Program-made: the position numbers and the translations under genes
The notes under the pieces: model-generated
What the model saw: only the letters and a program-made list of their open reading frames with translations
Databases searched by the model: none
What the model was told of the DNA's origin: nothing
In this document: positions 1 to 64,000 of the stretch, piece by piece
How positions within the stretch are numbered: position 1 is the stretch's first letter
How the letters are laid out: each line of letters begins with the position of its first letter
Virus record (IMG/VR): IMGVR_UViG_3300021961_000050
Location: 24,225 to 88,224 of that record
Length of the DNA stretch: 64,000 nt
From: a virus
Reading direction: 5' to 3' (one strand)

Positions 1-159
1 GATCTATTAGCAAATGACCTTTATGGCGACAGTGCTTTGTGGTGGGTGTTTGCTCAACGTAATCCAAATACTATCCAAGATCCCATCTACGATTTTCGTC
101 CAGGTGTTGTTATCTATGTGCCTAAAAAGGAAAATATAACAGCGGCTCTAGGATTATAA
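1..159 (+). CDS. 3' end of LysM-like baseplate wedge protein (T4 gp53-like), truncated by window edge
   Basis: Frame 1 reads DLLANDLYGDSALWWVFAQRNPNTIQDPIYDFRPGVVIYVP...*, matching the 'D.LA..LYG...LWW....N' gp53/LysM pattern; directly upstream of baseplate genes. Confidence 0.7.
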   Translation, partial: DLLANDLYGDSALWWVFAQRNPNTIQDPIYDFRPGVVIYVPKKENITAALGL

Positions 160-160
160 C

Positions 161-3100
161 ATGGCATCTCAAGAATCAATTGATAAGGCCCAGGCGCTAA
201 GGAAACAAATTGAAACGGCTGAAGCTCGTCGGGCTGAAATTAAAGCCATTACAAATCCTACAGATGCACAACAAAGAGAACTTAGAAGTTTAAATAATCA
301 AATTTCTCATGCACAGTACCAGTTTCGTACAGATAAAGATTTATTAAGCCTAGCAAACGAAAATATGAGTGCAGGTGATAAACTTTCTGTGTTTGGACTT
401 GCATCAGGAACAGTTGGTGGGCTTGATAGTCCAGTGGCCGCTACTGGTTTATTAGAAGCAGGTGTAGCATTACAAAGTGTAGAAGAACAGTTTGAAACAA
501 AAACAGAACCAGAAACATCTAAAGGCAAACCTGACAGTACAGAAACAACAAAACAAAACACAGATGCAGTTGGAGATCCTTTACCAAATCAACTACACCA
601 ATATGCAAGTTATGCCTATTCTCTTAGTTGGCACTTACTCACAGTAGATGAGTATAACAAGGTTGTGGAGACACAAGAGTATGTGGCAAACAAAGTGCTG
701 GTAGCCAGTGCTGGCAGATATAACGATATTAAAACTGGTGATCGTGCATTCAACAGAAGTTCTGTGTTTTCTGATGATTTCTATTTTGAAGGATTAGAAT
801 TTGATACAGTAATTGGCATAACTGAAATGTCAAGATCCACTAATGCCATCAGCCTTGATTTTACTTTAGTTGAACCATACGGAATGACTTTAGTCAACAA
901 AGTAGCAGAAGTATGTTCATCAAGCGAAGTGGGATCAATTGACAACTATACTCATGCACCCTATCTATTACAGATTGATTTTTATGGCATGGACGACACC
1001 GGCAACATTACAGGTATCATTTCTGGAATAACCAAACGAATACCAATCAAATTGGTTAGTATGGGTATAAACATTACCAATAGAGGTAGTGAATATAAGA
1101 TTAAAGCAGTACCATTTAATCATAGTGCTTATGATCTAACATCAGTACAGACACCAGCAAATTTTGAAATTACCGCACAGACAGTGGCAGGTTTTTTTCA
1201 AAGTTCAGAATCTGAAAAAGAATTATTTAAAACTGTTGCTATAGAAGAACGATCAGATAACAATATTGCACGTAGAACATCCAACTCTGACTTTGTTGGT
1301 CCTGATGGACAGATTAACAACAATGTTACAGAATCTTTGTTTGGGGCTGACTCAGCATATCTACTGTTAAAAGATCCAATTTATAAAGTAAAGAGTTACG
1401 GTAGTGCTATCAACAGTTGGAACCAACGATTAACAGAAACAAATAAAATACAATATCCTGATACTTACTTTTTTAAATTTGATAAAACTATTGGAGAATC
1501 AAGCATAACCACTGAAGGTACAACTAGTCCTAAAAATACTAGTATGACCAATCTCAAAAATAAAAAAGAACCAATCAGTATCAGAAGAACTAATATTGGA
1601 GCATCTACTAGAGACTTAGACTATAATGTTACTACAATCTCTATTAATGCTGGTACTACCATTGACATGTTATTAAACTACATAATCAGACACAGTCAAT
1701 ACATTAGAGAGCAAATAGTAATTCCTGAATCCTTTGCTACTACAGATGCGTATATTGCGGCTAAGAAAAAATTTGCTGATTCACCAATGTCCTGGTTTAA
1801 AATAGTACCAACAGTTAAATTAAAAAACTTTGACAAAATCAAACAGGTATGGTCACGTGATATAACCTATCACATTGTTCCATATAAAGTGTATAATACC
1901 AAATTAGATATTATGCCACAGAAAACACAGACCCATCCTGTCAAAGTCTATAACTATCTATACACAGGAAAAAATGACGACATTTTAGATCTAGAATTAA
2001 AATTTGATTTCTTATACTTTACTGCTTTAACTCCATATAGAAGCCATCAGACCACTGTGAATCCTATGGCCCAAGCCACAGAAGAAACAAGGAATACCAA
2101 TCCAGGCGGATACATGCCTCAATACGAGGGAGTAATATCAAATAACCCCAATGCTGTGCAACCTAATGTGATACAGCATCAATATAATTCGCGTGAATCA
2201 GCAACAGGACATCATATCACTGCTAAAGATCAAGCAGTGGCAGATGCGGCCACCAGTCTATTAAGTGGCAGTATGGGAGATATGATACAGGTTAAACTAT
2301 CTATCATTGGTGATCCTGATTACATCAAACAGGATGATGTATTTTATCCACCTAGATATACAGTTGATGAAAAGATTGACAATACAACAGACTTTGACCC
2401 TAGACTAACTGCAAATGGTAGCTTAATAACTGATCATGGTGAACTTTACGTACAAATTTTATTTAGAACACCTACTGACCTTGATGAAAGTACAGGCATG
2501 ATGAAATTTGATAAAAATCAAATTGCTATGTTTTCAGGAATGTATCGTGTGGTCAGAGTCGTTAATAAATTTAGTAGAGGACAGTTTATACAGGATTTAG
2601 AATTGGTTAGAATGCCTAGACAAAGTGCCTATGACTATGTAGTAGGCAATAAACTTCGAGGTAGTGAATCTAAAAAAGAACGTACAGAAGATTTAAACAT
2701 TGACAAAGGTATTGGTGCTGGAGACACCGAGATAGGTGCACCCGACGATTCAACAGCATCTACTGCACCAGGAGATGAAGATGTCCCTACCCAAGCAGAA
2801 CCACCAGCACCGGACGTAACGCCAGATGAACCTGAAACATCTCAAGTAGAGGACTTAAAAGATATTAGAGAAAATGCAGAAGAAGAACCAATAACAAATC
2901 AAAATGAACCAACATCTGAGGTACCACCACCGGAGCCAGTAACTCCAGTTACACTACCAGATGGAGTAACTCAAGATAGGTTTGGCAGTTATCAATATAA
3001 AGGACTTACTGTGCCTGCAGGTGTAGAACCAGGATCTGCTGAATTTAATCGGACTATTACTGCAATTGATAATCAACAAACTATACAGGTTCAAGCGGTT

Positions 3101-3388
3101 AATCCTAGCACCGGGCAGACAGCAACAAGAGAGTTTAATGGTGACTGGAAAGCAAGTAATATATCAAGAGCAGAAAATAATGTTGACTTTGCTGAAAGTG
3201 AGCTCAAACGCTTTGACCAGAAAGTTAACAGTGGGTTCTTTGATCGAGATGGTAAAGGTATAAGTGCCGAGACTCAGGCTAAACTAGATGCCGCCCGAGA
3301 AAGATATGTGGCTGATGTTGCGGCGGCTAAATCCACATTATCACAAGCCCAGCAGGGTGATGTTGTTCTTACTCCAAATTCACGATAG
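161..3388 (+). CDS. Putative baseplate hub / tail protein (gp27-like fold, extended acidic C-terminus)
   Basis: 1075-aa ORF between gp53-like and gp5-like genes; 'LSIIGDP' and 'FSGMYRVVRVVNKFSRGQFIQDLEL' resemble the hub C-terminal motif. Confidence 0.55.
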   Translation: MASQESIDKAQALRKQIETAEARRAEIKAITNPTDAQQRELRSLNNQISHAQYQFRTDKDLLSLANENMSAGDKLSVFGLASGTVGGLDSPVAATGLLEAGVALQSVEEQFETKTEPETSKGKPDSTETTKQNTDAVGDPLPNQLHQYASYAYSLSWHLLTVDEYNKVVETQEYVANKVLVASAGRYNDIKTGDRAFNRSSVFSDDFYFEGLEFDTVIGITEMSRSTNAISLDFTLVEPYGMTLVNKVAEVCSSSEVGSIDNYTHAPYLLQIDFYGMDDTGNITGIISGITKRIPIKLVSMGINITNRGSEYKIKAVPFNHSAYDLTSVQTPANFEITAQTVAGFFQSSESEKELFKTVAIEERSDNNIARRTSNSDFVGPDGQINNNVTESLFGADSAYLLLKDPIYKVKSYGSAINSWNQRLTETNKIQYPDTYFFKFDKTIGESSITTEGTTSPKNTSMTNLKNKKEPISIRRTNIGASTRDLDYNVTTISINAGTTIDMLLNYIIRHSQYIREQIVIPESFATTDAYIAAKKKFADSPMSWFKIVPTVKLKNFDKIKQVWSRDITYHIVPYKVYNTKLDIMPQKTQTHPVKVYNYLYTGKNDDILDLELKFDFLYFTALTPYRSHQTTVNPMAQATEETRNTNPGGYMPQYEGVISNNPNAVQPNVIQHQYNSRESATGHHITAKDQAVADAATSLLSGSMGDMIQVKLSIIGDPDYIKQDDVFYPPRYTVDEKIDNTTDFDPRLTANGSLITDHGELYVQILFRTPTDLDESTGMMKFDKNQIAMFSGMYRVVRVVNKFSRGQFIQDLELVRMPRQSAYDYVVGNKLRGSESKKERTEDLNIDKGIGAGDTEIGAPDDSTASTAPGDEDVPTQAEPPAPDVTPDEPETSQVEDLKDIRENAEEEPITNQNEPTSEVPPPEPVTPVTLPDGVTQDRFGSYQYKGLTVPAGVEPGSAEFNRTITAIDNQQTIQVQAVNPSTGQTATREFNGDWKASNISRAENNVDFAESELKRFDQKVNSGFFDRDGKGISAETQAKLDAARERYVADVAAAKSTLSQAQQGDVVLTPNSR

Positions 3389-3398
3389 GAAATAATAA

Positions 3399-5555
3399 AT
3401 GGCAATCAATCATAGATTAGGTACAAAAGTTAGTAAAAATCTTCGTCGTGAAGAAGCGTCTGCTACACGAATTGAACCATATCCGTACATAGGTATAGTT
3501 AAAAATAATCTTGATCCTTCACGTAGTGGCAGACTACAGGTATGGATTCCTGACCTAGGTGGTGATCCGCAAGATGCTCAAAACTGGCGTACTGTAAGTT
3601 ATGCTAGTCCATTTATGGGTACAACCACACATCCTATTAAGAATAATACTATTCCTAGTAAGTCTAATAAATTTGATACTGTAAGCCATACCTATGGCAT
3701 GTGGATGATACCTCCTGATCTTGACGTTGAAGTCATTGTAATATTTGTAGCAGGTGATCCTACTAGAGGGTATTGGATTGGTTGCGTTAATTCAAATGTT
3801 AGTAAACATATGACTCCCGGGGTTGCCGGCAGTACCAAATATGATATTTCTAATTCTTCGCCTGAAACACAAAAAGCAATTACAGCTCTAGAGCGGGCTA
3901 ATATACAACCACAACCTCCAGTGGTTGAGTTTAATGAGTACAACGAAAACGCATTTAAAAGCCAAGCATTTTATAATAATAAAAAACCCGTACACGAATA
4001 CCAATTTAAAAAATTAAGAGAGCAAGGTCTTGATTGTGATCCTTATAGAGGGGCAACTACCAGCAGTAGTCAACGTGAAACTCCTAGTAATGTTTTTGGT
4101 ATATCAACACCTGGAAGACCCTACAATGATCCTGCAGATGACACAGAATTAGTACAAAAGATTTTAGACGGTAAACTTAACGAAGACTTCTATAGATTTA
4201 ACACTAAAAAAGGCGGACATGTCTTTGTAATGGATGATGGGTCAATAACTGGTGCTGATCAAATGATTAGACTACGCACAGCCAATGGTCATCAAATAAC
4301 CATGCACGACTCAGCAGACATGTTGTATATTGCTCATGGCAGTGGTAACAGTTGGTTAGAAATGACCAGTAGTGGTAGTGTCAATGTTTACAGTAAAGGT
4401 AGCCTAAACATTAGATCTGAAACTAATATAAATCTACAGGCAGATAATAATGTCAACATTGAAGCAAAGAATAAAATAAACATCAGATCAACAAACAAAA
4501 CTCAGATGGATCTTGGAAGTTTTACTATGATAACAGCAGGAGCAATTAATCTTGCATCTAATGGTATAACCAATATCAAAAGCCAACAAGGATTCAACGT
4601 TGATGCTACAGGAGCAATATCTGTTCTAGCAGGTGGCAAACTAGCATTAACAGGTAGTCAAATTTTAGAAAACAGTGGCGGTGAAAAGAAACTTAAAATG
4701 CCTAAACAACTTGTGACTAATAAATTTCCTGATGTAGGTCTGAACAAAGATGTTGGACTATATGTGTCAACTCCTAACAGTTTTGACAGTGTGGTCACTG
4801 CGGCTCCTACACACGAACCATATGGTAGATTCCAACCTACTTGGTCACCAATTGACGCAGGTCGATTTGATGTTTCTGCTTATGCTACTAAAGAGAATTT
4901 AGATAAAACTGTACAGAAATTACCATCAGGTGAGTACACTGGATCAGTTGATGCTGTTAAAGATGCTAAAGGCACAGAAGTTAAAAATGCCGCAGGTGAT
5001 AAACAATTAAGAGTTCAACCTACGTCTAATCAAACATTAGGTCCATTAGAACCTGATGACATGACAGCCTACTACACACAGTTAGGACAGAGTGAAAGCA
5101 GTGGGGACTACACATCAACCAATGAGCTAGGCTATGTTGGTAAGTACCAAATGGGCCATAGTGCTCTAATAGACGCTGGACTAGTAAAATCATCAGTGAC
5201 CAGTAATGCTGATCTTAATAATCCAAATAATTGGTTAGGAAAAGATGGACAACCTGCTAGCCTAAATGAGTTTTTAAATACTCCACAAGCACAGGAAGAT
5301 GCTGTAAAACTTTACACACAGAAAAACTATAATACCTTGTTAAATAATGGTGGAATTACTAAAGAAATGTCAAAAGAAGAGATTGGCGGCATGCTTAGTA
5401 CTGCACACCTATTAGGTGCAACTGGTGCTAAAGATTGGCGTAATACAGGAGCAGGTGCAGATGCTAACGGAACTACAGGCACAGACTACTTCCAACGAGG
5501 TAAGTATGCTGTTAGTGTGTTAGGTCCTAAAGTGCCACAAATTAACGCTGGATAA
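3399..5555 (+). CDS. gp5: Baseplate central spike (gp5-like) with C-terminal lysozyme/lytic transglycosylase-like domain
   Basis: N-terminal OB-fold motif 'GIVKNNLDPSRSGRLQVWIP...EVIVIFVAGD...YWIG', beta-helix repeats in the middle, C-terminal 'QSESSGDY...GYVGKYQMG' muramidase-like motif. Confidence 0.8.
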   Translation: MAINHRLGTKVSKNLRREEASATRIEPYPYIGIVKNNLDPSRSGRLQVWIPDLGGDPQDAQNWRTVSYASPFMGTTTHPIKNNTIPSKSNKFDTVSHTYGMWMIPPDLDVEVIVIFVAGDPTRGYWIGCVNSNVSKHMTPGVAGSTKYDISNSSPETQKAITALERANIQPQPPVVEFNEYNENAFKSQAFYNNKKPVHEYQFKKLREQGLDCDPYRGATTSSSQRETPSNVFGISTPGRPYNDPADDTELVQKILDGKLNEDFYRFNTKKGGHVFVMDDGSITGADQMIRLRTANGHQITMHDSADMLYIAHGSGNSWLEMTSSGSVNVYSKGSLNIRSETNINLQADNNVNIEAKNKINIRSTNKTQMDLGSFTMITAGAINLASNGITNIKSQQGFNVDATGAISVLAGGKLALTGSQILENSGGEKKLKMPKQLVTNKFPDVGLNKDVGLYVSTPNSFDSVVTAAPTHEPYGRFQPTWSPIDAGRFDVSAYATKENLDKTVQKLPSGEYTGSVDAVKDAKGTEVKNAAGDKQLRVQPTSNQTLGPLEPDDMTAYYTQLGQSESSGDYTSTNELGYVGKYQMGHSALIDAGLVKSSVTSNADLNNPNNWLGKDGQPASLNEFLNTPQAQEDAVKLYTQKNYNTLLNNGGITKEMSKEEIGGMLSTAHLLGATGAKDWRNTGAGADANGTTGTDYFQRGKYAVSVLGPKVPQINAG

Positions 5556-5558
5556 ATA
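5551..5558 (+). promoter_or_regulatory. T4-like late promoter (GATAAATA)
   Basis: Near match to TATAAATA, 5 nt before the ATG at 5564. Confidence 0.55.
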
Positions 5559-5563
5559 TTATT

Positions 5564-5941
5564 ATGGCTACAATGTATAAAGGATTTAGTACAGTTGGTA
5601 GAAACAAGAAGTTTCGTTTAACTGACTTTGAACTAGTAAAACAGGATCTTGTTAATCACTTTCATATCCGTAAAGGTGAGAAGTTAATGAATCCTAACTT
5701 TGGCACGATCATATGGAACGTGCTACATGAGCCACTAACAGAAGATCTTAAAAGCGTAATTACTACAGATATCAAAGATATTGCTAATTATGACCCTAGA
5801 GTATCTGTTGACAAGGTCATTGTTACAGAATATGATCAAGGCATACAAATAGAATTAGAACTTAGATATCTTCAAACTGATCAAACTAATTTAATGAATC
5901 TAAGATTTGATCGTCAAACAGAAAATCTTATAGCAAATTAA
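5564..5941 (+). CDS. gp25: Baseplate wedge subunit (gp25/GPW family)
   Basis: 'DLVNHFHIRKGEKLMNPNFGT...EPL...YDPRV' gp25 signature; synteny gp5-gp25-gp6. Confidence 0.9.
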   Translation: MATMYKGFSTVGRNKKFRLTDFELVKQDLVNHFHIRKGEKLMNPNFGTIIWNVLHEPLTEDLKSVITTDIKDIANYDPRVSVDKVIVTEYDQGIQIELELRYLQTDQTNLMNLRFDRQTENLIAN

Positions 5942-5960
5942 ATACGCACTTTTTTCCTTG

Positions 5961-5968
5961 AATAAATA
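5961..5968 (+). promoter_or_regulatory. T4-like late promoter (AATAAATA)
   Basis: ATAAATA core in the intergenic gap upstream of gp6. Confidence 0.45.
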
Positions 5969-5989
5969 TAGTATAACAGGAAAATAAGT

Positions 5990-8900
5990 ATGGCTATAAC
6001 TACAAGACAAACAAGTTTATTAGTTGCTGAAGACTGGACCAAAGTCTATCAAACTTTTCGTAATGCTGACTTTAAGAGTTATGACTATGAAACTCTAAGA
6101 AAGTCAATGGTTGATTATCTCAGGTTGTATTATCCTGAGGATTTCAATGACTTCATTGAATCAAGTGAATTTGTTGCATTGATTGACCTATTATCATTCT
6201 TAGGTCAAAGTTTGGCATTTAGAACTGATCTTAATTCACGTGAAAACTTTATTGACACAGCACAACGTCGTGACAGTATCTTAAAACTAGCAAGACTGAT
6301 CAGTTACAACCCTAAAAGAAATATACCAGCATCAGGTCTACTCAAATTTGACTCTGTGAGTACTACTGAAACAGTGTTTGACAGTACAGGATTAAATCTT
6401 GCTGGTTTAGTAGTTAATTGGGCTGATTCAGCCAACGACAATTGGCAAGAACAGTTTACTGCTATTATCAACGCTAGTCTTAATACTAATCAGGTTATTG
6501 GTAAACCAAGTAACACACAATTAATCAATGGTGTTACTAATGCTGAATATCAGGTTAATCTAATCCCTAATGTGATTGGTACTTATAGTTTTCAACCAAA
6601 CATTGAAAACGTGCCTATTACCTTTGAAGCAATAAGCCCTACTAGTTCAAATAGAACCTATATCTATGAAGCAGATCCAAGACCAAATAGATCATTTAAT
6701 CTTTTATATAAAAATGATAATCTTGGCAACAGCAGTAATAACACAGGTTTCTTTTTATATTTTAAACAAGGCGAACTTAAGAGTGTTGATTTAAATTTTA
6801 CTGAAAGTATTCCTAACAGAGTTTATAGTATCAATGTTGACAATATTAATAATAGTGACGTATGGTTATACAGTCTTGATTCATTGGGCAACGAAAGCAC
6901 ATTATGGGAACAGGTTCCTGCTGTTGGTGTTACCAATGTAATCTATAACAAAGGTACTAATAGAACAGTCTATCAGATCAATACCAGAGCCAACGATCAA
7001 ATTGATCTAGTATTTGGCGATGGTGCATTCGCCACAGTTCCTCAAGGACGGTATAGACTCTATTATAGAGTAAGTAATGGCCAACAGTACAAGATTACAC
7101 CCGATGAGATGCAATCTATAACTGTTCCTATTAATTATGTTAGTAAGACAGGTAGAATTGAAACATTAAATATAACTGCTAGTTTGCAATACACAGTGGC
7201 CAATGCGGCAACTAGAGAAACTATTGAGGATATTAGACAGAAAGCACCTCAACAATATTACACACAAGATCGTATGGTATCAGGTGAAGATTATAATATT
7301 CTGCCTTATACCTTGTTCAGCAACATACTTAAAGTTAAAGCAATTAACAGAACAAGTTCAGGTGTAAGTCGCTATCTGGACGTTATTGATACCACAGGTA
7401 AGTATTCTAGTACCAACGTGTTTGCCCAGGATGGTATGCTCTATCGCAATCCTACGATAACAACATTCAGTTTTGAATATAATACTAGAAATGATATCTA
7501 TAGAGTAATATTCAATCAAGTAAAACCAATTGTAGCAAAACAACAAACATTACAATTTTTCTATGCTTATTATCCTTTACTAGCAGTCAGTGACGGTTAC
7601 TGGCATAAATCAACAACCATTGCCAATGGTTGTACAGGATTTTTCGTCAACAGTCTTGATAGACCAATTCAGATAGGTGAAGGTGTAAGTAGTAACTATG
7701 GTTACATACTACCAAGAGCTATTGTTAAATTTTCTGCTGGTAGTGGTAATTACTTTGATTCTAAAAATAGAATACAATCAGGTACTCCGTCAAAAGATGG
7801 AGACAAGTATTATATCTATGCGGCAGTACAAGATCTTGTAGGCGACGGAACCAATGGAGGACTAGGAAATCTAAGTAATGGCTCAGGACCTGTAACCATT
7901 AACCAAAACGTTCCTGAAGGTGCTGTAGCACAGGAAGTGTTTGCTGTGTTTAACAATGAGTTTCCTACAGATTTAATCATTGAAATGATCAACTATATTG
8001 AAGCTTTCCAAGACTTTGGTCTAAGATATAACATGGAAACTTCAGCTTGGACTATCATTTATCCTGAAAATTTAAGTACAGCAGAGTTTAGCCTAACAAA
8101 TGCTGGCAACACCAGTGGCAATGGTCTAGACAGTAGTTGGACTATTATCTTCCAAACAGTAGAACAGACCTATAATGTGACTAGTAGAGGTCTTGAATAC
8201 ATATTTGAAAGTGTGAGAGAAACTAATTTTTATTTTGATAATGATGTTAAAATTTATGACCCAAAGACAGGATTAACAATTAGTGATCAGGTTAAAATTC
8301 TTAAAATCAATACGAAACCAGACGATATAGAAGCATTAGCTTTGGACTATCCATGGTTTATCTATGATAAGATCACTGAAGTTGATGGTTATGAGAATCC
8401 TAATAGAATTCAAGTAACATTCCCTGATACTGATAACGATGGTATTCCAGACAATCCAGAATTATTTGAACTCATAGTAGCACCTGATGTAAATTCACAA
8501 AACAAATATGTGTTTTTTGAAAATGTAGTTGGCTATGATAATTTTATCAACGAACAACCATATGACAATAACAGTGTGGTTACTGAGTATTCGTCATTGA
8601 GAGACATACAATCATCTGCTACATTATATACAGATGGTCAGATATTTTATGTACCAGATGATGACATATTTTATAAATTAACAGTCAATGGCGCAGTATA
8701 CACACTAACAGAACAAACAGAGTTTACAGCCAAAATTGGTCGTCAGGATATCTATTTTCAATATCGTCATAACTCCCCAAACTACAGACGTATTGATCCA
8801 AGTCCAAACAACATTATTGATCTTTACATATTAACCAAACAGTATGCTGACGATTATATTGCTTGGATACAGGATACATCAAATACTGTTAGTGAGCCAC

Positions 8901-9370
8901 AAATTCCAACAGGTGACGAATTAGAATTAGAGTTTAGTAAATTAGAAAAATATAAGAGTGTAAGTGACACAGTGATCTATAACCCTGCAAAATTTAAACC
9001 TATATTTGGTGCAGAAGCAGATCCTAGTCTTCAGGCAGTGTTTAAAGTTGTTAAGAATGCTAGTGTGGTGGTTAGTGACAATGATGTTAAGACTTCTGTG
9101 ATTGCGGCTATCAACAGTTATTTTGATATTGCCAATTGGGACTTTGGAGAAACATTTTATTTCAGTGAACTTAGTGCATACCTCCATAGTGTTCTAGCAC
9201 CAAACATAGCCAGTGTGATTATTGTACCGTCAAGTCAGTCTAGCAACTTTGGTAGTTTGATGCAGATCAATGCTGAATATAATGAAATCATTGTTAGTTC
9301 TGCAACAGTAGACAATGTACAAGTAATTGCGGCTATTACAGCGGCACAACTTAATCAAATATCTTTATAA
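5990..9370 (+). CDS. gp6: Baseplate wedge subunit (gp6-like)
   Basis: 'DFNDFIESSE...LIDLLSF...ENFIDTAQRRDSILKLARLISYNP', 'FGDG', 'ETIEDIRQKAP...QDRMVSGEDY' are gp6/baseplate-J motifs. Confidence 0.85.
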   Translation: MAITTRQTSLLVAEDWTKVYQTFRNADFKSYDYETLRKSMVDYLRLYYPEDFNDFIESSEFVALIDLLSFLGQSLAFRTDLNSRENFIDTAQRRDSILKLARLISYNPKRNIPASGLLKFDSVSTTETVFDSTGLNLAGLVVNWADSANDNWQEQFTAIINASLNTNQVIGKPSNTQLINGVTNAEYQVNLIPNVIGTYSFQPNIENVPITFEAISPTSSNRTYIYEADPRPNRSFNLLYKNDNLGNSSNNTGFFLYFKQGELKSVDLNFTESIPNRVYSINVDNINNSDVWLYSLDSLGNESTLWEQVPAVGVTNVIYNKGTNRTVYQINTRANDQIDLVFGDGAFATVPQGRYRLYYRVSNGQQYKITPDEMQSITVPINYVSKTGRIETLNITASLQYTVANAATRETIEDIRQKAPQQYYTQDRMVSGEDYNILPYTLFSNILKVKAINRTSSGVSRYLDVIDTTGKYSSTNVFAQDGMLYRNPTITTFSFEYNTRNDIYRVIFNQVKPIVAKQQTLQFFYAYYPLLAVSDGYWHKSTTIANGCTGFFVNSLDRPIQIGEGVSSNYGYILPRAIVKFSAGSGNYFDSKNRIQSGTPSKDGDKYYIYAAVQDLVGDGTNGGLGNLSNGSGPVTINQNVPEGAVAQEVFAVFNNEFPTDLIIEMINYIEAFQDFGLRYNMETSAWTIIYPENLSTAEFSLTNAGNTSGNGLDSSWTIIFQTVEQTYNVTSRGLEYIFESVRETNFYFDNDVKIYDPKTGLTISDQVKILKINTKPDDIEALALDYPWFIYDKITEVDGYENPNRIQVTFPDTDNDGIPDNPELFELIVAPDVNSQNKYVFFENVVGYDNFINEQPYDNNSVVTEYSSLRDIQSSATLYTDGQIFYVPDDDIFYKLTVNGAVYTLTEQTEFTAKIGRQDIYFQYRHNSPNYRRIDPSPNNIIDLYILTKQYADDYIAWIQDTSNTVSEPQIPTGDELELEFSKLEKYKSVSDTVIYNPAKFKPIFGAEADPSLQAVFKVVKNASVVVSDNDVKTSVIAAINSYFDIANWDFGETFYFSELSAYLHSVLAPNIASVIIVPSSQSSNFGSLMQINAEYNEIIVSSATVDNVQVIAAITAAQLNQISL

Positions 9371-9387
9371 TGGATAGGTAAACATCA

Positions 9388-12300
9388 ATGGCCGTAAGAA
9401 AGACTCTTAATTTATTACCAGGTATATTCCGTACTGATACAAATGAAAAATTTTTATCAGCAACCATTGATCAATTGGTTTCAGAACCAAATCTTACCAG
9501 AGTACACGGGTACATTGGAAGAAAGTTTGCTCCTACATATAAGAAAGGTGATAGTTACGTTACAGAGTCAAGTTTTAACAGACAAAACTATCAACTTGAA
9601 CCTAGTATAGTTGTTAAAGACAAAGAAGATAATGTTGAATTTTTTAGCAGTTATATTGATCTAATTAATCAGATCAAATATTATGGTGGTATTACAAACA
9701 ATCATAACAGACTGTTTGACAACGAATATTATACATTTGATCCACACATTTCTCTTGATAAACTAATTAATTTTACTCAGTACTATTGGTTGCCTAATGG
9801 CCCAGATCCAGTCAACGTAAGTACTGAAGGTGTTGACCTTACTAAAACATTCACCGTGACTAGAGATGCTAGTACCAATCAATACATTTTTGATGACAAC
9901 GGCACAATTACTAATAACATTACACTAGCACGTGGTGGTAGTTATGAATTTGTTTTAGATCAAACAGGTAATCCTTTTTGGATACAAACAGAATTAGGAG
10001 TTGATGGTAAATTAAATTCTACTCCAACTATTAGTTCTAGATCTGTGTTAGGCGTCACCAACAATGGTGCTGATTCAGGAACAGTGACATTTAATGTTCC
10101 ACAGTCTAATGCACAAGATAGATTTATTAAAATGGCATCAGTTTACAATGTAGACTATGCTACTCCATTGGCCTACTCAGAATTACACAATCGTTACCTA
10201 TCATCATTCTTAGAAGAATATCCACAATACGCTGGCATTACTGGCAATCTAGATGGAAAAACTTTAATTTTTATTGATGTAGAAACATTAATCAACCTTG
10301 GTGAACCTGCGTGGACTGCACCAACTGTAATAAATCCTGATGGTAATCCAGAACCAACCTTAGATGCAGGTGTAATAGTTCCAGATGCAGATCGTTACGG
10401 TGTGTGGAAAGTTGTATTTTCTTCTGGTGGTATTAATGATCCAATAATTAGATTAGTACCAGTACAATCAGTTGATATTAACGAAAAAGTTTTTATTAGA
10501 TATGGTGTACTCAATGCTAATAAAGAATATTACAAAGATTACGATGGTTTCTTTCATGAAGTGCCATTACTTTCTAGTACAAAAAATACGTTGTACATAC
10601 AAGATGAAAATGACACTGAAATTTATAAATCAATTAAAATTGTTGAACCAACAGGTTGGTCAATTGATGTTGACAATGACATCTTAGGAAAGAAAACATA
10701 CACCAGTCCAAATGGTATTGTGTTTACCAGTGGTCTTAAAATTAGATTTGGTACTGATGTTACTCCTAGTACCTATGCTGACAAAGAATATTATGTTGAA
10801 AACGTTGGTGATAGTATTAGATTAGTTGATGTTGAACTAATGGTCACTCCGGAGACTTATTTAGATGAGTTAGCTTTAAATTATCCTGATGAAATATTTC
10901 CTGACTATATTACTATTGTACGTGGTAGTATTGATCTTAATGCTTGGTCAAGAAACAATCGCTGGTTCCATCAGGACATTATTATAGCCACAGCAGGATA
11001 TAATAACACACCTATTGAATTAGATCAAAATGCTCGTGCTAAGAGACCTATTGTACAGTTTGAATCAAACCTAAAATTATTAAATTATGGTACCATTGGT
11101 AAAAGACAGATCAATATATTAGATACTACTACTGCTGACGCATTTAACGAGTTAGAAGGTAAAACATATACCATAGCAGTTGGTACAGAGTTATTTGACG
11201 GCATGCGTATTCTATTTGCCGCTGATAATGACCCATTGGTAAGAGATAAGATTTATGTTATTAATTTAGTACAATATGAAGCAGACCCAGTTACTGGATT
11301 GCCTACTGGCGATTATCATATTAAATTAACTATTGCTGATGATGGTGATGCTGATGTCAATGACAGTGTAGTAGTCACAGATGGTCCATATAAAGGATCC
11401 CAATGGTGGTATGACGGTAACCAATGGTATGAAGCACAACAAAAAACAGGATTGAATCAAGCACCATTGTTTGATGTATTTGATTTAAATGACAATAGCC
11501 TAACAACATATTCACGATCAACTTTTGCAGGTAGTAAGATATTTGGCTATAAAGTTAATACTGCTAACACTGCTGACCCAATACTTGGGTTTGGATTAAG
11601 TTATAGATCCTTTACCACTCAAGGTGACATTGAATTTACTAACTTCTTCGATACTGATACGTTTGAGTATACCAATGGACAAGATGTTATCGTAGATTCT
11701 ATAGCTCAAGGATTCTTACATAAAATTACAGGTAGAGAAACATACTTAATAAAAAATGTTTGGCAAACTGTAGTTGAACCAAGCAAACAATACCAATTAA
11801 TTGAATTTACCTATGATGAATACAACTATCCTTTTGTATTAGATATTACTCCACGTGCCGAACAAACAACCCCAAATGTTAAAGTTTTTTTAAATAATCA
11901 ATTATTAAAATCAACACAGTGGACTTTAAGTTCTAATAGAGAGTTGACTTTAACACCAACACTCAATGCTGGTGATAAAATTATAGTAGCTGTCTTTAGT
12001 GATCAGGTTAGTAAATTAGGGCACTATGAAGTTCCTAGCAATCTAAACCTAAATGCACAAAATATTGATCTAGACACATTAACGTTAGGTCAAATGAGAA
12101 ACCACTTAGTGGCTTTGAGTGAAAATAGTAAAGAATTAGATGGCAATGTACTTGGTGCAAGTAATCTTAGAGATATAGAACTAAAAGCACAAGGTGGTAA
12201 TATTCTTCAACACAGTGCCCCTGTGCCATATTCAGCATTGTTCTTGCTAGATAAAGAAGCAAATTTTGTTAACAGTGTCAGACTAGCACAACAAGAATAT

Positions 12301-15300
12301 TCAAAATTTAAATATAAATTCTTAGAACTTAGTTCAACTCTTTCAGGAGTTGACCCAACTGATCCTGTGGCCACTGTTGATTTGATTCTAACAGAAATTA
12401 ATAAAATTAAAAATGCAACTTTCCCTTGGTATTACAGTGACATGGTACCATATGGTCCATTAAAAACTATTGTAGCAGATGTTGGGTATACTATCTTTGA
12501 TCCATTGGTTAGATCATATGAAATTATTAATGTGTTTAATAATAGATTGTTAAGTAACCAGGCAATTTTAGTTTACCTCAATGGAGTTCAGTTAGTAATT
12601 GATAAGGACTATTACTTTAATCAAGATCGTCCTGCAGTTACAATAAATGAAACAGTGACTCTTGAAGTAGATGATATATTAACCATAGTTGAATATTCAA
12701 ACACTGACGGTAACTATATACCTGAAACACCAACCAAGTTAGGACTTTATCCTAAGTTTATTCCAGAAGTATTTGAAGATGATACCTATAGAACTCCAGT
12801 AATTGTGATTAGAGGGCACGACGGAAGTCTAACTCCTGCATTTGGTGATTATAGAGATGACGTATTATTAGAATTAGAAAAACGTATCTATAATAATATT
12901 AAAGTACCAATGCAACTCAGCTTTGAAGATATCTATAATGTACTGCCAGGTAGATTTAGAGACAATGATTATACTATCAATGAAGCAAACAGAATATTGT
13001 CTAAAGGATTTTTGAATTGGATTGGTAATAACAAAATTGATTTCTCAGAAAATGTAACATTCAAAAACAATGACGCATTTACTTGGAATTACTCAGGTGT
13101 GCCTGATAGATTAGATGGCAGTGACCTGCCAGGTAGTTGGAGAGCCTGTTATCAATATTTTTATGATACAGATGCACCAAATACACGTCCATGGGAAATG
13201 TTAGGATTTAGTATCAAACCAGACTGGTGGGAAGGTTATTATGGACCTGCACCTTACACTGGTGGTAATGCTTTATTATGGGAAGATCTTGAACAAGGTC
13301 GTATTGTAGACGGTGATCGTGCCGGTATTGATCCTTTATTTGCTAGACCTGGTCTTACTACTATTATTCCTGTAGATGCCAATGGTGGGCTAATACCACC
13401 AAGCAGTATCTTATGTAGAAATCTTAGAGCATCATCAGCTAGCAAGTCCTGGACAATAGGTGAACAAGGTCCTGCTGAAATTGCATGGCGCCGTTCAAGT
13501 GAATTTCCTTATGCTGTACAGATTGCTATGGCGTTGGCTAAACCAGGAAAATATTTTGGTCTAAACATTGACATTGACGACTATAGAAAAAATAATGAAT
13601 TAGGACAATTTATTAATAGTAATTCTCATCATATTAGACAAACTGATGTAAGTTACAACGGGTACTTAAATTCAGAAAATTCAATCTATAGAACTGCTAG
13701 TTATCTTAACTGGATAGCAGATCAATTAATTAATTTAGGTATAGATCCTTCTGCTAGATTATCATTGCTAGTTCAACGTTATCAAGTCCAATTAGCCTAT
13801 AAGATGGCAGGGTTCAGCGATCATAGATTCCTGCAGGTTCTAGCTGAGCAAAGTTCGCCATCAAGTACTAATGAAAGTATTGTTATACCAGATGAAAACT
13901 ATGATATTCATCTTTACAAATCAACACCAGTTGACAGGCTAGTCTACAGTGCTGTGATTGTTGAAAAAACAGACAGTGGATATACAGTAAAAGGTTATGA
14001 TGTATCTAATCCTTATTTTACTATCATCCCAAGTGTGGTTAATAGTAATGCTAGAAAAATTAAAGTTCTTGATAAAGAAGGTGTAGTATATCTAGACTAC
14101 CAACCAATTAAACTTACAGTGCCTTATGGCTATGAATTTAAAACACTTCAGCAGACTGTAGATTTCTTAATTAGTTACGAAAGATACTTAATGTCACAGG
14201 GTTTTACTTTTAACAAGATAGAAGAAGAGCTTGGTGAAATTAAAAACTGGAAATTGTCAGTCAAGGAATTGTTATTCTGGGCTCAACAAGGTTGGAATTC
14301 AGGTAGCATTCTAGTACTAAGTCCTATATCAAATTCTATTGCTGTTAGTACCATTGGGGCTATTGTTGACGAAGTGTCGGATAGGCAGTACGAGTCAAGA
14401 GTAGTTGACCAAAACTTTAAATTGATCAAACGTAACAAATATAATATCACACGTTCGCCTGAAGAGTTTACTCTAACTTTAACTGATGCAAATAGCATAG
14501 TAGGTTATATAGAATTAAATCTTGTTCAATATGAACACACTTTGATATTTGACAATTCTACAGTGTTCAATGACATTATTTACAAACCTGAATTAGGTAG
14601 TAGACAGTACCGTTTGAAACTTATTGGTCAAAAGACAGGTGATTGGAATGGTAGTATGTATGCTCCTGGCTTCATATATGGCAGTGCTGTAACACAGACA
14701 TGGAATTCAGGAAAAGACTATCTCAAAGGAGACATAGTCAAATATAAAGATCAATTATTTGTAGCATTGAATAATGTACCAGCAACTGCGGAATTTGATT
14801 TTACTAAATGGAAATTGTCTGACGCTGGGCAATTTAATAAAGGATTACTTACAAACTTTTCAAGTAACGCCACAAGATCAAAATCATATTATGATTCTAA
14901 AGGTTACTTCCAAGATCAAAATCAGTTACAGTACAGTCATGGTTTGATTGGTTTTAAACCCAGACAATATTTGTCAGACATTGGCTTAGATGAAAGTACA
15001 CAGATTGAATTCTATAAAGGCTATATCAAACAAAAAGGTACAGCAAACAGTATTGAAGCTTTGACTAATGCTCAGTTTAGTAATCTAGATAGTCAAATTA
15101 ATTTTTATGAAGAATGGGCTATACGTGTTGGAGAATATGGCGCATTGGATACTAACCCTTACATTGAAATTGTATTAGATGAAAAAGAGTTTGGGGTTAA
15201 TCCTGCTAGGGCAGAATTTTTAACAGCAGAAGATGCAGGTCTAGCAGATGGATTGACTAAGTTTAGTAAAACTGAACTATATAGAACTGCTGAAAGTTTC

Positions 15301-18300
15301 TCAGGATATATAGCACTTAACCGTACGGACGAAAGTGACTATGATAATGATATACCAACAGCTGGTTATGTTAATATTGATGATGTTGATACAACTATAT
15401 TTGATCTAACAAACTATCAAGAACTTAATAGTAAGATAGATGAAATAGGCACAGGTTATAGAATTTGGGTAGCAAAAAATTTCAGTCAAGAATGGGACGT
15501 TTTACGTGTTACAGAAACTGATAACAATGTTATTGGTGTAAAAAATGATCTAGACGGGTTCGTAACATTTACATTTGAACAACCACATGGTTTAGAAAAA
15601 GAAGAACTATTCTTCCTTAAACAATTTATAACAGAGTTTAATGGATTTTATCGTGCTTATAAGATTGTTGATCTTAACAGCATCATGGTTGAGTACGCAG
15701 GTGATACTACAAACCTAACATCAATTGATGGTCGCGGCTTATTGTTTAAATTAGATAGTATGCGATTTTCCTTTATGGAAGACAGTCGTGTGTACGGATT
15801 AACTAATCCAAAACACGGTTGGAAGATTGGTGATAAGATTTGGATTGATACTGACGCGGCAACTAGCCTTGTACAAGGTCAGCCCGTTAACACTGTACAA
15901 AATACTTGGAAAGTTTATGAAAAACAACACCCGTGGTCATTGAAATCAGGCATTTCTAAACCAGTTGGTTTGCAATCTAATGCAGATACCTACGGTAGTT
16001 CAGTTAGAATGAGTTATGATCTGTCTACTATTGCTGTGGGTGGAGAAACTGCATCTAGATATGACGTTATCACTGATACAACAACAGCAGGAGTTGGCGA
16101 GGTTAATCTATTTGTTAGAAACTATGACAACGAATATGAACACTCAGTGGTTATAAGTCCATCAACAGGTAATACATACGAGTTTGGATCATTTGTTGAC
16201 TTTGCTATTGATAGATTAGGTGTAGGTTCTCCAGGCAGTGAGTCAGATTTAGGTTTTGTACATATCTACAATAGACCTGAAGGGCAGGCTGGTTGGAATA
16301 TTGGTCAGGTTGTTGTAGGTAATGTTGCTTCTACAGGTGACAGATTTGGATCATCTATATCATTTGATGAATCAGGTCGTTGGTTATATGTTGGTGCTCC
16401 TGGCAATGATCTGGTCTATGTCTACGGATTAGATGAAACCATAGAACTTGAATCTGGAACGGTACTACCTGACGGTGTAGACGTTAATGTGGCAATACCA
16501 TTTACTCCACAGATCACAGACGATGCAGATTCACTATTAGTTAAAAATAAAAATACCACCTTTGTTCCAAACATTGACTATGTAGTCGATGGCGGTAATA
16601 TTCAATTTAATTTTGTTCCACCAGTAATTGAACTAGACATTATCCAACAACCTTACTATGTTTATGTTGACACACTTACGGGAAATGCAAGTAGTGAGTT
16701 TGGTTACTTTATGGATTCAAGTTTAGATGGTGCACAGTTAGGTATTGGTGTACCAAATGATCCAGTGACAGTTAACGAAACAGTTGATAAGATAAAACAT
16801 GGTAGAACATATACTATTGTGTCTAATGTAAGTACAGATTTTACCACAGTTGGTGCGGCCAACAATATAGTTGGTACAACCTTTGTTGCCAATACTACCA
16901 GTTTGGTTGGAGCATTCACAGGTGATGGAACAGTTTCTACAGTATATGCTGGTGCAGGGTCAGTACACGTTTATGATCGTGTAATTGAGGCATTTGATAG
17001 TACTGACAGCACTGACTATGTTGTTACAGGAACCATTGGTAGAATTTATAGAGTACTAGTTGATGACATAGAAGTTGATAGAAGTAGATATTCTATTGTT
17101 GGATCTAACACTGTTAGATTTATCACACCATTGGGTGTGGGCAAAGTTGTCTATGTAGAAACTAATGAATTTAATTTGCTTGAGCTATTAACTGGTACCA
17201 TAGTACAAGAAGGTGCAAGATTTGGAACAAGTCTAACAATCTGTTCTAACAACTGTGCGATCTATGTAGGTGCACCATATTATGACAATGGCTCATCATA
17301 TAACACAGGATCAGTGTTTAAATTCCATCACAGAGGAAGATTATATGGTACTAACACAGGTAGTATACAAGATCCTACCTTTGTACCAAACGACACAATA
17401 CGTTTAGATAACTTTGAAGTTAAAGTCAAACTTAGACTCAGTGAAACAGTCACAGTATCAGAAGGTGATTTTATCACACAGTCTAGTTCAGGTGCTAATG
17501 TTACTGTTACAGCAGACTCGCCTACTGGTGGTTCAGTAACAGTTTCAATATCTGATTATAACAATGCTAATGTGTTCACACTAGGATCTGGCGTGGTTTC
17601 AATCAATGGAACACCCACAACTGCTTATCCAAGAAGAACTACACTTGACGAATGGGTAGAAGATATCAACAGTGCTAACTTATTAGGTATCACTGCTGTT
17701 AACGAACACGGATACTTTAGATTAAACTCTGATAGAACTGTGGCTAAAAATTTATTAAGAACTCTGTCAGGCAGAAATGTAACAGGCAGTGATGGAGTAT
17801 ATGCTGATTCAGGTATGGCTGTATTTGCTGAAATGCAGATCATCTTAAGTACATTTAACACCCCAGGGGAATTCTTTGGTACCAATGTTATTCTAGCTCG
17901 CAACGCTTACATGTTGGTCATATCAACAGGCAAAGGTACAACTAAACGTTACATGACTTTTGATGTTAACGAAACAGTATTTGATGATGAATCCACAACA
18001 TTTACTGATCAAGTCAAAGGCGGCGGCAGTGTCTATATCTATGAGTTATACGATGATCCTAGAGACGCTGTAGAAGATCCAGGACGCTATGCCTATGCTC
18101 AACAGTTAGATCCAGAAGAACTTAATCCTGGTGATGAATTTGGTCATGCTATTGACATTGTGGGCAATTATATTATGGCCACAGCACCCAATGATGACAC
18201 CAATACATATTTAGAGCTATCAGGTAACATCACAGTAGCGGCAGGTGATGTTATCACTCAACCAACAGCTGGCCTTGATGAATTTACCGCTTACTACAGT

Positions 18301-21300
18301 GTTGAAGAAGGAAATCGTATAGGTATAATCAACTATAGTAGTCAACAGATACTAACTGGTTCGTCAGACACATTATATGTTAATGGTGTAGACAGTGGGG
18401 TTTATCCTACAGATATATCAGATAATACAGGTAAAGTCTATCTATTTGAAAATCTAACAGGTGGTCGTGGTTGGAAATTAATTAGTTATGAAACACCTAA
18501 GGTGGATATAGATTCTATCAATCGTATGTATATGTACGACAAGGTTTCAAATACTATTCTAGCTAACATGGAATTTATTGATCCTGTTAAAGGTAAAATA
18601 ATGGGTCAAGCTGAACAAGAAATTAGCTATAAAACAGAATATGACCCAGCTGTCTATAACATGGGCAGTAGAAGATACAATGGTGATTTACATTGGGGAG
18701 CAGAACAGGTTGGTCGTGTTTGGTGGAATCTGAACAAGGTTAGATTCTTAGATTATGAACAAGGTTCATTGACCTATAGAAGTATTAATTGGGGTCGTTT
18801 CTTCCCAGGATCAGTAATTGAAGTTGCTGAATGGGTTGAAAGTACAGTACCACCAAGTCAATATGATATTGTGGTTAACGATGGAACTCCATTGTATCCA
18901 GATGACAGTGCTTATGTTCGCACAATCTATGTAGATACATCTGGAGTTATTACTAACAAATATTATTATTGGGTAATTAACAAACCAAGTTTAGATAAAG
19001 TAAACTCAGACAGAAAATTACCAGTGACTACAATTAAAACCTTAATTGAAAATCCAAAAAGTTCTGGAGTACCTTATGCGGCTGTGATTCACAATCAAGC
19101 TCTGATAGTGTACAATGCGTCAAACTATCTATCAGCTTCGGATACAGTGTTACACGTTGATTATGAATTAATCAAAAATTCAAATATTATTCACAGTGAG
19201 TATGAGTTAGTACAGAAAAACAATGGACAAAGTAGAGTTGCTCCAAAAGTCATTGATAAGATGATTGACAGTCTTGCAGGACTTGATATTCTTGGTCGTG
19301 TGGTTCCTGATCCAAAACTTAGTGTTGCAGACAGATACGGTATCAGCGTAAGACCTAGACAGTCAATGTTCAAAGATAGATTTGAAGCCATGAAGAATTT
19401 AGTTGGCTACGTTAATAATATTTTTGCAAGTAATCCTATAGCAAAACAATATAGACTTGATAGACTATTAGATAAAGAAAAAGAACCAAACTTTAAATTA
19501 AATGAGTATAATCAACGAGTTGACTCTGATGAAGAATTAACTTACATAGACACAGAAGTATTAAATCCTGGGTATAAAGTTCTAGTTACCAGCAGTGTAC
19601 AAAATGATGGCCTATGGACATTAAATGAGCTCAGCGAAGATAAAGAATGGATTTTAGTTCGCATTCAAAGTTATGACACCACACTCTATTGGGAATATCA
19701 AGATTGGTATGCTAAAGGTTACGATCAAAATACCAAGACAACCTACGTTGCGGAATCTAACGTAGAAGCACTGAAATTATCATATGGTGTAGGTGACGTT
19801 ATTAGAATAGCTAACTCAGGCAACGGTGAATGGCAAATGGTTGTTGTTAATTCCAGCTCTGAGTTTGAATTAGTTGGTATACAAAATGGTACAATTAAAC
19901 TGTTAGACATTTTGGCAGACTTTACAGATACCAATCTTGGTTTTGGTAATTCAGGGTATGATCTTGGTCGCTATGCACAGAGCCCAAACATTGAAATTAG
20001 AAATATTCTAAATGCTCTACGTTACGATATTTTTACAGGTACACTAACAGACGAAACTAACAAGTTATTCTTTGTTATGATGAACTATGCTCTTAGTGAG
20101 CAGAAATATATTGATTGGATATTCAAAACCAGTTTTGTTAGTATAGCACATAGATTAAGAAATCTTGATCAGTTACCTAACTATATCAGAGATAATCAAA
20201 GTTATTATCAAGACTACATCAATGAAGTAAAACCTTATAAAACTAAGATTAGAGAATATCTTGTATCATATGACAGCTTTGATCAATTTGAAGGTTCAGT
20301 AACTGATTTTGATCTGCCAGCATATTATGACACACAAGACAGACTGTTTAGATCTCCAAGTGGAGAACAAGCAGAAAAAGATTCTCAACTTTGGCAACAA
20401 GATCAGTATTCACAATGGTATGGTAACAGAACACTGTTCATTGAAAGTATTCTTGTAGAAGATGGTGGAAGTGATTACACAGAAATACCTACAGTTACTA
20501 TTGTTGGTAATGGATCAGGAGCAGAAGCTCATGCAGTTATCAATGGTGATACTGGTGCTATTACCAGCATTGTTGTTGATAAGCCAGGAAGTGGATACAC
20601 ATTTACTCCTACTGTGATCATCAATGGTAATGGTACAGGAGCCAAGGCCTATGCAGTACTTAAAAATACTCAAGTACGAGGCATTTCAACCACAATGAAA
20701 TTTGATAGAATTACTTATTCATCAACTGTTCAGGAATGGGCTACAAATTCCTACTACAATGAAGGTGACATAGTAAGTTATCAAGGACAAGGATATCGTG
20801 TTCTGGCAAATATTACCACTGGATTAGTATTCACAAGCAGTGACTATGAATTATATTCATCTGAATTGTTTACTAATGCCAATGACCGTATTATGGCTTA
20901 CTATGACCCACAAAACGGTCAACCTGCCAAAGACTTAAAATTATTAGTTCCAGGGGTTGAATATCCTGGAGTTCAAGTTACAGGTCTTCCATTTACTAGA
21001 CAGCCTGGATTCAATGGATCAGCTCTGGCAAATTTAATAGTGAATTCAAGTGTAACAGTGGCCATTGGTGATGTGATTACTCAAACAGTACCTGATGTTG
21101 CTCTTTATCTATCTAGTTCTGTAAGTGTTACTGAGGGCGATTTCCTAACCCAAGGTAATGCTAATATCACAGTGTTAACTACTAGTTCAGATACCATGGA
21201 GATATTTGGTAATTACAACTCAGTTGTTGAGTTTGATGTAGAAGAAACAGCTAATGTATTCATTAATGGTGTAGAACAAGAAATTACTACATTTGATTAT

Positions 21301-22935
21301 TATTCTACAACTTGGAGTAATGTTGGTATTACTACTGCTAACATTATGACTCTGTCAGAACCAATGCTAACTGTTTCATCAGCATCTAGTGGACTAATAA
21401 TTGTTGGTATATTAGACAGCACTGCTGATTTTGAAACCGGTACTAATATTAAGATCAATGGATCTGAAGTAGCATCTGAATTTGTAGATATTGAATATAG
21501 ATCATTGATTACAGATACACCATACGATTCAACAACCTACGACGCTGTAGAATATGACGAAGATGGTAATCCAATTTTGTCTACTGCTACAGTAGATACT
21601 GTGATTAGAAGTACCTATGCCGACACAGCTTTGGGAACCCGTCCAGAAGATATTGATGTTGTAGGCGGAGCCTACGTAGACACATACTCAAGTCATGCAC
21701 CTGAAGAACTAATTCCGGGTGTAATGTTTGAAACACTTGATATGAAAATTTACACCAACCTAGCAAGTAGTGGAAATGTTGATATTGCTGGTTATAGAAT
21801 ATTCTACAACATGAGGGGTGAAGAAACATATCTAAGAATTTCTGATAGTTATACTACCATGTTAACACAGGAACTAGCATTAACAGACACAGTGATACAT
21901 GTTGGTGATGCATCTAAAATGCCAGCACCAAATCCAGCTGGTGCTATTCCTGGCGCAGTCTTTATCAATGGTGAGAGAATTACTTACTTTGTAAGAGATT
22001 TAACAAACAATACACTAGGTCAGATTAGAAGAGGCACTTGGGGAACAGGTGCTCCTGAACTACATCCATATGGTACTTACGTTGTTGATGGCGGACTTGA
22101 TCAAATAGTACCTGGTGTTGAAATTGGTAATGTAGAAATTACTGCTAATACATCATTGACAGCAACTACTACAAAAACACATAAATTTAGAGTTTTAGGA
22201 AATCTAACTGTTGATCCTGGAGACTTTATCACTGTGCCTGCTAGTGGATCTAATGTAATGGTTGTAGGTAAGAGTTTTGATGAAGAAGAAGTGATAGACA
22301 TTGTAAAAATTACAGAACCACCAACACTTGATGAATTTGCAACTGTTGAAATAGTACTCAGTGCTGAAACAACCATCTATGGACCAACGGCCTACTTTAC
22401 AGAAGAAACTACAGGTGCTAACGTATTGGTATTTAATCCAGGAAGTCGCACAGACACTTTCCAAGGAAAATATGCCCCATTGAACCCTACTGGTACAGAA
22501 TCATTGGTTGCCAATGTTGGTAATATATTAATCAACGGTGTAGATTCAGGACTAACTGCTGTCAGTGTAGACGAAATACCACCAGTTGGTTATGAAATTG
22601 AAGTTAATGGGTCTAGTTTATCATCCAATGTTTACGCTCTTGCAGTGTCATTGTCAGGTGACGTTGGAGTGCATCAAGTTAGAACTGATGGTGAAGTAAA
22701 TGTCTACGTTGGTAATGTTTTCCAAACTGCTAATGCCTTAAGTTGGTACAATGCTGGTGATGGGGTGTACACAACTACAGATGGTACAGGATTAGAAGGG
22801 TCAACAACAATGGCCGCTGAATTTATTAAGGAACAACCTGCAATCTTTAATCAAGGTCTGGTGTTAGAAAGAACGGTAAATATATTTGACAATCCATTGA
22901 TTACTGAAGACAGTGAGATAATTATTGAGGAATAG
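9388..22935 (+). CDS. Giant multidomain virion structural protein (4515 aa; baseplate wedge/adhesin-like, gp7 position)
   Basis: Follows gp6; contains FG-GAP/beta-propeller-like repeats (FGSSISFD...LYVGAP), two CBM5/12-like W...Y..GDIV.Y motifs, GSGY-type repeats typical of T4-like structural proteins. Confidence 0.65.
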   Translation: MAVRKTLNLLPGIFRTDTNEKFLSATIDQLVSEPNLTRVHGYIGRKFAPTYKKGDSYVTESSFNRQNYQLEPSIVVKDKEDNVEFFSSYIDLINQIKYYGGITNNHNRLFDNEYYTFDPHISLDKLINFTQYYWLPNGPDPVNVSTEGVDLTKTFTVTRDASTNQYIFDDNGTITNNITLARGGSYEFVLDQTGNPFWIQTELGVDGKLNSTPTISSRSVLGVTNNGADSGTVTFNVPQSNAQDRFIKMASVYNVDYATPLAYSELHNRYLSSFLEEYPQYAGITGNLDGKTLIFIDVETLINLGEPAWTAPTVINPDGNPEPTLDAGVIVPDADRYGVWKVVFSSGGINDPIIRLVPVQSVDINEKVFIRYGVLNANKEYYKDYDGFFHEVPLLSSTKNTLYIQDENDTEIYKSIKIVEPTGWSIDVDNDILGKKTYTSPNGIVFTSGLKIRFGTDVTPSTYADKEYYVENVGDSIRLVDVELMVTPETYLDELALNYPDEIFPDYITIVRGSIDLNAWSRNNRWFHQDIIIATAGYNNTPIELDQNARAKRPIVQFESNLKLLNYGTIGKRQINILDTTTADAFNELEGKTYTIAVGTELFDGMRILFAADNDPLVRDKIYVINLVQYEADPVTGLPTGDYHIKLTIADDGDADVNDSVVVTDGPYKGSQWWYDGNQWYEAQQKTGLNQAPLFDVFDLNDNSLTTYSRSTFAGSKIFGYKVNTANTADPILGFGLSYRSFTTQGDIEFTNFFDTDTFEYTNGQDVIVDSIAQGFLHKITGRETYLIKNVWQTVVEPSKQYQLIEFTYDEYNYPFVLDITPRAEQTTPNVKVFLNNQLLKSTQWTLSSNRELTLTPTLNAGDKIIVAVFSDQVSKLGHYEVPSNLNLNAQNIDLDTLTLGQMRNHLVALSENSKELDGNVLGASNLRDIELKAQGGNILQHSAPVPYSALFLLDKEANFVNSVRLAQQEYSKFKYKFLELSSTLSGVDPTDPVATVDLILTEINKIKNATFPWYYSDMVPYGPLKTIVADVGYTIFDPLVRSYEIINVFNNRLLSNQAILVYLNGVQLVIDKDYYFNQDRPAVTINETVTLEVDDILTIVEYSNTDGNYIPETPTKLGLYPKFIPEVFEDDTYRTPVIVIRGHDGSLTPAFGDYRDDVLLELEKRIYNNIKVPMQLSFEDIYNVLPGRFRDNDYTINEANRILSKGFLNWIGNNKIDFSENVTFKNNDAFTWNYSGVPDRLDGSDLPGSWRACYQYFYDTDAPNTRPWEMLGFSIKPDWWEGYYGPAPYTGGNALLWEDLEQGRIVDGDRAGIDPLFARPGLTTIIPVDANGGLIPPSSILCRNLRASSASKSWTIGEQGPAEIAWRRSSEFPYAVQIAMALAKPGKYFGLNIDIDDYRKNNELGQFINSNSHHIRQTDVSYNGYLNSENSIYRTASYLNWIADQLINLGIDPSARLSLLVQRYQVQLAYKMAGFSDHRFLQVLAEQSSPSSTNESIVIPDENYDIHLYKSTPVDRLVYSAVIVEKTDSGYTVKGYDVSNPYFTIIPSVVNSNARKIKVLDKEGVVYLDYQPIKLTVPYGYEFKTLQQTVDFLISYERYLMSQGFTFNKIEEELGEIKNWKLSVKELLFWAQQGWNSGSILVLSPISNSIAVSTIGAIVDEVSDRQYESRVVDQNFKLIKRNKYNITRSPEEFTLTLTDANSIVGYIELNLVQYEHTLIFDNSTVFNDIIYKPELGSRQYRLKLIGQKTGDWNGSMYAPGFIYGSAVTQTWNSGKDYLKGDIVKYKDQLFVALNNVPATAEFDFTKWKLSDAGQFNKGLLTNFSSNATRSKSYYDSKGYFQDQNQLQYSHGLIGFKPRQYLSDIGLDESTQIEFYKGYIKQKGTANSIEALTNAQFSNLDSQINFYEEWAIRVGEYGALDTNPYIEIVLDEKEFGVNPARAEFLTAEDAGLADGLTKFSKTELYRTAESFSGYIALNRTDESDYDNDIPTAGYVNIDDVDTTIFDLTNYQELNSKIDEIGTGYRIWVAKNFSQEWDVLRVTETDNNVIGVKNDLDGFVTFTFEQPHGLEKEELFFLKQFITEFNGFYRAYKIVDLNSIMVEYAGDTTNLTSIDGRGLLFKLDSMRFSFMEDSRVYGLTNPKHGWKIGDKIWIDTDAATSLVQGQPVNTVQNTWKVYEKQHPWSLKSGISKPVGLQSNADTYGSSVRMSYDLSTIAVGGETASRYDVITDTTTAGVGEVNLFVRNYDNEYEHSVVISPSTGNTYEFGSFVDFAIDRLGVGSPGSESDLGFVHIYNRPEGQAGWNIGQVVVGNVASTGDRFGSSISFDESGRWLYVGAPGNDLVYVYGLDETIELESGTVLPDGVDVNVAIPFTPQITDDADSLLVKNKNTTFVPNIDYVVDGGNIQFNFVPPVIELDIIQQPYYVYVDTLTGNASSEFGYFMDSSLDGAQLGIGVPNDPVTVNETVDKIKHGRTYTIVSNVSTDFTTVGAANNIVGTTFVANTTSLVGAFTGDGTVSTVYAGAGSVHVYDRVIEAFDSTDSTDYVVTGTIGRIYRVLVDDIEVDRSRYSIVGSNTVRFITPLGVGKVVYVETNEFNLLELLTGTIVQEGARFGTSLTICSNNCAIYVGAPYYDNGSSYNTGSVFKFHHRGRLYGTNTGSIQDPTFVPNDTIRLDNFEVKVKLRLSETVTVSEGDFITQSSSGANVTVTADSPTGGSVTVSISDYNNANVFTLGSGVVSINGTPTTAYPRRTTLDEWVEDINSANLLGITAVNEHGYFRLNSDRTVAKNLLRTLSGRNVTGSDGVYADSGMAVFAEMQIILSTFNTPGEFFGTNVILARNAYMLVISTGKGTTKRYMTFDVNETVFDDESTTFTDQVKGGGSVYIYELYDDPRDAVEDPGRYAYAQQLDPEELNPGDEFGHAIDIVGNYIMATAPNDDTNTYLELSGNITVAAGDVITQPTAGLDEFTAYYSVEEGNRIGIINYSSQQILTGSSDTLYVNGVDSGVYPTDISDNTGKVYLFENLTGGRGWKLISYETPKVDIDSINRMYMYDKVSNTILANMEFIDPVKGKIMGQAEQEISYKTEYDPAVYNMGSRRYNGDLHWGAEQVGRVWWNLNKVRFLDYEQGSLTYRSINWGRFFPGSVIEVAEWVESTVPPSQYDIVVNDGTPLYPDDSAYVRTIYVDTSGVITNKYYYWVINKPSLDKVNSDRKLPVTTIKTLIENPKSSGVPYAAVIHNQALIVYNASNYLSASDTVLHVDYELIKNSNIIHSEYELVQKNNGQSRVAPKVIDKMIDSLAGLDILGRVVPDPKLSVADRYGISVRPRQSMFKDRFEAMKNLVGYVNNIFASNPIAKQYRLDRLLDKEKEPNFKLNEYNQRVDSDEELTYIDTEVLNPGYKVLVTSSVQNDGLWTLNELSEDKEWILVRIQSYDTTLYWEYQDWYAKGYDQNTKTTYVAESNVEALKLSYGVGDVIRIANSGNGEWQMVVVNSSSEFELVGIQNGTIKLLDILADFTDTNLGFGNSGYDLGRYAQSPNIEIRNILNALRYDIFTGTLTDETNKLFFVMMNYALSEQKYIDWIFKTSFVSIAHRLRNLDQLPNYIRDNQSYYQDYINEVKPYKTKIREYLVSYDSFDQFEGSVTDFDLPAYYDTQDRLFRSPSGEQAEKDSQLWQQDQYSQWYGNRTLFIESILVEDGGSDYTEIPTVTIVGNGSGAEAHAVINGDTGAITSIVVDKPGSGYTFTPTVIINGNGTGAKAYAVLKNTQVRGISTTMKFDRITYSSTVQEWATNSYYNEGDIVSYQGQGYRVLANITTGLVFTSSDYELYSSELFTNANDRIMAYYDPQNGQPAKDLKLLVPGVEYPGVQVTGLPFTRQPGFNGSALANLIVNSSVTVAIGDVITQTVPDVALYLSSSVSVTEGDFLTQGNANITVLTTSSDTMEIFGNYNSVVEFDVEETANVFINGVEQEITTFDYYSTTWSNVGITTANIMTLSEPMLTVSSASSGLIIVGILDSTADFETGTNIKINGSEVASEFVDIEYRSLITDTPYDSTTYDAVEYDEDGNPILSTATVDTVIRSTYADTALGTRPEDIDVVGGAYVDTYSSHAPEELIPGVMFETLDMKIYTNLASSGNVDIAGYRIFYNMRGEETYLRISDSYTTMLTQELALTDTVIHVGDASKMPAPNPAGAIPGAVFINGERITYFVRDLTNNTLGQIRRGTWGTGAPELHPYGTYVVDGGLDQIVPGVEIGNVEITANTSLTATTTKTHKFRVLGNLTVDPGDFITVPASGSNVMVVGKSFDEEEVIDIVKITEPPTLDEFATVEIVLSAETTIYGPTAYFTEETTGANVLVFNPGSRTDTFQGKYAPLNPTGTESLVANVGNILINGVDSGLTAVSVDEIPPVGYEIEVNGSSLSSNVYALAVSLSGDVGVHQVRTDGEVNVYVGNVFQTANALSWYNAGDGVYTTTDGTGLEGSTTMAAEFIKEQPAIFNQGLVLERTVNIFDNPLITEDSEIIIEE

Positions 22936-22937
22936 AA

Positions 22938-24416
22938 ATGACTATTAAGATTAGCCAACTTGGAAATTTGACTACATTTACAGATACTACCTATGTGGTA
23001 GCAGTTAATACTGCCGCCACGTTTACCACTGTAAAATCAACTGGATTGGTTCTAAAAGATTATGTATTAGGTGATTTACCAGATCAAGTTGCTAATTTAG
23101 AAAGTAACAGTACTACTTTTACTTCTAATATATCAACAATAGAATCAGACGTTGCTAATTTAGAATCGTCAATGACTTCTGTAGAAGGTGATATTGTCGC
23201 TATACAGTCTGACATATCAACCATAGAAGGTAATATTGCTTCGTTAGAAGCCAATGCGGCCGCTCAAGCAGAATTAATCAGTAACTTAGATACATTAGAT
23301 CTAGCAAACGTAGAGGCCAATGTGGCCACATTACAAAGTGATGTTAATGATTTAGAAAGTAATGTTACTATACTACAAGGTGATGTAGCATCCTTAACAG
23401 ATGGTTCAACAACATTTGGTAATGTTGTTCCTACTGCTAACGTGTCATATGACCTAGGCAGTCCAACTGCGATGTGGAAAGATCTATATCTCAGTGGTAA
23501 TACAGTTTACCTAGGTGGAGCTACATTAAGTTTTGATGGATACAGTGTCACAGTTGATCAACCATTATTGTCACTTTCTGGATCACAGTCATTTGGTATA
23601 ACCACAGTTGAATCACTACACATTGATCAACAGGGATATGGATTTAGTGGCAACGGAAGAGTGGCTATTTCCACTGGTGCACTAGGCGACCCTTGGGGTG
23701 AAGGTGCATTAGTTGTTGAAACTAACAATCTTGAAGGCAACGGCATCGTGCCAAGTAATCCTGATCAATATACATTAGGTACCATTGATATTCCATGGCG
23801 CGATATCTACACAGGTAATTTAACCGTTGGTACTCCAACAACATTGGGAACATCAACAATACAGTTTCCAAACAACGGTGCAATACTTGAAGGTAATCTA
23901 GGTGTTTATCCATCAACTTTTGTTAGAGCACCTGATAATGGTACAGCATTATTAACAGCCAGTTACACTGGAAATGTTAGTTTAAACAATTTTGTTGAAT
24001 TAGGGGACACTGCTAATATAGGATTATATGGTGCAGGTGACGTGATACATAACTGGCAGTTTGATACAAGTGGATTAACATGGCCAGATGGTACAGTACA
24101 AACAACAGCCTCTCCAATGGTAAGACCTGTACTTACAGACAATGCTGGTAACTGGAGCACATTAACAGATGTGGATCCTGATACGTATTGTGGATTAAAT
24201 CTTGTGGATCCTCCGACGGCAACTGCTTTGGTAAATTTATTAGACGGCTCATATAACGGACAGACGTTTTTTGTTGTAAAAAATAATTCAGGAGGCAGTC
24301 AATTACTAATAACAATGACTACTTGGGATACTAGCACTAATTCTGTAGCTGTACTGAATAATATGGGTGAAGGAAATTTTGTTTGGCAGGGTTCGTACTG
24401 GGTTAGATTGCCTTAG
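22938..24416 (+). CDS. Tail fibre-like protein with N-terminal coiled coil
   Basis: 'MTIKISQL' start, heptad repeats (VANLES...), 'YDLGSPTAMWKDLY' and 'WPDGTVQTTA' fibre motifs. Confidence 0.65.
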   Translation: MTIKISQLGNLTTFTDTTYVVAVNTAATFTTVKSTGLVLKDYVLGDLPDQVANLESNSTTFTSNISTIESDVANLESSMTSVEGDIVAIQSDISTIEGNIASLEANAAAQAELISNLDTLDLANVEANVATLQSDVNDLESNVTILQGDVASLTDGSTTFGNVVPTANVSYDLGSPTAMWKDLYLSGNTVYLGGATLSFDGYSVTVDQPLLSLSGSQSFGITTVESLHIDQQGYGFSGNGRVAISTGALGDPWGEGALVVETNNLEGNGIVPSNPDQYTLGTIDIPWRDIYTGNLTVGTPTTLGTSTIQFPNNGAILEGNLGVYPSTFVRAPDNGTALLTASYTGNVSLNNFVELGDTANIGLYGAGDVIHNWQFDTSGLTWPDGTVQTTASPMVRPVLTDNAGNWSTLTDVDPDTYCGLNLVDPPTATALVNLLDGSYNGQTFFVVKNNSGGSQLLITMTTWDTSTNSVAVLNNMGEGNFVWQGSYWVRLP

Positions 24417-24457
24417 ATTGGTATAATATTAACAGAATAAATTATGAATACAAATGC

Positions 24458-24465
24458 GATAAATA
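24458..24465 (+). promoter_or_regulatory. T4-like late promoter (GATAAATA)
   Basis: 5 nt before in-frame ATG at 24471. Confidence 0.5.
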
Positions 24466-24470
24466 ACAAT

Positions 24471-25121
24471 ATGGATAACAAAATGCAAGAAAATCAACCT
24501 AAACGAGTGCCTGATGAGCAGGGCGGAATACAGGTTCAAGGTCATATTAAAATATTTGACCCAGAAACCAAAGAAGTATTCGTAGACAAACGCAACGCTA
24601 TTCACTATGAAAACATGAGTGAAGCGATTGCCTACAGTCTTGCCAATAAAGCCACAAACTTTATTACAGAAATGCACTTTGGTAATGGAGGCACCACAGT
24701 TGACCCAACTGGTGTTATTACCTACTTGCCTACTAATACTAATGTACAGAATGCAGACTTGTATAATCCGCAGTATTCAAAAATTGTTGATGATACCAAT
24801 GCGGCAAACAGCGATCCATTAAGAAATAAAATGTCAATTACGCATGTTCCTGGACAGATATACAGTGATATCGTTGTAACCTGTCTATTAGATTATGGTG
24901 AACCCAGTGGACAAGCAGTTTTCGATAATAGTCAAGACCTAAACGGTACTTTTGTTTTTGATGAACTTGGTCTTAAAGGCTATGACAGCTCAACTGGTGA
25001 AGCTGGAAAATTGTTAACACACGTGATTTTTAGTCCAGTACAAAAATCACTAAACAGATTAATACAAATTGATTACACAGTAAGAATTCAAACTTTAACA
25101 TATTTGAGTTCTACAACATAA
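24471..25121 (+). CDS. Baseplate/tail-fibre attachment structural protein
   Basis: ORF track start 24444; 24471 preferred from promoter spacing; 'MHFGNGG...FDELGL...LLTHVIFSPVQKS' resembles tail-collar/fibre-socket proteins. Confidence 0.55.
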   Translation: MDNKMQENQPKRVPDEQGGIQVQGHIKIFDPETKEVFVDKRNAIHYENMSEAIAYSLANKATNFITEMHFGNGGTTVDPTGVITYLPTNTNVQNADLYNPQYSKIVDDTNAANSDPLRNKMSITHVPGQIYSDIVVTCLLDYGEPSGQAVFDNSQDLNGTFVFDELGLKGYDSSTGEAGKLLTHVIFSPVQKSLNRLIQIDYTVRIQTLTYLSSTT

Positions 25122-25135
25122 TTTAGGATAATAAC

Positions 25136-26524
25136 ATGTCGTACATCATAAGAAAAACTAACGGAACAACATTAGGAACTATATTAGACGGTACCTTAGA
25201 TACTGCGGCTACTAGTTTATCGTTAGTAGGTAGAAATTATAGCAACTATGGTCAGGTAATGACTGACAACCTAGTGTCAATGGTTGAAAATTTTGCTTAT
25301 AACATATCACCAAGTAATCCTTTAGCTGGACAGTTATGGTACGACACTGGAACATCTAGATTAAAAGTATATACAGGTACACAGTTTAAAAACGTAGGTA
25401 GTTGTCAAGCAGAAATTAGTGCACCAATAACAACGGTAGCGGGTGACTTATGGTGGGACACTATAGAAGAACAGTTATATGTCTATAACGGTACTACACC
25501 ATACGCAGTGGCTGGATGGATTCTAGTAGGACCTAAATATAAAAAGACAAAAGGTATAAGCACTGCCCAATGGGAACAGATTACAGATAGTTTATCAACA
25601 GTACATGATGTTGTATCAATTTACTTAAATGGTACAAGAACAGCAATTATTAGTAGAGACAGTGAATTTACTCCTCAAACAACTATCTCTGGTTTTACTA
25701 CTATTAAAACTGGACACAATTTATCATCTGCACAGACACTTTGGGGTACAGCAAACAACGCATCCTATCTAGGTGGTGTACCTGCCGCAAATTATCTTAG
25801 AGCAGATGCAAATGATACCACTACAGGTTCTTTAGGTATTATTAATGACAGTGGTCTAACAGTTGGTGCTGGAAGTGATCTAACATTAACAGTTTCAGGA
25901 ACAACAGCTGAAATTAGAAACGTTAGTTTAAATTCAGACATAGTGTTCTATACAAATATTTCCAGTACAGACACTGCGGTATTAACTGTTGATGGTAGCA
26001 CAGGAAAAATAACAGTTGCTAGTGATCCAACAACTAACTTGGGTATTGCTACTAAACAATATGTTGACAACAGTTTTGTAGATTCAGTGTTAGGTGGTGT
26101 ACCAACTACCACAACAATGCCTGAATTAACAGCAAATACCAGTGTTGCTACCACAGAATTTGTGATTAACAATTCAGGTTTCTTAAAGAATAAAATTTAT
26201 GATGGTGGAAATGCTAATGTAGCAACAACATTCTTTACTGTGGTTGACACAGGAACGGGTTATGCTAATTTAGCAATAGATGATACCAGTGTATTAACTG
26301 CTACATCCGACGGAGTTAATTTACTAAATGGTGCTACTGCGGTAACACAAACAGATTCTTATTTAAGTAGTGGTAACGCTAGGGTAGCAACAACACAATT
26401 TGTTAAAACTGCTACACAATGGTGGGATGGCAGTGCTAAATTTGTTAGCACAGATGAGCCTGAAGCAGGTGTTAATGATGCTGGATCAAATGATGGTGAT
26501 TTTTGGTTCCAACGCGAAGCATAG
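25136..26524 (+). CDS. Tail fibre protein (paralog 1)
   Basis: Thr/Ser-rich; 'GQLWYD', 'GDLWWD', 'ATKQYVD', 'VATTEFV' fibre motifs. Confidence 0.7.
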   Translation: MSYIIRKTNGTTLGTILDGTLDTAATSLSLVGRNYSNYGQVMTDNLVSMVENFAYNISPSNPLAGQLWYDTGTSRLKVYTGTQFKNVGSCQAEISAPITTVAGDLWWDTIEEQLYVYNGTTPYAVAGWILVGPKYKKTKGISTAQWEQITDSLSTVHDVVSIYLNGTRTAIISRDSEFTPQTTISGFTTIKTGHNLSSAQTLWGTANNASYLGGVPAANYLRADANDTTTGSLGIINDSGLTVGAGSDLTLTVSGTTAEIRNVSLNSDIVFYTNISSTDTAVLTVDGSTGKITVASDPTTNLGIATKQYVDNSFVDSVLGGVPTTTTMPELTANTSVATTEFVINNSGFLKNKIYDGGNANVATTFFTVVDTGTGYANLAIDDTSVLTATSDGVNLLNGATAVTQTDSYLSSGNARVATTQFVKTATQWWDGSAKFVSTDEPEAGVNDAGSNDGDFWFQREA

Positions 26525-26531
26525 CATTTAA

Positions 26532-26539
26532 GATAAATA
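26532..26539 (+). promoter_or_regulatory. T4-like late promoter (GATAAATA)
   Basis: Intergenic, followed by AAGGTG RBS and ATG at 26567. Confidence 0.5.
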
Positions 26540-26566
26540 AAGTTATAGTTTAAGGTGTAAACAAAT

Positions 26567-28033
26567 ATGGCATATACAATTACAACAACGGCAGGAACAG
26601 CAATAGCAACCGTTTCAGACGGTACCGTTAATACTACGGCAACCAATCTAACACTTATTGGTAAAAACTATGCTGGTTACGGTGTGTTTCTTAATGAAAA
26701 TTATATCAAACTACTTGAAAACTTTTCAAATGGCTCAGCACCAAGTACTCCTTTAAAAGGCCAATTGTGGTATGATGCTAACAACAGTGTTTTAAAAGTT
26801 TACAGTGGAACACAATGGAAACCAATTTCAAGTTCTGCCACTGGCGGAACTGCACCAACAGGTCCTGTTATTGGCGACTTATGGTGGGATACTGCTAATG
26901 CTCAATTGAAAGTGTGGAGTGGTTCAACCTGGGTTATTGTTGGTCCAGCATATACTTCAACATCAGGAACATCAGGTGGCTTAGTAGAAACAATATTAGA
27001 TAATGTTTCAGGTAGCCATGTTGTTGTTAGATTTTATGTTTCTAACACCACAGTAGGCATTATCAGTAAAGACGCAACATTTACTCCATTAACTAGTGTT
27101 CCAGGCTTTTCTACTATCAAACCTGGATTTAATCTTGTAAGTTCTAGCACAATTACAGGTGCTCAGTTTACAGGTGATGCTAGTAACGCATTAACACTTA
27201 ACAATTTAACATCAGGACAATTTTTACGTAGTGATACTAACATCACAACATCTTATACACTTGACGTGGTTAATAACACTGGTCTAACAGTAGGTGGATC
27301 AAGTGACTTTAATATTGGTGTTAGTGGCGGAGTTGTTAAATTAACAAACACAGTTAATAACAGTGATTTAGATATTGTTGTTAATAAAGGTAGTACACTT
27401 ACACAGGCTATCACTATTGATGGATCAACAGCCGCAGTTACAGTCCCTGAGGATTTTAACGTAGGCGGAGATGTTGCAGTTATAGGCACCTTAGGTGTTA
27501 CAGGTACAACATCATGCAGTACATTAACAGTTTCAAGCACATTTACTCCAACAGCTAATGCGTCAATTAACATTGGATCTACCAGTAGTAGATGGAACTT
27601 AGTCTACGCACAGAGTTTTGTTGGAACTTCAGTTCAAGCACAATATGCTGACTTGGCAGAACGTTTTGAATCAGATCATAGTTATCCAGCTGGCACAGTG
27701 GTTGAAATTGGTGGCACTAAAGAAATTACATCAGCAGTTCATGACCTTAGTGAATCTGTATTTGGTGTGATAAGTACTAGAGCGGCATTTTTAATGAATG
27801 GTGAAGCTGGTACTGATGCAACGCATCCAGCTGTGGCAGTCAATGGAAGAGTTCCAGTTAGAGTAATTGGAAAAGTTAAGAAAGGTGATCGTTTAGTTTC
27901 AGCAGGGCGTGGACTTGCAAGATCAGCAACTAGAGACGAACTAACACCATTCAATGTTATTGGACGTGCTTTAGAGAATAAAACTTCAGATGCTGAAGGT
28001 ATGATAGAAGCAATAGTTAAATTAAATTCATAG
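26567..28033 (+). CDS. Tail fibre protein (paralog 2) with C-terminal intramolecular chaperone/autoproteolytic (peptidase G2-like) domain
   Basis: N-terminus homologous to the previous gene; C-terminal 'YADLAERF...GVIS...GRVPVRV.G.VKKGDRLV...IGRALE'. Confidence 0.75.
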   Translation: MAYTITTTAGTAIATVSDGTVNTTATNLTLIGKNYAGYGVFLNENYIKLLENFSNGSAPSTPLKGQLWYDANNSVLKVYSGTQWKPISSSATGGTAPTGPVIGDLWWDTANAQLKVWSGSTWVIVGPAYTSTSGTSGGLVETILDNVSGSHVVVRFYVSNTTVGIISKDATFTPLTSVPGFSTIKPGFNLVSSSTITGAQFTGDASNALTLNNLTSGQFLRSDTNITTSYTLDVVNNTGLTVGGSSDFNIGVSGGVVKLTNTVNNSDLDIVVNKGSTLTQAITIDGSTAAVTVPEDFNVGGDVAVIGTLGVTGTTSCSTLTVSSTFTPTANASINIGSTSSRWNLVYAQSFVGTSVQAQYADLAERFESDHSYPAGTVVEIGGTKEITSAVHDLSESVFGVISTRAAFLMNGEAGTDATHPAVAVNGRVPVRVIGKVKKGDRLVSAGRGLARSATRDELTPFNVIGRALENKTSDAEGMIEAIVKLNS

Positions 28034-28045
28034 GAATAGAGAGAT

Positions 28046-28987
28046 ATGGCATACGCACAAGGCGATTTAATTTTAGATGATCATTATAATACCTTTGCAA
28101 CAGGTAATGCAGACGGTACTACTAACCATGCTGTGGCAAATATTAACACTGTATGGGGTGTAGGTAATGGCAACAAAGGATATGGTCAGACATCAACGTT
28201 AAGTGCAGTCAGTGCAGGTAGTACTGTCACAGCAACTCAATGGTCAACTATGATTTCAAGACTAAATTCAATCTTAACACACCAAAGTGGCGCAGGATCA
28301 GGATTAGGCTTACCAACTGCTGGTAGTACAATTACATATCTGTCAACATTGTCAACTAACGTTACCAATGCTTTTAATAACAGATTAAATTTTACCACAC
28401 GTGGTACTGCTAGTACAACCAACTATGATGGTACTTGGAACGTTGCGGCTCCAACAACCTTTTCACAAAGTAGAACAGTAACATTTGCTAGTTCAGATCA
28501 AGCAAGATACTTTTTTAATGCAGGTGGACGTGTTGCTATAGTATTAAGTAGTCCAAGTGGCGGTGCAGATACTGCTAAAGAACAATCAATTACTGCTTTA
28601 GCAAACTCTGTTGGTACATTGTATATAGATCAAAGTACCAGTGGTAGAACAGGATCTGGCCAGACATTAAGTGTCAATGGTTCAAGTATTGGATTTTGGG
28701 ATTTAACAACATCAAATCAAACACTGATAACATTGACCTGTACCAATGCTAACTACACAACAAACACAGTTACTATAGCGGCTCGTTGCACTGGAACGGC
28801 AGGTTCAAACGGTGGTATTGGTAATGTAATCACATTTGATATTACCTACAACGATGCGGCCAATGATGGTGCATGGAATGATGCGATTAACATGGTGTTA
28901 AGAGCGGCTGTTCAAATTACACCCCCAGAAACTACAAACTTAACCAATGTTTGGGGCACAGTGACTCCAGCGGCCACAGCAAACTAG
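28046..28987 (+). CDS. Virion structural protein (fibre/baseplate-associated)
   Basis: Thr/Ser/Gly-rich, 'TFASSDQARYFFNAGG'; last gene of the structural operon. Confidence 0.5.
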   Translation: MAYAQGDLILDDHYNTFATGNADGTTNHAVANINTVWGVGNGNKGYGQTSTLSAVSAGSTVTATQWSTMISRLNSILTHQSGAGSGLGLPTAGSTITYLSTLSTNVTNAFNNRLNFTTRGTASTTNYDGTWNVAAPTTFSQSRTVTFASSDQARYFFNAGGRVAIVLSSPSGGADTAKEQSITALANSVGTLYIDQSTSGRTGSGQTLSVNGSSIGFWDLTTSNQTLITLTCTNANYTTNTVTIAARCTGTAGSNGGIGNVITFDITYNDAANDGAWNDAINMVLRAAVQITPPETTNLTNVWGTVTPAATAN

Positions 28988-29016
28988 TTGACAGACTAAC
29001 TTATTTGTTATATAAT
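28988..29016 (+). promoter_or_regulatory. Consensus sigma70 promoter
   Basis: TTGACA (28988-28993), 17 bp, TATAAT (29011-29016). Confidence 0.8.
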
Positions 29017-29043
29017 AAAAGGCACTTCGGTGCTTTTTATTTT
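29017..29043 (+). terminator. Rho-independent terminator of the structural operon
   Basis: AAAAGGCAC-TTCG-GTGCTTTTT hairpin followed by a T-rich tract. Confidence 0.75.
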
Positions 29044-29059
29044 GGTTGAATTTCTAGAA

Positions 29060-29067
29060 GATAATTA
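29060..29067 (+). promoter_or_regulatory. Late-promoter variant (GATAATTA)
   Basis: 5 nt before the ATG at 29073, same spacing as the other late motifs. Confidence 0.4.
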
Positions 29068-29072
29068 TATGT

Positions 29073-29387
29073 ATGAACACTGTTGATCAATTAGTTGAAG
29101 AAATTAAGTTAGCCACGGATTATCAAACTAACAAAAAAATTCTTAAAGAAAAGATTCTAACAGATCTGCACATGACTTATAATGGCGGACTCTTTAAGAT
29201 TACTCCTGAGATATTGGCCTTTGTAACTACTTGGCCTGACGATGAATTGTTCTTAGAAGATGTCTACGAAAATCCTATAAAAATTAATAAATTAGAATTT
29301 TTAGATCTATCTCGTCAGCATTATCAACAGACAATGAATACTTGGCATATAGAACATGAAAAAATCAAACGAATTAGAAAGGTCTAG
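29073..29387 (+). CDS. Hypothetical protein (possible tail-fibre assembly-like)
   Basis: 104-aa ORF heading the operon. Confidence 0.5.
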   Translation: MNTVDQLVEEIKLATDYQTNKKILKEKILTDLHMTYNGGLFKITPEILAFVTTWPDDELFLEDVYENPIKINKLEFLDLSRQHYQQTMNTWHIEHEKIKRIRKV

Positions 29388-30141
29388 AGGGGTTCTACTA
29401 TTTGCATCTAATACAGAAACAGTTGACTATGTAAAAATAGCAAATAGATCAGCAAAATTAATAGAACATTTCTTAAACGTACCTGTAACCATAGTATCTA
29501 ATCAAACAACAAGTGCCAATAAAAGATTTTCAATTGACTCAGGCACATTTGAGCAATGGAATAATTTAGATCGTTACATGGCCTATCAGTTAAGTCCCTA
29601 TGATCAAACTTTGTTGTTAGATTCTGACTATCTTGTTCTTGACAAGAATCTGCTGAAACTTTTTGATGTTGTTAATGATTACATCATTCCATTTAATAAC
29701 ATTAACATTGATAATTTGACAATGCCTAAAGACACCATGGGAACACACAGTTTGCCATTTCTTTGGGCTACGATTGTAGCATTTAATAAAACAGACAAAA
29801 CAGAAAAACTATTTGATTTGGTAAAGCGTGTACAAAAGAATTTTAAATATTATACCAAACTTTATAACATTAAAAATACCAATTACAGAAATGACTATGC
29901 CTTCGCCATAGCAGACAATATCATCAACGGATACACACAAGATTGCAGGCATTATCTACCATGGACTATGTTAACCGTGTCAAATAAAATTAAATCAATG
30001 CGAATTGAGGATGGATTAATTAAGATCAAAGAACAAGATAAAGCTCTGGTATCCCCCTTACAAAGCCTTCATATTATGAGCAAACAATGGTTGTTGTCAG
30101 ACGAATGTGAACAATTTATCAATGAGGCCATCAATGGATAG
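29356..30141 (+). CDS. Putative GT-A glycosyltransferase (GT8/mannosyltransferase-like)
   Basis: 'SPYDQTLLLDSD' DxD motif. Confidence 0.65.
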   Translation: MKKSNELERSRGVLLFASNTETVDYVKIANRSAKLIEHFLNVPVTIVSNQTTSANKRFSIDSGTFEQWNNLDRYMAYQLSPYDQTLLLDSDYLVLDKNLLKLFDVVNDYIIPFNNINIDNLTMPKDTMGTHSLPFLWATIVAFNKTDKTEKLFDLVKRVQKNFKYYTKLYNIKNTNYRNDYAFAIADNIINGYTQDCRHYLPWTMLTVSNKIKSMRIEDGLIKIKEQDKALVSPLQSLHIMSKQWLLSDECEQFINEAING

Positions 30142-30952
30142 ATTTAAACAACAACAGGGTTTTCTAACCATTGCACAAAATACAACGGTTGATTATTTAA
30201 ATTTAGCATATCACCAGGCTAAATCAATAAAACAAACACAAAAGATCAATAATTATGCAGTACTAGTTGATCAAAAGACATTTGAACAAGTCACTGACCT
30301 ACATAGAACAGTGTTTGATTATGTTATTCTGATAGAAAATGATCAAGCAGAAAATGATCTTTGGAAACTGCGTAATGAGTGGCAGGTTTTCAATCTCACA
30401 CCATTTAAAGAAACCATTAAATTAGAAAGTGATTTAGTTTTTACAAGATCTGTTGATCATTGGTGGACTGCGTTAAGATTAAAAGATGTTTGTCTCAGTT
30501 ACCAATGTAAGAATTTTCAAGGACAAACAGTACCCAAATCAAGATACAGAAAATTGTTTTATGATAATGATTTACCAGATGTTTATAACGGTATGATGTA
30601 TTTTCGTTATAGTCAAACTGCGGCAGATTTTTTTAGGACTGCCAGAAAGATCTATGAAGAATGGCCCACAGTTACTAAAAATTTATTGAATTGTTCAGAC
30701 AAAGAACCTACCACTGATGTGGTTTATAGTTTAACAGCAAAACTTTTAGGTAAAGAAAATTTTTACGTTCCAAGTTTAGATTTTTTTAATTTTGTACACA
30801 TGAAACCACAAATACAAAATTGGTCAGATCACCAATGTTGGACAGACTATGTGTTAGTTGAACAAGATAATGCCATGTTAAGAATTAATAACACCAATCA
30901 ATACTATCCTGTTCACTATTATGAAAAGGACCTATTTAATGTCCAAAGCTGA
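30134..30952 (+). CDS. Putative GT-A glycosyltransferase, paralog of previous
   Basis: 'TPFKETIKLESD' variant DxD; 'FVHMKP', 'HYYEK'; track start 30107. Confidence 0.6.
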   Translation: MDRFKQQQGFLTIAQNTTVDYLNLAYHQAKSIKQTQKINNYAVLVDQKTFEQVTDLHRTVFDYVILIENDQAENDLWKLRNEWQVFNLTPFKETIKLESDLVFTRSVDHWWTALRLKDVCLSYQCKNFQGQTVPKSRYRKLFYDNDLPDVYNGMMYFRYSQTAADFFRTARKIYEEWPTVTKNLLNCSDKEPTTDVVYSLTAKLLGKENFYVPSLDFFNFVHMKPQIQNWSDHQCWTDYVLVEQDNAMLRINNTNQYYPVHYYEKDLFNVQS

Positions 30953-31304
30953 AGAAGAATTTTTAAAGGCCATGCGGGAATATATTCCGCCATTGGTTAA
31001 ACCTGATGAGTACCGTGCCTATTATGATGAAAATGGTTGGATTATATTCTTTGCGGCTAACCAATTTCCTCCAGAGGGTAATTGGATTAACATTGATAAA
31101 GATCTATATATCACACATAATTGGACTAACCTTAAAGTCATTGACAATGCTATCAAAAAGGTTGAAATTGACACCAGTTTTCGTGTACAATTAATTAAGA
31201 GTGATCATGGATTTAGGACTGTTCAAAATCATGCTGGTTTAATCTTAGAAGAAGACGAGGAATATTCTGATGTAGACTACTATGACATCAGAAAAAACAT
31301 ATAA
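30939..31304 (+). CDS. Hypothetical protein
   Basis: ORF overlapping neighbours in operon; track start 30921. Confidence 0.55.
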   Translation: MSKAEEEFLKAMREYIPPLVKPDEYRAYYDENGWIIFFAANQFPPEGNWINIDKDLYITHNWTNLKVIDNAIKKVEIDTSFRVQLIKSDHGFRTVQNHAGLILEEDEEYSDVDYYDIRKNI

Positions 31305-32197
31305 TGACACAAATCATTGACATCGCAGATTTAGACTGCGTTTATCTCAGTTATGATGAGCCCAAAAAGGAAGAGTTTTGGATTAAAATTCAAAATATGG
31401 TACCTTGGGCAAAACGTGTAGATGGAGTAAAAGGTTCAGATGCCGCACACAAAGCCGCGGCCAATGCCAGTGACACTGATCGTTTTATACTGATAGATGG
31501 TGATAACTTGCCTGACGCTAACTTTTTTAATCTACAGTTAACTTTGGATGATTCTAATAGAGATTCAGTATTTCGTTGGCGAGCAAAAAATGCAATAAAC
31601 GGACTACAATATGGCAATGGAGGATTAAGTTGTTGGACCAAAGAGTTTATCTATAACATGCGTACACATGAAAACACAGATGGTAAGGAAGAAAATGATG
31701 TAGAGTTTTGTTTTTATCCTAACTATTGGGCCATGCACGACTGTTATTCAACTACATACCCCAACCAGACTCCATTCCAAGCATGGCGAGCAGGATTCCG
31801 TGAAGGTGTTAAAATGAGTCTAAACAGAGGACGTAAGCCTACGGTGGAAGAATTTAAACAGCAGGTTCATGCACGTAACTATGATCATTTATGTATTTGG
31901 CAGACAGTAGGGGCAGACGTTGACAATGGATTTTATTCTATCTATGGTGCCAGATTAGGCACACATCTAACCATGTTAGAAGATTGGAATTATCAGTTAG
32001 TACAGGACTTTGATGAGTTAGCTTTGATGTGGCCTACTTTTCAAGATGCCACGCCTGATCATTGTAAGAATCTAGGAGAAAGTCTACGTACCTGTTTGGG
32101 ATTAGACATAGTAGACATGGATCCAGAAGAAAGCAAATTTTTTAAACATCATTACAAAAGTAACTTTCATAATAAAGGTATAATGCTACGTGAGTAA
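31304..32197 (+). CDS. Putative GT-A fold glycosyltransferase
   Basis: 'YLSYDEP', 'AHKAAA...FILIDGD', 'NGLQYGNGG', 'AWRAGFREGVK'. Confidence 0.6.
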   Translation: MTQIIDIADLDCVYLSYDEPKKEEFWIKIQNMVPWAKRVDGVKGSDAAHKAAANASDTDRFILIDGDNLPDANFFNLQLTLDDSNRDSVFRWRAKNAINGLQYGNGGLSCWTKEFIYNMRTHENTDGKEENDVEFCFYPNYWAMHDCYSTTYPNQTPFQAWRAGFREGVKMSLNRGRKPTVEEFKQQVHARNYDHLCIWQTVGADVDNGFYSIYGARLGTHLTMLEDWNYQLVQDFDELALMWPTFQDATPDHCKNLGESLRTCLGLDIVDMDPEESKFFKHHYKSNFHNKGIMLRE

Positions 32198-33035
32198 GCC
32201 TATATTACCTTTTCTTGAAACTATGATTACACAGGTTTGTAATATCAGCTGTCTAGGTTGTACAAACTACAGTGATCTGACACACCAAGGATACGTTAGT
32301 TGGCAACAGGGTAAAGAATGGTTAGAGCCATGGCTAAGCAGGATAGATATTCCTGACTTTGGCATCATGGGAGGTGAGCCTTTGATTAATCCTGAAGTTG
32401 AGCATTGGATCTTAGGTATCAGACAGTTAATGCCTAAGACACAGATAAGATTTACTACTAATGCTTTGTTGTTAGAAAAGAAATGGCATCTAGTAGATCT
32501 AATGTCAGAACTTGGTAATTGTGTACTTAAAATAACAGTGCATGAAAACAATCCTGTGATTGAACAAACTATAGAAAAGATATTTAACAGTTATGATTGG
32601 AAACCTGTTACTGAGTATGGCATTGATAGATATGTCACTGATAAAGATTTTAAGTTTCAAATTAATAGACCAAAGACCTTTATTAAATCTTACAAAAATA
32701 ATTATGCTAACATGATGCCATATTCAAGTGACCCTGTAAAGGCATTTGAAATATGCTGTCAAAAAAATTGCCCTTTACTTTACCAAGGACGTATCTATAA
32801 ATGTAGCACTAGTGGGCTATTGAAGGAAACTTTAGAAAGATTTGGTAATCCAAATTTTGAACAGTGGAAAGATTATGTAACTGATGGTATTGGGTTTGAT
32901 TGTACCAATTCTGAACTAGCAACATTTATAAACAACTTTGAAAAACCTGAGCAGATCTGTAGAATGTGCCCTACTGTAGATGATTCTGCTACTATAGATC
33001 ATTATGCTACAGTAACAAGGGGAAAATATGCTTAG
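32190..33035 (+). CDS. Radical SAM enzyme (C-terminal Cys-rich SPASM-like region)
   Basis: CNISCLGC (CxxxCxxC), GGEP, TTNA; C-terminal 'C..CP...GRIYKC...CRMC'. Confidence 0.9.
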   Translation: MSKPILPFLETMITQVCNISCLGCTNYSDLTHQGYVSWQQGKEWLEPWLSRIDIPDFGIMGGEPLINPEVEHWILGIRQLMPKTQIRFTTNALLLEKKWHLVDLMSELGNCVLKITVHENNPVIEQTIEKIFNSYDWKPVTEYGIDRYVTDKDFKFQINRPKTFIKSYKNNYANMMPYSSDPVKAFEICCQKNCPLLYQGRIYKCSTSGLLKETLERFGNPNFEQWKDYVTDGIGFDCTNSELATFINNFEKPEQICRMCPTVDDSATIDHYATVTRGKYA

Positions 33036-34005
33036 TCTAGCATTAAGAGATAATCTTCCCTGGGATCAAGATTTAGTTTGGACGTATCTTTACCAACAAT
33101 TAGAATCAGATATGCCTATCACAATAGATATTTGTCCTGAGGCTTGTTGTCTAAGATCTGCTGGTGTTTATGATTTGCTTGACAAATTTTGTGTTACTGT
33201 TGGATACAATAAAACCATTACAATTAAAACTGCTAATATGATCGAGTATCATTCAATTTACAAAATAGAACGGAACGCAGGTAGTTGGTATGAACTTCCT
33301 TTACTACAACAATGGTTGAAAGATAATCCAATTATATATACAACTACTCCTTCAAAAATGTTTGGATGCTTTAACAGTAGAAATCACTGGTCAAGACTTT
33401 GGTTGTCAACAATCTTATACAATTACTATAAAGAAAAATCTTTATTAACCTACCACTATGATGGTACCGTTATAAATTTTAACTACGATCTCTATATAGG
33501 TATTGACGATTTGATTAAAAGAGACTGTGAGCAAATTACACAGGCCTACAACTTTTTACAAAACTGTCCGTTGACATTAGATCAGATAAATGAATATCCT
33601 ATACAGCATCCTGCTAATATGTCATTGTTAAAATTTTATCAAGATCTATTTGTTGATATTGTATCTGAAACAAATGTTGCAGGGAATAGTTTTCTAGTTA
33701 CTGAAAAAACCTGGCGTTCAATTATATCTAAAAGACCATTTATTGTGATGTCAAATCAGGGATTCTTACACCATTTAAAAAAATTAGGATTTAAAACATT
33801 TGATTTTTATTGGTCAGAAGAGTATGATCAAAACTCTGATAAAAATAGAATAAAACATATTATTGATTTATTAGATCAACTGTCTAAACTAACATTGGTC
33901 CAAGTTGAAGAAATGTTGAAAGACATGGATGATATTTTAGAACACAATCTATCAGTGTTTAACAGTTTGTCTTTTGGTAGACTCAATGAGATTTTCAATG
34001 GATAG
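33028..34005 (+). CDS. Putative GT-B glycosyltransferase (GT10-like C-terminus)
   Basis: 'IVSETN...FLVTEKTWRSI...PFIV...LGFKTF' motif. Confidence 0.5.
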   Translation: MLSLALRDNLPWDQDLVWTYLYQQLESDMPITIDICPEACCLRSAGVYDLLDKFCVTVGYNKTITIKTANMIEYHSIYKIERNAGSWYELPLLQQWLKDNPIIYTTTPSKMFGCFNSRNHWSRLWLSTILYNYYKEKSLLTYHYDGTVINFNYDLYIGIDDLIKRDCEQITQAYNFLQNCPLTLDQINEYPIQHPANMSLLKFYQDLFVDIVSETNVAGNSFLVTEKTWRSIISKRPFIVMSNQGFLHHLKKLGFKTFDFYWSEEYDQNSDKNRIKHIIDLLDQLSKLTLVQVEEMLKDMDDILEHNLSVFNSLSFGRLNEIFNG

Positions 34006-34744
34006 ACTGTTTACCTTTGGTTGTAGTTTTACAAAATATTGTTGGCCAACTTGGGCTGACATCTTAGCACAATCAGCTGAGCATTATGAAAACTGGGCAA
34101 CTCCTGGTGGAGGCAATCAATACATTTTTAACAGTTTGATAGAATGTCATAAACGAAATAGTCTGACTGCCAACGACACCGTAATTATAATGTGGACCAG
34201 TATCAGTCGTGAAGATAGATATATTAGAGACAAAGGATGGTTAACACCTGGTAGTATCTTCAATCAAACAGACTATGATAAAAATTTTGTAAAAAATCTA
34301 GCAGATCCATATGGTTATTTGATTAGAGATCTAGCAATCATATCAGCTACACGCATGATATTAGATCAAATTGGATGCCAATGGCACTTTTTATCAATGG
34401 TACCTATAGAATATCATGATGACAGTACATATTTTAAGAAAGATCTAAAGATTACAAAAGAAATTAAAGATTTATATCAGATAGAACTTGATCTGATTAA
34501 ACCTAGTGTGTTTGACACAGTGTTTAATGGGGATTGGTCCAGCAGAAAACATCTAAAACCACAGGTTGATGATAATCACCCTACGCCTGGTGAACATTTA
34601 ATTTACTTAAATACAATACTGCCTCAATATAATATTAGTAATGACACAGTTAATTTGGTTAAGTTGAGCGACCAAATTGTATTAGACAATCTGCCATTTG
34701 ATTGGCAGGGTTGGAAATTAAATCAATTAGGAATGAGATTCTAA
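33998..34744 (+). CDS. SGNH/GDSL-like hydrolase or acyltransferase
   Basis: 'FGCSFT' block I, 'GGGN', C-terminal 'DNHP'; track start 33974. Confidence 0.6.
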   Translation: MDRLFTFGCSFTKYCWPTWADILAQSAEHYENWATPGGGNQYIFNSLIECHKRNSLTANDTVIIMWTSISREDRYIRDKGWLTPGSIFNQTDYDKNFVKNLADPYGYLIRDLAIISATRMILDQIGCQWHFLSMVPIEYHDDSTYFKKDLKITKEIKDLYQIELDLIKPSVFDTVFNGDWSSRKHLKPQVDDNHPTPGEHLIYLNTILPQYNISNDTVNLVKLSDQIVLDNLPFDWQGWKLNQLGMRF

Positions 34745-36138
34745 TGAGTGAAAAATCAAAATTTATGGCTTCCGCAGAGGATATGAAAGATCGTTTAGGA
34801 ACGGCTCTCTGTTTGGCTAAATGGCAACAGGTCAGTCTACATCTTACCACAGGCATGACCAACTCATGCTATCATCCACCATTACACGAAATTGATCCTA
34901 GTGTGATTGAAATTAAACCAGCGGCCTTGCATAATACAGAACATAAAAAACAACAGCGTAAAAAAATGTTAGCAGGTGATCGACCCAAGGAGTGTAACTA
35001 CTGCTGGCACATGGAGGATGCTGGACATTTAAGTGATCGTCATTATCGCTCAGGTGAACCATGGGCTTTAGAACACTTTGACTCTATTGTCAATAGTCCA
35101 TGGGACCAAGATGCTACTCCCAGTTATGTAGAAGTTAACTTTAATCATGCCTGTCAAATGGCCTGTAGTTATTGTTCACCACAGTATTCAACAGAATGGG
35201 GTAAAGACATAGAACGCTGGGGTGCTTACCCCACGTCAACACCACATAACGCACCTGAACATTTTCAAGGAAGACGCAAGCCTATACCTAACAGAGAACA
35301 TAATCCCTATGTAGAAGCATTTTGGAAATGGTGGCCTGAATTATACGGATCATTGAAACATTTTCGTATGACAGGTGGCGAGCCCTTAATGGATAAGAAT
35401 ACATACAAAGTTTTTGATTATATTCTAACTTTACCTAAAAAAGATCTGCACGTTGATGTAACATCAAACTTTTCAGTAGAACCTAAACTGTTTAATCAAT
35501 ACATTAACAAAGTCAAAGAACTCTGTACAGATGAAAAGATTGAACACTTTATGCAGTATGTAAGTATAGACACAGGTATACCTAATCATGCTGAATACAT
35601 CAGACACGGACTCCAATGGCAAAGATTTGAAACATATATTCATCAGTACTTAACCAGAGTACCTAATAGAAACAGTTTAACTTTTATTGTTACTCTAAAT
35701 AATTTAAGTATACTAGGTCTACAAAGATTGCTTGAAAATATTTTAGAATATCGTAAACTATACAGTGAAAACTATCAACGCATTTGGTTTGATACTCCAG
35801 TACTACGTACACCAAATTGGCAGAGTCTACAGATATTACCACCAACGTATAGTAAGATATTAGAAAAAACCATTCAATGGATGAAACTTCATCGCTTAGA
35901 AGAAGGATCTAATAATTTTGTTGGATTTAAAGATTATGAAATTCAAAGATTAGAAAGAGATCTTACTTGGATGCAACGTGGTAAAAAACTCACTAAAGAC
36001 TATCTACATAAACAAAGAGCAGACTTCTATAGATTCTTTAATGAATATGACAAACGTAGAAACATTAGTTTTGAAGATACCTTTCCACAAATGAAAGATT
36101 TTTGGCAGGAGTGTAAATGGCATGCAGAAAATTCATGA
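34744..36138 (+). CDS. Radical SAM enzyme with N-terminal Twitch/SPASM-like domain
   Basis: N-terminal 'CLAKW...SCYHP...CNYC', core CQMACSYC, TGGEP; track start 34702. Confidence 0.9.
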   Translation: MSEKSKFMASAEDMKDRLGTALCLAKWQQVSLHLTTGMTNSCYHPPLHEIDPSVIEIKPAALHNTEHKKQQRKKMLAGDRPKECNYCWHMEDAGHLSDRHYRSGEPWALEHFDSIVNSPWDQDATPSYVEVNFNHACQMACSYCSPQYSTEWGKDIERWGAYPTSTPHNAPEHFQGRRKPIPNREHNPYVEAFWKWWPELYGSLKHFRMTGGEPLMDKNTYKVFDYILTLPKKDLHVDVTSNFSVEPKLFNQYINKVKELCTDEKIEHFMQYVSIDTGIPNHAEYIRHGLQWQRFETYIHQYLTRVPNRNSLTFIVTLNNLSILGLQRLLENILEYRKLYSENYQRIWFDTPVLRTPNWQSLQILPPTYSKILEKTIQWMKLHRLEEGSNNFVGFKDYEIQRLERDLTWMQRGKKLTKDYLHKQRADFYRFFNEYDKRRNISFEDTFPQMKDFWQECKWHAENS

Positions 36139-36277
36139 CAATACCTGCCCAGCATTTTTTAATGACGCTACAATAGATCCTTCTGGTTCTTATAGTCCTT
36201 GTACTGCTTTAGGCGGTGGAGCATTTAAATTTCCTAATAAAACATTTAAAGAATTTAGTAAACTTTTAGATATTTAA
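36122..36277 (+). pseudogene. Truncated Twitch-domain radical SAM remnant (51 aa)
   Basis: MQKIHDNTCPAFFNDATIDPSGSYSPCTAL...*; matches the C..(P)W....I.PDG...PC start of neighbouring paralogs but stops before any CxxxCxxC. Confidence 0.55.
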
Positions 36278-36281
36278 GAGA

Positions 36282-37628
36282 ATGCCAAAATTAGCCAACG
36301 AAACAGATTTAGAATATAAACGCAGAGTTATAGATATCAAGTCAGAATCATTCTGTGGAGCCAAATGGTATAACGCTACCATATGGTTAGGATCAGGCAT
36401 GACTACCAGTTGTCATCATCCCTTACCACATGCCATTGATGTTAAACAAATAGAATTTAATCCCAAGGCCATACACAACACTGTTGAAAAGAAAGAGCAA
36501 CGCAGACAGATGCAGGTGGGAGAAAGACCAGCAGGCTGTGAATACTGTTGGAAAATTGAGGACATGGGCACTGATAAGATATCAGACCGTGTAGATAAAA
36601 CCGTAATTTATACAGATGGAGAATTAGATGAAGCGTTCCAAAAAGATTACAGAGAAGACGTCAACCTACGAACTTTGGAAATTGCTTTTGATCGCACTTG
36701 CCAGCTGGCCTGTAGTTACTGCAATCCTGCTTTTTCCAGTACTTGGGCTAGAGATATCAAGCGGCAAGGCCCATATAACGGACTCATTAGTGATGGTCGT
36801 AATCATTTCACACATACTCATACTAGCAGTCAACTTTTTAGCATTAACGATCACAATCCATATATTGACGCATTCTTCAAGTGGTGGGAAACAGACCTCC
36901 ACAAAACACTAACTGAGTTACGTATAACAGGCGGTGAACCCTTGATGTCAGGATATACTTGGCAACTGTTTGATTGGTTTAAGGCAAATAGAGGGCAGTC
37001 AAAGACACGTATTGCTATTAATAGTAATCTAGCATTTGAACAAGATAAAATAGATAGACTGTTAGAAGCCGCAAAAGATGTTGAACTAGACATATACACA
37101 TCATGTGAAGCAACATTTGAACGAGCAGAATATATTCGTGATGGATTAGATTATAACCAATGGTTCAACAATGTTGAATATTTGTTAGAAAGTAAAAAAC
37201 TTAGAGGCCTACATGTGATGTGTACTATCAATAGTTTATGTTTAATCAGTTTGCCTAACTTCCTAAGACATATTATATATCTAAAGAAAAAGTACGGGCA
37301 AGATGCAATTAACTTTACTCTAAATATCCTACGCTTTCCTAGTTTCCAGTCACCATTGGTATTACCTAAAGAGTTTAGACAGGCACAGGCTAATAGACTA
37401 GGTATTGTTTTACACAACTATAGCGAACATTTACACGAGTTTGAACGAAATCACATAGAACGATTAATAGATTATTTAGAACTAGTAGACAAACCACATG
37501 CAGATGCTTTTGAAGAAAAGAAACTGACGCACGATTTTAAACAGTTTTATCAACAATATGACGAACGTAGAGGTAAAAACTTTCAAGAAACGTTTCCTGA
37601 ACTAAAAGATTGGTATAAAACCTTATGA
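36282..37628 (+). CDS. Radical SAM enzyme with N-terminal Twitch/SPASM-like domain
   Basis: 'CGAKW...SCHHP...CEYC', CQLACSYC, TGGEP. Confidence 0.9.
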   Translation: MPKLANETDLEYKRRVIDIKSESFCGAKWYNATIWLGSGMTTSCHHPLPHAIDVKQIEFNPKAIHNTVEKKEQRRQMQVGERPAGCEYCWKIEDMGTDKISDRVDKTVIYTDGELDEAFQKDYREDVNLRTLEIAFDRTCQLACSYCNPAFSSTWARDIKRQGPYNGLISDGRNHFTHTHTSSQLFSINDHNPYIDAFFKWWETDLHKTLTELRITGGEPLMSGYTWQLFDWFKANRGQSKTRIAINSNLAFEQDKIDRLLEAAKDVELDIYTSCEATFERAEYIRDGLDYNQWFNNVEYLLESKKLRGLHVMCTINSLCLISLPNFLRHIIYLKKKYGQDAINFTLNILRFPSFQSPLVLPKEFRQAQANRLGIVLHNYSEHLHEFERNHIERLIDYLELVDKPHADAFEEKKLTHDFKQFYQQYDERRGKNFQETFPELKDWYKTL

Positions 37629-38941
37629 GTGATAAAGAAAAAGATTACTATAAAAATTATAACTACAATGATCGTAAGCCTATATATATTAACGATAGCG
37701 AGTTAAGATCTGATCAATTGGAAAGACTAACAGAAAGTAAAGTTTTTTGTTTAATTCCGTGGATTCATTTACATGCTTTTCCAGATGGTCGTGCTTATCC
37801 CTGTTGTCTCAGTGATATGAATCTTCCAATTGGCAATTTAAAAAAAGACACTATGAAAACTGTTTGGAATGGCGACCCTTACAAAAACATGCGTAAAAAT
37901 ATGCTTGAAGAACAACCTTGTAAAGAATGTACCAAATGTTATGAACAAGAGCAAAGTGGTTTTATGAGTATGCGTAATTCAGCCAACAAAAACTTTGGTC
38001 AACATATTGGTTTAGTAGACAACACAAAAGAAGATGGCACCTATGAAGATTTTAAAATTAGATACTACGACATCAGATTTAGTAATTTGTGTAATATGAG
38101 TTGTCGTACTTGTGGTAGTCTCTTTAGTAGTAGTTGGTATAATGAAGAAACTAAATTGTTTGGTCCTAGGAATCATCCACAGATCATGTATGCCGGTCGT
38201 ACTGAAATGGATATGTGGGAGCAGATGCAAGAACATATACCCTATGTAGAGCAAATTTACTTTGCTGGTGGCGAACCATTGATCATGGAAGAACACTATA
38301 GAGTTCTTAAAGAGCTGGTAAGGTTAGAAAGATTTGATGTTAGACTAATTTACAATACAAATTTTAGTAGACTTAATCTTAAAGATGAAGATGTTTTAGA
38401 TTATTGGAGTATGTTTGACAGTGTCAGTGTTGGCGCCAGTTTAGATGCTATGGGTGATCGTGCTGAGTATATTCGTAAAGGTACACGTTGGGATGAAATT
38501 GTTGAAAATAGAAAACGCATGATTGAAAAATGTCCTAAAGTAGATTTTTATATAAGTTCAACAGTGAGTATCTATAACGCATTTCATGTCAGTGATTTTC
38601 ATAGAGAATGGGTTAACCAAGGATTAATACAACCACAAGATTGGAATATTAATATTTTACAATTTTCTGACAGAGATAGAATAGATGTGTTACCAAAAAA
38701 CTATAAATTAGAATTAACTAAAAAAATTACAGACCATATCGCGTGGTTAGAACCACTTGACAAACTTAATAGAGCTACAAACGGTTATAGAAGTATGTTA
38801 AATTTTTTAAATCAAGAAGACAAACAACATCTACTAGCAGAATTTTTTAGAATCAATGATAAAATGGATGTCTATAGAAAAGAAAGATTTGCACAGGTGT
38901 TTCCTGAGTACAAGGATTTAAGAACTTATGTCATTGCCTGA
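37625..38941 (+). CDS. Radical SAM enzyme with N-terminal Twitch/SPASM-like domain
   Basis: 'CLIPW...PDGRAYPCC...CTKC', CNMSCRTC, AGGEP. Confidence 0.9.
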   Translation: MSDKEKDYYKNYNYNDRKPIYINDSELRSDQLERLTESKVFCLIPWIHLHAFPDGRAYPCCLSDMNLPIGNLKKDTMKTVWNGDPYKNMRKNMLEEQPCKECTKCYEQEQSGFMSMRNSANKNFGQHIGLVDNTKEDGTYEDFKIRYYDIRFSNLCNMSCRTCGSLFSSSWYNEETKLFGPRNHPQIMYAGRTEMDMWEQMQEHIPYVEQIYFAGGEPLIMEEHYRVLKELVRLERFDVRLIYNTNFSRLNLKDEDVLDYWSMFDSVSVGASLDAMGDRAEYIRKGTRWDEIVENRKRMIEKCPKVDFYISSTVSIYNAFHVSDFHREWVNQGLIQPQDWNINILQFSDRDRIDVLPKNYKLELTKKITDHIAWLEPLDKLNRATNGYRSMLNFLNQEDKQHLLAEFFRINDKMDVYRKERFAQVFPEYKDLRTYVIA

Positions 38942-40127
38942 TAAGATCTGTATGTTACCTTGGATATCAATGGAAACGTCTCCAATTGGTACAGCACGAC
39001 CTTGTTGTCTGGCCACAGATGAAATTACACAGTCTGATGGAGAAAAATTTAATCTTAGAGAACACACTTTAGAAGAAATATACCACAGTGACTATATGAA
39101 AGATCTTAGACAGCAGTTCTTAGATGGTAAACAACCTAAGACATGCCAACGTTGTTGGAGTGAAGAAGCCGCTGGTCGCACATCAAAGCGTATGAACAGT
39201 CGCATTCGTCTCAAAGAGTATTACAATCAAATTAATTGGACAGATACTAATCCTGATCAACTATGGTTCCTTGATCTTAAACTAGGTAACATCTGTAATT
39301 TAAAATGTCGTATTTGCGGATCATGGTCAAGTTCAAAATGGGCTAAAGAAGAAATAGACTATGTACCTGATCTTAAAGATCGTAAAGAGCACCTTGCTTA
39401 TAAATTTTTACAGGCGGGTAGTTGGCCAAGAGAGAATCCAGACTTTTGGCTAAACATGAATACCCTATTACCTAATATCAAATACTTAGAGTTTACTGGC
39501 GGCGAGCCATTTCTAATACAACAGCACTTTGACTTTTTAAAAACGGCTGTAAGAACAGGACACGCAGAACATATTGAAATACATTACAATACCAACGGCA
39601 CACAGTTTCCAGAAGATAGAGATCTATGGAAAGAGTTTAAACATGTTGAAATAGCATTTTCAATTGACAACACTGAACAGCGTTTTGAATATGAACGTTA
39701 TGGTGCAGATTGGAATGAAGTGCAGAATAATATTAAACGATTTAATGACATGCGTGGACCTAAACTGAGCACACAACTCTGTACCACAATGAATATTCAA
39801 AATGTCTATTATCTACCTGAAATTTGTGATTGGATAGATACACAAACATTTGACCATGTCTACTTTAACATGTTGCATGATCCATGGCATATGAACATAA
39901 CACACATGACAGACCAAGCACAGAATTTAGTCATTGATAGACTTTCATCACATGCTTTTAACATCAAATATGTCAATGAAATTCAAAACATTATAAATTT
40001 TATTAAAAATGGTAATGGTAGTACCGGTATACCTTTTTGTACACAAATGAAACAGACAGATCAATACCGCAATCAAAGTTTCTTAGAGACACATCCAGAA
40101 ATAGCAAAGGCCATGGGTTATGAGTGA
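38928..40127 (+). CDS. Radical SAM enzyme with N-terminal Twitch/SPASM-like domain
   Basis: 'CMLPW...PCC...CQRC', CNLKCRIC, TGGEP, NTNG. Confidence 0.9.
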   Translation: MSLPDKICMLPWISMETSPIGTARPCCLATDEITQSDGEKFNLREHTLEEIYHSDYMKDLRQQFLDGKQPKTCQRCWSEEAAGRTSKRMNSRIRLKEYYNQINWTDTNPDQLWFLDLKLGNICNLKCRICGSWSSSKWAKEEIDYVPDLKDRKEHLAYKFLQAGSWPRENPDFWLNMNTLLPNIKYLEFTGGEPFLIQQHFDFLKTAVRTGHAEHIEIHYNTNGTQFPEDRDLWKEFKHVEIAFSIDNTEQRFEYERYGADWNEVQNNIKRFNDMRGPKLSTQLCTTMNIQNVYYLPEICDWIDTQTFDHVYFNMLHDPWHMNITHMTDQAQNLVIDRLSSHAFNIKYVNEIQNIINFIKNGNGSTGIPFCTQMKQTDQYRNQSFLETHPEIAKAMGYE

Positions 40128-41505
40128 TGACAAATATCTAATAACCACTCGTCGTGATAGTGAAATGAGTGTGAGCATATATAATACTGTTTATGACCCT
40201 AAAACAATGCCTAAACCTGTTGGGTTATGTATGGCTCCTTGGACTCATACATATCTAAACCCACAAACTGAGCGTAGAATGTGTTGCGCCAGCCGTGAAT
40301 CTGCACAGAACTTTGAACAGTACATAGATACAAAAGCAGGAACTGGTAAGTATATTCCCATCACACTAGAAGAGCATTGGAATGGTGAACACATGAAGAG
40401 TGTACGCAGACGCATGATGCGTGGCGAACGACTGCCTGAATGTGAAGTATGCAATGATAAATTACTAAACACTGACGTTTACAGAAGTTATTTTGAAAGA
40501 CTCTTTGGTGATAAGTATTTACGTATATGGGACACTACAGATGATACAGGCTATACCACAATGAAGCCTGTAAGTTGGGACTACCGTTTCAGCAATCTTT
40601 GTAATTTTAAGTGTCGCATGTGTGGTGATATGTTGTCAAGTGCTTGGGAGTCAGAGCAGAGGCAACATAACATGATAGACTGGTCAAATCCTAAAAATAA
40701 TTGGATGCTTCCAGAAATAAAAGAACAGATAGAACTGTTCCAGTCATCTCAAATTGAAAAAGAGTTCTCAGACGCCGTTGAGTCTCATCAAGTTGAAGAA
40801 GTATATTGGGTTGGTGGTGAACCTCTAATGTACGATCAACATTGGAGATACATGAAACGTATCGTTGACCTAGGAGATGGCAAAAATGTTTACGCTAGAT
40901 ACAACACAAATCTTAGTCGCATCAACTATCGCGGTATCAATCTCTATAATGATATTCTATCTGGGCTACGTGATTGGCAAATCTGTGCAAGCCTTGATGG
41001 TACAGGACAAGTTGGAGAGTATATCCGAACAGGTCTTAGCTATCAAACGTGGCTTGAGAACTTTAAAGCAGGTCTTGCACGATCTACACACCGCCGTCAA
41101 ATGAGAATAGACTTCACACTTACCCTACCAGGTATGTTTGAAGTTAAAAATATAGATAATCTAGCAGTGATGCTAGATGTGGACTTGTTAAGTAAGGTGG
41201 TGTTTAGTTTTTCATCAGACATCATCTTAAGTCCACTTGCACTTCCAAAAAAACTATTACATGCTAAGATTGATGATCTATTATCTAATACACTAACCAA
41301 TCGTTCTCTCATTGACACATTAGAACAATTAAAATCTAGACCAACTTTTGAAGAACAATGGCCCAATGAGTACAAGTATGGTCTTGCAAAAGGTAAGGCT
41401 CGTGTGTTACAATTAGAGAGTATACGTAAAGATAAATTTACCTTACGTGATATATTGTCACATGATAAAGATATATTAGAATGGTGGGATTCAATTGGAA
41501 ATTAA
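40120..41505 (+). CDS. Radical SAM enzyme with N-terminal Twitch/SPASM-like domain
   Basis: 'CMAPW...MCC...CEVC', CNFKCRMC, VGGEP. Confidence 0.9.
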   Translation: MSDDKYLITTRRDSEMSVSIYNTVYDPKTMPKPVGLCMAPWTHTYLNPQTERRMCCASRESAQNFEQYIDTKAGTGKYIPITLEEHWNGEHMKSVRRRMMRGERLPECEVCNDKLLNTDVYRSYFERLFGDKYLRIWDTTDDTGYTTMKPVSWDYRFSNLCNFKCRMCGDMLSSAWESEQRQHNMIDWSNPKNNWMLPEIKEQIELFQSSQIEKEFSDAVESHQVEEVYWVGGEPLMYDQHWRYMKRIVDLGDGKNVYARYNTNLSRINYRGINLYNDILSGLRDWQICASLDGTGQVGEYIRTGLSYQTWLENFKAGLARSTHRRQMRIDFTLTLPGMFEVKNIDNLAVMLDVDLLSKVVFSFSSDIILSPLALPKKLLHAKIDDLLSNTLTNRSLIDTLEQLKSRPTFEEQWPNEYKYGLAKGKARVLQLESIRKDKFTLRDILSHDKDILEWWDSIGN

Positions 41506-42553
41506 AGTTACTCTACGTAATCCGTTGGACAAACAAGATTTTTTGGATTATTATATAGTTCCAAATAATAGTCAACTGGCCTGTGATTGGTTTGGTGCTC
41601 TACAGCAACTATTAAAAAATGGTAATCTATTAGAAAAGAACTTTTGTTTTTTAGGATTTCCTAACTCAGCAAGAACAGTTGACTATCTATGTAAAGAACT
41701 TAATTGGGCAGTTGATCAAATAAATTCTGCATTTGCTGATTATAATATTTTAGAAATTTTTACCAGTGATGCAGTGTCTAATAATCAAAACTTGCTTAAC
41801 CATTTACATAATCATTTTGAACAGTTACAAGGTACGGTAGAAAATTTAAGCAGTTACTATAAACGTGCTGACTACGATACCAAATATGCTATCAGACAAT
41901 TAAACAATCTTTGTCATGAACTAGAAAGCCTATTACTAAGTCAACGCAAACAACGTTCAGATCCAGAATGGGTTAGACCTAGTCAGATAACCACGTTCTT
42001 ACACGCACAGAGATACGAATTAACAGATGAGCATCGTCAGGGATTTGTTGCCAATGGATATGATCGTAAGTTTAGTCATGTCTATATGCACTGGACGCAG
42101 ATAGGAAAGACCTTGTTTGAAGTGTTCCGTGATGAACATGCACCTACACTAACAGACACAGTCTGTGAAGCAATTACTCATTTGCGTTATTATTCAGGTG
42201 AGTTTGATGTAGAATGGGGTAACACTGTGACCTATGGTGGTAACAATCCATGGCACAATTTAGAACAGGATAAATTTATCCAATGGCTAATAGATAATGG
42301 ATTTGATCCTAAGGATACAAAATTAAGTTTAGGATATTTGCCTCTTGGGCATATAGATTTGATGAAATCATTTGGCACTGACGATCCTATCAGAGTAAGA
42401 GAAATATTGGGTCGTTATCTTGATATCTATAGTATAGAGGCGGGTGAATGCTCTAATGTATTTGACTATTGTTGGGCTGACAGTGATCATAAACAGCGTC
42501 AAATTGAATCAATGAAACCTGGATATGATTACAGTAGCAAGGAGAATGTATGA
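41495..42553 (+). CDS. Hypothetical protein, His-rich motifs (possible metalloprotein)
   Basis: 352-aa ORF (TTG start) in operon; 'LNHLHNHFE', 'LNNLCHELE'. Confidence 0.6.
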   Translation: MEIKVTLRNPLDKQDFLDYYIVPNNSQLACDWFGALQQLLKNGNLLEKNFCFLGFPNSARTVDYLCKELNWAVDQINSAFADYNILEIFTSDAVSNNQNLLNHLHNHFEQLQGTVENLSSYYKRADYDTKYAIRQLNNLCHELESLLLSQRKQRSDPEWVRPSQITTFLHAQRYELTDEHRQGFVANGYDRKFSHVYMHWTQIGKTLFEVFRDEHAPTLTDTVCEAITHLRYYSGEFDVEWGNTVTYGGNNPWHNLEQDKFIQWLIDNGFDPKDTKLSLGYLPLGHIDLMKSFGTDDPIRVREILGRYLDIYSIEAGECSNVFDYCWADSDHKQRQIESMKPGYDYSSKENV

Positions 42554-42651
42554 AGTGGTTAAAGAAAATAATTGAAAGAATTAAATTAGAAATCAGATAC
42601 AGAAAACGTCTGAGAGAACTTAAAAAGAAAGATCCATTTATCTATAAATGA
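42550..42651 (+). CDS. 33-aa basic peptide ending KDPFIYK
   Basis: AAGGAG RBS, ATGA overlaps at both ends; MKWLKKIIERIKLEIRYRKRLRELKKKDPFIYK. Confidence 0.7.
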   Translation: MKWLKKIIERIKLEIRYRKRLRELKKKDPFIYK

Positions 42652-43298
42652 AAATACTTACACTAGGCGATAGTTTTACCAAAGGCAGTGAATTAGCAGA
42701 TCCTGTTAGTTCTGCTTGGCCATCTGTGCTGGCTAATATTGGAGAGCACAATGTGACCAATGAAGCGGAATACGGTGGTAGTAATGATATGATGTTTCGT
42801 AAAGCCATTGAACTAACAGCAGTGGATCATTACGATTTAATCATCATTGCTTGGACTGAAGCACATAGAATGGAAGTCTATCTTAATGAACCTAGAGACA
42901 TGGAATATAGATCATACACTGTAGGTCCGTTGAGTATAAATCATAACTGGGGTAATCTAAAATGGACCAAAGAATATTATGCTGAACATTATAATGAAGA
43001 ATATTTTTTAAGAAAGTGGCTAACACAGGTTATAGCTCTACAGGGATATTTTAAAAGTAGAGACCAAAAATATATTTTTTTAAATGCTTTTGGAAACCAA
43101 CAGGCTTTACCAAAATATAATTTAACAACTAAACAATCTGTTGATTCTAAATATTTTTTAGGTTGGCCCAATGAAGGAATAGTAGAATGGGTTTATGGAT
43201 TACCCAAAGGCAAATATGGGCATCCATTAGAACAGGCACACATATTAATTGCAGAGAAAATCAATGAAAGTATTAGGAATTTCAGCTGGGTTTCATGA
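42648..43298 (+). CDS. SGNH/GDSL-like hydrolase or acyltransferase
   Basis: 'LGDSFT', 'GGSN', C-terminal 'GHPLEQAH'. Confidence 0.7.
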   Translation: MKILTLGDSFTKGSELADPVSSAWPSVLANIGEHNVTNEAEYGGSNDMMFRKAIELTAVDHYDLIIIAWTEAHRMEVYLNEPRDMEYRSYTVGPLSINHNWGNLKWTKEYYAEHYNEEYFLRKWLTQVIALQGYFKSRDQKYIFLNAFGNQQALPKYNLTTKQSVDSKYFLGWPNEGIVEWVYGLPKGKYGHPLEQAHILIAEKINESIRNFSWVS

Positions 43299-44748
43299 TG
43301 CTGGAATAGCATTCATTGACAATGGTAACATTGTCTATGCTGGACACAGTGAAAGATACAGCAAGATCAAACATGATAGCGAGTTAAATCCGCAAATTCT
43401 TGCTGACTGTATCAGTAGATGTGGGATTCCTGATGTTATTGCCTACTATGAGAAACCATGGATTAAAAAGACCAGACAGTTATATGCAGGTCAATGGAAT
43501 GATCTTTGGCACGGTTGGTCAGTTCGCAACATGATTAACAAAGTTGATCCAACTAACGAATTACATCGTGTACCAATTAAAACATATAATCATCACAAAT
43601 CACATGCGGCCGCTGGCTTCCAAACTTCTAAATTTAGAGATGCTACGGTGGTTGTGATAGATGCCATTGGTGAGTGGGACACTATGTCTGTATGGAACGC
43701 ATACTATGATCGTAATGGTCGTGCCTGTTATGAAAAGTTATGGAGCCAACGCTATCCACATTCGATAGGTTTGATGTATTCAGCATTTACTAAAGAGGTT
43801 GGGCTCAGACCTTTAGATGAAGAATACATTCTAATGGGTATGGCCGCCTATGGTAATGATCTAGGTACTGCTTCGTTTAAACATGTTCTAATTGATGATG
43901 AAAATGCCCTAACATTCAGACATAATCTACATATTGGTTTACCTAACAGTGGAGAATATGGAGAACCGTTTGATATAGCCGCCAGTGCCCAAAAACTGAC
44001 AGAATATCTGATCAACTCAGTGGTATCCTACGCAAAGAAAAACGGTCGCAGTAATAATTTAGTCTACATGGGTGGAGTTGCTCTTAACTGTTTGGCTAAT
44101 AGGGACCTAGGAAGATTCTTTGATAATATTTGGATCATGCCTAATCCAGGCGATTGTGGTAGCTCACTGGGTGCGGCCGCACTGGCGTGGGGACATAAAG
44201 TAAATTGGCAAGATGCTTATCTAGGTTATGATATCAAACAGCCTTATCCAATAACAGAACTATTAAGTGAACTAGTGGAAAGGAAAATAGTAGGAGTGGC
44301 CAACGGTCCTGCAGAGTTTGGCCCTAGGGCATTAGGCAATAGATCATTACTAGCAGATCCAAGAGGACCAGAGATAAAAGATCAGGTAAATGAAATTAAA
44401 CAGAGACAAAAGTTCCGTCCATTTGCTCCTGTTATCTTAGAAGAATATGTTGATGAATATTTTTCCATGCCCAATGGTTGGGAAACTAGTCCTTATATGC
44501 AGACCACTGCTATTTGTAAAAATCTAAAAGAATTTCCTGCTATTGTACATGCAGATGGTACTAGCCGTGTACAAACAGTAGGTCCAGAATGCAGAAGTGG
44601 AATTAGACAATTACTAGAACAATGGTTTATGTGGACTGGCTGTCCTATGTTGTTAAATACTAGTCTAAACATTCGCGGTCAACCAATGGTCAATGACAGA
44701 CAAGATGCGGAAAGATTTGAAAAATTATATGGAATAAGGGTATTATGA
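43264..44748 (+). CDS. Carbamoyltransferase (NodU/CmcH/TobZ family)
   Basis: 'LGISAGFHD', 'HHKSHAA', 'VIDAIGE', 'GGVALNC', 'EFGPRALGNRS', 'RPFAP', 'LLNTSLN'; track start 43249. Confidence 0.95.
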   Translation: MKVLGISAGFHDAGIAFIDNGNIVYAGHSERYSKIKHDSELNPQILADCISRCGIPDVIAYYEKPWIKKTRQLYAGQWNDLWHGWSVRNMINKVDPTNELHRVPIKTYNHHKSHAAAGFQTSKFRDATVVVIDAIGEWDTMSVWNAYYDRNGRACYEKLWSQRYPHSIGLMYSAFTKEVGLRPLDEEYILMGMAAYGNDLGTASFKHVLIDDENALTFRHNLHIGLPNSGEYGEPFDIAASAQKLTEYLINSVVSYAKKNGRSNNLVYMGGVALNCLANRDLGRFFDNIWIMPNPGDCGSSLGAAALAWGHKVNWQDAYLGYDIKQPYPITELLSELVERKIVGVANGPAEFGPRALGNRSLLADPRGPEIKDQVNEIKQRQKFRPFAPVILEEYVDEYFSMPNGWETSPYMQTTAICKNLKEFPAIVHADGTSRVQTVGPECRSGIRQLLEQWFMWTGCPMLLNTSLNIRGQPMVNDRQDAERFEKLYGIRVL

Positions 44749-45209
44749 AAATATTAGTTATGGGATTACCAGGGTCAGGAAAATCAACTCTGTCAGAAAA
44801 ATTACTCAACGAAATTGGTAAAACACAAACTGTAGATTGGATCAATGCTGACGACCTTAGAGAGAAAAACAATGATTGGGACTTTAGTGAAGAAGGTAGA
44901 AAACGTCAAGCACGTAGAATGAGAGATTTAGCAGACGAAGGCACAAGAAATCATATGGTCTGTATTGCTGATTTTGTTTGTCCTACTAAAGAATTGCGGA
45001 ACATATACAATGCTGATTTTGTCATTTGGATGGATACTATCAAGGAAGGTCGTTTTGAAGATACTAATCGTATATTTGAACCACCCACAGTAGATGAATA
45101 TGATGTTAAAATATCATCATTTGAAGAAGCTGATCGTTGGTCAACCACTGCCGCTGATTTGATTGACATACTATTAACTTCTGATCCGTCGGAATGGACA
45201 GGTGGCTAG
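44745..45209 (+). CDS. cysC: Adenylyl-sulfate (APS) kinase-like P-loop kinase
   Basis: 'GLPGSGKST', 'NADDLR', 'DFSEEGRKRQA', 'FEPP'. Confidence 0.7.
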   Translation: MKILVMGLPGSGKSTLSEKLLNEIGKTQTVDWINADDLREKNNDWDFSEEGRKRQARRMRDLADEGTRNHMVCIADFVCPTKELRNIYNADFVIWMDTIKEGRFEDTNRIFEPPTVDEYDVKISSFEEADRWSTTAADLIDILLTSDPSEWTGG

Positions 45210-46535
45210 ATGTACGACATCTTTATAATGGACATGGGCGGACATGACGCTAATGTTATAGAACTACAGTCCAAATTTCCACATGCTAAAGTGGTTAGAT
45301 ACTATGATACTCATTTAACAACTATACGACGCTGTGTGGCACGGTCCAGAACTCCTTTTGTTTGGATTATATCAAGTTGTTGCGACTATTCAAAATTTGA
45401 TTTTGATTATAAGGCGTCACCCTGGGAAAGTTATCAGATACACTGCTGGTCCAGTGGAGACCAAAAATTTGGTGATACATTTTTGATCAACTGTTTTGAG
45501 TTTAACAAACAAAAAGATTCAATTGAATTACTAGAATGGTACAAGGATATTAATTGGCATGAAGATGGTGTACCTAGACTAGCATGGCCAAAAGTCATTT
45601 ATACATCAGACAATCAAACAGACATTATCAACGCAACCAAATTTGATTCCTTATACATACAATTTCTTAGAGATATAGACCAAACCACTAAATTTAATCC
45701 CTCTCTTTGGAATAAACGTGCTGTATACACCTTTAACAGAGCAAACAGTGTATCACTAGTACCACGCGATATTTCAGGCGAAATAGGCAGTCAAATCTAC
45801 GATTATCCTTATGTAATCAAGCAAAAAGACCAGTTTTTAGACGATAAAATGCTGGATATAGTCTACATCAGCAATGGTGAACCTGACGCAGAACGGTGGT
45901 ATAAACACCTCTGTGACTGCGTACAACGCCCTGTGTTGCGAGTTCAGAATGTCAACGGACGTAGACAAGCATATCAAGAAGCCGCACGTGTAAGCACCAC
46001 TGATTGGTTTTTTGCTGTGTTTGCTAAACTAGAAGTCCATGCAGAATTTGATTGGACCTGGCAACCAGATTATCTACAAGAACCTAAACATTACATATTT
46101 CATAGTCGTAATCCAGTTAACGGATTAGAATATGGTCACATGGGCATAATTGCTTATAATAAGAATTTAGTTTTAGATACCAATGACAGTGGTCTTGACT
46201 TTACTCTGAGTCGTTCTCATGCCGTGGTACCTGTATTAAGTGCTATTGCTCATTACAACACCACACCAGAACTAACTTGGCGTACTGCATTCCGTGAGTG
46301 TGTTAAACTAAAACATGACATTGATACTACAGGCAATATTGAAAGTGTGATTAGGTTAGACACCTGGAAAACAGAAACCTATCCAGATCAACCTAATGGG
46401 GATTGGTCAATTAAAGGTGCGTTGGATGCTGAGGAATACTACAAACAGGCCAACGGGGACTATGACAAATTAATGTTAACCTTTGAATGGGCGTGGCTAA
46501 AAGAGTACTATGCTATGAAAGGCTATACTGAATAA
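45210..46535 (+). CDS. Putative GT-A fold protein with duplicated domains; C-terminal half paralogous to 31304 gene
   Basis: 'YISNGEP', 'NGLEYGH', 'WRTAFRECVK'. Confidence 0.55.
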   Translation: MYDIFIMDMGGHDANVIELQSKFPHAKVVRYYDTHLTTIRRCVARSRTPFVWIISSCCDYSKFDFDYKASPWESYQIHCWSSGDQKFGDTFLINCFEFNKQKDSIELLEWYKDINWHEDGVPRLAWPKVIYTSDNQTDIINATKFDSLYIQFLRDIDQTTKFNPSLWNKRAVYTFNRANSVSLVPRDISGEIGSQIYDYPYVIKQKDQFLDDKMLDIVYISNGEPDAERWYKHLCDCVQRPVLRVQNVNGRRQAYQEAARVSTTDWFFAVFAKLEVHAEFDWTWQPDYLQEPKHYIFHSRNPVNGLEYGHMGIIAYNKNLVLDTNDSGLDFTLSRSHAVVPVLSAIAHYNTTPELTWRTAFRECVKLKHDIDTTGNIESVIRLDTWKTETYPDQPNGDWSIKGALDAEEYYKQANGDYDKLMLTFEWAWLKEYYAMKGYTE

Positions 46536-47643
46536 CACTAACAATTTCCTCAACTTCTTCATCTGTTAGTTCAGGATAAATTGGTAAACTCAAAGCGGTT
46601 TTACAAAACTCATCAGCACCCTCTAATATAAAATTCTTGTCTGCTAGAAGTTTACTCATAAAACTAACTCCTTCAGTTGCCAATGGTTGATGATAATGTA
46701 TCCTTGATTCAATTCCAACATTTTCTAATTCTTTAACAATCTGAGAACGATCATGATGATGAATTACATACTTACTCCAACTATGATCAACCAGTTCGTG
46801 TAATTCACTACCAGGAGTTACTACATAGTCTCTTAATTCGTTATTGTAATACTCTGCTATTTCTTTTCTTCTCTGTTGCCATTGGTCAAAATATTTTAAT
46901 TTAACTAACATCTGTCCACAGTCTACTTCGCTCATACGACTATTAGTTCCTGAATAAACAAAATTGTTATTTTTTCCATTGTTTCTAAAATCTTTAACTA
47001 GTTCTGCCCAATCCTGGTCGTCTGTTAATAACATACCACCACTGCCATAATTGTTTAAATTTTTTGTAGGATCAAAACTGAATATACTAATGTCGCCTAG
47101 ATTACCACTTGGTTGACCATTCCAACTACTACCAAAACTTTGTGCGGCGTCTTCAATGATATAATTACTTTTTTCTTTAAATAAAGTTCCAAACGATTTT
47201 ATCTGCTCATAGTTAGCACAATTACCAAAAAGATTTACATACATCAAAGCATCAATATCTTCAGTTGGTACTGAAATAGATTTAAGATCTATTATCCCAG
47301 TAACAGAATCTACATCACAAAAGATAGGTTCTAAATCAGATTCAATGACAGAATTTACAGTGGCAATATAACTCACAGCAGGAATTAGCACAGTCCTAAT
47401 ACGAGAATTGGTCATCTTTAAACATCTTAAAGCAAATATTAGAGCCTGTGTTCCACTGTTAACAGAAATAGCATGACGTCTATTAGTTCGCCTGGCCATT
47501 GTTAATTCAAATGTTTCTGTGTAATGACCGTCCAGCACTTGTCCGCTGACTAATATGTCATTGGTAACTTCAAGTATCTCTGCCTGTATACTCTTATACT
47601 GTCGATCAATTCCAAAGAACGGAATTTTGTAGGAACCACTCAT
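46513..47643 (-). CDS. DegT/DnrJ/EryC1/StrS PLP-dependent sugar aminotransferase
   Basis: 'NSGTQAL', 'IEDAAQSFG', 'FSFDPTKNL...GGM', 'LSLPIYP'. Confidence 0.92.
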   Translation of the reverse strand: MSGSYKIPFFGIDRQYKSIQAEILEVTNDILVSGQVLDGHYTETFELTMARRTNRRHAISVNSGTQALIFALRCLKMTNSRIRTVLIPAVSYIATVNSVIESDLEPIFCDVDSVTGIIDLKSISVPTEDIDALMYVNLFGNCANYEQIKSFGTLFKEKSNYIIEDAAQSFGSSWNGQPSGNLGDISIFSFDPTKNLNNYGSGGMLLTDDQDWAELVKDFRNNGKNNNFVYSGTNSRMSEVDCGQMLVKLKYFDQWQQRRKEIAEYYNNELRDYVVTPGSELHELVDHSWSKYVIHHHDRSQIVKELENVGIESRIHYHQPLATEGVSFMSKLLADKNFILEGADEFCKTALSLPIYPELTDEEVEEIVSVIQYSLS

Positions 47644-48571
47644 GATATCTTTTAAAACCTTCTTCTATGTCAATAGTTGGATTGTATCCTAAATCTGATC
47701 TTGCACGATCAATGTTTAATCTTCCCCTACTAGGAAATGTTTGATCTCTATCTGTTAGTTTAACTGTGCCTTGTCCAACCAGGTCTACAATTAAATTAGC
47801 GGCCATTTCTAAATTATATTCTGTTGTATTACTTCTAGTGATGTTATAGCAGGTATTAGCACAGGACTTTATAGCCGCAAGTACAATGCCCTGGGCTGTA
47901 TCTTCTACGTGTGTAAAGTCTAATATTTCTTTTGGACCCTTTACCACAAGTTCTTTTCCTAATAATGCCTGTGTAAAAAATTTACTTACCACGCGATCGT
48001 TGACGTCCCATTCACCATAAACAGCACTAGGCCTAACAATGACGTGATCAAATCCAGCACGTTTAGAATAGTCAGCAACTAAATGTTCACCCATTAGTTT
48101 CATGATAGCATACTGTCCTGTAGGACGACACGTTTCTGTTTCATCTGTGTTACTGTCAAAATCTCCATAGACCATAGAGCTTGATACGTAGACAAACTTT
48201 TCAACATTATTACTGCGTGTGGCTTCTAATAGATTTACAAGACCATTGCACATAACATCACTGGCCACCAATGGCATTTGACTCACTACTTTTTGTCTTG
48301 GAAAACTGGCTAGGTGAATAACACAGTCTGGACGATAGTGATGAAATATGCGATCAATGTATCTTGATTCTCTGATGTCCATCACTGATGTTGTTGTGTG
48401 TTTGCCTAGTCTATGTTGTCTCTGTTTTATTAGATAGTCTAATTCTAATTTTGGAACAAAGCCATAGTCTGTTATTGAGTCAATGATTTTTACGTTGTGA
48501 CCTTGATAGTCAAGTAATCTTGCCACGTTATGACCAATGAATCCTAATCCACCTGTAACTAATATTTTCAT
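47606..48571 (-). CDS. NAD-dependent nucleotide-sugar epimerase/dehydratase (extended SDR)
   Basis: 'ILVTGGLGFIG', 'SSSMVYG', YxxxK 'YAIMK'; track start 48592. Confidence 0.92.
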   Translation of the reverse strand: MKILVTGGLGFIGHNVARLLDYQGHNVKIIDSITDYGFVPKLELDYLIKQRQHRLGKHTTTSVMDIRESRYIDRIFHHYRPDCVIHLASFPRQKVVSQMPLVASDVMCNGLVNLLEATRSNNVEKFVYVSSSMVYGDFDSNTDETETCRPTGQYAIMKLMGEHLVADYSKRAGFDHVIVRPSAVYGEWDVNDRVVSKFFTQALLGKELVVKGPKEILDFTHVEDTAQGIVLAAIKSCANTCYNITRSNTTEYNLEMAANLIVDLVGQGTVKLTDRDQTFPSRGRLNIDRARSDLGYNPTIDIEEGFKRYHEWFLQNSVLWN

Positions 48572-48840
48572 ATTAAGTCTTCGTATCCCCATTTCAATTG
48601 ATAAAATGTATAGTCTCTGTCTTTCATGTTACCATAGACCTTAACATTATAAACTACAGCATGACCATTTTTATATCCAAGATCAAGTTCTGTAGTATAC
48701 CAAAGTTTCTCTTTATTAGTGTGTTTCTTTGCCCATTTGCCTGCTTCACTTTCTTCCCATTCTAATACTATACCACTAGCATAGACATCAGGATCACTGA
48801 CATCTCCTAGATATCCTTTGTATAATAATACTGATGTCAT
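48568..48840 (-). CDS. Hypothetical protein
   Basis: 90-aa ORF with ATGA overlaps to both neighbours. Confidence 0.6.
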   Translation of the reverse strand: MTSVLLYKGYLGDVSDPDVYASGIVLEWEESEAGKWAKKHTNKEKLWYTTELDLGYKNGHAVVYNVKVYGNMKDRDYTFYQLKWGYEDLI

Positions 48841-49715
48841 ACTGCCATGGGAGCCTTGATGCTAGGCATAGGATTATAGTTTTCTAAACGGAAATCATCC
48901 ATAGTAAACTTGGTAATGTCTGTTATATTAGGATTGATCCAAAGTGTCGGAGCAGGTAATGGTTCACGTTGGACTTGTTCTTTTACCTGCTCCATATGGT
49001 TCAAATATATGTGAGCGTCTCCTAGCACGTGAACTAGATCGCCTACCCCAAGCCCACACACTTGAGCAATCATGTGGGTGAATAAGGCATAGGATGATAT
49101 ATTAAAAGGCACGCCTAAAAACATATCACAGGATCGCTGATATATTTGACACGACAACTTACCATTGCTGGTCACGTAAAATTGAGCAAAACAGTGACAA
49201 GGCGGTAACGCCATCAGATCTAACTCGCCTGGATTCCATGCGGTAATTATATGACGACGGCCATATGGATCCTGTTTGATTCCCTCAATTAAATTTGATA
49301 ATTGGTCAACTTCTATAGGTTTACGTAGAGTAGGTGTTACCCATTCTGTTTTGGTAGTTTGCCACTTACGCCATTGTACACCATAGACACGGCCTAGGTC
49401 TCCTTGATATCTTGCTCTAGGTTTCCAATAGTCTGCTTCAGCATTAGCAGTCCATATGGTTGTTTTTTTGGGTGCTTCACTACCATGTAATATTTCACGA
49501 AGTCTATGCTCATCACTGGAACCTTCAATAAACCAAAGTAGTTCAGATAGGCAGGCTTTGAACGCTAGTCGTTTAGTAGTAACAGCAGGAAATCCTTTAG
49601 ATAAATCATAGCGTTGTTGCATACCAAAAACACCAATAGTACCAACACCGGTTCGATCTTCTCGTGTTTCTCCGTTTTCTAAAACGTATTTTAGAGCATC
49701 AATATATTGTTTCAT
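48837..49715 (-). CDS. thyA: Thymidylate synthase
   Basis: 'DRTGVGT', 'ELLWF', 'RRHIITAWNP', 'ALPPCH', 'YQRSCDMFLGVPFN', 'DAHIYLNH'. Confidence 0.97.
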   Translation of the reverse strand: MKQYIDALKYVLENGETREDRTGVGTIGVFGMQQRYDLSKGFPAVTTKRLAFKACLSELLWFIEGSSDEHRLREILHGSEAPKKTTIWTANAEADYWKPRARYQGDLGRVYGVQWRKWQTTKTEWVTPTLRKPIEVDQLSNLIEGIKQDPYGRRHIITAWNPGELDLMALPPCHCFAQFYVTSNGKLSCQIYQRSCDMFLGVPFNISSYALFTHMIAQVCGLGVGDLVHVLGDAHIYLNHMEQVKEQVQREPLPAPTLWINPNITDITKFTMDDFRLENYNPMPSIKAPMAV

Positions 49716-49721
49716 AATTTA

Positions 49722-49750
49722 ATTATAGTTGAATAGGAAAACAAAGTCAA
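49722..49750 (-). promoter_or_regulatory. Sigma70-type promoter for thyA (predicted leaderless)
   Basis: TTGACT-17-TATAAT on minus strand; ATG begins 7 nt after the -10 hexamer. Confidence 0.7.
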
Positions 49751-50242
49751 CTAGAAGAATTCACGTTTCCAAATTTCGTAGGTACATTCTGTACCAGGAC
49801 GTACTGATCGTATTCTAAAACAGTGTAACCAATTTTCTAAATTTATTCTAGTGTCAGCATACCAATCTCCCTTTATTCTGGTGAGATAGATTTTTTTAAT
49901 AATATCTTTACATGACTCAAATAGCTCTTTACCACCAATGATAAAGATTTCTTTCTCAGGAAATTGTTTTTCTAATTCAAGAATGTGACTAACAATATCA
50001 CCTTGTATTCTTCTAGCAGATAAAGGATCAAGTAGTGGCCTAGAAGTTGCTACTACATTTATTCTGTCTGATAATGGTTTGGGCATCATGGGATCATCCC
50101 ATGTTTTTCTGCCCATAACCACAATGTTCCCTTTGGTATGATTTTTAAACCAAAGTAGGTCTTCTTTATGTTTTGGCCATGGTAACGTTCCTTTATTACC
50201 AATGCCACCATACGGAGTACTTGCTAAGATTGCTGAAATCAT
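49751..50242 (-). CDS. folA: Dihydrofolate reductase
   Basis: 'GIGNKGTLPW', 'DLLWFK', 'VVMGRKTW', 'PLSDRINVV', 'IIGG'. Confidence 0.95.
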   Translation of the reverse strand: MISAILASTPYGGIGNKGTLPWPKHKEDLLWFKNHTKGNIVVMGRKTWDDPMMPKPLSDRINVVATSRPLLDPLSARRIQGDIVSHILELEKQFPEKEIFIIGGKELFESCKDIIKKIYLTRIKGDWYADTRINLENWLHCFRIRSVRPGTECTYEIWKREFF

Positions 50243-50589
50243 ATATCTTTTAGCACCTTATCAGTTTCAGGCTGTACAGTTTTAACAACCTTTTCAATGT
50301 CAACAAAAAAATCAACATTTTTTATATAAGGATCTAAATCACTAAATTTGTTGTTTAGCATTTCTTCAATTTCAGAGTCTTGTTGTCCTTCGCCAAGTAA
50401 TTCTTTTACATTTACAGATACCACTGTGCCATCAATTAAATTGACCACTATTCTTTCTAAAATTGAAACAGGAACTTCTTTTTTATCAACACCATTGACA
50501 AGGTCTTGCCATCTTTTTTTAGAATTTATCTGTATTTTTGTACCTGAACTATTACGCCGCGGCTTTGGTTGTTTTGGATTTTCCGCCAT
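50239..50589 (-). CDS. Hypothetical protein
   Basis: 116-aa ORF in co-oriented run. Confidence 0.6.
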   Translation of the reverse strand: MAENPKQPKPRRNSSGTKIQINSKKRWQDLVNGVDKKEVPVSILERIVVNLIDGTVVSVNVKELLGEGQQDSEIEEMLNNKFSDLDPYIKNVDFFVDIEKVVKTVQPETDKVLKDI

Positions 50590-51169
50590 TTTTAGCCTTT
50601 GGTGTTAGTGACAATGCCTCATCTCTTAATCTCTTTGCTTCTGCTAATAAAGAATTTGCATCAGCCTCCATTTTATCAGCTTGTTCTATACGTTGTTTTG
50701 CTAGATCTTCATCTGATAATGTACTAGTAGCAGTTGCACTAGTTTGAGGTTCACCAACATCGCGTCCGCCAGCCATACCAGCATTAGCATCCATTTCAGC
50801 TAGTCGCTTAACAGCGTCTTCGCCTTGCGCCATTTGAGATAGAATGTCATTTAATTCATCTAAACGGCAACTGCTAGTAGCATTCACTGTAACAATAACT
50901 TGTTTAGTAGGAACTTTTTTCATGTACCCACCTTTGTGTAATGCTGTTAAACAGTTTTGTCCATCTGACATAGTATGACGGAATAGTGCATCTGCAAGTT
51001 CAGAAGCATTTTGACCAACTTCACTTTCTAATACTGTCATAGTTTCATCATGCAATAATGATGGAATAGTTTCTGTATAAATTACCAATGCCATATGATC
51101 TTCATCAGGCACTGTTTTATAAATAATTGCAACCTTGCGATTATTGTGTCTACCTACATGTTTAATCAT
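50552..51169 (-). CDS. Hypothetical protein with C-terminal coiled coil
   Basis: Likely start MIKHVG after GGAGGA RBS; track start 51217. Confidence 0.65.
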   Translation of the reverse strand: MIKHVGRHNNRKVAIIYKTVPDEDHMALVIYTETIPSLLHDETMTVLESEVGQNASELADALFRHTMSDGQNCLTALHKGGYMKKVPTKQVIVTVNATSSCRLDELNDILSQMAQGEDAVKRLAEMDANAGMAGGRDVGEPQTSATATSTLSDEDLAKQRIEQADKMEADANSLLAEAKRLRDEALSLTPKAKNGGKSKTTKAAA

Positions 51170-51170
51170 G

Positions 51171-51431
51171 TTATTTTTCCTCCGTAGCCTGTTCTGGCTG
51201 TTGAATAGCTCCAACACTTTGTAAGAAAGCTATAAGTTTGTTGTAAAGAGTTCCAACGTTTACCATTTCTTCAGGACGGTAAGCACCTCTTTGATTTGTG
51301 ACTTGAATAATCTGTGCTAGACCTATCAAGTCTTGAACACTTAACCCAGGTGTACCACCAGCTGGCTGTTCTGCTTGAACTGTTGGTTGAGCCACGGGCT
51401 GTTCTTGAACTTCTTTTGTTTTTTTAGCCAT
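51171..51431 (-). CDS. Hypothetical protein
   Basis: AAGGAG RBS; upstream GTTAAATA late-like motif (51458-51465). Confidence 0.65.
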   Translation of the reverse strand: MAKKTKEVQEQPVAQPTVQAEQPAGGTPGLSVQDLIGLAQIIQVTNQRGAYRPEEMVNVGTLYNKLIAFLQSVGAIQQPEQATEEK

Positions 51432-51503
51432 ATAAAATTCTCCTTAGGGAACAATTTTATTTAACTATATTTTGTGGGGTGGAAAAATTTTCTTGGGTTT
51501 TAA

Positions 51504-51746
51504 TTATATAGAAGGAGCCATCAGACCAAAATAGGTTGATTCCTCAGGACGTTCAAAAGCAACAATAATTTTATCAAACTCTCCTTCTATATAAAATCGT
51601 CCTTCGAGATTTTCATAGATCCAATTGGACAGATCTCTCAATGTCGTTGGTGTTTGGTTTATAGTTAGTCGGGTAAAATGTGGCGGACAATGATGTAGTT
51701 GTCTAAGGTTATGGACATTAAGTGGATTAATCTTTTTGTTAAACAT
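51504..51746 (-). CDS. Hypothetical protein
   Basis: 80-aa ORF overlapping the VWA gene end. Confidence 0.55.
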   Translation of the reverse strand: MFNKKINPLNVHNLRQLHHCPPHFTRLTINQTPTTLRDLSNWIYENLEGRFYIEGEFDKIIVAFERPEESTYFGLMAPSI

Positions 51747-53004
51747 TTTGTTTTTCTAAACTATAACGAGCAGTAACACCATACGGAGCAACAACATCGT
51801 TAGTTCCGTGGATTACAAACAGTGTATCACAATAGTTTTCGTCACCCCATCCGTCCCAAACATAACCATCAGTAAACATGATAAACAATTTTGGTTGAAT
51901 GTCATTTTCTTTCATAAATTCCCAATTACAGTTAAGTTCAGTACCGCCACCACCTTGAACTTGATAAGTGTCAATATCGTCAATATTGTCTGGAGTAAAA
52001 ATAATGTGACCGTAGACTTCTGTGTCAAATGACCAAACCTGTAGTTTAAAATCATCATATGATTGCATAATGCCTTTAATTTCACTAAGAATGTCGCGTA
52101 GCATATCATCACCCATTGACCCTGAAGCATCAATTGATACACAAACATCAATAGTTTCTGCTAGATCACTGCCAGGAAAAACAGCATCCATATGCCATGC
52201 ACGACGACTTGGACGCATCCAAGTAAAGTCACTTTTAACTTGGCTTTGAACCTGTTGTTGAATTAATTCTCTCCAATTAAGTTGCGGATTAGTTAACTGT
52301 TGAATTAATCGTTTAACTCCACTAGGTAAATTAGTTGCTCCTTGCGCCGCATTTAATACTGCTTCTTTTATTTCATTTCTAATTTCTTTTTTCTCTTCTT
52401 CTGAAAGTTTAGGACGTCCTGAACCTTTACCTTTTTCTTCTTTGCCATCTGCACCTTGATTTTCGTCTTCACTATCGTCGCCATTGAGATGTTCATCTAA
52501 GAGTTGTTTAACAAGATCATCAATATTAATTTTTTCTGCATTTTCATATAAATCATCATAGACCTGTTCAGCTGACCAACCACGATATTTTTCGTCATGT
52601 AAACCTATAGGAATAAATTCACCTATGCGTTGATCTATTAGGTCTTGATTAACACAATAGTCGTCTGCAATATTCCATAAGCGAGGATCACGGTCTCCAC
52701 GACGTCCCATATGATCATAGACACAGTGTAACACTTCATGACCTACAAGAAATTCAAGTTGTTTTTGTGGTAACGTTTTGATAAATTCAGAATTATAATA
52801 AAATTTACGTCCATCAGTTGCGGCAGTTGGGCACCAATCGTCAGCATTTATTAGTTGTAATCTGGTAGCAAGATTGCCAAAGAAAGGTGCTTTGATTAAC
52901 AAAGCCACTCTAGCAGTGATTAGTTTTTCACGACTTTCAGCATCAATGGTGGGATCTGTTTTTGTAACTACCTTAGATTTATCTGCTAGTGTTGTCTGAC
53001 TCAT
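51739..53004 (-). CDS. DUF2201-type metallopeptidase-like / VWA domain protein
   Basis: 'TAATDG', HExxH 'HEVLH', MIDAS 'IDASGSM', 'GGGT', 'FTDG'. Confidence 0.88.
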   Translation of the reverse strand: MSQTTLADKSKVVTKTDPTIDAESREKLITARVALLIKAPFFGNLATRLQLINADDWCPTAATDGRKFYYNSEFIKTLPQKQLEFLVGHEVLHCVYDHMGRRGDRDPRLWNIADDYCVNQDLIDQRIGEFIPIGLHDEKYRGWSAEQVYDDLYENAEKINIDDLVKQLLDEHLNGDDSEDENQGADGKEEKGKGSGRPKLSEEEKKEIRNEIKEAVLNAAQGATNLPSGVKRLIQQLTNPQLNWRELIQQQVQSQVKSDFTWMRPSRRAWHMDAVFPGSDLAETIDVCVSIDASGSMGDDMLRDILSEIKGIMQSYDDFKLQVWSFDTEVYGHIIFTPDNIDDIDTYQVQGGGGTELNCNWEFMKENDIQPKLFIMFTDGYVWDGWGDENYCDTLFVIHGTNDVVAPYGVTARYSLEKQNV

Positions 53005-53036
53005 CTTACCCTTTCATACTCTCTCATTTATAGTTT

Positions 53037-53065
53037 ATTATACAACCAAATTGGTTTTCTGTCAA
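53037..53065 (-). promoter_or_regulatory. Consensus sigma70 promoter
   Basis: TTGACA-17-TATAAT on minus strand upstream of the VWA gene. Confidence 0.8.
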
Positions 53066-53079
53066 CCATTAGTTTGACC

Positions 53080-53087
53080 TATAAATA
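53080..53087 (+). promoter_or_regulatory. T4-like late promoter TATAAATA
   Basis: Exact T4 late consensus, 5 nt before the ATG at 53093. Confidence 0.65.
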
Positions 53088-53092
53088 TTGAT

Positions 53093-54085
53093 ATGTTTAA
53101 ATTTTGTTCAGCACCATGGGATACTATTCAAGTCAGAAGAGATGGTCAAATATCTTCCTGTCTTTGCCCTGCTTGGCACAAACTAGGATGGGAATTTGGT
53201 AATATCAGTGAAACTCCTCTAGAAACAGCATTTAATCAAGGTAATTTTATTGAAATGCGTAACAGTGTTATAGACCAAACCTTTCGTCATTGTGGTTCAA
53301 ATTGTTATAAACTCTATGAATTAGAGCAGGTAAAAACATTAGATCATTTAAACAGTTTTCCAAAACTACCAACGCAGATTAATTTAGGTATTGATCCAAA
53401 CTGTAATCTTGAATGCCGAAGTTGTCGTAATGAAAGAACATATACTAAAGAGGTAGATCCGCAAGCAGATAAAATTTTAAATAATCTCATTACTACCTAT
53501 AACAATTTCCCACACAAGGTAAAAATCTATGCTGATGCGGTAGGAGATATCTTTGCCAGTCAAGCATACAAAAAGTTTTTAAACAGATCTGATCTTCCTG
53601 ATTGCTTTGAGTTTTGTATACAGACCAATGGTAATCTCATAACAAAAAATAAAGAGCTATTGAATAAAATACATCAACAAATTGACGTAGTTATCATCAG
53701 TTTTGATGCGGCCACAGACAAAACATATAAAAAAGTTAGAGGTGGAAAATTTCAACAGGTCATTGAAGGTGTAAAATTTTTAACCTCTCTAGGGGTTAAG
53801 GTTCAAACACAATTTGTTGTACAACAGTCTAACTATTTAGAAATACCAGACTATATCAAATTAGCAAAATTTTTAAACGTTGATCAGGTTGGATTATATG
53901 CAATGACCAGATGGAGCCACATGGATCACAATTGGTGGAAAAGAAATCGCATATTCAATCATCCAAATACTGATTTTAATTTCATTGCTGATATTTTAGT
54001 CAAACATAAAGATGATCAACAACTAGCACTATGCGGTAATCTCAAAGAATTTTTACAAGAAACACTGAAAGAAAGGGGCCTGTAA
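53093..54085 (+). CDS. Radical SAM enzyme with N-terminal SPASM/Twitch-like domain
   Basis: 'CSAPW...DGQISSC', CNLECRSC, 'QTNG', 'SFDAA...YKKVRGG'. Confidence 0.88.
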   Translation: MFKFCSAPWDTIQVRRDGQISSCLCPAWHKLGWEFGNISETPLETAFNQGNFIEMRNSVIDQTFRHCGSNCYKLYELEQVKTLDHLNSFPKLPTQINLGIDPNCNLECRSCRNERTYTKEVDPQADKILNNLITTYNNFPHKVKIYADAVGDIFASQAYKKFLNRSDLPDCFEFCIQTNGNLITKNKELLNKIHQQIDVVIISFDAATDKTYKKVRGGKFQQVIEGVKFLTSLGVKVQTQFVVQQSNYLEIPDYIKLAKFLNVDQVGLYAMTRWSHMDHNWWKRNRIFNHPNTDFNFIADILVKHKDDQQLALCGNLKEFLQETLKERGL

Positions 54086-54092
54086 GCCCCTT
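54073..54092. terminator. Hairpin between convergent genes (probable bidirectional terminator)
   Basis: AAGGGGC-CTGTAA-GCCCCTT stem-loop; purine run upstream gives a U-rich tail on the minus strand. Confidence 0.6.
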
Positions 54093-54095
54093 GTT

Positions 54096-55193
54096 CTAGT
54101 TCAATGACGCTACTACGTATTTTCCAAACTTTTTATGGAACTCATCAAAGTTTTTAAGTTTGTTTGGTACCAATGGAAGTTTGTAGGTAGTTAGTGCTAA
54201 TTTTACACCCATAACAGTAACTTCTGTAGTAAAGTTATCCATCATAAAACGAAAAAAGTGATCTGCCATGGCATGCCATTCATTAGTACCACTGCTACCT
54301 AATTTTTCGTGTGCTTCTTTGAGTTCATAGCACATACTAACAGTTAGCGAGTACATAGCACTGATTTCAGATGTTTCTAATTTACTAACCTTACCAGAAA
54401 GAATATCACTTGGGTTGGGCATCTTGTTGGCAATTTTACGATGAGCCATAAATTTAACAGCAAGTCCTTCACCTACTGTACCAGAAACAAGATCAGTAAC
54501 AGTATCATTAGTAAGATCATCATCTAATAAATCACTTACAAATGTCCATGAACGAGGAGTAGCAAATGATCTACTAATACTCTTAGGATCAAAATCATAT
54601 AAATCTTGTTTACTAAAGTTCAAATAGCCAACTACATCTTTATTAATTTTATTCTCCGCGGCCCATTCTAACCATGACTCAAAATCTACACGCATTTCTA
54701 AATGAACAAAACGATTAGCCAATGGAGCAGGCATTCTATAGGTAACACCTTTGTCACTTTCTCTGTTACCAGCCGCCACTATTACTACATTGTCTGGAAG
54801 AACATACTTACCAATACGTCTATTTAAAACTAACTGATAGGCCGCGGCCTGTACGCTAGGAGCCGCTGAATTCATCTCATCTAAGAATAAAACAATAATT
54901 GGATATTGTTTAGACATAGATTCATCAGGCAAATCAATTGGAGCCGCCCAATCCATAACACCTAGATCCTTGTTGTAAAACGGAATACCACGAATGTCTG
55001 TTGGATCCATCTGTGCTAGACGTAAGTCAATAATATGACCTTTCATCTCTTTAGCAATACCTGCCACTAATTCTGATTTACCAATGCCTGGAGGACCCCA
55101 TAAAAATACAGGACGTTTACGATCAAAACAACGAATAATTGATGTTCTTGCTTCTTTTGCTGTTACAGTGCGATTTTCTGTAATGTTGCTCAT
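54096..55193 (-). CDS. MoxR-like AAA+ ATPase
   Basis: Walker A 'GPPGIGKS', Walker B 'LFLDE', 'AAGNR', 'PLANRF', 'TPRSW'; track start 55205. Confidence 0.9.
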   Translation of the reverse strand: MSNITENRTVTAKEARTSIIRCFDRKRPVFLWGPPGIGKSELVAGIAKEMKGHIIDLRLAQMDPTDIRGIPFYNKDLGVMDWAAPIDLPDESMSKQYPIIVLFLDEMNSAAPSVQAAAYQLVLNRRIGKYVLPDNVVIVAAGNRESDKGVTYRMPAPLANRFVHLEMRVDFESWLEWAAENKINKDVVGYLNFSKQDLYDFDPKSISRSFATPRSWTFVSDLLDDDLTNDTVTDLVSGTVGEGLAVKFMAHRKIANKMPNPSDILSGKVSKLETSEISAMYSLTVSMCYELKEAHEKLGSSGTNEWHAMADHFFRFMMDNFTTEVTVMGVKLALTTYKLPLVPNKLKNFDEFHKKFGKYVVASLN

Positions 55194-55225
55194 GTCTAAC
55201 TCCAATCCTCTACATTAAAAACTAT

Positions 55226-55254
55226 ATTATAGACTCAAACCGTTGGTTTGTCAA
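55226..55254 (-). promoter_or_regulatory. Consensus sigma70 promoter with GAGTC extension
   Basis: TTGACA-17-TATAAT; GAGTCTATAAT. Confidence 0.8.
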
Positions 55255-55256
55255 GT

Positions 55257-55412
55257 TTAACCAATTTTACGGCGAACACAAAGATTTTTAATAAATTTTT
55301 TAATAAAAAATTTTGTTTGAACGTACAATACCTGTGGAATTCCAAATTTGAAAGCCCATAACAAGTCCATTATAATAGCACCAATTACCAGTCCTAGAAA
55401 AAAATTAAACAT
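55257..55412 (-). CDS. Small membrane protein (51 aa)
   Basis: AAGGAG RBS; MFNFFLGLVIGAIIMDLLWAFKFG... hydrophobic N-terminus, basic tail. Confidence 0.65.
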   Translation of the reverse strand: MFNFFLGLVIGAIIMDLLWAFKFGIPQVLYVQTKFFIKKFIKNLCVRRKIG

Positions 55413-55436
55413 ATCTATCTCCTTATTATTAATTAC

Positions 55437-55465
55437 ATTATAGACTCATTTAACCAAAATGTCAA
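55437..55465 (-). promoter_or_regulatory. Consensus sigma70 promoter with GAGTC extension
   Basis: TTGACA-17-TATAAT; GAGTCTATAAT. Confidence 0.8.
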
Positions 55466-55683
55466 CCAAAATATTGAACTAACAAATATGTCATTAGAAA
55501 CATGATAGCAGTAAAGGTCACAATCCTAATAGCATCAGTAAATCGTGCTAGTTCTTGTGCATGCCTTTGGACGTCATCAATCTTAACAGCTAATACATCA
55601 ACTTTACCTCTAAGTTTAGTCATATCACTGCCTAGTTCTTGCCATTGACGGTTTGTTCCAACGTTTTTTACTTGTTCTTTCAT
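55462..55683 (-). CDS. Small protein, coiled coil plus C-terminal TM helix
   Basis: AAGGAG RBS; 'IVTFTAIMFLMTYLLV' TM segment. Confidence 0.65.
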   Translation of the reverse strand: MKEQVKNVGTNRQWQELGSDMTKLRGKVDVLAVKIDDVQRHAQELARFTDAIRIVTFTAIMFLMTYLLVQYFG

Positions 55684-55718
55684 AAAGTTCTCCTTGAAAT
55701 TATTGTAATTATGATATA

Positions 55719-55747
55719 ATTATAGCATATCTTGTGGTAGATGTCAA
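55719..55747 (-). promoter_or_regulatory. Consensus sigma70 promoter
   Basis: TTGACA-17-TATAAT. Confidence 0.8.
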
Positions 55748-55797
55748 GAATATTTTATAAAAACCACTAGATGTTGTATATTTTCTTTACACTAGAC

Positions 55798-55831
55798 AAA
55801 AAAATACCTCAGGTTCGCGTCTGAGGTATTT
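55798..55831 (-). terminator. Rho-independent terminator
   Basis: 11-bp stem AAATACCTCAG/CTGAGGTATTT ending in a run of 7 U on the minus strand. Confidence 0.8.
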
Positions 55832-55959
55832 AAGATTTTTATGAATGCCCAGTTTAAGTTATAGACAGTAAACTGGGACCGTAAAGTTGTCTGCGTCAAC
55901 TGCGTTTTTTTAGAGTGGACGCCACCGCAACGGAGCTCTACCACTTACCTTACTAACTA
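55798..55959 (-). ncRNA. Candidate structured small RNA (~160 nt)
   Basis: Bounded by a perfect promoter and a terminator; GC-richer than flanks; several hairpins and a possible H-type pseudoknot; no ATG-initiated ORF. Confidence 0.55.
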
Positions 55960-55965
55960 AAAACT

Positions 55966-55994
55966 ATTATAGACTCTTTTGATTAATTTGTCAA
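55966..55994 (-). promoter_or_regulatory. Consensus sigma70 promoter with GAGTC extension
   Basis: TTGACA-17-TATAAT; GAGTCTATAAT. Confidence 0.8.
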
Positions 55995-56981
55995 CCATTT
56001 TTTTTTAAAAACTTGTACACTCCTAGTTTCAAAATTAAAGTTCTTTTCACTAAAATTAGCACGTACAAACCAATCAAAATAATCTATTTTAGTTCTAACA
56101 TAGCCCATTGATTCTAAAATTAATTTAAACCATGATGGATTTGGAAATCCAACAGGTATTATATCTAATCCTTTAAAATGTCCGTCAAAATTTGAATCAT
56201 CTTTTTCATGATTCCAAAAGATTAAAGATTTTTCACTTTTAGTAATATCAGTTATTTCTGCAGTTTCAATAATAATATTTTTTGGACCTGCTTGCGTAAT
56301 TGACTCTAAAATTTCATAGTGGTCGTGTACGTGATACATTATTCCACTTAATAAAACAGTGTCTTTATCTAAGGTTAATTTAGTATTATTTTGATAGTCA
56401 TGTATGTCACTATAGATGCAATTAAATTTGTTTTCTAAATTAAATGCGTTGGCACTTTTATTTGCTATCTCTATATTATTTTTTCTAACGTTAGTTGTAA
56501 TAACTTCAGATGCATTATTTTCTAAACAGATAAAAGCTAAAAATCCACAGTGTCCAGCAAAATCAATAATTTTTTTATTAGATATAATGTCTAAATTATC
56601 TAAGACGATCTTTTGATATCTAACTAAATCATGTATAGAATAATCAAATTGATTAGGTTGAAAATTGTTGTAATCAATATCTAACCATTGGGTTGGAGAA
56701 AATTTGTGAATGTTGATACATTCTTCTTGTATTTCTTTAGGAAGCAGATTAAATTCATTGGGACTATTACAATTTGGCCAATTCTCTCCACGTATAAGAT
56801 TATAAGAATCTTGCCAACTTTTTAAAAAATCAGGCATCAGTGATGATTGGCTAACAGTCCATAGATATTCATTGTAAAGATATTTTTTACTACTGGGAAG
56901 TTTTGATTTAATGTTAGTTATTTCTTCGTCAGAAATACCGTAATGATTTTTTAAATATTTTTGAGCTTCTTCAAAAAACAT
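55983..56981 (-). CDS. Class I SAM-dependent methyltransferase (CmoB-like) with N-terminal extra domain
   Basis: 'IIDFAGHCG' motif I variant, 'LSGIMYHV', 'IIETA'. Confidence 0.7.
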   Translation of the reverse strand: MFFEEAQKYLKNHYGISDEEITNIKSKLPSSKKYLYNEYLWTVSQSSLMPDFLKSWQDSYNLIRGENWPNCNSPNEFNLLPKEIQEECINIHKFSPTQWLDIDYNNFQPNQFDYSIHDLVRYQKIVLDNLDIISNKKIIDFAGHCGFLAFICLENNASEVITTNVRKNNIEIANKSANAFNLENKFNCIYSDIHDYQNNTKLTLDKDTVLLSGIMYHVHDHYEILESITQAGPKNIIIETAEITDITKSEKSLIFWNHEKDDSNFDGHFKGLDIIPVGFPNPSWFKLILESMGYVRTKIDYFDWFVRANFSEKNFNFETRSVQVFKKKWLTN

Positions 56982-56982
56982 T

Positions 56983-57333
56983 TTAAAGTTTATATTTTAC
57001 ACGATACCATACGCATTCTTTGGTATCAATCTTGTCTGGATATAAACACCAATGTGGATCTACACAGGTTTTAGGATTAGTACCATTGGCTACGCAGGCT
57101 AGTTGCTGTTCTTTCTCTTTGTTGACCTTTGCTTCAAACTTCTGTCTAATTTTGAGCCATTCAGCATATTCCTCAAAGGTCAGCGTTTCTGCCACTATCT
57201 GCTCTAAGGGAGTTTGGTCTCGTTGATCAACCAATTTTTTAACAGTGTCCTCAATACTCCATGCTATGGATATCATTGACAGTATTAACCATAATATGGC
57301 CGCAATTAATAAACCTATATTTACTTTTTTCAT
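56983..57333 (-). CDS. Membrane-anchored protein with Cys-rich C-terminus
   Basis: N-terminal TM helix, helical linker, four Cys. Confidence 0.6.
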   Translation of the reverse strand: MKKVNIGLLIAAILWLILSMISIAWSIEDTVKKLVDQRDQTPLEQIVAETLTFEEYAEWLKIRQKFEAKVNKEKEQQLACVANGTNPKTCVDPHWCLYPDKIDTKECVWYRVKYKL

Positions 57334-57339
57334 AATAAT

Positions 57340-57368
57340 ATTATACAGTTATTTGTCCTGATTGTCAA
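57340..57368 (-). promoter_or_regulatory. Consensus sigma70 promoter (predicted leaderless transcript)
   Basis: TTGACA-17-TATAAT; ATG at 57333 begins 7 nt after -10. Confidence 0.75.
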
Positions 57369-57741
57369 GATATTGTTGTAAATCATTTCCGTGTAATCCT
57401 ATCATCATAGCCTCAACTTCACCATAGACAATTATACTTTGAGCATTTATAATGTAGTACGGTGAGGTAAAATATCGTTCAAGCTGAACAAAGGTTTTGG
57501 GTTTGTATTTTTCTGTTAGTTTAAACCTAAAAGTAGGCATGTCAGTCTTAGACAACAAATTGTGCCCAGTACTGGTCAGTCTAAGACTGTTTGGATTAAT
57601 TGGATTATGCCACCAAGTTGCTGGATTGAATAGTTTATTATAGGTTAACCCCTCTTCAGGGTTTCTGATAAAGGGGTTAAGATCATATTCATTGAATTTT
57701 TTCTGCCAGACACTCTGTGGTGAATTAGCAGTTCTAACCAT
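57349..57741 (-). CDS. Hypothetical protein
   Basis: 130-aa ORF in co-oriented run. Confidence 0.6.
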   Translation of the reverse strand: MVRTANSPQSVWQKKFNEYDLNPFIRNPEEGLTYNKLFNPATWWHNPINPNSLRLTSTGHNLLSKTDMPTFRFKLTEKYKPKTFVQLERYFTSPYYIINAQSIIVYGEVEAMMIGLHGNDLQQYLDNQDK

Positions 57742-57742
57742 G

Positions 57743-58015
57743 TTATTGGTCTTTCTGAATACCTGCCAGTGACCCTAAATCTTCTGCAGTAGTTGTTTGG
57801 GCAATTTGCTCATAATTTTGAAATAGGCCTTCGCCTGTTGCTGAAATATTTTCAATTCTATTGTCAATTTTAGCAACTTCTACGTCAGGAGCAGAAGGTG
57901 TAGGTACTGGTGCTTCGGGTTGTGCTGTATCTGCAATTACATTATCAACTTGAGGATCATTCGCATCAAGGTCTTTCATTTTTTGCATTAGTGTATAAAA
58001 TTGGTCATCTGCCAT
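57743..58015 (-). CDS. Hypothetical acidic protein
   Basis: AAGGAG RBS, 90 aa. Confidence 0.6.
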   Translation of the reverse strand: MADDQFYTLMQKMKDLDANDPQVDNVIADTAQPEAPVPTPSAPDVEVAKIDNRIENISATGEGLFQNYEQIAQTTTAEDLGSLAGIQKDQ

Positions 58016-58025
58016 TTTTATCTCC

Positions 58026-58313
58026 TTATGGGTAAATTGTGTCGCCTTGTTTAAGTAAGACCACAGTAAATTGGTCTGTTTTAAACAGCGAGTTTAATTT
58101 TTTTGCTAAATTAATAGCATGTCCTGGATTTGAAAAACTAACCTTTTTGTATTTAGGTCCAGGATAACTAACCAAGACATTTTGAGTCTTAAGGTTAATA
58201 GGTTGATTGTCAAAAAACACCGCCCAAATTCCTTCACTGTCTAAAATTTGGTCACTTTTGTAAGTGTTTTTATTGACATGTTCTAATAAAATCTTTGGTT
58301 TAGGTCTACTCAT
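58026..58313 (-). CDS. Hypothetical protein
   Basis: 95-aa ORF, AAGGA RBS, upstream CATAAATA late motif (58342-58349). Confidence 0.65.
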   Translation of the reverse strand: MSRPKPKILLEHVNKNTYKSDQILDSEGIWAVFFDNQPINLKTQNVLVSYPGPKYKKVSFSNPGHAINLAKKLNSLFKTDQFTVVLLKQGDTIYP

Positions 58314-58369
58314 AAAATAATATGTTCCTTCTACTACATATTATTTATGCCAATTATCTGAGTAGTTTA

Positions 58370-58585
58370 TTAAAAATTTCCACCATCAAAGTCTAAACTG
58401 TCTACGTCTGCGGGTGTCTCTTTAACTTCTGTGAGGCCTGCAATTTTAGATAATAGATCAAAGATATCATTGTGTAGATTACGTGCTTCTAACGCTGTTA
58501 ATGTGATATCTTTAGCATTGGTTTGGTTCATGACCTTAACCTTGTTGTTAAAACTTTTAAGATGTAATGTAAGTTGTGATTCCAT
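58370..58585 (-). CDS. Hypothetical protein
   Basis: GGAGG RBS, TAATG coupling. Confidence 0.6.
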   Translation of the reverse strand: MESQLTLHLKSFNNKVKVMNQTNAKDITLTALEARNLHNDIFDLLSKIAGLTEVKETPADVDSLDFDGGNF

Positions 58586-59055
58586 TAGTGACCTCCATTG
58601 GCCATGCGAATTTGATGTTGCATTTCTTCTTTAGAATGAAATGGTCCTTGGTAAGGATATCTATTAAGCGTAATCAGTTTAGGGCAATAACTTTTAACCC
58701 ACCCATTGTTAAACTTAACTATATAGTATCCAGCACAGAAAAAACTTTTTGATTTGCGACCTTTAGTGAAGATGGGTAGTTTGTGCTTGACATCCCACAG
58801 AATATTTTGTGCATTATAATCACATGGATAACCATAGACACTGTGGGCTTCACTGATCTGTTTAACAGGAACCTTTTTATCAACAATAATATTGTATCTA
58901 TCTTTTAACAGTTTAAGACTGGTAAATTTTTCTCTTTGATTATTGTGAACTAAGGTAAATCCAACTGAGTTGGCCAGTATAGTGCCAACCTTTTTACCAT
59001 CTTCCTCAACAATCCAACATTTATTTTTAATTATAGATTTAGCAAGTAGTGTCAT
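58585..59055 (-). CDS. Hypothetical protein
   Basis: 156-aa ORF, ATGA overlap. Confidence 0.65.
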   Translation of the reverse strand: MTLLAKSIIKNKCWIVEEDGKKVGTILANSVGFTLVHNNQREKFTSLKLLKDRYNIIVDKKVPVKQISEAHSVYGYPCDYNAQNILWDVKHKLPIFTKGRKSKSFFCAGYYIVKFNNGWVKSYCPKLITLNRYPYQGPFHSKEEMQHQIRMANGGH

Positions 59056-59789
59056 TTTTTTATCACCTTGATTAACAGATAGGATGGATCAACCAACCAG
59101 TTATTTGAATACTTAATAATATTAGGATTATCGTGGTGAAATTTTTGCATACTTTCTCCACCTGTGAGTATGCCAAATTTTGGCCAATCTAATATATCAG
59201 GACCTGGATGGCAAATACCATTAACAATAAAATTTTCAAAAACTTTTTGATAGACTGGAATGAATCCAAATATAGCAACAGCTACCTTCCAATCAATCAG
59301 AGAAGTTGCTAAAAACATTCCGCTCCAAATAGTATAGTAGTGTATATGAATAAATTTTTGTAAAGGTATTTTAAATAAGTCTTTGGCCAATGGAGCATTT
59401 AATCCTTTAAAATAACTGGTAGGATAGAATTCCCAAATACCTAAAAACACTGACCATTTACCTAGTTTAGATGGACTGTGTGGGTCTCCTTGAGAATCAC
59501 AAACTCTATGATGTTGTCTGTGCATGGTTGCATACATTAATGGACTGCCTATTCCTAGTAAGATAGCAAAAGGCAACAAGAGATACTCTACCCATTTAGA
59601 TAATTTAAATTGTTGATGAGTATAATATCTATGAAGCAAAATACTATTGCCTAATACTGTGCAGATCATACCTAGGACAAATAATAAGATTATCTGTCCT
59701 AGAGATAAAAATGTTAGGCTGACAGCAAACAATACATAGACAAATGTATTGAATATTGCCGGTTTCCATTCATTGATAAATTTATTCAT
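59052..59789 (-). CDS. Membrane fatty-acid/acyl-lipid desaturase (delta-9-like)
   Basis: His boxes HRYYTH, HRQHH, 'DPHSP', third box 'GESMQKFHH'; TM segments; track start 59825. Confidence 0.85.
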   Translation of the reverse strand: MNKFINEWKPAIFNTFVYVLFAVSLTFLSLGQIILLFVLGMICTVLGNSILLHRYYTHQQFKLSKWVEYLLLPFAILLGIGSPLMYATMHRQHHRVCDSQGDPHSPSKLGKWSVFLGIWEFYPTSYFKGLNAPLAKDLFKIPLQKFIHIHYYTIWSGMFLATSLIDWKVAVAIFGFIPVYQKVFENFIVNGICHPGPDILDWPKFGILTGGESMQKFHHDNPNIIKYSNNWLVDPSYLLIKVIKK

Positions 59790-60234
59790 TACTATATATC
59801 GCTGAGTTAGCACCGTGCTCAGCACACTCTACTGAATGTACCCAACAACGATTATTTGATTGTTCTCTGATCAGTTTGTCCGCAAAGTTAAATGCGTGTT
59901 CCGCAAACTTCTCTGCACCAACGCCATCCATTACTACAATCTCTGCTAGGTCTAGTGCTTCAAGTTCCATGAACTTGTCTAGATAGGGATCATCTTTATC
60001 AATAGCAGTCTTATGATCAAAGTGATCTTCTAACCAAGACTTAATCTTTTTAAGTCCGCCAAAGTCTACTGCCCAGTTCTTGTTGTCTAAGTGATCACAT
60101 GCAAATGTAAACTTAAACTGTAGACTGTAACCATGTAGTAAATGACAGTGTGAATGATCAGCATTAGGTTGTCTAAAACATGCTGATAGCCCAATGTTAT
60201 GACCATATGTTTTTGTTGAATAAAATTTAGCCAT
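59782..60234 (-). CDS. queD: 6-carboxy-5,6,7,8-tetrahydropterin synthase (QueD/PTPS family)
   Basis: 'HCHLLHGYS', 'VDFGGLK', 'FDHK', 'AEKFA'; AGGAGG RBS; QueE-like gene nearby. Confidence 0.88.
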   Translation of the reverse strand: MAKFYSTKTYGHNIGLSACFRQPNADHSHCHLLHGYSLQFKFTFACDHLDNKNWAVDFGGLKKIKSWLEDHFDHKTAIDKDDPYLDKFMELEALDLAEIVVMDGVGAEKFAEHAFNFADKLIREQSNNRCWVHSVECAEHGANSAIYSNE

Positions 60235-60240
60235 CTCTTG

Positions 60241-60310
60241 CCTCCTAAAAGTAAGTGTGATGACAGGCAGAATATTTTGAGACGGGTGACTGTCTGGAGA
60301 CGTCTTTGAG
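60241..60310 (-). promoter_or_regulatory. Structured queD 5' leader, preQ-riboswitch-like pseudoknot candidate
   Basis: P1 AGACG/CGUCU, loop ending UCACC, A-rich tail, loop GACAG complementary to downstream CUGUC, upstream of the SD. Confidence 0.45.
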
Positions 60311-60315
60311 TACTT

Positions 60316-60323
60316 TATTTATA
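60316..60323 (-). promoter_or_regulatory. T4-like late promoter TATAAATA
   Basis: Exact consensus upstream of the queD leader. Confidence 0.6.
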
Positions 60324-60326
60324 TGA

Positions 60327-60488
60327 TTAGTCATTGTCATTAGATTGGTTATTAGCTTTTTTTCTCATGTACTGTTGTTTATTCTCCTGTTCAATGGCAT
60401 TTTTCATTAATTTTAAAAATGTCTTATCGCCATTGGCCAATGTTTTAATTTCTTTTTTAACTAATACTGCTTTTGGATCATAGCCCAT
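60327..60488 (-). CDS. Small hypothetical protein (53 aa)
   Basis: AAGGAG RBS; MGYDPKAVLVKKEIKTLANGDK...; own promoter. Confidence 0.65.
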   Translation of the reverse strand: MGYDPKAVLVKKEIKTLANGDKTFLKLMKNAIEQENKQQYMRKKANNQSNDND

Positions 60489-60491
60489 ATA

Positions 60492-61085
60492 TTACTCCTT
60501 TAATTTTATATTATACTGATTATTTTCTAATAAGTCAAACATTGTTTTTTGTTTTTTCATTAAATGAAACCAAAATTTTAATGTATTACAAGCATCAATA
60601 TCTGCACGATGCTGATCCCCTTCAAACCAAAGACCTGTGATTGACATGGCCTGTTGTAGATTTCCTTTTGGGTCATGATCTTTACTAAACTGTAAAAAAT
60701 TATAAATGGTTTTTAGATCTATCCAACGGCCACCTAGATGTTTAAATTCTACTTTATTTTTTTCAAACTCTCTACGTAAAACTCCTGCATCATCATATCC
60801 CCATACTATGGGATTTAACCATGGTTGGTGTTCTTTGATCAGATCTGATAACTCTCTAGCCACAGTTTGGTGACCAACAGAAAAACTTCTTATATCACTG
60901 TCAGTGATCCCTGTCAGACCTACTATAAAAGTATCAATTGGTTCGTTTGGATCAATATACCATTTACGTACAATATACTTGTCTGAGGATTGGTAAGCAT
61001 TGCCAATAGCAACACCAACCTGTATGATACGATTACTTGGTTGGTTAAGTTCTAAATCAATGGCTATGAAATTTTTATCAATCAT
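60492..61085 (-). CDS. DEDDh 3'-5' exonuclease
   Basis: 'IDLELN', 'IIQVG', 'LTGIT', 'HRADIDA'. Confidence 0.88.
   Translation of the reverse strand: MIDKNFIAIDLELNQPSNRIIQVGVAIGNAYQSSDKYIVRKWYIDPNEPIDTFIVGLTGITDSDIRSFSVGHQTVARELSDLIKEHQPWLNPIVWGYDDAGVLRREFEKNKVEFKHLGGRWIDLKTIYNFLQFSKDHDPKGNLQQAMSITGLWFEGDQHRADIDACNTLKFWFHLMKKQKTMFDLLENNQYNIKLKE
60510..60538 (-). promoter_or_regulatory. Sigma70-type promoter
   Basis: TTGACT-17-TATAAT inside the 3' end of the exonuclease gene. Confidence 0.65.
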
Positions 61086-62082
61086 TGAGAATCATTTCAG
61101 GATAACTAGCACTCATCCAATGAGCCATTACAGCCGCATTTTCACTGAGTTTTACTAGATCATACTTACCACAGAATTTTAAAAATTGAGCACCAATCAT
61201 TTGATTTTGTTTAACTGTCATACCAGCGGCGATAGTTTCTGCTATCTTTGCTTTTATTTCATCAGGTTGAGCGGTTAGATCTACTAGAACACGATTACGT
61301 TCATAGTCATCTAATACACGATGCTCTACGTCATTATGATCAACCCAACGTTGTAGCATAAGGTTGTTCCAATTAAAACCTTTTTTACTTTTATCTTCAT
61401 ATGCTTCTATTAGACCTATTTTATTTTTACTACCTTTTTCTCTTACACCAGGATATGCTGAAAAGATATTATCTGTAGGATCACCACGCATACATTTTTT
61501 AAACAAGATGTATTGTGGATCAGGTATCTGTTTAGGTTCTTTAGTTTTTTTATCTATTACCCGCTCACCCTTTTTGTCAAAGATACCGTTAAGAGTGTGT
61601 AGTTCGTCAGATATACCGTTATACTGATTAACGTTGTTGCTTAATAATTGATAAAAGTCTGTGTCACTAGACACTATTGTGTGATGATCGTCTGGATGGC
61701 TCTGTATCCAGCCTGCTATCAGATCATCTGCCTCTAATTTAGGATGTTGTAATACTGTACAATTTGTTTTATTACTTAAAAATGTTTTAAGTTCATCAAA
61801 CGTTTCCCAAAACAATTTATCCTCTTCTGCTTCTGCTTCGGTAAGAGCCGCACGTGCCACTGATCTATTTTTCTTGTATGGCTCATAATAATCTTTACGC
61901 CATGAACGACCTTCTAAACAAAATATAACATGATTAGCAGATTGATCACGCCAACTTTTATTAACGCTGGATAAGGTAACATGTATAGCAAAACCTAATC
62001 TATCCCATGTATCTGCCTGTCTATGTGCAGAATGCCTTGCTCTAAAAAATGTATTTGCTGTGTCTACTAACAGATATCTCAT
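61078..62082 (-). CDS. rnh: T4 RNase H-like 5'-3' exonuclease
   Basis: 'LLVD', 'SWRKDYY..YKKNR', 'EADDLIA', 'VSSDTDFYQL', 'GDPTDNI'. Confidence 0.9.
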   Translation of the reverse strand: MRYLLVDTANTFFRARHSAHRQADTWDRLGFAIHVTLSSVNKSWRDQSANHVIFCLEGRSWRKDYYEPYKKNRSVARAALTEAEAEEDKLFWETFDELKTFLSNKTNCTVLQHPKLEADDLIAGWIQSHPDDHHTIVSSDTDFYQLLSNNVNQYNGISDELHTLNGIFDKKGERVIDKKTKEPKQIPDPQYILFKKCMRGDPTDNIFSAYPGVREKGSKNKIGLIEAYEDKSKKGFNWNNLMLQRWVDHNDVEHRVLDDYERNRVLVDLTAQPDEIKAKIAETIAAGMTVKQNQMIGAQFLKFCGKYDLVKLSENAAVMAHWMSASYPEMILND

Positions 62083-62083
62083 A

Positions 62084-62779
62084 TCAAACTCTACTTTCTT
62101 CTAAAATAGATATTACTTTTGGTAAAAGGAATTCAGCCCATTTACGATGTGCATCTGCACCAAAATGAAACCAATCATTGGATTTATGTCCCTGATTAGT
62201 TAACCATTTCCAATAGGTCATTTCTGTGTTATATGGTTCAAGATAACAATCATGCCAATCTAATTTAGGCATAGTATGAAAATCACTATAACAGTTAAAA
62301 AAATAATGAGGTATATTACGTTCATTTAATTCTAAATGTAATTGATATATGTCATCATGTGCTTTTTTTGTAGCAGTTGCCCAATCAACAGTTAGCACCC
62401 AATCTTTATAACGATCAACTATTTCATCTGGCCAGTCATCACCAATACCACCAACGTTTATCTGCCACGGAATACCATTGTGTACCCATTCTTCTCTTTC
62501 CCAGGTTGACCAACCAATGATTACAAGATCAGGTGTATTGGTTTCTAGATATTCTTTAGTGCTTCGTATAATTCTTGTGTTTGAACTTGCGGCTTCAGCA
62601 TCGCAGTCTAATATAGCATTTAATGCGTTGGCAATATAACAGCCATAACTGACTGCTAGATTATCTGGGTGAGGCTGTCGTCCCAATGAATAGTATAGCG
62701 GATCATCACAGGCAAAGGCATGTTTGTTTACTGCTTCTGCACCTGCAGAATGACTATCACCATTGACATATACTATCAC
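62084..62779 (-). CDS. SGNH/GDSL-like protein
   Basis: 'NGDSHS', 'ASSN.RI', 'HFGADAH'. Confidence 0.65.
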   Translation of the reverse strand: MIVYVNGDSHSAGAEAVNKHAFACDDPLYYSLGRQPHPDNLAVSYGCYIANALNAILDCDAEAASSNTRIIRSTKEYLETNTPDLVIIGWSTWEREEWVHNGIPWQINVGGIGDDWPDEIVDRYKDWVLTVDWATATKKAHDDIYQLHLELNERNIPHYFFNCYSDFHTMPKLDWHDCYLEPYNTEMTYWKWLTNQGHKSNDWFHFGADAHRKWAEFLLPKVISILEESRV

Positions 62780-63000
62780 TGATTGTCCAATCTACCTTTT
62801 AAAAAGGTTACTACGTCTATAATAGTTTTTGGAGGTTCAGCATCCGTTGGATATTCTACTCCAAATTCTTGTTCAATGTCTAACATTAATTCAATAGCAC
62901 TCAATGAATCAATTTCAAGACCATCAAAAGACGAATCTAAACTGGCATCCTTACCAGTACTTGTTTTTATTATTTCTAAAACTTTATTTTCTATATCCAT
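62776..63000 (-). CDS. acpP: Acyl carrier protein
   Basis: 74-aa acidic protein with phosphopantetheine site 'LEIDSLSAIELMLDIEQEFGV'. Confidence 0.88.
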   Translation of the reverse strand: MDIENKVLEIIKTSTGKDASLDSSFDGLEIDSLSAIELMLDIEQEFGVEYPTDAEPPKTIIDVVTFLKGRLDNQ

Positions 63001-63377
63001 TATGATATCTCAGTCCTTCCATTACCTAGATCTTTACGATTAGATCCTCTTATTTCTGGATCTGCTTGTTCTTGCTCCCATGTTTCCATTACTACATTTT
63101 TACAAACTGTTTTAAACCAATTGTCAACAATATCAGAATCTGTTTTGCCTTGATATCCAGCCCGTACAAGATTAGCTACAAATTTATCATTCCAATCTAA
63201 TTCAAATGACCCATTACTAGGATCACTTGGATCAATTTCCATGCTGATAACTTCTACCCATGGCTCGCCATCTTTTGTTGCCTGTTCTTTAGGTGTAAGT
63301 TTTTTAATTTTTTTAGGTTCTTCTTTTTTACCTACAATATTTTTAATTTTATTCCACATCTTATTCTTCCCCATCAT
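63000..63377 (-). CDS. Hypothetical protein
   Basis: 'GEPWV...NGSFELDWN..FV..L...GY' ORF; start may be 63359. Confidence 0.65.
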   Translation of the reverse strand: MMGKNKMWNKIKNIVGKKEEPKKIKKLTPKEQATKDGEPWVEVISMEIDPSDPSNGSFELDWNDKFVANLVRAGYQGKTDSDIVDNWFKTVCKNVVMETWEQEQADPEIRGSNRKDLGNGRTEIS

Positions 63378-63510
63378 CTAAATCTTGGCAACGACCAAGT
63401 TTTTCATCTATTCCTAATTCCATGTATGCGTCATCAATTAGATAAGAATTATCAACTGTGTCTTTAAGATCTTTAAAAAAGTTTATAATTATATCAATAA
63501 TTTTTTTCAT
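63361..63510 (-). CDS. Small hypothetical protein
   Basis: Likely start MKKIIDII right after queE stop; track start 63573. Confidence 0.4.
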   Translation of the reverse strand: MKKIIDIIINFFKDLKDTVDNSYLIDDAYMELGIDEKLGRCQDLDDGEE

Positions 63511-63511
63511 A

Positions 63512-64000
63512 TTATTTGCCCCAACTGTTTCCCCAAAGATCAACATGTAATCTTGGACTGTAATTATAACCACGTAACATGGCTTCGTCTGCTACACTAA
63601 ACTTATTACCATCATATACTTTAACCACACCGCCTACTGGCATGATGTATACAACTCCTTCAAAGCCTGCATCACGATATGCTTTGACAGCACGATCTAC
63701 TTCATCAAAGTCACTGGGTTTTTCTACTACAAACTTGAGATAGGTTGTGCCATAACGTTCATAGTCTGCAACAATCTCAGGTTTGATAGCATCTTCCCAT
63801 GCTTCGCCACTTGCTGACAGTTTAGCACTGACTGAGAATGTGATATCACTCTTGTAGTTACCTCCTCTATCAAATGCCCAAGTTAACAAATAGTTTTTAA
63901 AATCTTCATGTAGTTCTTGTGTGCCGTTAGTTTCAAATGTAATGTTTTTCAAATCCTGCATACGAGGATGGTTCAATAAGTCTTTGTAACTGCGTTGCCA
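63512..64000 (-). CDS. queE: 7-carboxy-7-deazaguanine synthase (QueE-like radical SAM), 5' truncated by window edge
   Basis: 'TFETNGT', 'SVSAKL', 'LKFVV', 'YIMP', 'SPRLHVDLWGN' QueE C-terminal motifs; queD nearby. Confidence 0.85.
   Translation of the reverse strand, partial: WQRSYKDLLNHPRMQDLKNITFETNGTQELHEDFKNYLLTWAFDRGGNYKSDITFSVSAKLSASGEAWEDAIKPEIVADYERYGTTYLKFVVEKPSDFDEVDRAVKAYRDAGFEGVVYIMPVGGVVKVYDGNKFSVADEAMLRGYNYSPRLHVDLWGNSWGK

Follow-up and report, generated by a model that had tools for sequence, protein, structure and literature searches.

What would a giant phage make with a long run of sugar-transferring and radical SAM enzymes encoded directly behind its tail-fiber genes? The question is raised by an uncultured marine giant phage whose baseplate resembles those of Atu_ph07 and 121Q at ∼35%, and of which we analyzed a stretch of 64,000 nucleotides (the window). 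By protein families and gene order, this island is a widely conserved set of soluble sugar-transferring and radical SAM enzymes, and its most likely role is to build and edit an unusual sugar decoration. We know of no characterized pathway of this composition, in agreement with a first-pass annotation of the same DNA. In the literature searched, the only comparable arrangement noted is the "GT8 plus radical SAM cassettes" near pelagimyophage fibers (Zaragoza-Solas et al. 2020, PMC7029224).

Layout and conservation of the island

Positions 29073 to 48592 of the window hold 18 tightly packed plus-strand ORFs of at least 100 aa, overlapping or abutting from 29073 to 46535 with gaps only at 28987-29073, 36138-36282, and 42553-42648, followed by two convergent minus-strand ORFs at 46513-47643 and 47606-48592; the earlier description of about 20 such ORFs behind the tail-fiber genes is accurate. 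Baseplate genes and fibers lie upstream, and the boundary is formed by the following features:

25136-26524 and 26567-28033, plus strand: two tail-fiber-like proteins (PHROG virion and tail-fiber families)
28046-28987, plus strand: Ser/Thr/Gly-rich protein of 313 aa, the last gene ahead of the island's promoter
28988-29016, plus strand: predicted sigma-70-like promoter, TTGACA-17-TATAAT, 12/12 consensus, placed after gene 28046-28987 and ahead of gene 29073-29387
29073-29387, plus strand: conserved small protein of 104 aa, first island gene, in 52/82 loci

The two tail-fiber-like proteins (S+T, 24 to 25%) are matched in 44 and 49 of the 82 loci, often co-conserved with the island, and the second ends in an intramolecular-chaperone autoproteolysis domain (PF11962 Peptidase_G2 IMC; E 1.3e-5, 25.2 bits, cut-off 25). 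The protein at 28046-28987 (S+T, 27%) is found directly upstream of the island in 53/82 loci without a Pfam, NCBIfam, PHROG, or PDB-profile match, and we infer that it is a candidate fiber tip or glycan acceptor; the 104-aa protein likewise has no family or PDB-profile match. A conserved sigma-70-like promoter, predicted by consensus match only, appears to separate the island from the fibers: the equivalent gap in relatives scores at least 10/12 in 25 of 42 loci, compared to 25 of 900 random 100-nt windows. With such a promoter, the island would not simply be part of the fiber operon, and the adjacency may be inherited gene order instead of functional coupling.

The first-pass annotation proposed a dedicated island of sugar-family enzymes and named missing co-conservation of the genes in relatives as grounds against it. 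Our synteny comparison instead found the core colinear in 80/80 viral loci fetched through the radical SAM enzymes, whereas at least 594 contigs hold a relative (594 of the 600 pattern stretches encode one), and fiber genes adjoin the island in most of the 80. In RsoM2USA, the only isolate with a reduced version of the island, this version again lies behind a giant structural ORF. Around this core, the aminotransferase (DegT), the SDR, the kinase, the short radical SAM enzyme, and one SGNH-like protein described below are accessory. None of the island proteins has a predicted membrane helix (maximum 19-residue hydrophobicity of 1.49, none above 1.6), and assembly would therefore be cytoplasmic, like known virion glycosylation.

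Glycosyltransferase-like proteins and the radical SAM array

The candidate transferases, and a small accessory protein among them, are as follows:

29356-30141 and 30107-30952, plus strand: two GT8/glycogenin-like paralogues (hhalign probability of 99.6% between family profiles)
30921-31304, plus strand: accessory 127-aa protein, matching only phrog_36370 (function unassigned; E 1.8e-5), in 15/82 loci
31304-32197, plus strand: core protein with invariant D65-G-D67 and a GT-A fold in its AF2 model
33028-34005, plus strand: variable protein, possible GT10-like lead from atlas neighbors only
45210-46535, plus strand: 441-aa protein, C-terminal half paralogous to 31304-32197

Of about five glycosyltransferase-like proteins claimed earlier, the two glycogenin-like proteins and the two GT-A paralogues stand, whereas 33028-34005 is reduced to a weak GT10 lead; Pfam, PHROG, and NCBIfam gave no match to any of the five. 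The glycogenin-like pair is present in 67/82 loci each; the DxD motif is invariant in the 29356 family (D89, D91), and the 30107 family profile matches glycogenin-1 with an E value of 3.5e-5 over 111 N-terminal positions only. The protein at 31304-32197 is the best conserved island gene outside the radical SAM array (75/82 loci, median identity of 63%). Its model (pLDDT 87.4) has RmlT as best Foldseek match (E 5.2e-4) and reaches VIA Z scores of 9.3 with B4GALNT1, 8.8 with STIV A197, 8.2 with SunS, and 7.3 with PBCV-1 A64R, over ∼140 residues at rmsd 3.1 to 3.9, where Z scores of 7 to 9 are middling by the tool's own scale. The C-terminal half of 45210-46535 (60/82 loci at E up to 1e-5) is related to it at an hhalign probability of 99.8% (E 8.5e-29). 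For 33028-34005, which has no PDB-profile match, the nearest Pfam-bearing atlas clusters are Glyco_transf_10 at 0.78 to 0.79, under the tool's 0.9 line; it occurs in 51/82 loci and in relatives is often multicopy, downstream on the opposite strand.

The radical SAM enzymes and their neighbors are as follows:

32190-33035, plus strand: short accessory radical SAM enzyme without N-terminal twitch (PF04055, 41.9 bits; CX3CX2C at residue 17), in 5/82 loci
34702-36138, 36282-37628, 37625-38941, 38928-40127, and 40120-41505, plus strand: five N-terminal-twitch radical SAM paralogues (NF033640)
36122-36277, plus strand: 51-aa gap ORF between the first and second paralogues
41495-42553, plus strand: core 352-aa partner protein of the array, in which certain His, Glu, and Cys residues are invariant

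CX3CX2C is intact in 6/6 of the radical SAM enzymes, as the first-pass annotation had it. The five paralogues match NCBIfam NF033640 (N-terminal twitch/SPASM) with 281 to 402 bits against a cut-off of 170 (E 1e-83 to 2e-120) and share with this subfamily (N_Twi_rSAM), over the full model length, a Cys-rich twitch/SPASM-like domain at the N terminus, ahead of the CX3CX2C core. NF033640 is a named subfamily only, and no paper on its function was found in the literature searched; what sets the island apart is that five anciently diverged members recur in a fixed order together with a partner protein of their own. Paralogues are 21 to 32% identical and orthologues 50 to 79%, with order kept and with each paralogue group forming one side of a branch; one island member alone has more than 7600 homologues scored at E up to 0.001. 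The 51-aa ORF, with no match to the radical SAM profile and no tblastn match in the 82 loci, is probably not part of the system.

The nearest solved neighbors of the island enzymes are BtrN, DesII, and BlsE, at 12 to 19% identity: the twitch part matches the BtrN profile (E 0.0018), and a structural model finds BlsE first in Foldseek (E 8.6e-5) and DesII (Z 10.1) and BlsE (Z 9.8) first in VIA. Their auxiliary-cluster domain is C-terminal, whereas that of the island enzymes is N-terminal (residues 42 to 105 in 37625-38941). The partner protein is found in 62/82 loci; a search at E up to 1e-3 gave 699 representatives, PDB profiles and the atlas gave no match, and its domain occurs fused to an N_Twi radical SAM enzyme in one natural protein (P0256).

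The carbamoyltransferase cassette and the tailoring genes

Downstream of the partner protein and on the opposite strand lie the remaining genes, listed here with an SGNH-like protein from further upstream:

33974-34744, plus strand: accessory SGNH-like protein with GCSFT (block I) and DDNHP (block V) motifs
42550-42651, plus strand: basic 33-aa ORF, MKWLKKIIERIKLEIRYRKRLRELKKKDPFIYK, missed by the first-pass annotation
42648-43298, plus strand: DUF6071, SGNH-like esterase or acyltransferase (PF19547, 45.2 bits, cut-off 27; GDSFT at residues 7 to 11)
43249-44748, plus strand: TobZ/NodU/CmcH-type carbamoyltransferase (PF16861, 166.2 bits; PF02543, 128.9 bits)
44745-45209, plus strand: P-loop kinase of 154 aa resembling APS kinase (PF01583, 42.2 bits, cut-off 21.1)
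46513-47643, minus strand: DegT/DnrJ/EryC1 aminotransferase (PF01041, 271.4 bits)
47606-48592, minus strand: SDR of the NDP-sugar 4,6-dehydratase/epimerase type (PF01370, 146.4 bits)

The carbamoyltransferase (61/82 loci, median identity of 59%) shares both Pfam domains with the TobZ/NodU/CmcH O-carbamoyltransferases, far above cut-off, but its 136.9 bits fall well short of the NodU equivalog cut-off of 1000. It differs from them in having a near-invariant, translationally coupled 33-aa ORF ahead of it in 52/56 loci, where it is one of the three mapped genes that come next. This ORF has ATGA overlaps with both neighboring genes and occurs in at least 120 viral contigs; the three codon positions have entropies of 0.59, 0.39, and 1.17, and the last 17 residues are almost invariant. 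Across 62 loci, peptide and carbamoyltransferase occur together in 56, neither in 4, and the peptide alone in 2, while no locus has the carbamoyltransferase alone. Enough upstream sequence is present in 79 loci; 18 of these have no mapped radical SAM enzyme or 41495-type protein, and a profile re-scan of those 18 found no island family in 10. In one other phage (L229), the cassette sits in the replication module, with a Toprim-like primase on one side and a DnaB-like helicase on the other. The carbamoyltransferase is part of a separable peptide-plus-enzyme cassette that is found outside such islands too, and the 33-aa ORF, ATGA-coupled to its neighbors and traveling with the carbamoyltransferase and not with the radical SAM enzymes, is a candidate partner or leader of this cassette. 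It has no Pfam or NCBIfam family, its motif 'DPFIYK' was unmatched in the literature searched, and we know of no described counterpart.

The two SGNH proteins and the clear Pfam matches of the carbamoyltransferase, DegT, and SDR bear out the first-pass annotation. The DUF6071 protein (24/82 loci) reaches 17.6 bits with Lipase_GDSL_2, under cut-off; its upstream relative, which aligns to it along 83 aa at 31% identity (E 1.9e-7), occurs in 4/82 loci and matches neither a Pfam nor an NCBIfam family. The label of a CysC-like kinase holds in that the protein (15/82 loci) passes Pfam APS_kinase, covering model positions 5 to 91 of 152, but not in that it fails TIGR00455 (34.4 bits, cut-off 138.7). 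Sulfo sugars, also proposed, lose their footing: only this small P-loop kinase speaks for them, and the cluster ORFs scanned with Pfam and NCBIfam include no sulfotransferase or sulfate adenylyltransferase (ATP sulfurylase). DegT and SDR score best in NCBIfam with PseC (179 bits, cut-off 423.5) and dTDP-glucose 4,6-dehydratase (136 bits, cut-off 365), and since they are accessory, in 14 and 13 of the 82 loci, the island does not "converge on" them as had been stated.

Candidate products and acceptors

Carbamoyltransferase, DegT, SDR, SGNH, and glycosyltransferase families have sugars or small molecules resembling sugars as their substrates (TobZ, NodU, DesI/PseC, and RmlB). The reading that we favor, tentatively and with less than even confidence, is that a wholly soluble, cytoplasmic phage system puts together a sugar or short glycan, which it afterwards edits heavily. 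It builds on the observed families, their co-conservation and order, their solubility, the peptide-carbamoyltransferase linkage, and the 41495-radical SAM fusion; the chemistry that we infer from them is as follows. The two GT8-like and two GT-A-fold transferases, possibly with one GT10-like protein, would add and lengthen sugars. The five anciently diverged radical SAM enzymes, with the 41495-42553 protein, would each make a different C-H-activating edit, perhaps oxidation, deamination, decarboxylation, epimerization, or formation of C-C bonds; DesII, BlsE, and BtrN carry out edits of this kind on sugars. Gain or loss of carbamoyl, acyl, and phosphate groups would fall to the carbamoyltransferase (acting with the 33-aa ORF product), to the SGNH-like proteins, and to the P-loop kinase, and in the source phage DegT and SDR would provide an amino-deoxy sugar. 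The acceptor would most likely be a virion protein of the adjacent fiber set.

Composition, the colinear core, and fiber adjacency (also in RsoM2USA) would favor this glycan, as would the nearest radical SAM structures, since BtrN, BlsE, and DesII all act on sugars or a cyclitol. Against it may be set the family-less transferase-like proteins with their 111-position glycogenin match and middling GT-A scores, the lack of any sugar-1-phosphate nucleotidyltransferase in the cluster, the promoter that splits island from fibers, the cassette in the L229 replication module, and bacterial N_Twi radical SAM arrays (L091) with no GT-like partner.

An unlikely alternative is that the transferases work, from the cytoplasmic side, on the host's lipid-linked precursors of LPS core, O-chain, or capsule, and that radical SAM and tailoring enzymes edit envelope sugars, blocking superinfecting phages or the adsorption of progeny to debris. 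GT8 is a family of LPS-core glycosyltransferases, which would need no flippase of their own, and the sigma-70-like promoter would fit transcription by the polymerase of the host, separately from the late virion genes. A published account of pelagimyophages and cyanomyophages (PMC7029224) likewise reads GT8 genes and radical SAM cassettes, located in a fiber-side "host recognition cluster", as modifying the host O-chain, a reading itself made without experiment. However, Pfam and hydrophobicity searches of the island found no membrane-anchored protein, flippase, polymerase, or lipid-carrier transferase, and the place beside the fiber genes is kept in most loci. Compared by description, the published cluster is a non-syntenic island of T4-like phages, whereas the present core is strictly colinear and belongs to a jumbo-phage lineage; the 13 records matched by tblastn of 37625-38941 include no isolate of a pelagiphage or cyanophage.

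Maturation of a structural protein such as 28046-28987 or the fibers, in which the five radical SAM enzymes would modify side chains or backbone (cross-links, epimerization, or oxidation to formylglycine) before glycosylation, seems to us quite unlikely. Most characterized SPASM/twitch radical SAM enzymes act on peptides, glycogenin-type enzymes glycosylate proteins, and 28046-28987 is co-conserved directly upstream. In fold searches, SuiB, SkfB, CteB, EpeE, and anSME tie with the sugar enzymes, the VIA scores lying within one Z unit (SuiB, SkfB 9.8, EpeE 9.4, anSME 9.1) for a model with a pLDDT of only 69.5, which also tempers the glycan reading. On the other side, no leader-bearing precursor or RRE/PqqD-like domain was detected, the radical SAM enzymes have no Cys-His tails, the sole invariant peptide tracks the carbamoyltransferase, also in loci without radical SAM enzymes, and bacterial arrays of the same enzymes adjoin housekeeping genes with no fiber-like gene in 21 kb.

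BtrN, BlsE, DesII, and TobZ come from antibiotic-type small-molecule pathways, and the carbamoyltransferase fold is related to t6A enzymes (weak Sua5/YrdC match, E 4.2e-4). These links, the primase-helicase setting of the cassette in L229, and the thymidylate synthase and DHFR genes beside the island would suit a diffusible aminoglycoside- or nucleoside-like molecule, an unusual pool of nucleotide sugars, or phage DNA carrying a glycan or carbamoyl group. Any such product is nevertheless improbable, with no exporter or resistance gene in the island, with 4 to 5 transferase-fold proteins probably exceeding the usual need of a small-molecule pathway, and with thymidylate synthase and DHFR, which flank the island in the source phage, next to it in only 3/82 loci and pointing as a pair to ordinary dTMP synthesis. 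Phage DNA as the target, one of the options first proposed, finds no support: DNA-hypermodifying phage glycosyltransferases are in print (Pyle et al. 2024, as cited in PMC12619734), but no hydroxymethylase or DNA-glycosyltransferase family was detected in the cluster and flanks.

Decoration of a virion protein, the reading that we favor, has precedents in the mycobacteriophage capsid and tail tube (Freeman et al. 2023, PMC10527164) and in giant-virus fibril and capsid glycan clusters (PMC10117803, PMC9614988), where genes for soluble, virus-encoded glycosyltransferases and for sugar-modifying enzymes likewise cluster near structural genes. What we saw of these descriptions includes neither a radical SAM array nor a carbamoyltransferase cassette nor a protein of the 41495 type. 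The model of 31304-32197 shares its GT-A fold with PBCV-1 A64R and Mimivirus R699 and R655 (VIA Z 6.9 to 7.6).

Setting and conservation of the island

The genome is a large myovirus, and the window (bases 24225-88224 of a single 88,224-bp contig; G+C of ~35%) encodes hub and wedge components of a baseplate. The wedge protein at 5990-9370 shares 33 to 36% identity with its counterparts in Agrobacterium phage Atu_ph07, Escherichia phage 121Q, and their relatives. Fiber-like proteins extend as far as 28987, and one of them (26567-28033) carries an intramolecular-chaperone autoproteolysis domain at its C terminus. Behind these genes lies the island (about 29073-48592), whose proteins we name by the start coordinates of their ORFs, with rSAM 1 to rSAM 5 standing for 34702, 36282, 37625, 38928, and 40120.

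Features of the island and its surroundings
9388-22935, + strand: single ORF of 4515 aa between the baseplate wedge gene and the fiber-like genes, presumably a giant fiber or baseplate-attached protein
29073-46535, + strand: 18 overlapping or abutting ORFs of at least 100 aa
36122-36277, + strand: 51-aa ORF in the 143-nt gap between rSAM 1 and rSAM 2
42550-42651, + strand: 33-aa ORF between 41495 and 42648, with ATGA overlaps with both neighbors
ending at 48592, - strand: two convergent genes
downstream of the convergent pair, - strand: thymidylate synthase (ThyA) and dihydrofolate reductase (DHFR)

Between the last fiber-side gene and the island, at 28988-29016, we found a perfect consensus match to a σ70-type promoter (TTGACA-17-TATAAT), and in the same gap of relatives a match of at least 10/12 occurs in 25 of 42 cases, compared to 25 of 900 random windows. 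This conservation suggests that the island is probably a transcription unit of its own. In one salt-marsh metatranscriptome, contigs 90 to 95% alike cover rSAM 2 and rSAM 5 only; these are contigs of relatives in which DNA carry-over is possible, and no proof of expression, and a lack of RNA cover elsewhere in the island carries no weight. Judged from hydropathy, every protein of the region looks soluble, the most hydrophobic 19-mer reaching 1.49 on the Kyte-Doolittle scale and none exceeding 1.6. Downstream of ThyA and DHFR, a 421-aa protein (51739-53004, - strand) matches PHROG 1314, annotated as HNH endonuclease (E 3.5e-109).

The island is widespread among viruses. Among 8,000 scored candidates from public metagenomes, more than 7,600 are homologues of rSAM 3 (37625-38941) at an E value of ≤0.001, and the best 120 all share at least 69% identity with it. 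Since a scan of viral contigs with the single protein gave no match, we searched IMG/VR with a pattern from an alignment of 25 homologues; 594 of the 600 stretches returned encode a relative. At least 594 viral contigs carry the island core, which comprises roughly a dozen proteins. We fetched 80 of these loci and compared them, together with two phage records (82 loci in all), with 28 window proteins by tblastn. Gene order is colinear in essentially all: fiber/28046/29073/29356/30107/31304/rSAM 1-5/41495/(42648)/43249/(44745)/(45210), where 28046 is a Ser/Thr/Gly-rich protein. Accessory genes are sparser in the 82 loci, with matches to the short rSAM in 5, to 33974 in 4, to the kinase in 15, to the DegT aminotransferase in 14, and to the short-chain dehydrogenase/reductase (SDR) in 13; ThyA and DHFR match in 3 each.

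The phage collection holds neither DNA near-identical to the window nor an isolate of this lineage. Among cultured phages, the 31304 family is found only in Ralstonia phage RsoM2USA (39.6% identity, two copies), where a giant structural ORF is followed by a reduced island with 29073-, 29356-, and 30107-like genes, two 31304-like genes, and one N_Twi rSAM, and Vibrio phages such as K566 carry distant rSAM arrays of 22 to 25% identity. In GTDB, matches exceeding 50% identity come from complete phage islands that had been binned into metagenome-assembled genomes (MAGs), one of Legionellales (L083) and one of Haliscomenobacter (L087), both including the 33-aa ORF; they are probably mis-binned phage contigs and may alternatively hint at the hosts.

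The radical SAM array and its partner protein

The first-pass annotation counted six intact radical SAM enzymes, and CX3CX2C is indeed present in all six. We assign five of them, on profile scores, as full-length members of NF033640 (N_Twi_rSAM, "twitch domain-containing radical SAM protein"), whose curated whole-protein cut-off is 170 bits. The sixth (32190-33035) is a short plain radical SAM protein that falls outside the family, with a score of only 22.2 bits.

The five NF033640 members (full-model score; first residue of the single CX3CX2C; PF13186 SPASM match N-terminal to the core)
rSAM 1 (34702): 305.7 bits; residue 151; no separate SPASM match
rSAM 2 (36282): 297.9 bits; residue 140; no separate SPASM match
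rSAM 3 (37625): 402.4 bits; residue 156; 42-105
rSAM 4 (38928): 349.8 bits; residue 123; 8-77
rSAM 5 (40120): 281.3 bits; residue 161; 37-112

rSAM 1 and rSAM 2 match the same N-terminal positions of the NF033640 model. The window paralogues share 21 to 32% identity with one another, and each has its own orthologue at the same position across related loci, at 50 to 79% identity. A tree of 81 sequences sets each paralogue group apart on one side of a branch (SH-aLRT support of 99, 62, 99, 92, and 91) and places the 28 bacterial homologues in five spots. A reading of the 51-aa ORF as the remnant of a lost rSAM twitch domain is unsupported, as the ORF does not match the rSAM profile and has no tblastn match in the 82 loci. 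At the same place, an additional rSAM is present in several relatives.

True bacterial homologues, at 32 to 43% identity, come from Bacteriovoracaceae, Bdellovibrionales, Bacteroidota, and one Synechococcus, predatory bacteria and Bacteroidota being the main cellular holders of the N_Twi rSAM family. In GTDB genomes, no glycosyltransferase-like partners were found beside them. The Bacteriovoracaceae MAG UBA6144 has eight chromosomal N_Twi rSAM genes beside L21, Obg, and RsfS (L091:6040-18036), likewise with no such partners. At one bacterial locus (L149), an rSAM adjoins a GT2 enzyme and an ATP-grasp enzyme.

The array is followed by a 352-aa core protein (41495-42553) with 699 representatives at an E value of ≤1e-3 and a blank atlas search. 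One of these (P0256, 754 aa) is a natural fusion of a 41495-type domain (residues 19-318) to an N_Twi rSAM (residues 332-748), which links the 41495 protein functionally to the rSAM array. Seven other representatives, of 712 to 775 aa, have the 41495-type domain behind an uncharacterized N-terminal part of ~400 aa, for which no PDB match was found.

Structural comparison leaves the substrate of the rSAMs undecided. Solved relatives that act on sugars or cyclitols lie close (BtrN, profile E 0.0018; BlsE, Foldseek E 8.6e-5; DesII, Z 10.1), but the peptide-modifying enzymes SuiB, SkfB, EpeE, and anSME come within one Z unit of the sugar enzymes, and the rSAM model has a pLDDT of only 69.5.

Putative sugar-directed enzymes and the peptide-carbamoyltransferase pair

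Because none of the glycosyltransferase-like island proteins matched Pfam, NCBIfam, or PHROG, we built family alignments from their orthologues in related loci. The proteins 29356 and 30107 are paralogues (hhalign, 99.6% between family profiles). The 30107 profile has a match to glycogenin-1 (GT8) with an E value of 3.5e-5, confined to the first 111 profile positions; the 29356 profile found no glycogenin, and neither has a Pfam match at E ≤0.01. The 29356 family has an invariant DxD (D89 and D91); in the 30107 family, D109 never varies and E107 hardly does, giving ExD. A third protein, 31304, is paralogous to the C-terminal half of 45210 (hhalign, 99.8%), and its AlphaFold model (pLDDT 87.4) shows a GT-A/nucleotide-diphospho-sugar-transferase fold over residues 3-155, with D65, G66, and D67 invariant in the family. 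Its VIA alignments, with rmsd of 3.1 to 3.9 over 132 to 140 residues, give Z scores of 9.3 for B4GALNT1, 8.8 for STIV A197, 8.2 for SunS, and 7.3 for PBCV-1 A64R, and its top Foldseek match is RmlT (E 5.2e-4). Since nucleotidyltransferases of the same fold score alike (IspD and MobA, Z 8.0 to 8.3), we infer the transferase chemistry. For 33028 there is at most a weak GT10 lead: its atlas neighbors carrying Glyco_transf_10 reach only 0.78 to 0.79, and no Pfam family (PF00852 included) matches. PDB profile searches with 31304, 29356, 41495, 33028, 28046, and 29073 returned nothing significant.

The tailoring enzymes named in the first-pass annotation fared unevenly. The carbamoyltransferase holds: 43249 is of the two-domain TobZ/NodU/CmcH type, with Carbam_trans_N at 128.9 bits (cut-off 24) and Carbam_trans_C at 166.2 bits (cut-off 27). 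The DegT aminotransferase and the SDR are both clear at the family level, the former matching PF01041 at 271.4 bits over positions 2-359 of the 360 in the model, but neither attains the cut-off of any equivalog (for PseC, 179.2 bits compared to 423.5). The CysC-like kinase stands only in part, as a 154-aa P-loop kinase (44745) that resembles APS kinase over its first 87 residues (positions 5-91 of the 152 in the Pfam model) but, at 34.4 bits, falls short of the 138.7 bits that TIGR00455 sets for a CysC equivalog. Sulfo sugars had also been listed; the cluster ORFs scanned include no sulfotransferase or ATP sulfurylase, and we therefore drop sulfation as unsupported. Of the SGNH-like proteins, 42648 has GDSFT at residues 7-11 and matches DUF6071 (45.2 bits compared to 27), with Lipase_GDSL_2 at 17.6 bits, below its cut-off of 32.9; 33974 has GCSFT and DDNHP motifs, matches no family, and resembles 42648 (E 1.9e-7).

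The 33-aa ORF at 42550-42651 recurs in 67 of the 80 loci fetched, and most of those lacking it stop short of the site; a pattern scan found the peptide in at least 120 viral contigs. Its codon-position entropies (0.59, 0.39, and 1.17) argue for purifying selection on it as a protein. The length of 33 residues is fixed in all 57 fully aligned copies, with shorter or longer matches in more distant loci, and the last 17 residues hardly vary. Of 62 loci that leave sufficient room, peptide and carbamoyltransferase occur together in 56, neither occurs in 4, the peptide alone in 2, and the carbamoyltransferase alone in none. In 52 of the 56 cases with downstream room, one of the three mapped same-strand genes that come next encodes the carbamoyltransferase. 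Upstream of the peptide, no rSAM or 41495 gene was mapped in 18 of 79 loci with room, and when 18 peptide loci with few or no island genes were rescanned with island-family profiles, 10 had none. In L229, the pair lies between a Toprim-like primase and a DnaB-like helicase (peptide at L229:4991-5029), with no island genes nearby. This co-occurrence, together with the loci that have no island genes, indicates that the peptide belongs to the carbamoyltransferase and that the pair is a separable cassette. We rejected the peptide as a RiPP-type rSAM substrate, given that it tracks the carbamoyltransferase and is also found without rSAMs. Its stop codon is TGA at 114 of 139 sites, a prevalence explained by start/stop coupling (AAATGA overlaps at 107 of the 139), so that TGA (RF2) termination lends no support to a TnaC-like arrest peptide. 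The peptide may be a small subunit, an acceptor, or a regulatory leader, and as a small two-gene unit the pair is directly testable.

Candidate acceptors and occurrence

We class the island as virus-encoded glycan machinery. Its glycogenin-like and GT-A transferases, carbamoyltransferase, SGNH-like proteins, kinase, DegT aminotransferase, and dehydratase/epimerase-type SDR point, at the level of protein families, to a probable cytoplasmic pathway that builds and decorates a sugar or short glycan. Because the island contains no component of membrane, flippase, or lipid-carrier type and stays beside the fiber genes, we tentatively favor a virion protein as the acceptor, a choice that may well fail. 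If fibers are decorated, this bears on host recognition or defense evasion by abundant aquatic giant phages.

Remodeling of host LPS or capsule, which would bear on superinfection exclusion, appears rather unlikely given those same missing components; it has a parallel in the fiber-side "host recognition cluster" of pelagimyophages, for which the sections concerned report GT8 genes and radical SAM cassettes and propose host O-chain modification (PMC7029224). Protein maturation by the rSAMs, to which the near tie with peptide-modifying enzymes would also lend itself, is in our view unlikely: in the search for a RiPP precursor tied to the rSAMs, the sole conserved small ORF was the carbamoyltransferase-linked one, and six-frame translation of the 88,224-bp contig contains no (CHxS)x2 run of a Cys-His-tail (Hxs-like) kit. 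A soluble product, or one on nucleic acid, is improbable.

Building on the virion acceptor, we speculate, at long odds, that the island is a new "radical glycan editor" and, separately, that the 33-aa ORF and carbamoyltransferase form a new two-part unit. Glycogenin-like enzymes would prime a glycan at a fiber-protein residue (tyrosine, serine, or threonine), and the five N-terminal-twitch rSAMs, docked via the 41495-42553 protein, would rewrite it in place, so that phage fibers would gain sugars outside every known pathway. The peptide would be an obligatory small subunit or acceptor of the carbamoyltransferase, or a nascent-chain sensor gating its translation. Whether fibers or host surfaces are modified, the five-paralogue N_Twi array offers a pool of unexplored C-H-activating chemistry on sugars (or proteins).

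Comparable gene content has been reported in part. Nishimura et al. mention, in the section concerned, a marine genome of T4-like type that carries 12 rSAM genes (PMC5332604), and the relevant sections of a 2025 paper on "moraphages" give four core glycosyltransferase orthogroups and never mention radical SAM (PMC12619734). The main texts covered by our literature search (supplements may list related genes) do not describe the five-paralogue N_Twi array, the 41495 partner, or the peptide-carbamoyltransferase pair.

DNA near-identical to the window is found in marine, estuary, and lagoon metagenomes, with five runs from at least four studies holding at least half of the sampled words. Run X1 matches without differences and may stem from the sample that yielded the contig. 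In the lagoon run X4, a close strain, ~1% different on long contigs, covers 29001-48600 at a word depth of ~400, which indicates that the phage or a near relative had bloomed in that sample.

What the first reader, a model, noticed from the sequence alone, without database searches (positions are those of the whole stretch)
55798..55994. Stand-alone ~160-nt structured RNA with a perfect promoter and terminator
Seen (minus): TTGACA-17-TATAAT, then UAGAG/CUCUA stem (55940-55936/55915-55911) whose loop UUGCG can pair with CGCAG after an A6 linker (H-type pseudoknot), hairpin AGUUG/CAACU, 9-bp hairpin CCCAGUUUA/UAAACUGGG, possible AGACA/UGUCU long-range pairing, repeated ACGCAG, then a strong terminator. 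Inference: an early, highly expressed phage sRNA (e.g. antitoxin mimic, protein sponge or anti-defence RNA) or an attenuator for the downstream small genes. A GTG-initiated 50-codon frame crosses it but has a poorly spaced RBS and runs through the terminator.
Basis: partly seen in the sequence, partly recalled or inferred. Interest (0 to 1): 0.7.

Follow-up and report, generated by a model that had tools for sequence, protein, structure and literature searches.

The report
Mobile small non-coding RNA gene in jumbo phage
A short stretch between two early genes of an uncultured giant phage looks like a real small non-coding RNA gene with its own promoter and terminator, because related phages keep its hairpins but break its reading frame; what the RNA does is still unknown.

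Summary
On the minus strand a perfect TTGACA-17-TATAAT promoter (55994-55966) is followed by about 160 nt with no AUG, then an 11-bp terminator with U7 (55831-55798). Rfam and ARAGORN find nothing. Pattern scans of IMG/VR found the full unit in three contigs (L095, L096, L097, one sequence variant, two different upstream genes). They found its 46-nt core in L014, where it is the 5' leader of a small membrane-protein gene.

Window versus L096: the RNA body is 107/112 identical, while third codon positions of flanking genes are 48-56% identical. The 9-bp hairpin has one compensatory change (C-G to U-A) and the terminator has two. Those same changes put two TAG stops into the 50-codon GTG frame, and the SD-like leader is missing.

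Only the 9-bp hairpin and the terminator fold better than shuffles. The 5' stem and pseudoknot do not. The unit lies in a variable, cassette-shuffled early region similar to T4 PeSL regions, and is rare: 1 of 24 relatives' full records searched.

Expression, targets and host are unknown. Best reading: an accessory, laterally exchanged early phage sRNA acting in trans. This is a new member of a known kind. The scan had not found this RNA on other DNA.

The parts
55966..55994 (-). Perfect sigma-70-type promoter TTGACA-17-TATAAT. The -35 box lies inside the last codons of the upstream 332-aa methyltransferase-like gene (stop at 55983).
   Evidence: The promoter is conserved in L095, L096 and L097, including the shared GAGTCTATAAT.
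55798..55959 (-). Predicted transcript of about 160 nt (start inferred about 7 nt after the -10 box, end in the U tract). It contains no AUG.
   Evidence: Start and end are inferred from consensus elements and were not measured.
55911..55946 (-). G+C-rich 5' domain (58% G+C in a roughly 35% G+C phage). It can form AGUGG/CCACU or UAGAG/CUCUA plus an inner GC hairpin. It is present in the window and in L095-L097, and absent from L014.
   Evidence: It folds no better than shuffles (z = +0.29). Its two substitutions versus L096 give G.U or fall in unpaired positions.
55881..55910 (-). A7 tract, two ACGCAG copies and ACAACUUUAC. This is the long, mostly unpaired stretch and the candidate seed or protein-binding region.
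   Evidence: Identical in the window and L096. ACAACUUUAC is also identical in L014.
55846..55891 (-). 46-nt conserved core: a 13-nt single-stranded GACAACUUUACGG plus the 9-bp hairpin and GGGCA.
   Evidence: 43/46 identical to L014, where the third codon positions of the ATPase gene are only 52% identical. P is about 1e-9. The model built on it (R1) finds only the window and L014 among 94 sources.
55848..55877 (-). 9-bp hairpin H2 with a 12-nt loop.
   Evidence: I5. z = -3.3. C-G becomes U-A in L096, a compensatory change. C-G becomes U.G in metagenome variants. A-U becomes A.C in L014, which is one broken pair.
55832..55847 (-). A/U-rich spacer between the hairpin and the terminator.
   Evidence: AUUCAUAAAAAUCU is identical in L096.
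55798..55831 (-). Intrinsic terminator: 11-bp stem, 8-nt loop and U7.
   Evidence: z = -7.5. Two compensatory double changes versus L096 (A-U to C-G and U-A to C-G), read in each sequence's own minimum-energy register. One search's alignment counts one of them.
55792..55944 (-). GTG-initiated 50-codon frame. It is rejected as a gene.
   Evidence: No homologue was found and the frame itself is not in the protein collection. There are two in-frame TAG codons in L095-L097 and only 19 codons in L014. The stop codon lies beyond the U tract.
55719..55747 (-). Next perfect promoter, heading the 73-aa tail-anchored membrane protein gene (55683-55462). It travels with the RNA unit in L096 and L097.

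Best explanation
This is a stand-alone gene for a small non-coding RNA of about 150-160 nt in the early, host-RNA-polymerase-transcribed region of an uncultured jumbo phage of roughly 330 kb. The layout is a consensus sigma-70 promoter, a G+C-rich 5' domain, a long conserved single-stranded stretch (A7, two ACGCAG copies, ACAACUUUAC), a conserved 9-bp hairpin, an A/U-rich spacer, and a strong intrinsic terminator with U7.

Shown: the unit exists. It is not a protein gene. Its sequence and two of its helices are kept in relatives whose neutral sites are saturated. It moves between phages as part of a promoter-bounded cassette.

Inferred: it is made early as a discrete RNA. It acts in trans through the conserved unpaired stretch and hairpin, either by pairing with a host or phage mRNA (with a chaperone such as Hfq binding the A/U-rich site, terminator and U tail) or by titrating an RNA-binding protein.

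The oldest part is the 46-nt core. In L014 this core sits in the 5' leader of a small membrane-protein gene. The free-standing RNA therefore probably arose when a terminator-promoter cassette cut a leader off from its gene, and was then kept for its own sake.
For: Architecture:
- Perfect promoter.
- Terminator z = -7.5 and hairpin z = -3.3.
- No AUG in the 163 nt of the window or the 150 nt of L096.

Not coding:
- The ORF has no homologue and was not even called in the 5.8-billion-protein collection.
- In L095, L096 and L097 the frame has two TAG stops and the SD-like TAAGG leader is deleted.
- All 5 substitutions versus L096 and all 3 versus L014 are at codon positions 1 or 2.
- None of the 15 third positions in the core differs from L014, whereas 48% of ATPase third positions differ.
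- The 3 metagenome variants listed in the body are also non-synonymous.

Selection on the RNA:
- The body is 107/112 identical to L096, against 48-56% identity at third codon positions of gp95, gp130, gp116 and gp73.
- The body is more conserved than the adjacent promoter and leader region (5/112 against 16/113 changes, Fisher p = 0.02).
- All 5 body changes are compensatory, G.U-forming or in unpaired positions.
- There is 1 compensatory pair in the hairpin and 2 in the terminator.

Cassette behaviour:
- The same unit follows three different upstream genes: a methyltransferase-like gene in the window, a gp116 homologue in L096, and an SPPY-motif methylase-like gene in L097 and L095.
- 275 nt are 100% identical between L096 and L097, although their gp130 proteins are 62% identical and third positions 48% identical.
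Against: - There is no expression data. No RNA run was listed.
- Only two independent full-length variants exist (the window, and the single L095/L096/L097 sequence), plus one core variant. Covariation therefore rests on three double changes, two of them in the terminator, which any terminator would need.
- One hairpin pair is broken in L014.
- The 5' half folds no better than shuffles.
- No target was found. The longest complementarity to the phage's own 88 kb is 12 nt, the commonest value among shuffles. Duplexes with four neighbouring leaders lie within the shuffle range.
- High identity could partly reflect recent lateral exchange rather than selection, as the 100% L096/L097 identity shows.
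- The unit is rare. It is absent from 23 of 24 relatives' full records searched, including both complete genomes.
- The host is unknown, so Hfq or any other partner is conjecture.
Confidence: 0.5

Rival explanations
1. Orphaned leader, a by-product of cassette shuffling. The core is simply the old 5' UTR of the small membrane-protein gene, as in L014. Insertion of a terminator-promoter cassette and of the gp73 cassette cut it off. It is still transcribed from its strong promoter but has no function of its own. Its high identity among phages reflects recent lateral exchange at conserved promoters, as with T4 PeSL cassettes.
For: - L014 has the core in the leader of the gp51 homologue with no terminator.
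- A metagenome contig joins 55466 to 55797, so it lacks the gp73 cassette and places the RNA and terminator directly before the gp51 promoter (one contig, 25 letters on the shorter side).
- The stretch between gp130 and the ATPase varies from about 330-440 nt to several kb among relatives.
- L096 and L097 share 275 identical nt in otherwise saturated genomes, with the boundary inside the promoter.
- PeSL cassettes of strong sigma-70 promoters plus stem-loops mediate this kind of shuffling in T4-type phages (PMC2839356: abstract and section 14 read; PMC4122927: abstract read).
Against: - Within one cassette the gp73 gene has diverged to 50% amino-acid identity and 53% third-position identity, while the RNA body stays 95.5% identical and is more conserved than the neighbouring promoter and leader.
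- The compensatory change in the hairpin and the two in the terminator point to maintained structure.
- The G+C-rich 5' domain exists only in the free-standing versions and is conserved there.
Confidence: 0.2
2. Cis-acting RNA element that works on its own transcript or its own polymerase in both contexts. One possibility is a put- or nut-like processive antitermination signal, so that polymerases started at 55994 read through the terminator while those arriving from the upstream operon stop. Another is a protein-binding leader element.
For: - The core lies 40-95 nt downstream of a strong early promoter both in L014 (a leader) and in the window.
- A single-stranded box followed by a hairpin and then a terminator is the lambda nut/tR1 layout (recalled, not tested).
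- The terminator also closes the upstream gp116-methyltransferase operon.
Against: - No antiterminator protein was identified.
- No terminator-like site lies close downstream of the core in L014. The one match of the scan, at 4191-4214 inside an ORF, has no T run.
- Every downstream gene in the window has its own perfect promoter, so read-through is not needed.
- There is no Rfam match.
Confidence: 0.12
3. Riboswitch or attenuator that gates transcription into the 73-aa gene.
For: A structured leader followed by an intrinsic terminator upstream of a gene on the same strand.
Against: - The 73-aa gene has its own perfect promoter and a conserved leader.
- The only antiterminator pairing I could find is lost in L096 (read).
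- There is no Rfam aptamer match.
- A relative lacks the 73-aa cassette yet keeps the RNA and terminator (one contig).
Confidence: 0.05
4. Small protein gene: the 50-codon GTG frame, or a shorter leader peptide such as the 19-codon GTG frame with an AAGGA site in L014.
For: - The frame is open for 50 codons in an A+T-rich region, which I estimate has about a 2-3% chance per frame.
- The GTG lies 22 nt after the -10 box, like the starts of neighbouring genes.
- In L014 a 19-codon frame starts at a GTG with better SD spacing and ends on the SD of the next gene.
Against: - L095, L096 and L097 have two in-frame stops and no SD.
- Frame lengths are 50, 23 and 19 codons.
- There are 0 synonymous changes among 8 fixed differences plus 3 metagenome variants.
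- The stop codon lies after the U tract.
- No homologue was found.
Confidence: 0.03

Closest known systems
Phage- and prophage-encoded small regulatory RNAs (review PMC12197685 and phiKZ dRNA-seq PMC8244752. DicF, IpeX and T4 species 1/2 RNAs are recalled, not checked)
   Same: A short non-coding transcript with its own promoter and an intrinsic terminator inside a phage genome. It has a conserved unpaired stretch next to hairpins, an A/U-rich site and a U tail.
   Different: There is no sequence or Rfam relationship to any described family. It is encoded by a virulent-type jumbo phage in an early cassette region rather than by a prophage. For phiKZ, the paper's conclusion (passage read) says only one predicted sRNA was found and it could not be confirmed by Northern blot. 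No target or chaperone is known here.
PeSL regulatory cassettes of T4-type phages (PMC2839356, PMC4122927)
   Same: Consensus sigma-70 early promoters packed against upstream stop codons, stem-loop terminators, a location in a variable region between conserved genes, and recombination boundaries inside the promoter. In L097 a 21-nt inverted repeat overlaps the -10 box of the next promoter, with the -35 box in its loop. This is one of the PeSL stem-loop placements described in section 14 of PMC2839356.
   Different: PeSLs are promoter-plus-stem-loop motifs that flank ORFs. Here about 115 nt of conserved non-coding sequence with its own hairpin lies between promoter and terminator. The phage is not T4-like. 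Its closest cultured relative by ATPase is Pseudomonas phage PA5oct at 50% amino-acid identity.
sRNAs with a promoter inside the preceding coding sequence that share the operon's terminator (MicL, DapZ; recalled)
   Same: The -35 box lies within the last codons of the upstream gene, and the terminator also serves the upstream operon.
   Different: Nearly all of this RNA lies beyond the upstream stop codon. No processing and no target is known.
Lambda nut / HK022 put antitermination RNAs (recalled)
   Same: A promoter-proximal single-stranded box plus a hairpin, followed by a terminator in an early operon.
   Different: There is no sequence similarity and no partner protein, and downstream genes have their own promoters. 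This was not tested.

Membership tests
Stand-alone bacterial/phage sRNA gene | Own promoter | tested here: met
   12/12 consensus match at 55994-55966, against 0.04 expected per window. It is conserved in L095-L097. Activity was not measured.
Stand-alone bacterial/phage sRNA gene | Intrinsic terminator with a U tail that defines a short transcript | tested here: met
   11-bp stem plus U7, z = -7.5. It is kept by two compensatory double changes in L096.
Stand-alone bacterial/phage sRNA gene | No conserved open reading frame | tested here: met
   Two TAG stops in L095-L097. There are no synonymous changes and no AUG. No protein homologue was found.
Stand-alone bacterial/phage sRNA gene | Sequence and structure conserved beyond neutral expectation | tested here: met
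   107/112 and 43/46 identical, against about 50% at third codon positions. One compensatory pair in hairpin H2. Only 2-3 independent variants were available.
Stand-alone bacterial/phage sRNA gene | Discrete transcript observed | not testable with these tools
   No RNA run was listed among the 24 runs. Only DNA contigs could be laid.
Stand-alone bacterial/phage sRNA gene | Complementary target or bound protein | tested here: inconclusive
   Nothing above shuffles in the phage's own 88 kb or in 4 neighbouring leaders. The host genome is unknown and about 75% of the phage genome is missing.
Any Rfam family (release 15) | Match at the gathering score | tested here: not met
   0 matches in the window. 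The 7 weak matches in 55600-56200 have E = 0.64-9.6 and 13-20 bits, against cut-offs of 43-80.
tRNA / tmRNA | Cloverleaf detected | tested here: not met
   ARAGORN finds 0 genes in the window. Relatives do carry tRNA genes after the methyltransferase homologue.
PeSL-type regulatory cassette region | Repeated consensus sigma-70 promoters with stem-loops in a variable region, with recombination at the cassettes | tested here: met
   6 perfect promoters within 4.3 kb. The gp130-ATPase distance is variable. An identical 275-nt cassette sits in divergent phages, bounded in the promoter. A 21-nt inverted repeat overlaps the next promoter in L097. This describes the setting, not the RNA body itself.
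Small protein gene | Frame, start signal and stop conserved in relatives | tested here: not met
Riboswitch / attenuator | Conserved alternative pairing with the terminator, and a downstream gene that depends on read-through | tested here: not met
   The candidate pairing is lost in L096. The downstream gene has its own perfect promoter.
Type III antitoxin-like (ToxI-type) RNA | Tandem array of repeat units upstream of an endoribonuclease toxin | tested here: not met
   No tandem repeat. The downstream 73-aa protein has only weak matches, to phrog_736 (unknown function) and, below its cut-off, Pfam TolA_bind_tri. The defining features of this family are recalled.

The most novel reading that the evidence does not exclude
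The 46-nt core (a 13-nt single strand plus a 9-bp hairpin) is a portable RNA module that works both as a leader (L014) and as a free, strongly transcribed early RNA. It would be a decoy or sponge for a host or phage RNA-binding protein such as a defence nuclease, a translational repressor or Hfq, or a polymerase-modifying antitermination signal. It spreads among jumbo phages as an 'RNA moron' by recombination at consensus early promoters. That would be a non-coding counterpart of the ORF cassettes shuffled by PeSLs.
Probability: 0.15. Interest if true: 0.7.

Novelty: new member of a known kind. Interest (0 to 1): 0.42.

Why it matters
Small RNAs of virulent and jumbo phages are barely charted. 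For phiKZ, the one predicted sRNA could not be confirmed (PMC8244752, conclusion passage read). Here comparative data alone separate an RNA gene from an overlapping open frame. They also show a non-coding unit being exchanged between divergent phages inside promoter-bounded cassettes. If it is expressed, it gives a defined, short candidate for early host takeover or counter-defence in a widespread group of aquatic ~330-kb phages. It would also extend the PeSL idea of mobile regulatory cassettes beyond T4-type phages and beyond protein-coding cargo.

Tried and rejected
- Rfam at gathering score over the whole window and at E <= 10 on 55600-56200: nothing usable.
- ARAGORN: 0 genes.
- blastn of 55700-56100 against 50,697 phage records: no match.
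- Own record: single copy.
- Protein search with the 50-aa frame: no candidate.
- Relatives through the upstream methyltransferase-like protein: 4 loci in viral contigs and 8 in metagenome contigs, at 30-43% identity. None holds the RNA. A single-protein scan found none.
- Relatives through the ATPase: 80 loci kept of 550. blastn of the unit against 93 loci matched beyond the promoter only in L014.
- The core model R1 over 94 sources gave only the window and L014. The next hits were L079 (E = 0.54), which lies inside an open frame with no hairpin match, and L075/L076 (E = 1.1), a terminator-like hairpin before a promoter. I rejected both.
- Full records of 24 relatives (1 of the 25 asked for was not held): only L014's record has the core.
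- Genome contigs: 0 hits for the core. One 20-mer hit of the 5' domain in a Bryobacteraceae MAG showed no similarity beyond the 20 letters. About one such hit is expected by chance, so I rejected it.
- Target search. A duplexfold of the whole body against all ORF starts gave unrealistically long duplexes and was discarded. Exact complementarity and windowed duplexes with 4 neighbouring leaders plus L097 gp64 were not above shuffles.
- A 12-mer shared with genome position ~2100 lies in a coding region and is chance.
- No tandem repeats.
- No RNA holder was listed among the 24 runs. The four runs laid were DNA contigs only.
- I considered and dropped a PqqA-like reading of the frame, because the Tyr is Pro in L014. 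I also dropped a tRNA remnant (the GGUAGAGC motif only) and a degenerate promoter copy inside the core, because the 8-nt repeat GTCTATAA (D1) is at chance level.
- Supplementary files of the PeSL papers were not opened.

Full report
Setting. The window is bases 24225-88224 of an 88,224-nt IMG/VR virus record that CheckV rates 25% complete. Relatives with the same AAA ATPase include complete genomes of 329 and 337 kb. The closest cultured phage by that ATPase is the Pseudomonas jumbo phage PA5oct, at 50% amino-acid identity. So this is a fragment of an uncultured jumbo phage. DNA runs that hold it come from marine, estuary, lagoon and freshwater metagenomes.

The finding lies on the minus strand in a run of short early cassettes. 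Six of the window's seven perfect TTGACA-17-TATAAT promoters lie between 53037 and 57368 on that strand, against 0.04 expected. The gene order is: gp130, promoter, gp116, a 332-aa methyltransferase-like gene, [promoter, the RNA, terminator], promoter, gp73, promoter, gp51, promoter, AAA ATPase.

Observation. All the listed elements are at the stated coordinates. The promoter's -35 box sits in the last codons of the methyltransferase-like gene. The terminator (55831-55802, 11 pairs, U7) is the only strong terminator-like site on this strand in 53000-59000. It therefore also closes the upstream operon.

By folding energy, the terminator (z = -7.5) and the 9-bp hairpin (z = -3.3) stand out. The 5' domain (z = +0.29) and the body as a whole (z = -0.71) do not. 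The pseudoknot partners are invariant in all homologues, so nothing supports or refutes them.

Known families. There is no Rfam match at gathering score. The seven weak matches are far below their cut-offs. There is no tRNA or tmRNA, no tandem repeat, and no similar DNA in 50,697 phage records.

Finding relatives. The 50-aa frame has no homologue, and the frame itself is not among called proteins. Homologues of the upstream gene are at most 43% identical, and none has the RNA after it.

Exact-pattern scans of IMG/VR with pieces of the RNA were what worked.
- L014 carries the 46-nt core.
- L095, L096 and L097 carry the whole unit. L095 is cut at the contig end.
- The three full copies are identical to each other over 275 nt, so they count as one variant.
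- Among 93 loci, blastn found the RNA beyond the promoter only in L014.
- A covariance model of the core found only the window and L014 in 94 sources.
- Of 24 relatives' full records, only L014's has the core.
The element is therefore rare and accessory.

RNA or protein. Window versus L096:
- The promoter is kept.
- 12 nt of the leader, including the TAAGG that could serve as an SD, are absent.
- The body is 107/112 identical.
- The five substitutions are as follows. C to U turns a C-G into U.G in the inner 5' hairpin. G to A is in an unpaired position. The last two form a C-G to U-A double change in the 9-bp hairpin.
- In the GTG frame all five are non-synonymous, and two create TAG stops.
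- The terminator differs at several positions but keeps a 9-bp G+C-rich stem through two double changes, read in each sequence's own minimum-energy register. One search's MAFFT register counts one.

Versus L014 the core is 43/46 identical. All three changes are at codon positions 1 or 2, none of the 15 third positions has changed, and one hairpin pair becomes A.C.

Three metagenome variants listed in the body are also non-synonymous. They are 55877, 55878 and 55892, seen in contigs of up to three runs. The one at 55877 turns the basal C-G into U.G. A further 78 differences over the 2-kb stretch laid were not shown by the tool.

The UAG stop lies 3 nt past the U tract, so a terminated RNA would have no stop codon. 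There is no AUG in either variant. The protein reading is therefore rejected.

Conservation against neutral drift. Third codon positions of flanking genes are 48-56% identical between the window and L096 or L097, and 52% between the window and L014. That is saturated. Against this, 107/112 and 43/46 are far beyond chance (P about 1e-21 and 1e-9).

The caveat is lateral exchange. L096 and L097 differ strongly in their genes (gp130 62% amino-acid identity, 48% at third positions) yet share an identical 275-nt stretch. It runs from the promoter spacer through the RNA, the terminator and the next promoter into the start of the gp73 homologue. The identity begins inside the promoter. That is recent recombination at a promoter.

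Still, between the window and L096/L097 the gp73 gene of the same cassette is only 50% identical. The RNA body is also significantly better kept than the adjacent promoter and leader (5/112 against 16/113 changes, p = 0.02). Selection on the RNA is the simpler account.

Evolutionary context. The stretch between the conserved gp130 and ATPase genes ranges from about 330-440 nt to several kb in relatives. The RNA unit follows three different genes. One metagenome contig lacks the gp73 cassette (joint 55466/55797; a single contig with a short side, so weak). In L097 a 21-nt inverted repeat overlaps the -10 box of the next promoter, with the -35 box in its loop.

This matches the hyperplastic regions and PeSL cassettes described for T4-type phages: strong sigma-70 promoters plus stem-loops that terminate transcription and mediate modular shuffling (PMC2839356, abstract and section 14 read; PMC4122927, abstract read). 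Earlier notes of this scan on this window and on relatives' windows describe the same promoter cassettes.

In L014 the core lies in the 94-nt leader of the gp51 homologue. A likely history is that a leader was separated from its gene by inserted terminator-promoter cassettes, and that it then gained a G+C-rich 5' domain.

Mechanism. Shown: the unit is non-coding, conserved, structured at two helices, and mobile as a cassette.

Inferred: it gives a discrete early RNA that acts in trans. The 30-nt stretch 55910-55881 is identical in the two full-length variants and mostly unpaired in the predicted folds. It is followed by a hairpin, an A/U-rich spacer and a terminator with U7. That is the usual layout of chaperone-dependent base-pairing sRNAs (layout recalled; PMC4509938 seen only in a search listing).

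I found no target. There is no complementarity above shuffles to the 88 kb available or to four neighbouring leaders. The host is unknown, and three quarters of the phage genome is missing.

The rivals are an orphaned leader without function, a cis-acting antitermination or leader element, an attenuator, and a peptide gene. They are weighed in their own sections.

Verdict. The core of its interpretation (a stand-alone RNA gene, not the ORF) is supported by its own proposed test. The specific roles and the pseudoknot are not supported. This is a new, unnamed member of a known kind, phage-encoded small RNAs, in a PeSL-like cassette region of a non-T4 jumbo phage. Its interest is moderate, limited by thin covariation (two to three independent variants) and the lack of any expression or target data.

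Noticed in passing
L007:2690-2846 and L008:3560-3735: Downstream of the closest homologues of the 332-aa methyltransferase-like gene (about 40% identity) lies a GGGTATAAT -10-like box, a hairpin, a strong AAGGAG site and a short ORF beginning MAWTTPAA, complete at 24 aa in L008 (MAWTTPAATDLRYGFEISMYIANR) and cut by the contig end in L007. It looks like a PqqA-type precursor peptide (E-x3-Y motif, recalled). The window itself is rich in radical SAM/SPASM genes.
   Followed up: no
L002:4000-4156, L003:3880-3956, L011:3446-3521: In 3 of 11 loci with a homologue of the methyltransferase-like gene, tRNA genes follow it directly. L003 holds 17 tRNA genes in 4.8 kb. Several homologues carry weak PF08003 (CmoB-like) hits, which suggests a tRNA-modifying role. 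The window has no tRNA gene.
   Followed up: partly
L097:427-491 (window counterpart about 55727-55775): A 21-nt inverted repeat, 95% complementary, overlaps the -10 box of the promoter of the gp73 homologue, with the -35 box in its loop. It could be a PeSL-like stem-loop or an operator. It is degenerate in the window.
   Followed up: partly
window 55466-55797 and 55118-55959: Metagenome contigs join across these points. One relative lacks the gp73 cassette (330 nt). Another may join the RNA's promoter region to the ATPase gene (840 nt skipped, only 21 letters on one side, so doubtful). An X7 contig diverges on the 5' side of 55891, which suggests a relative with the core but a different 5' domain.
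   Followed up: no
L014:3502-3561: In L014 a 19-codon GTG frame with an AAGGA site crosses the core and ends in a UAG that overlaps the SD of the 45-aa gene. This could be translational coupling or chance. Its three differences from the window are all non-synonymous.
   Followed up: partly
window 55904-55910 and 55798-55804: The conserved A7 tract is complementary to the U7 terminator tail, and RNAalifold pairs them. Both are invariant, so this cannot be tested.
   Followed up: no
window 57333-57368: The perfect promoter at 57368-57340 ends only 7 nt before the ATG of gp116. This suggests a leaderless mRNA or a later start codon. Earlier notes on relatives' windows report similar leaderless arrangements.
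   Followed up: no
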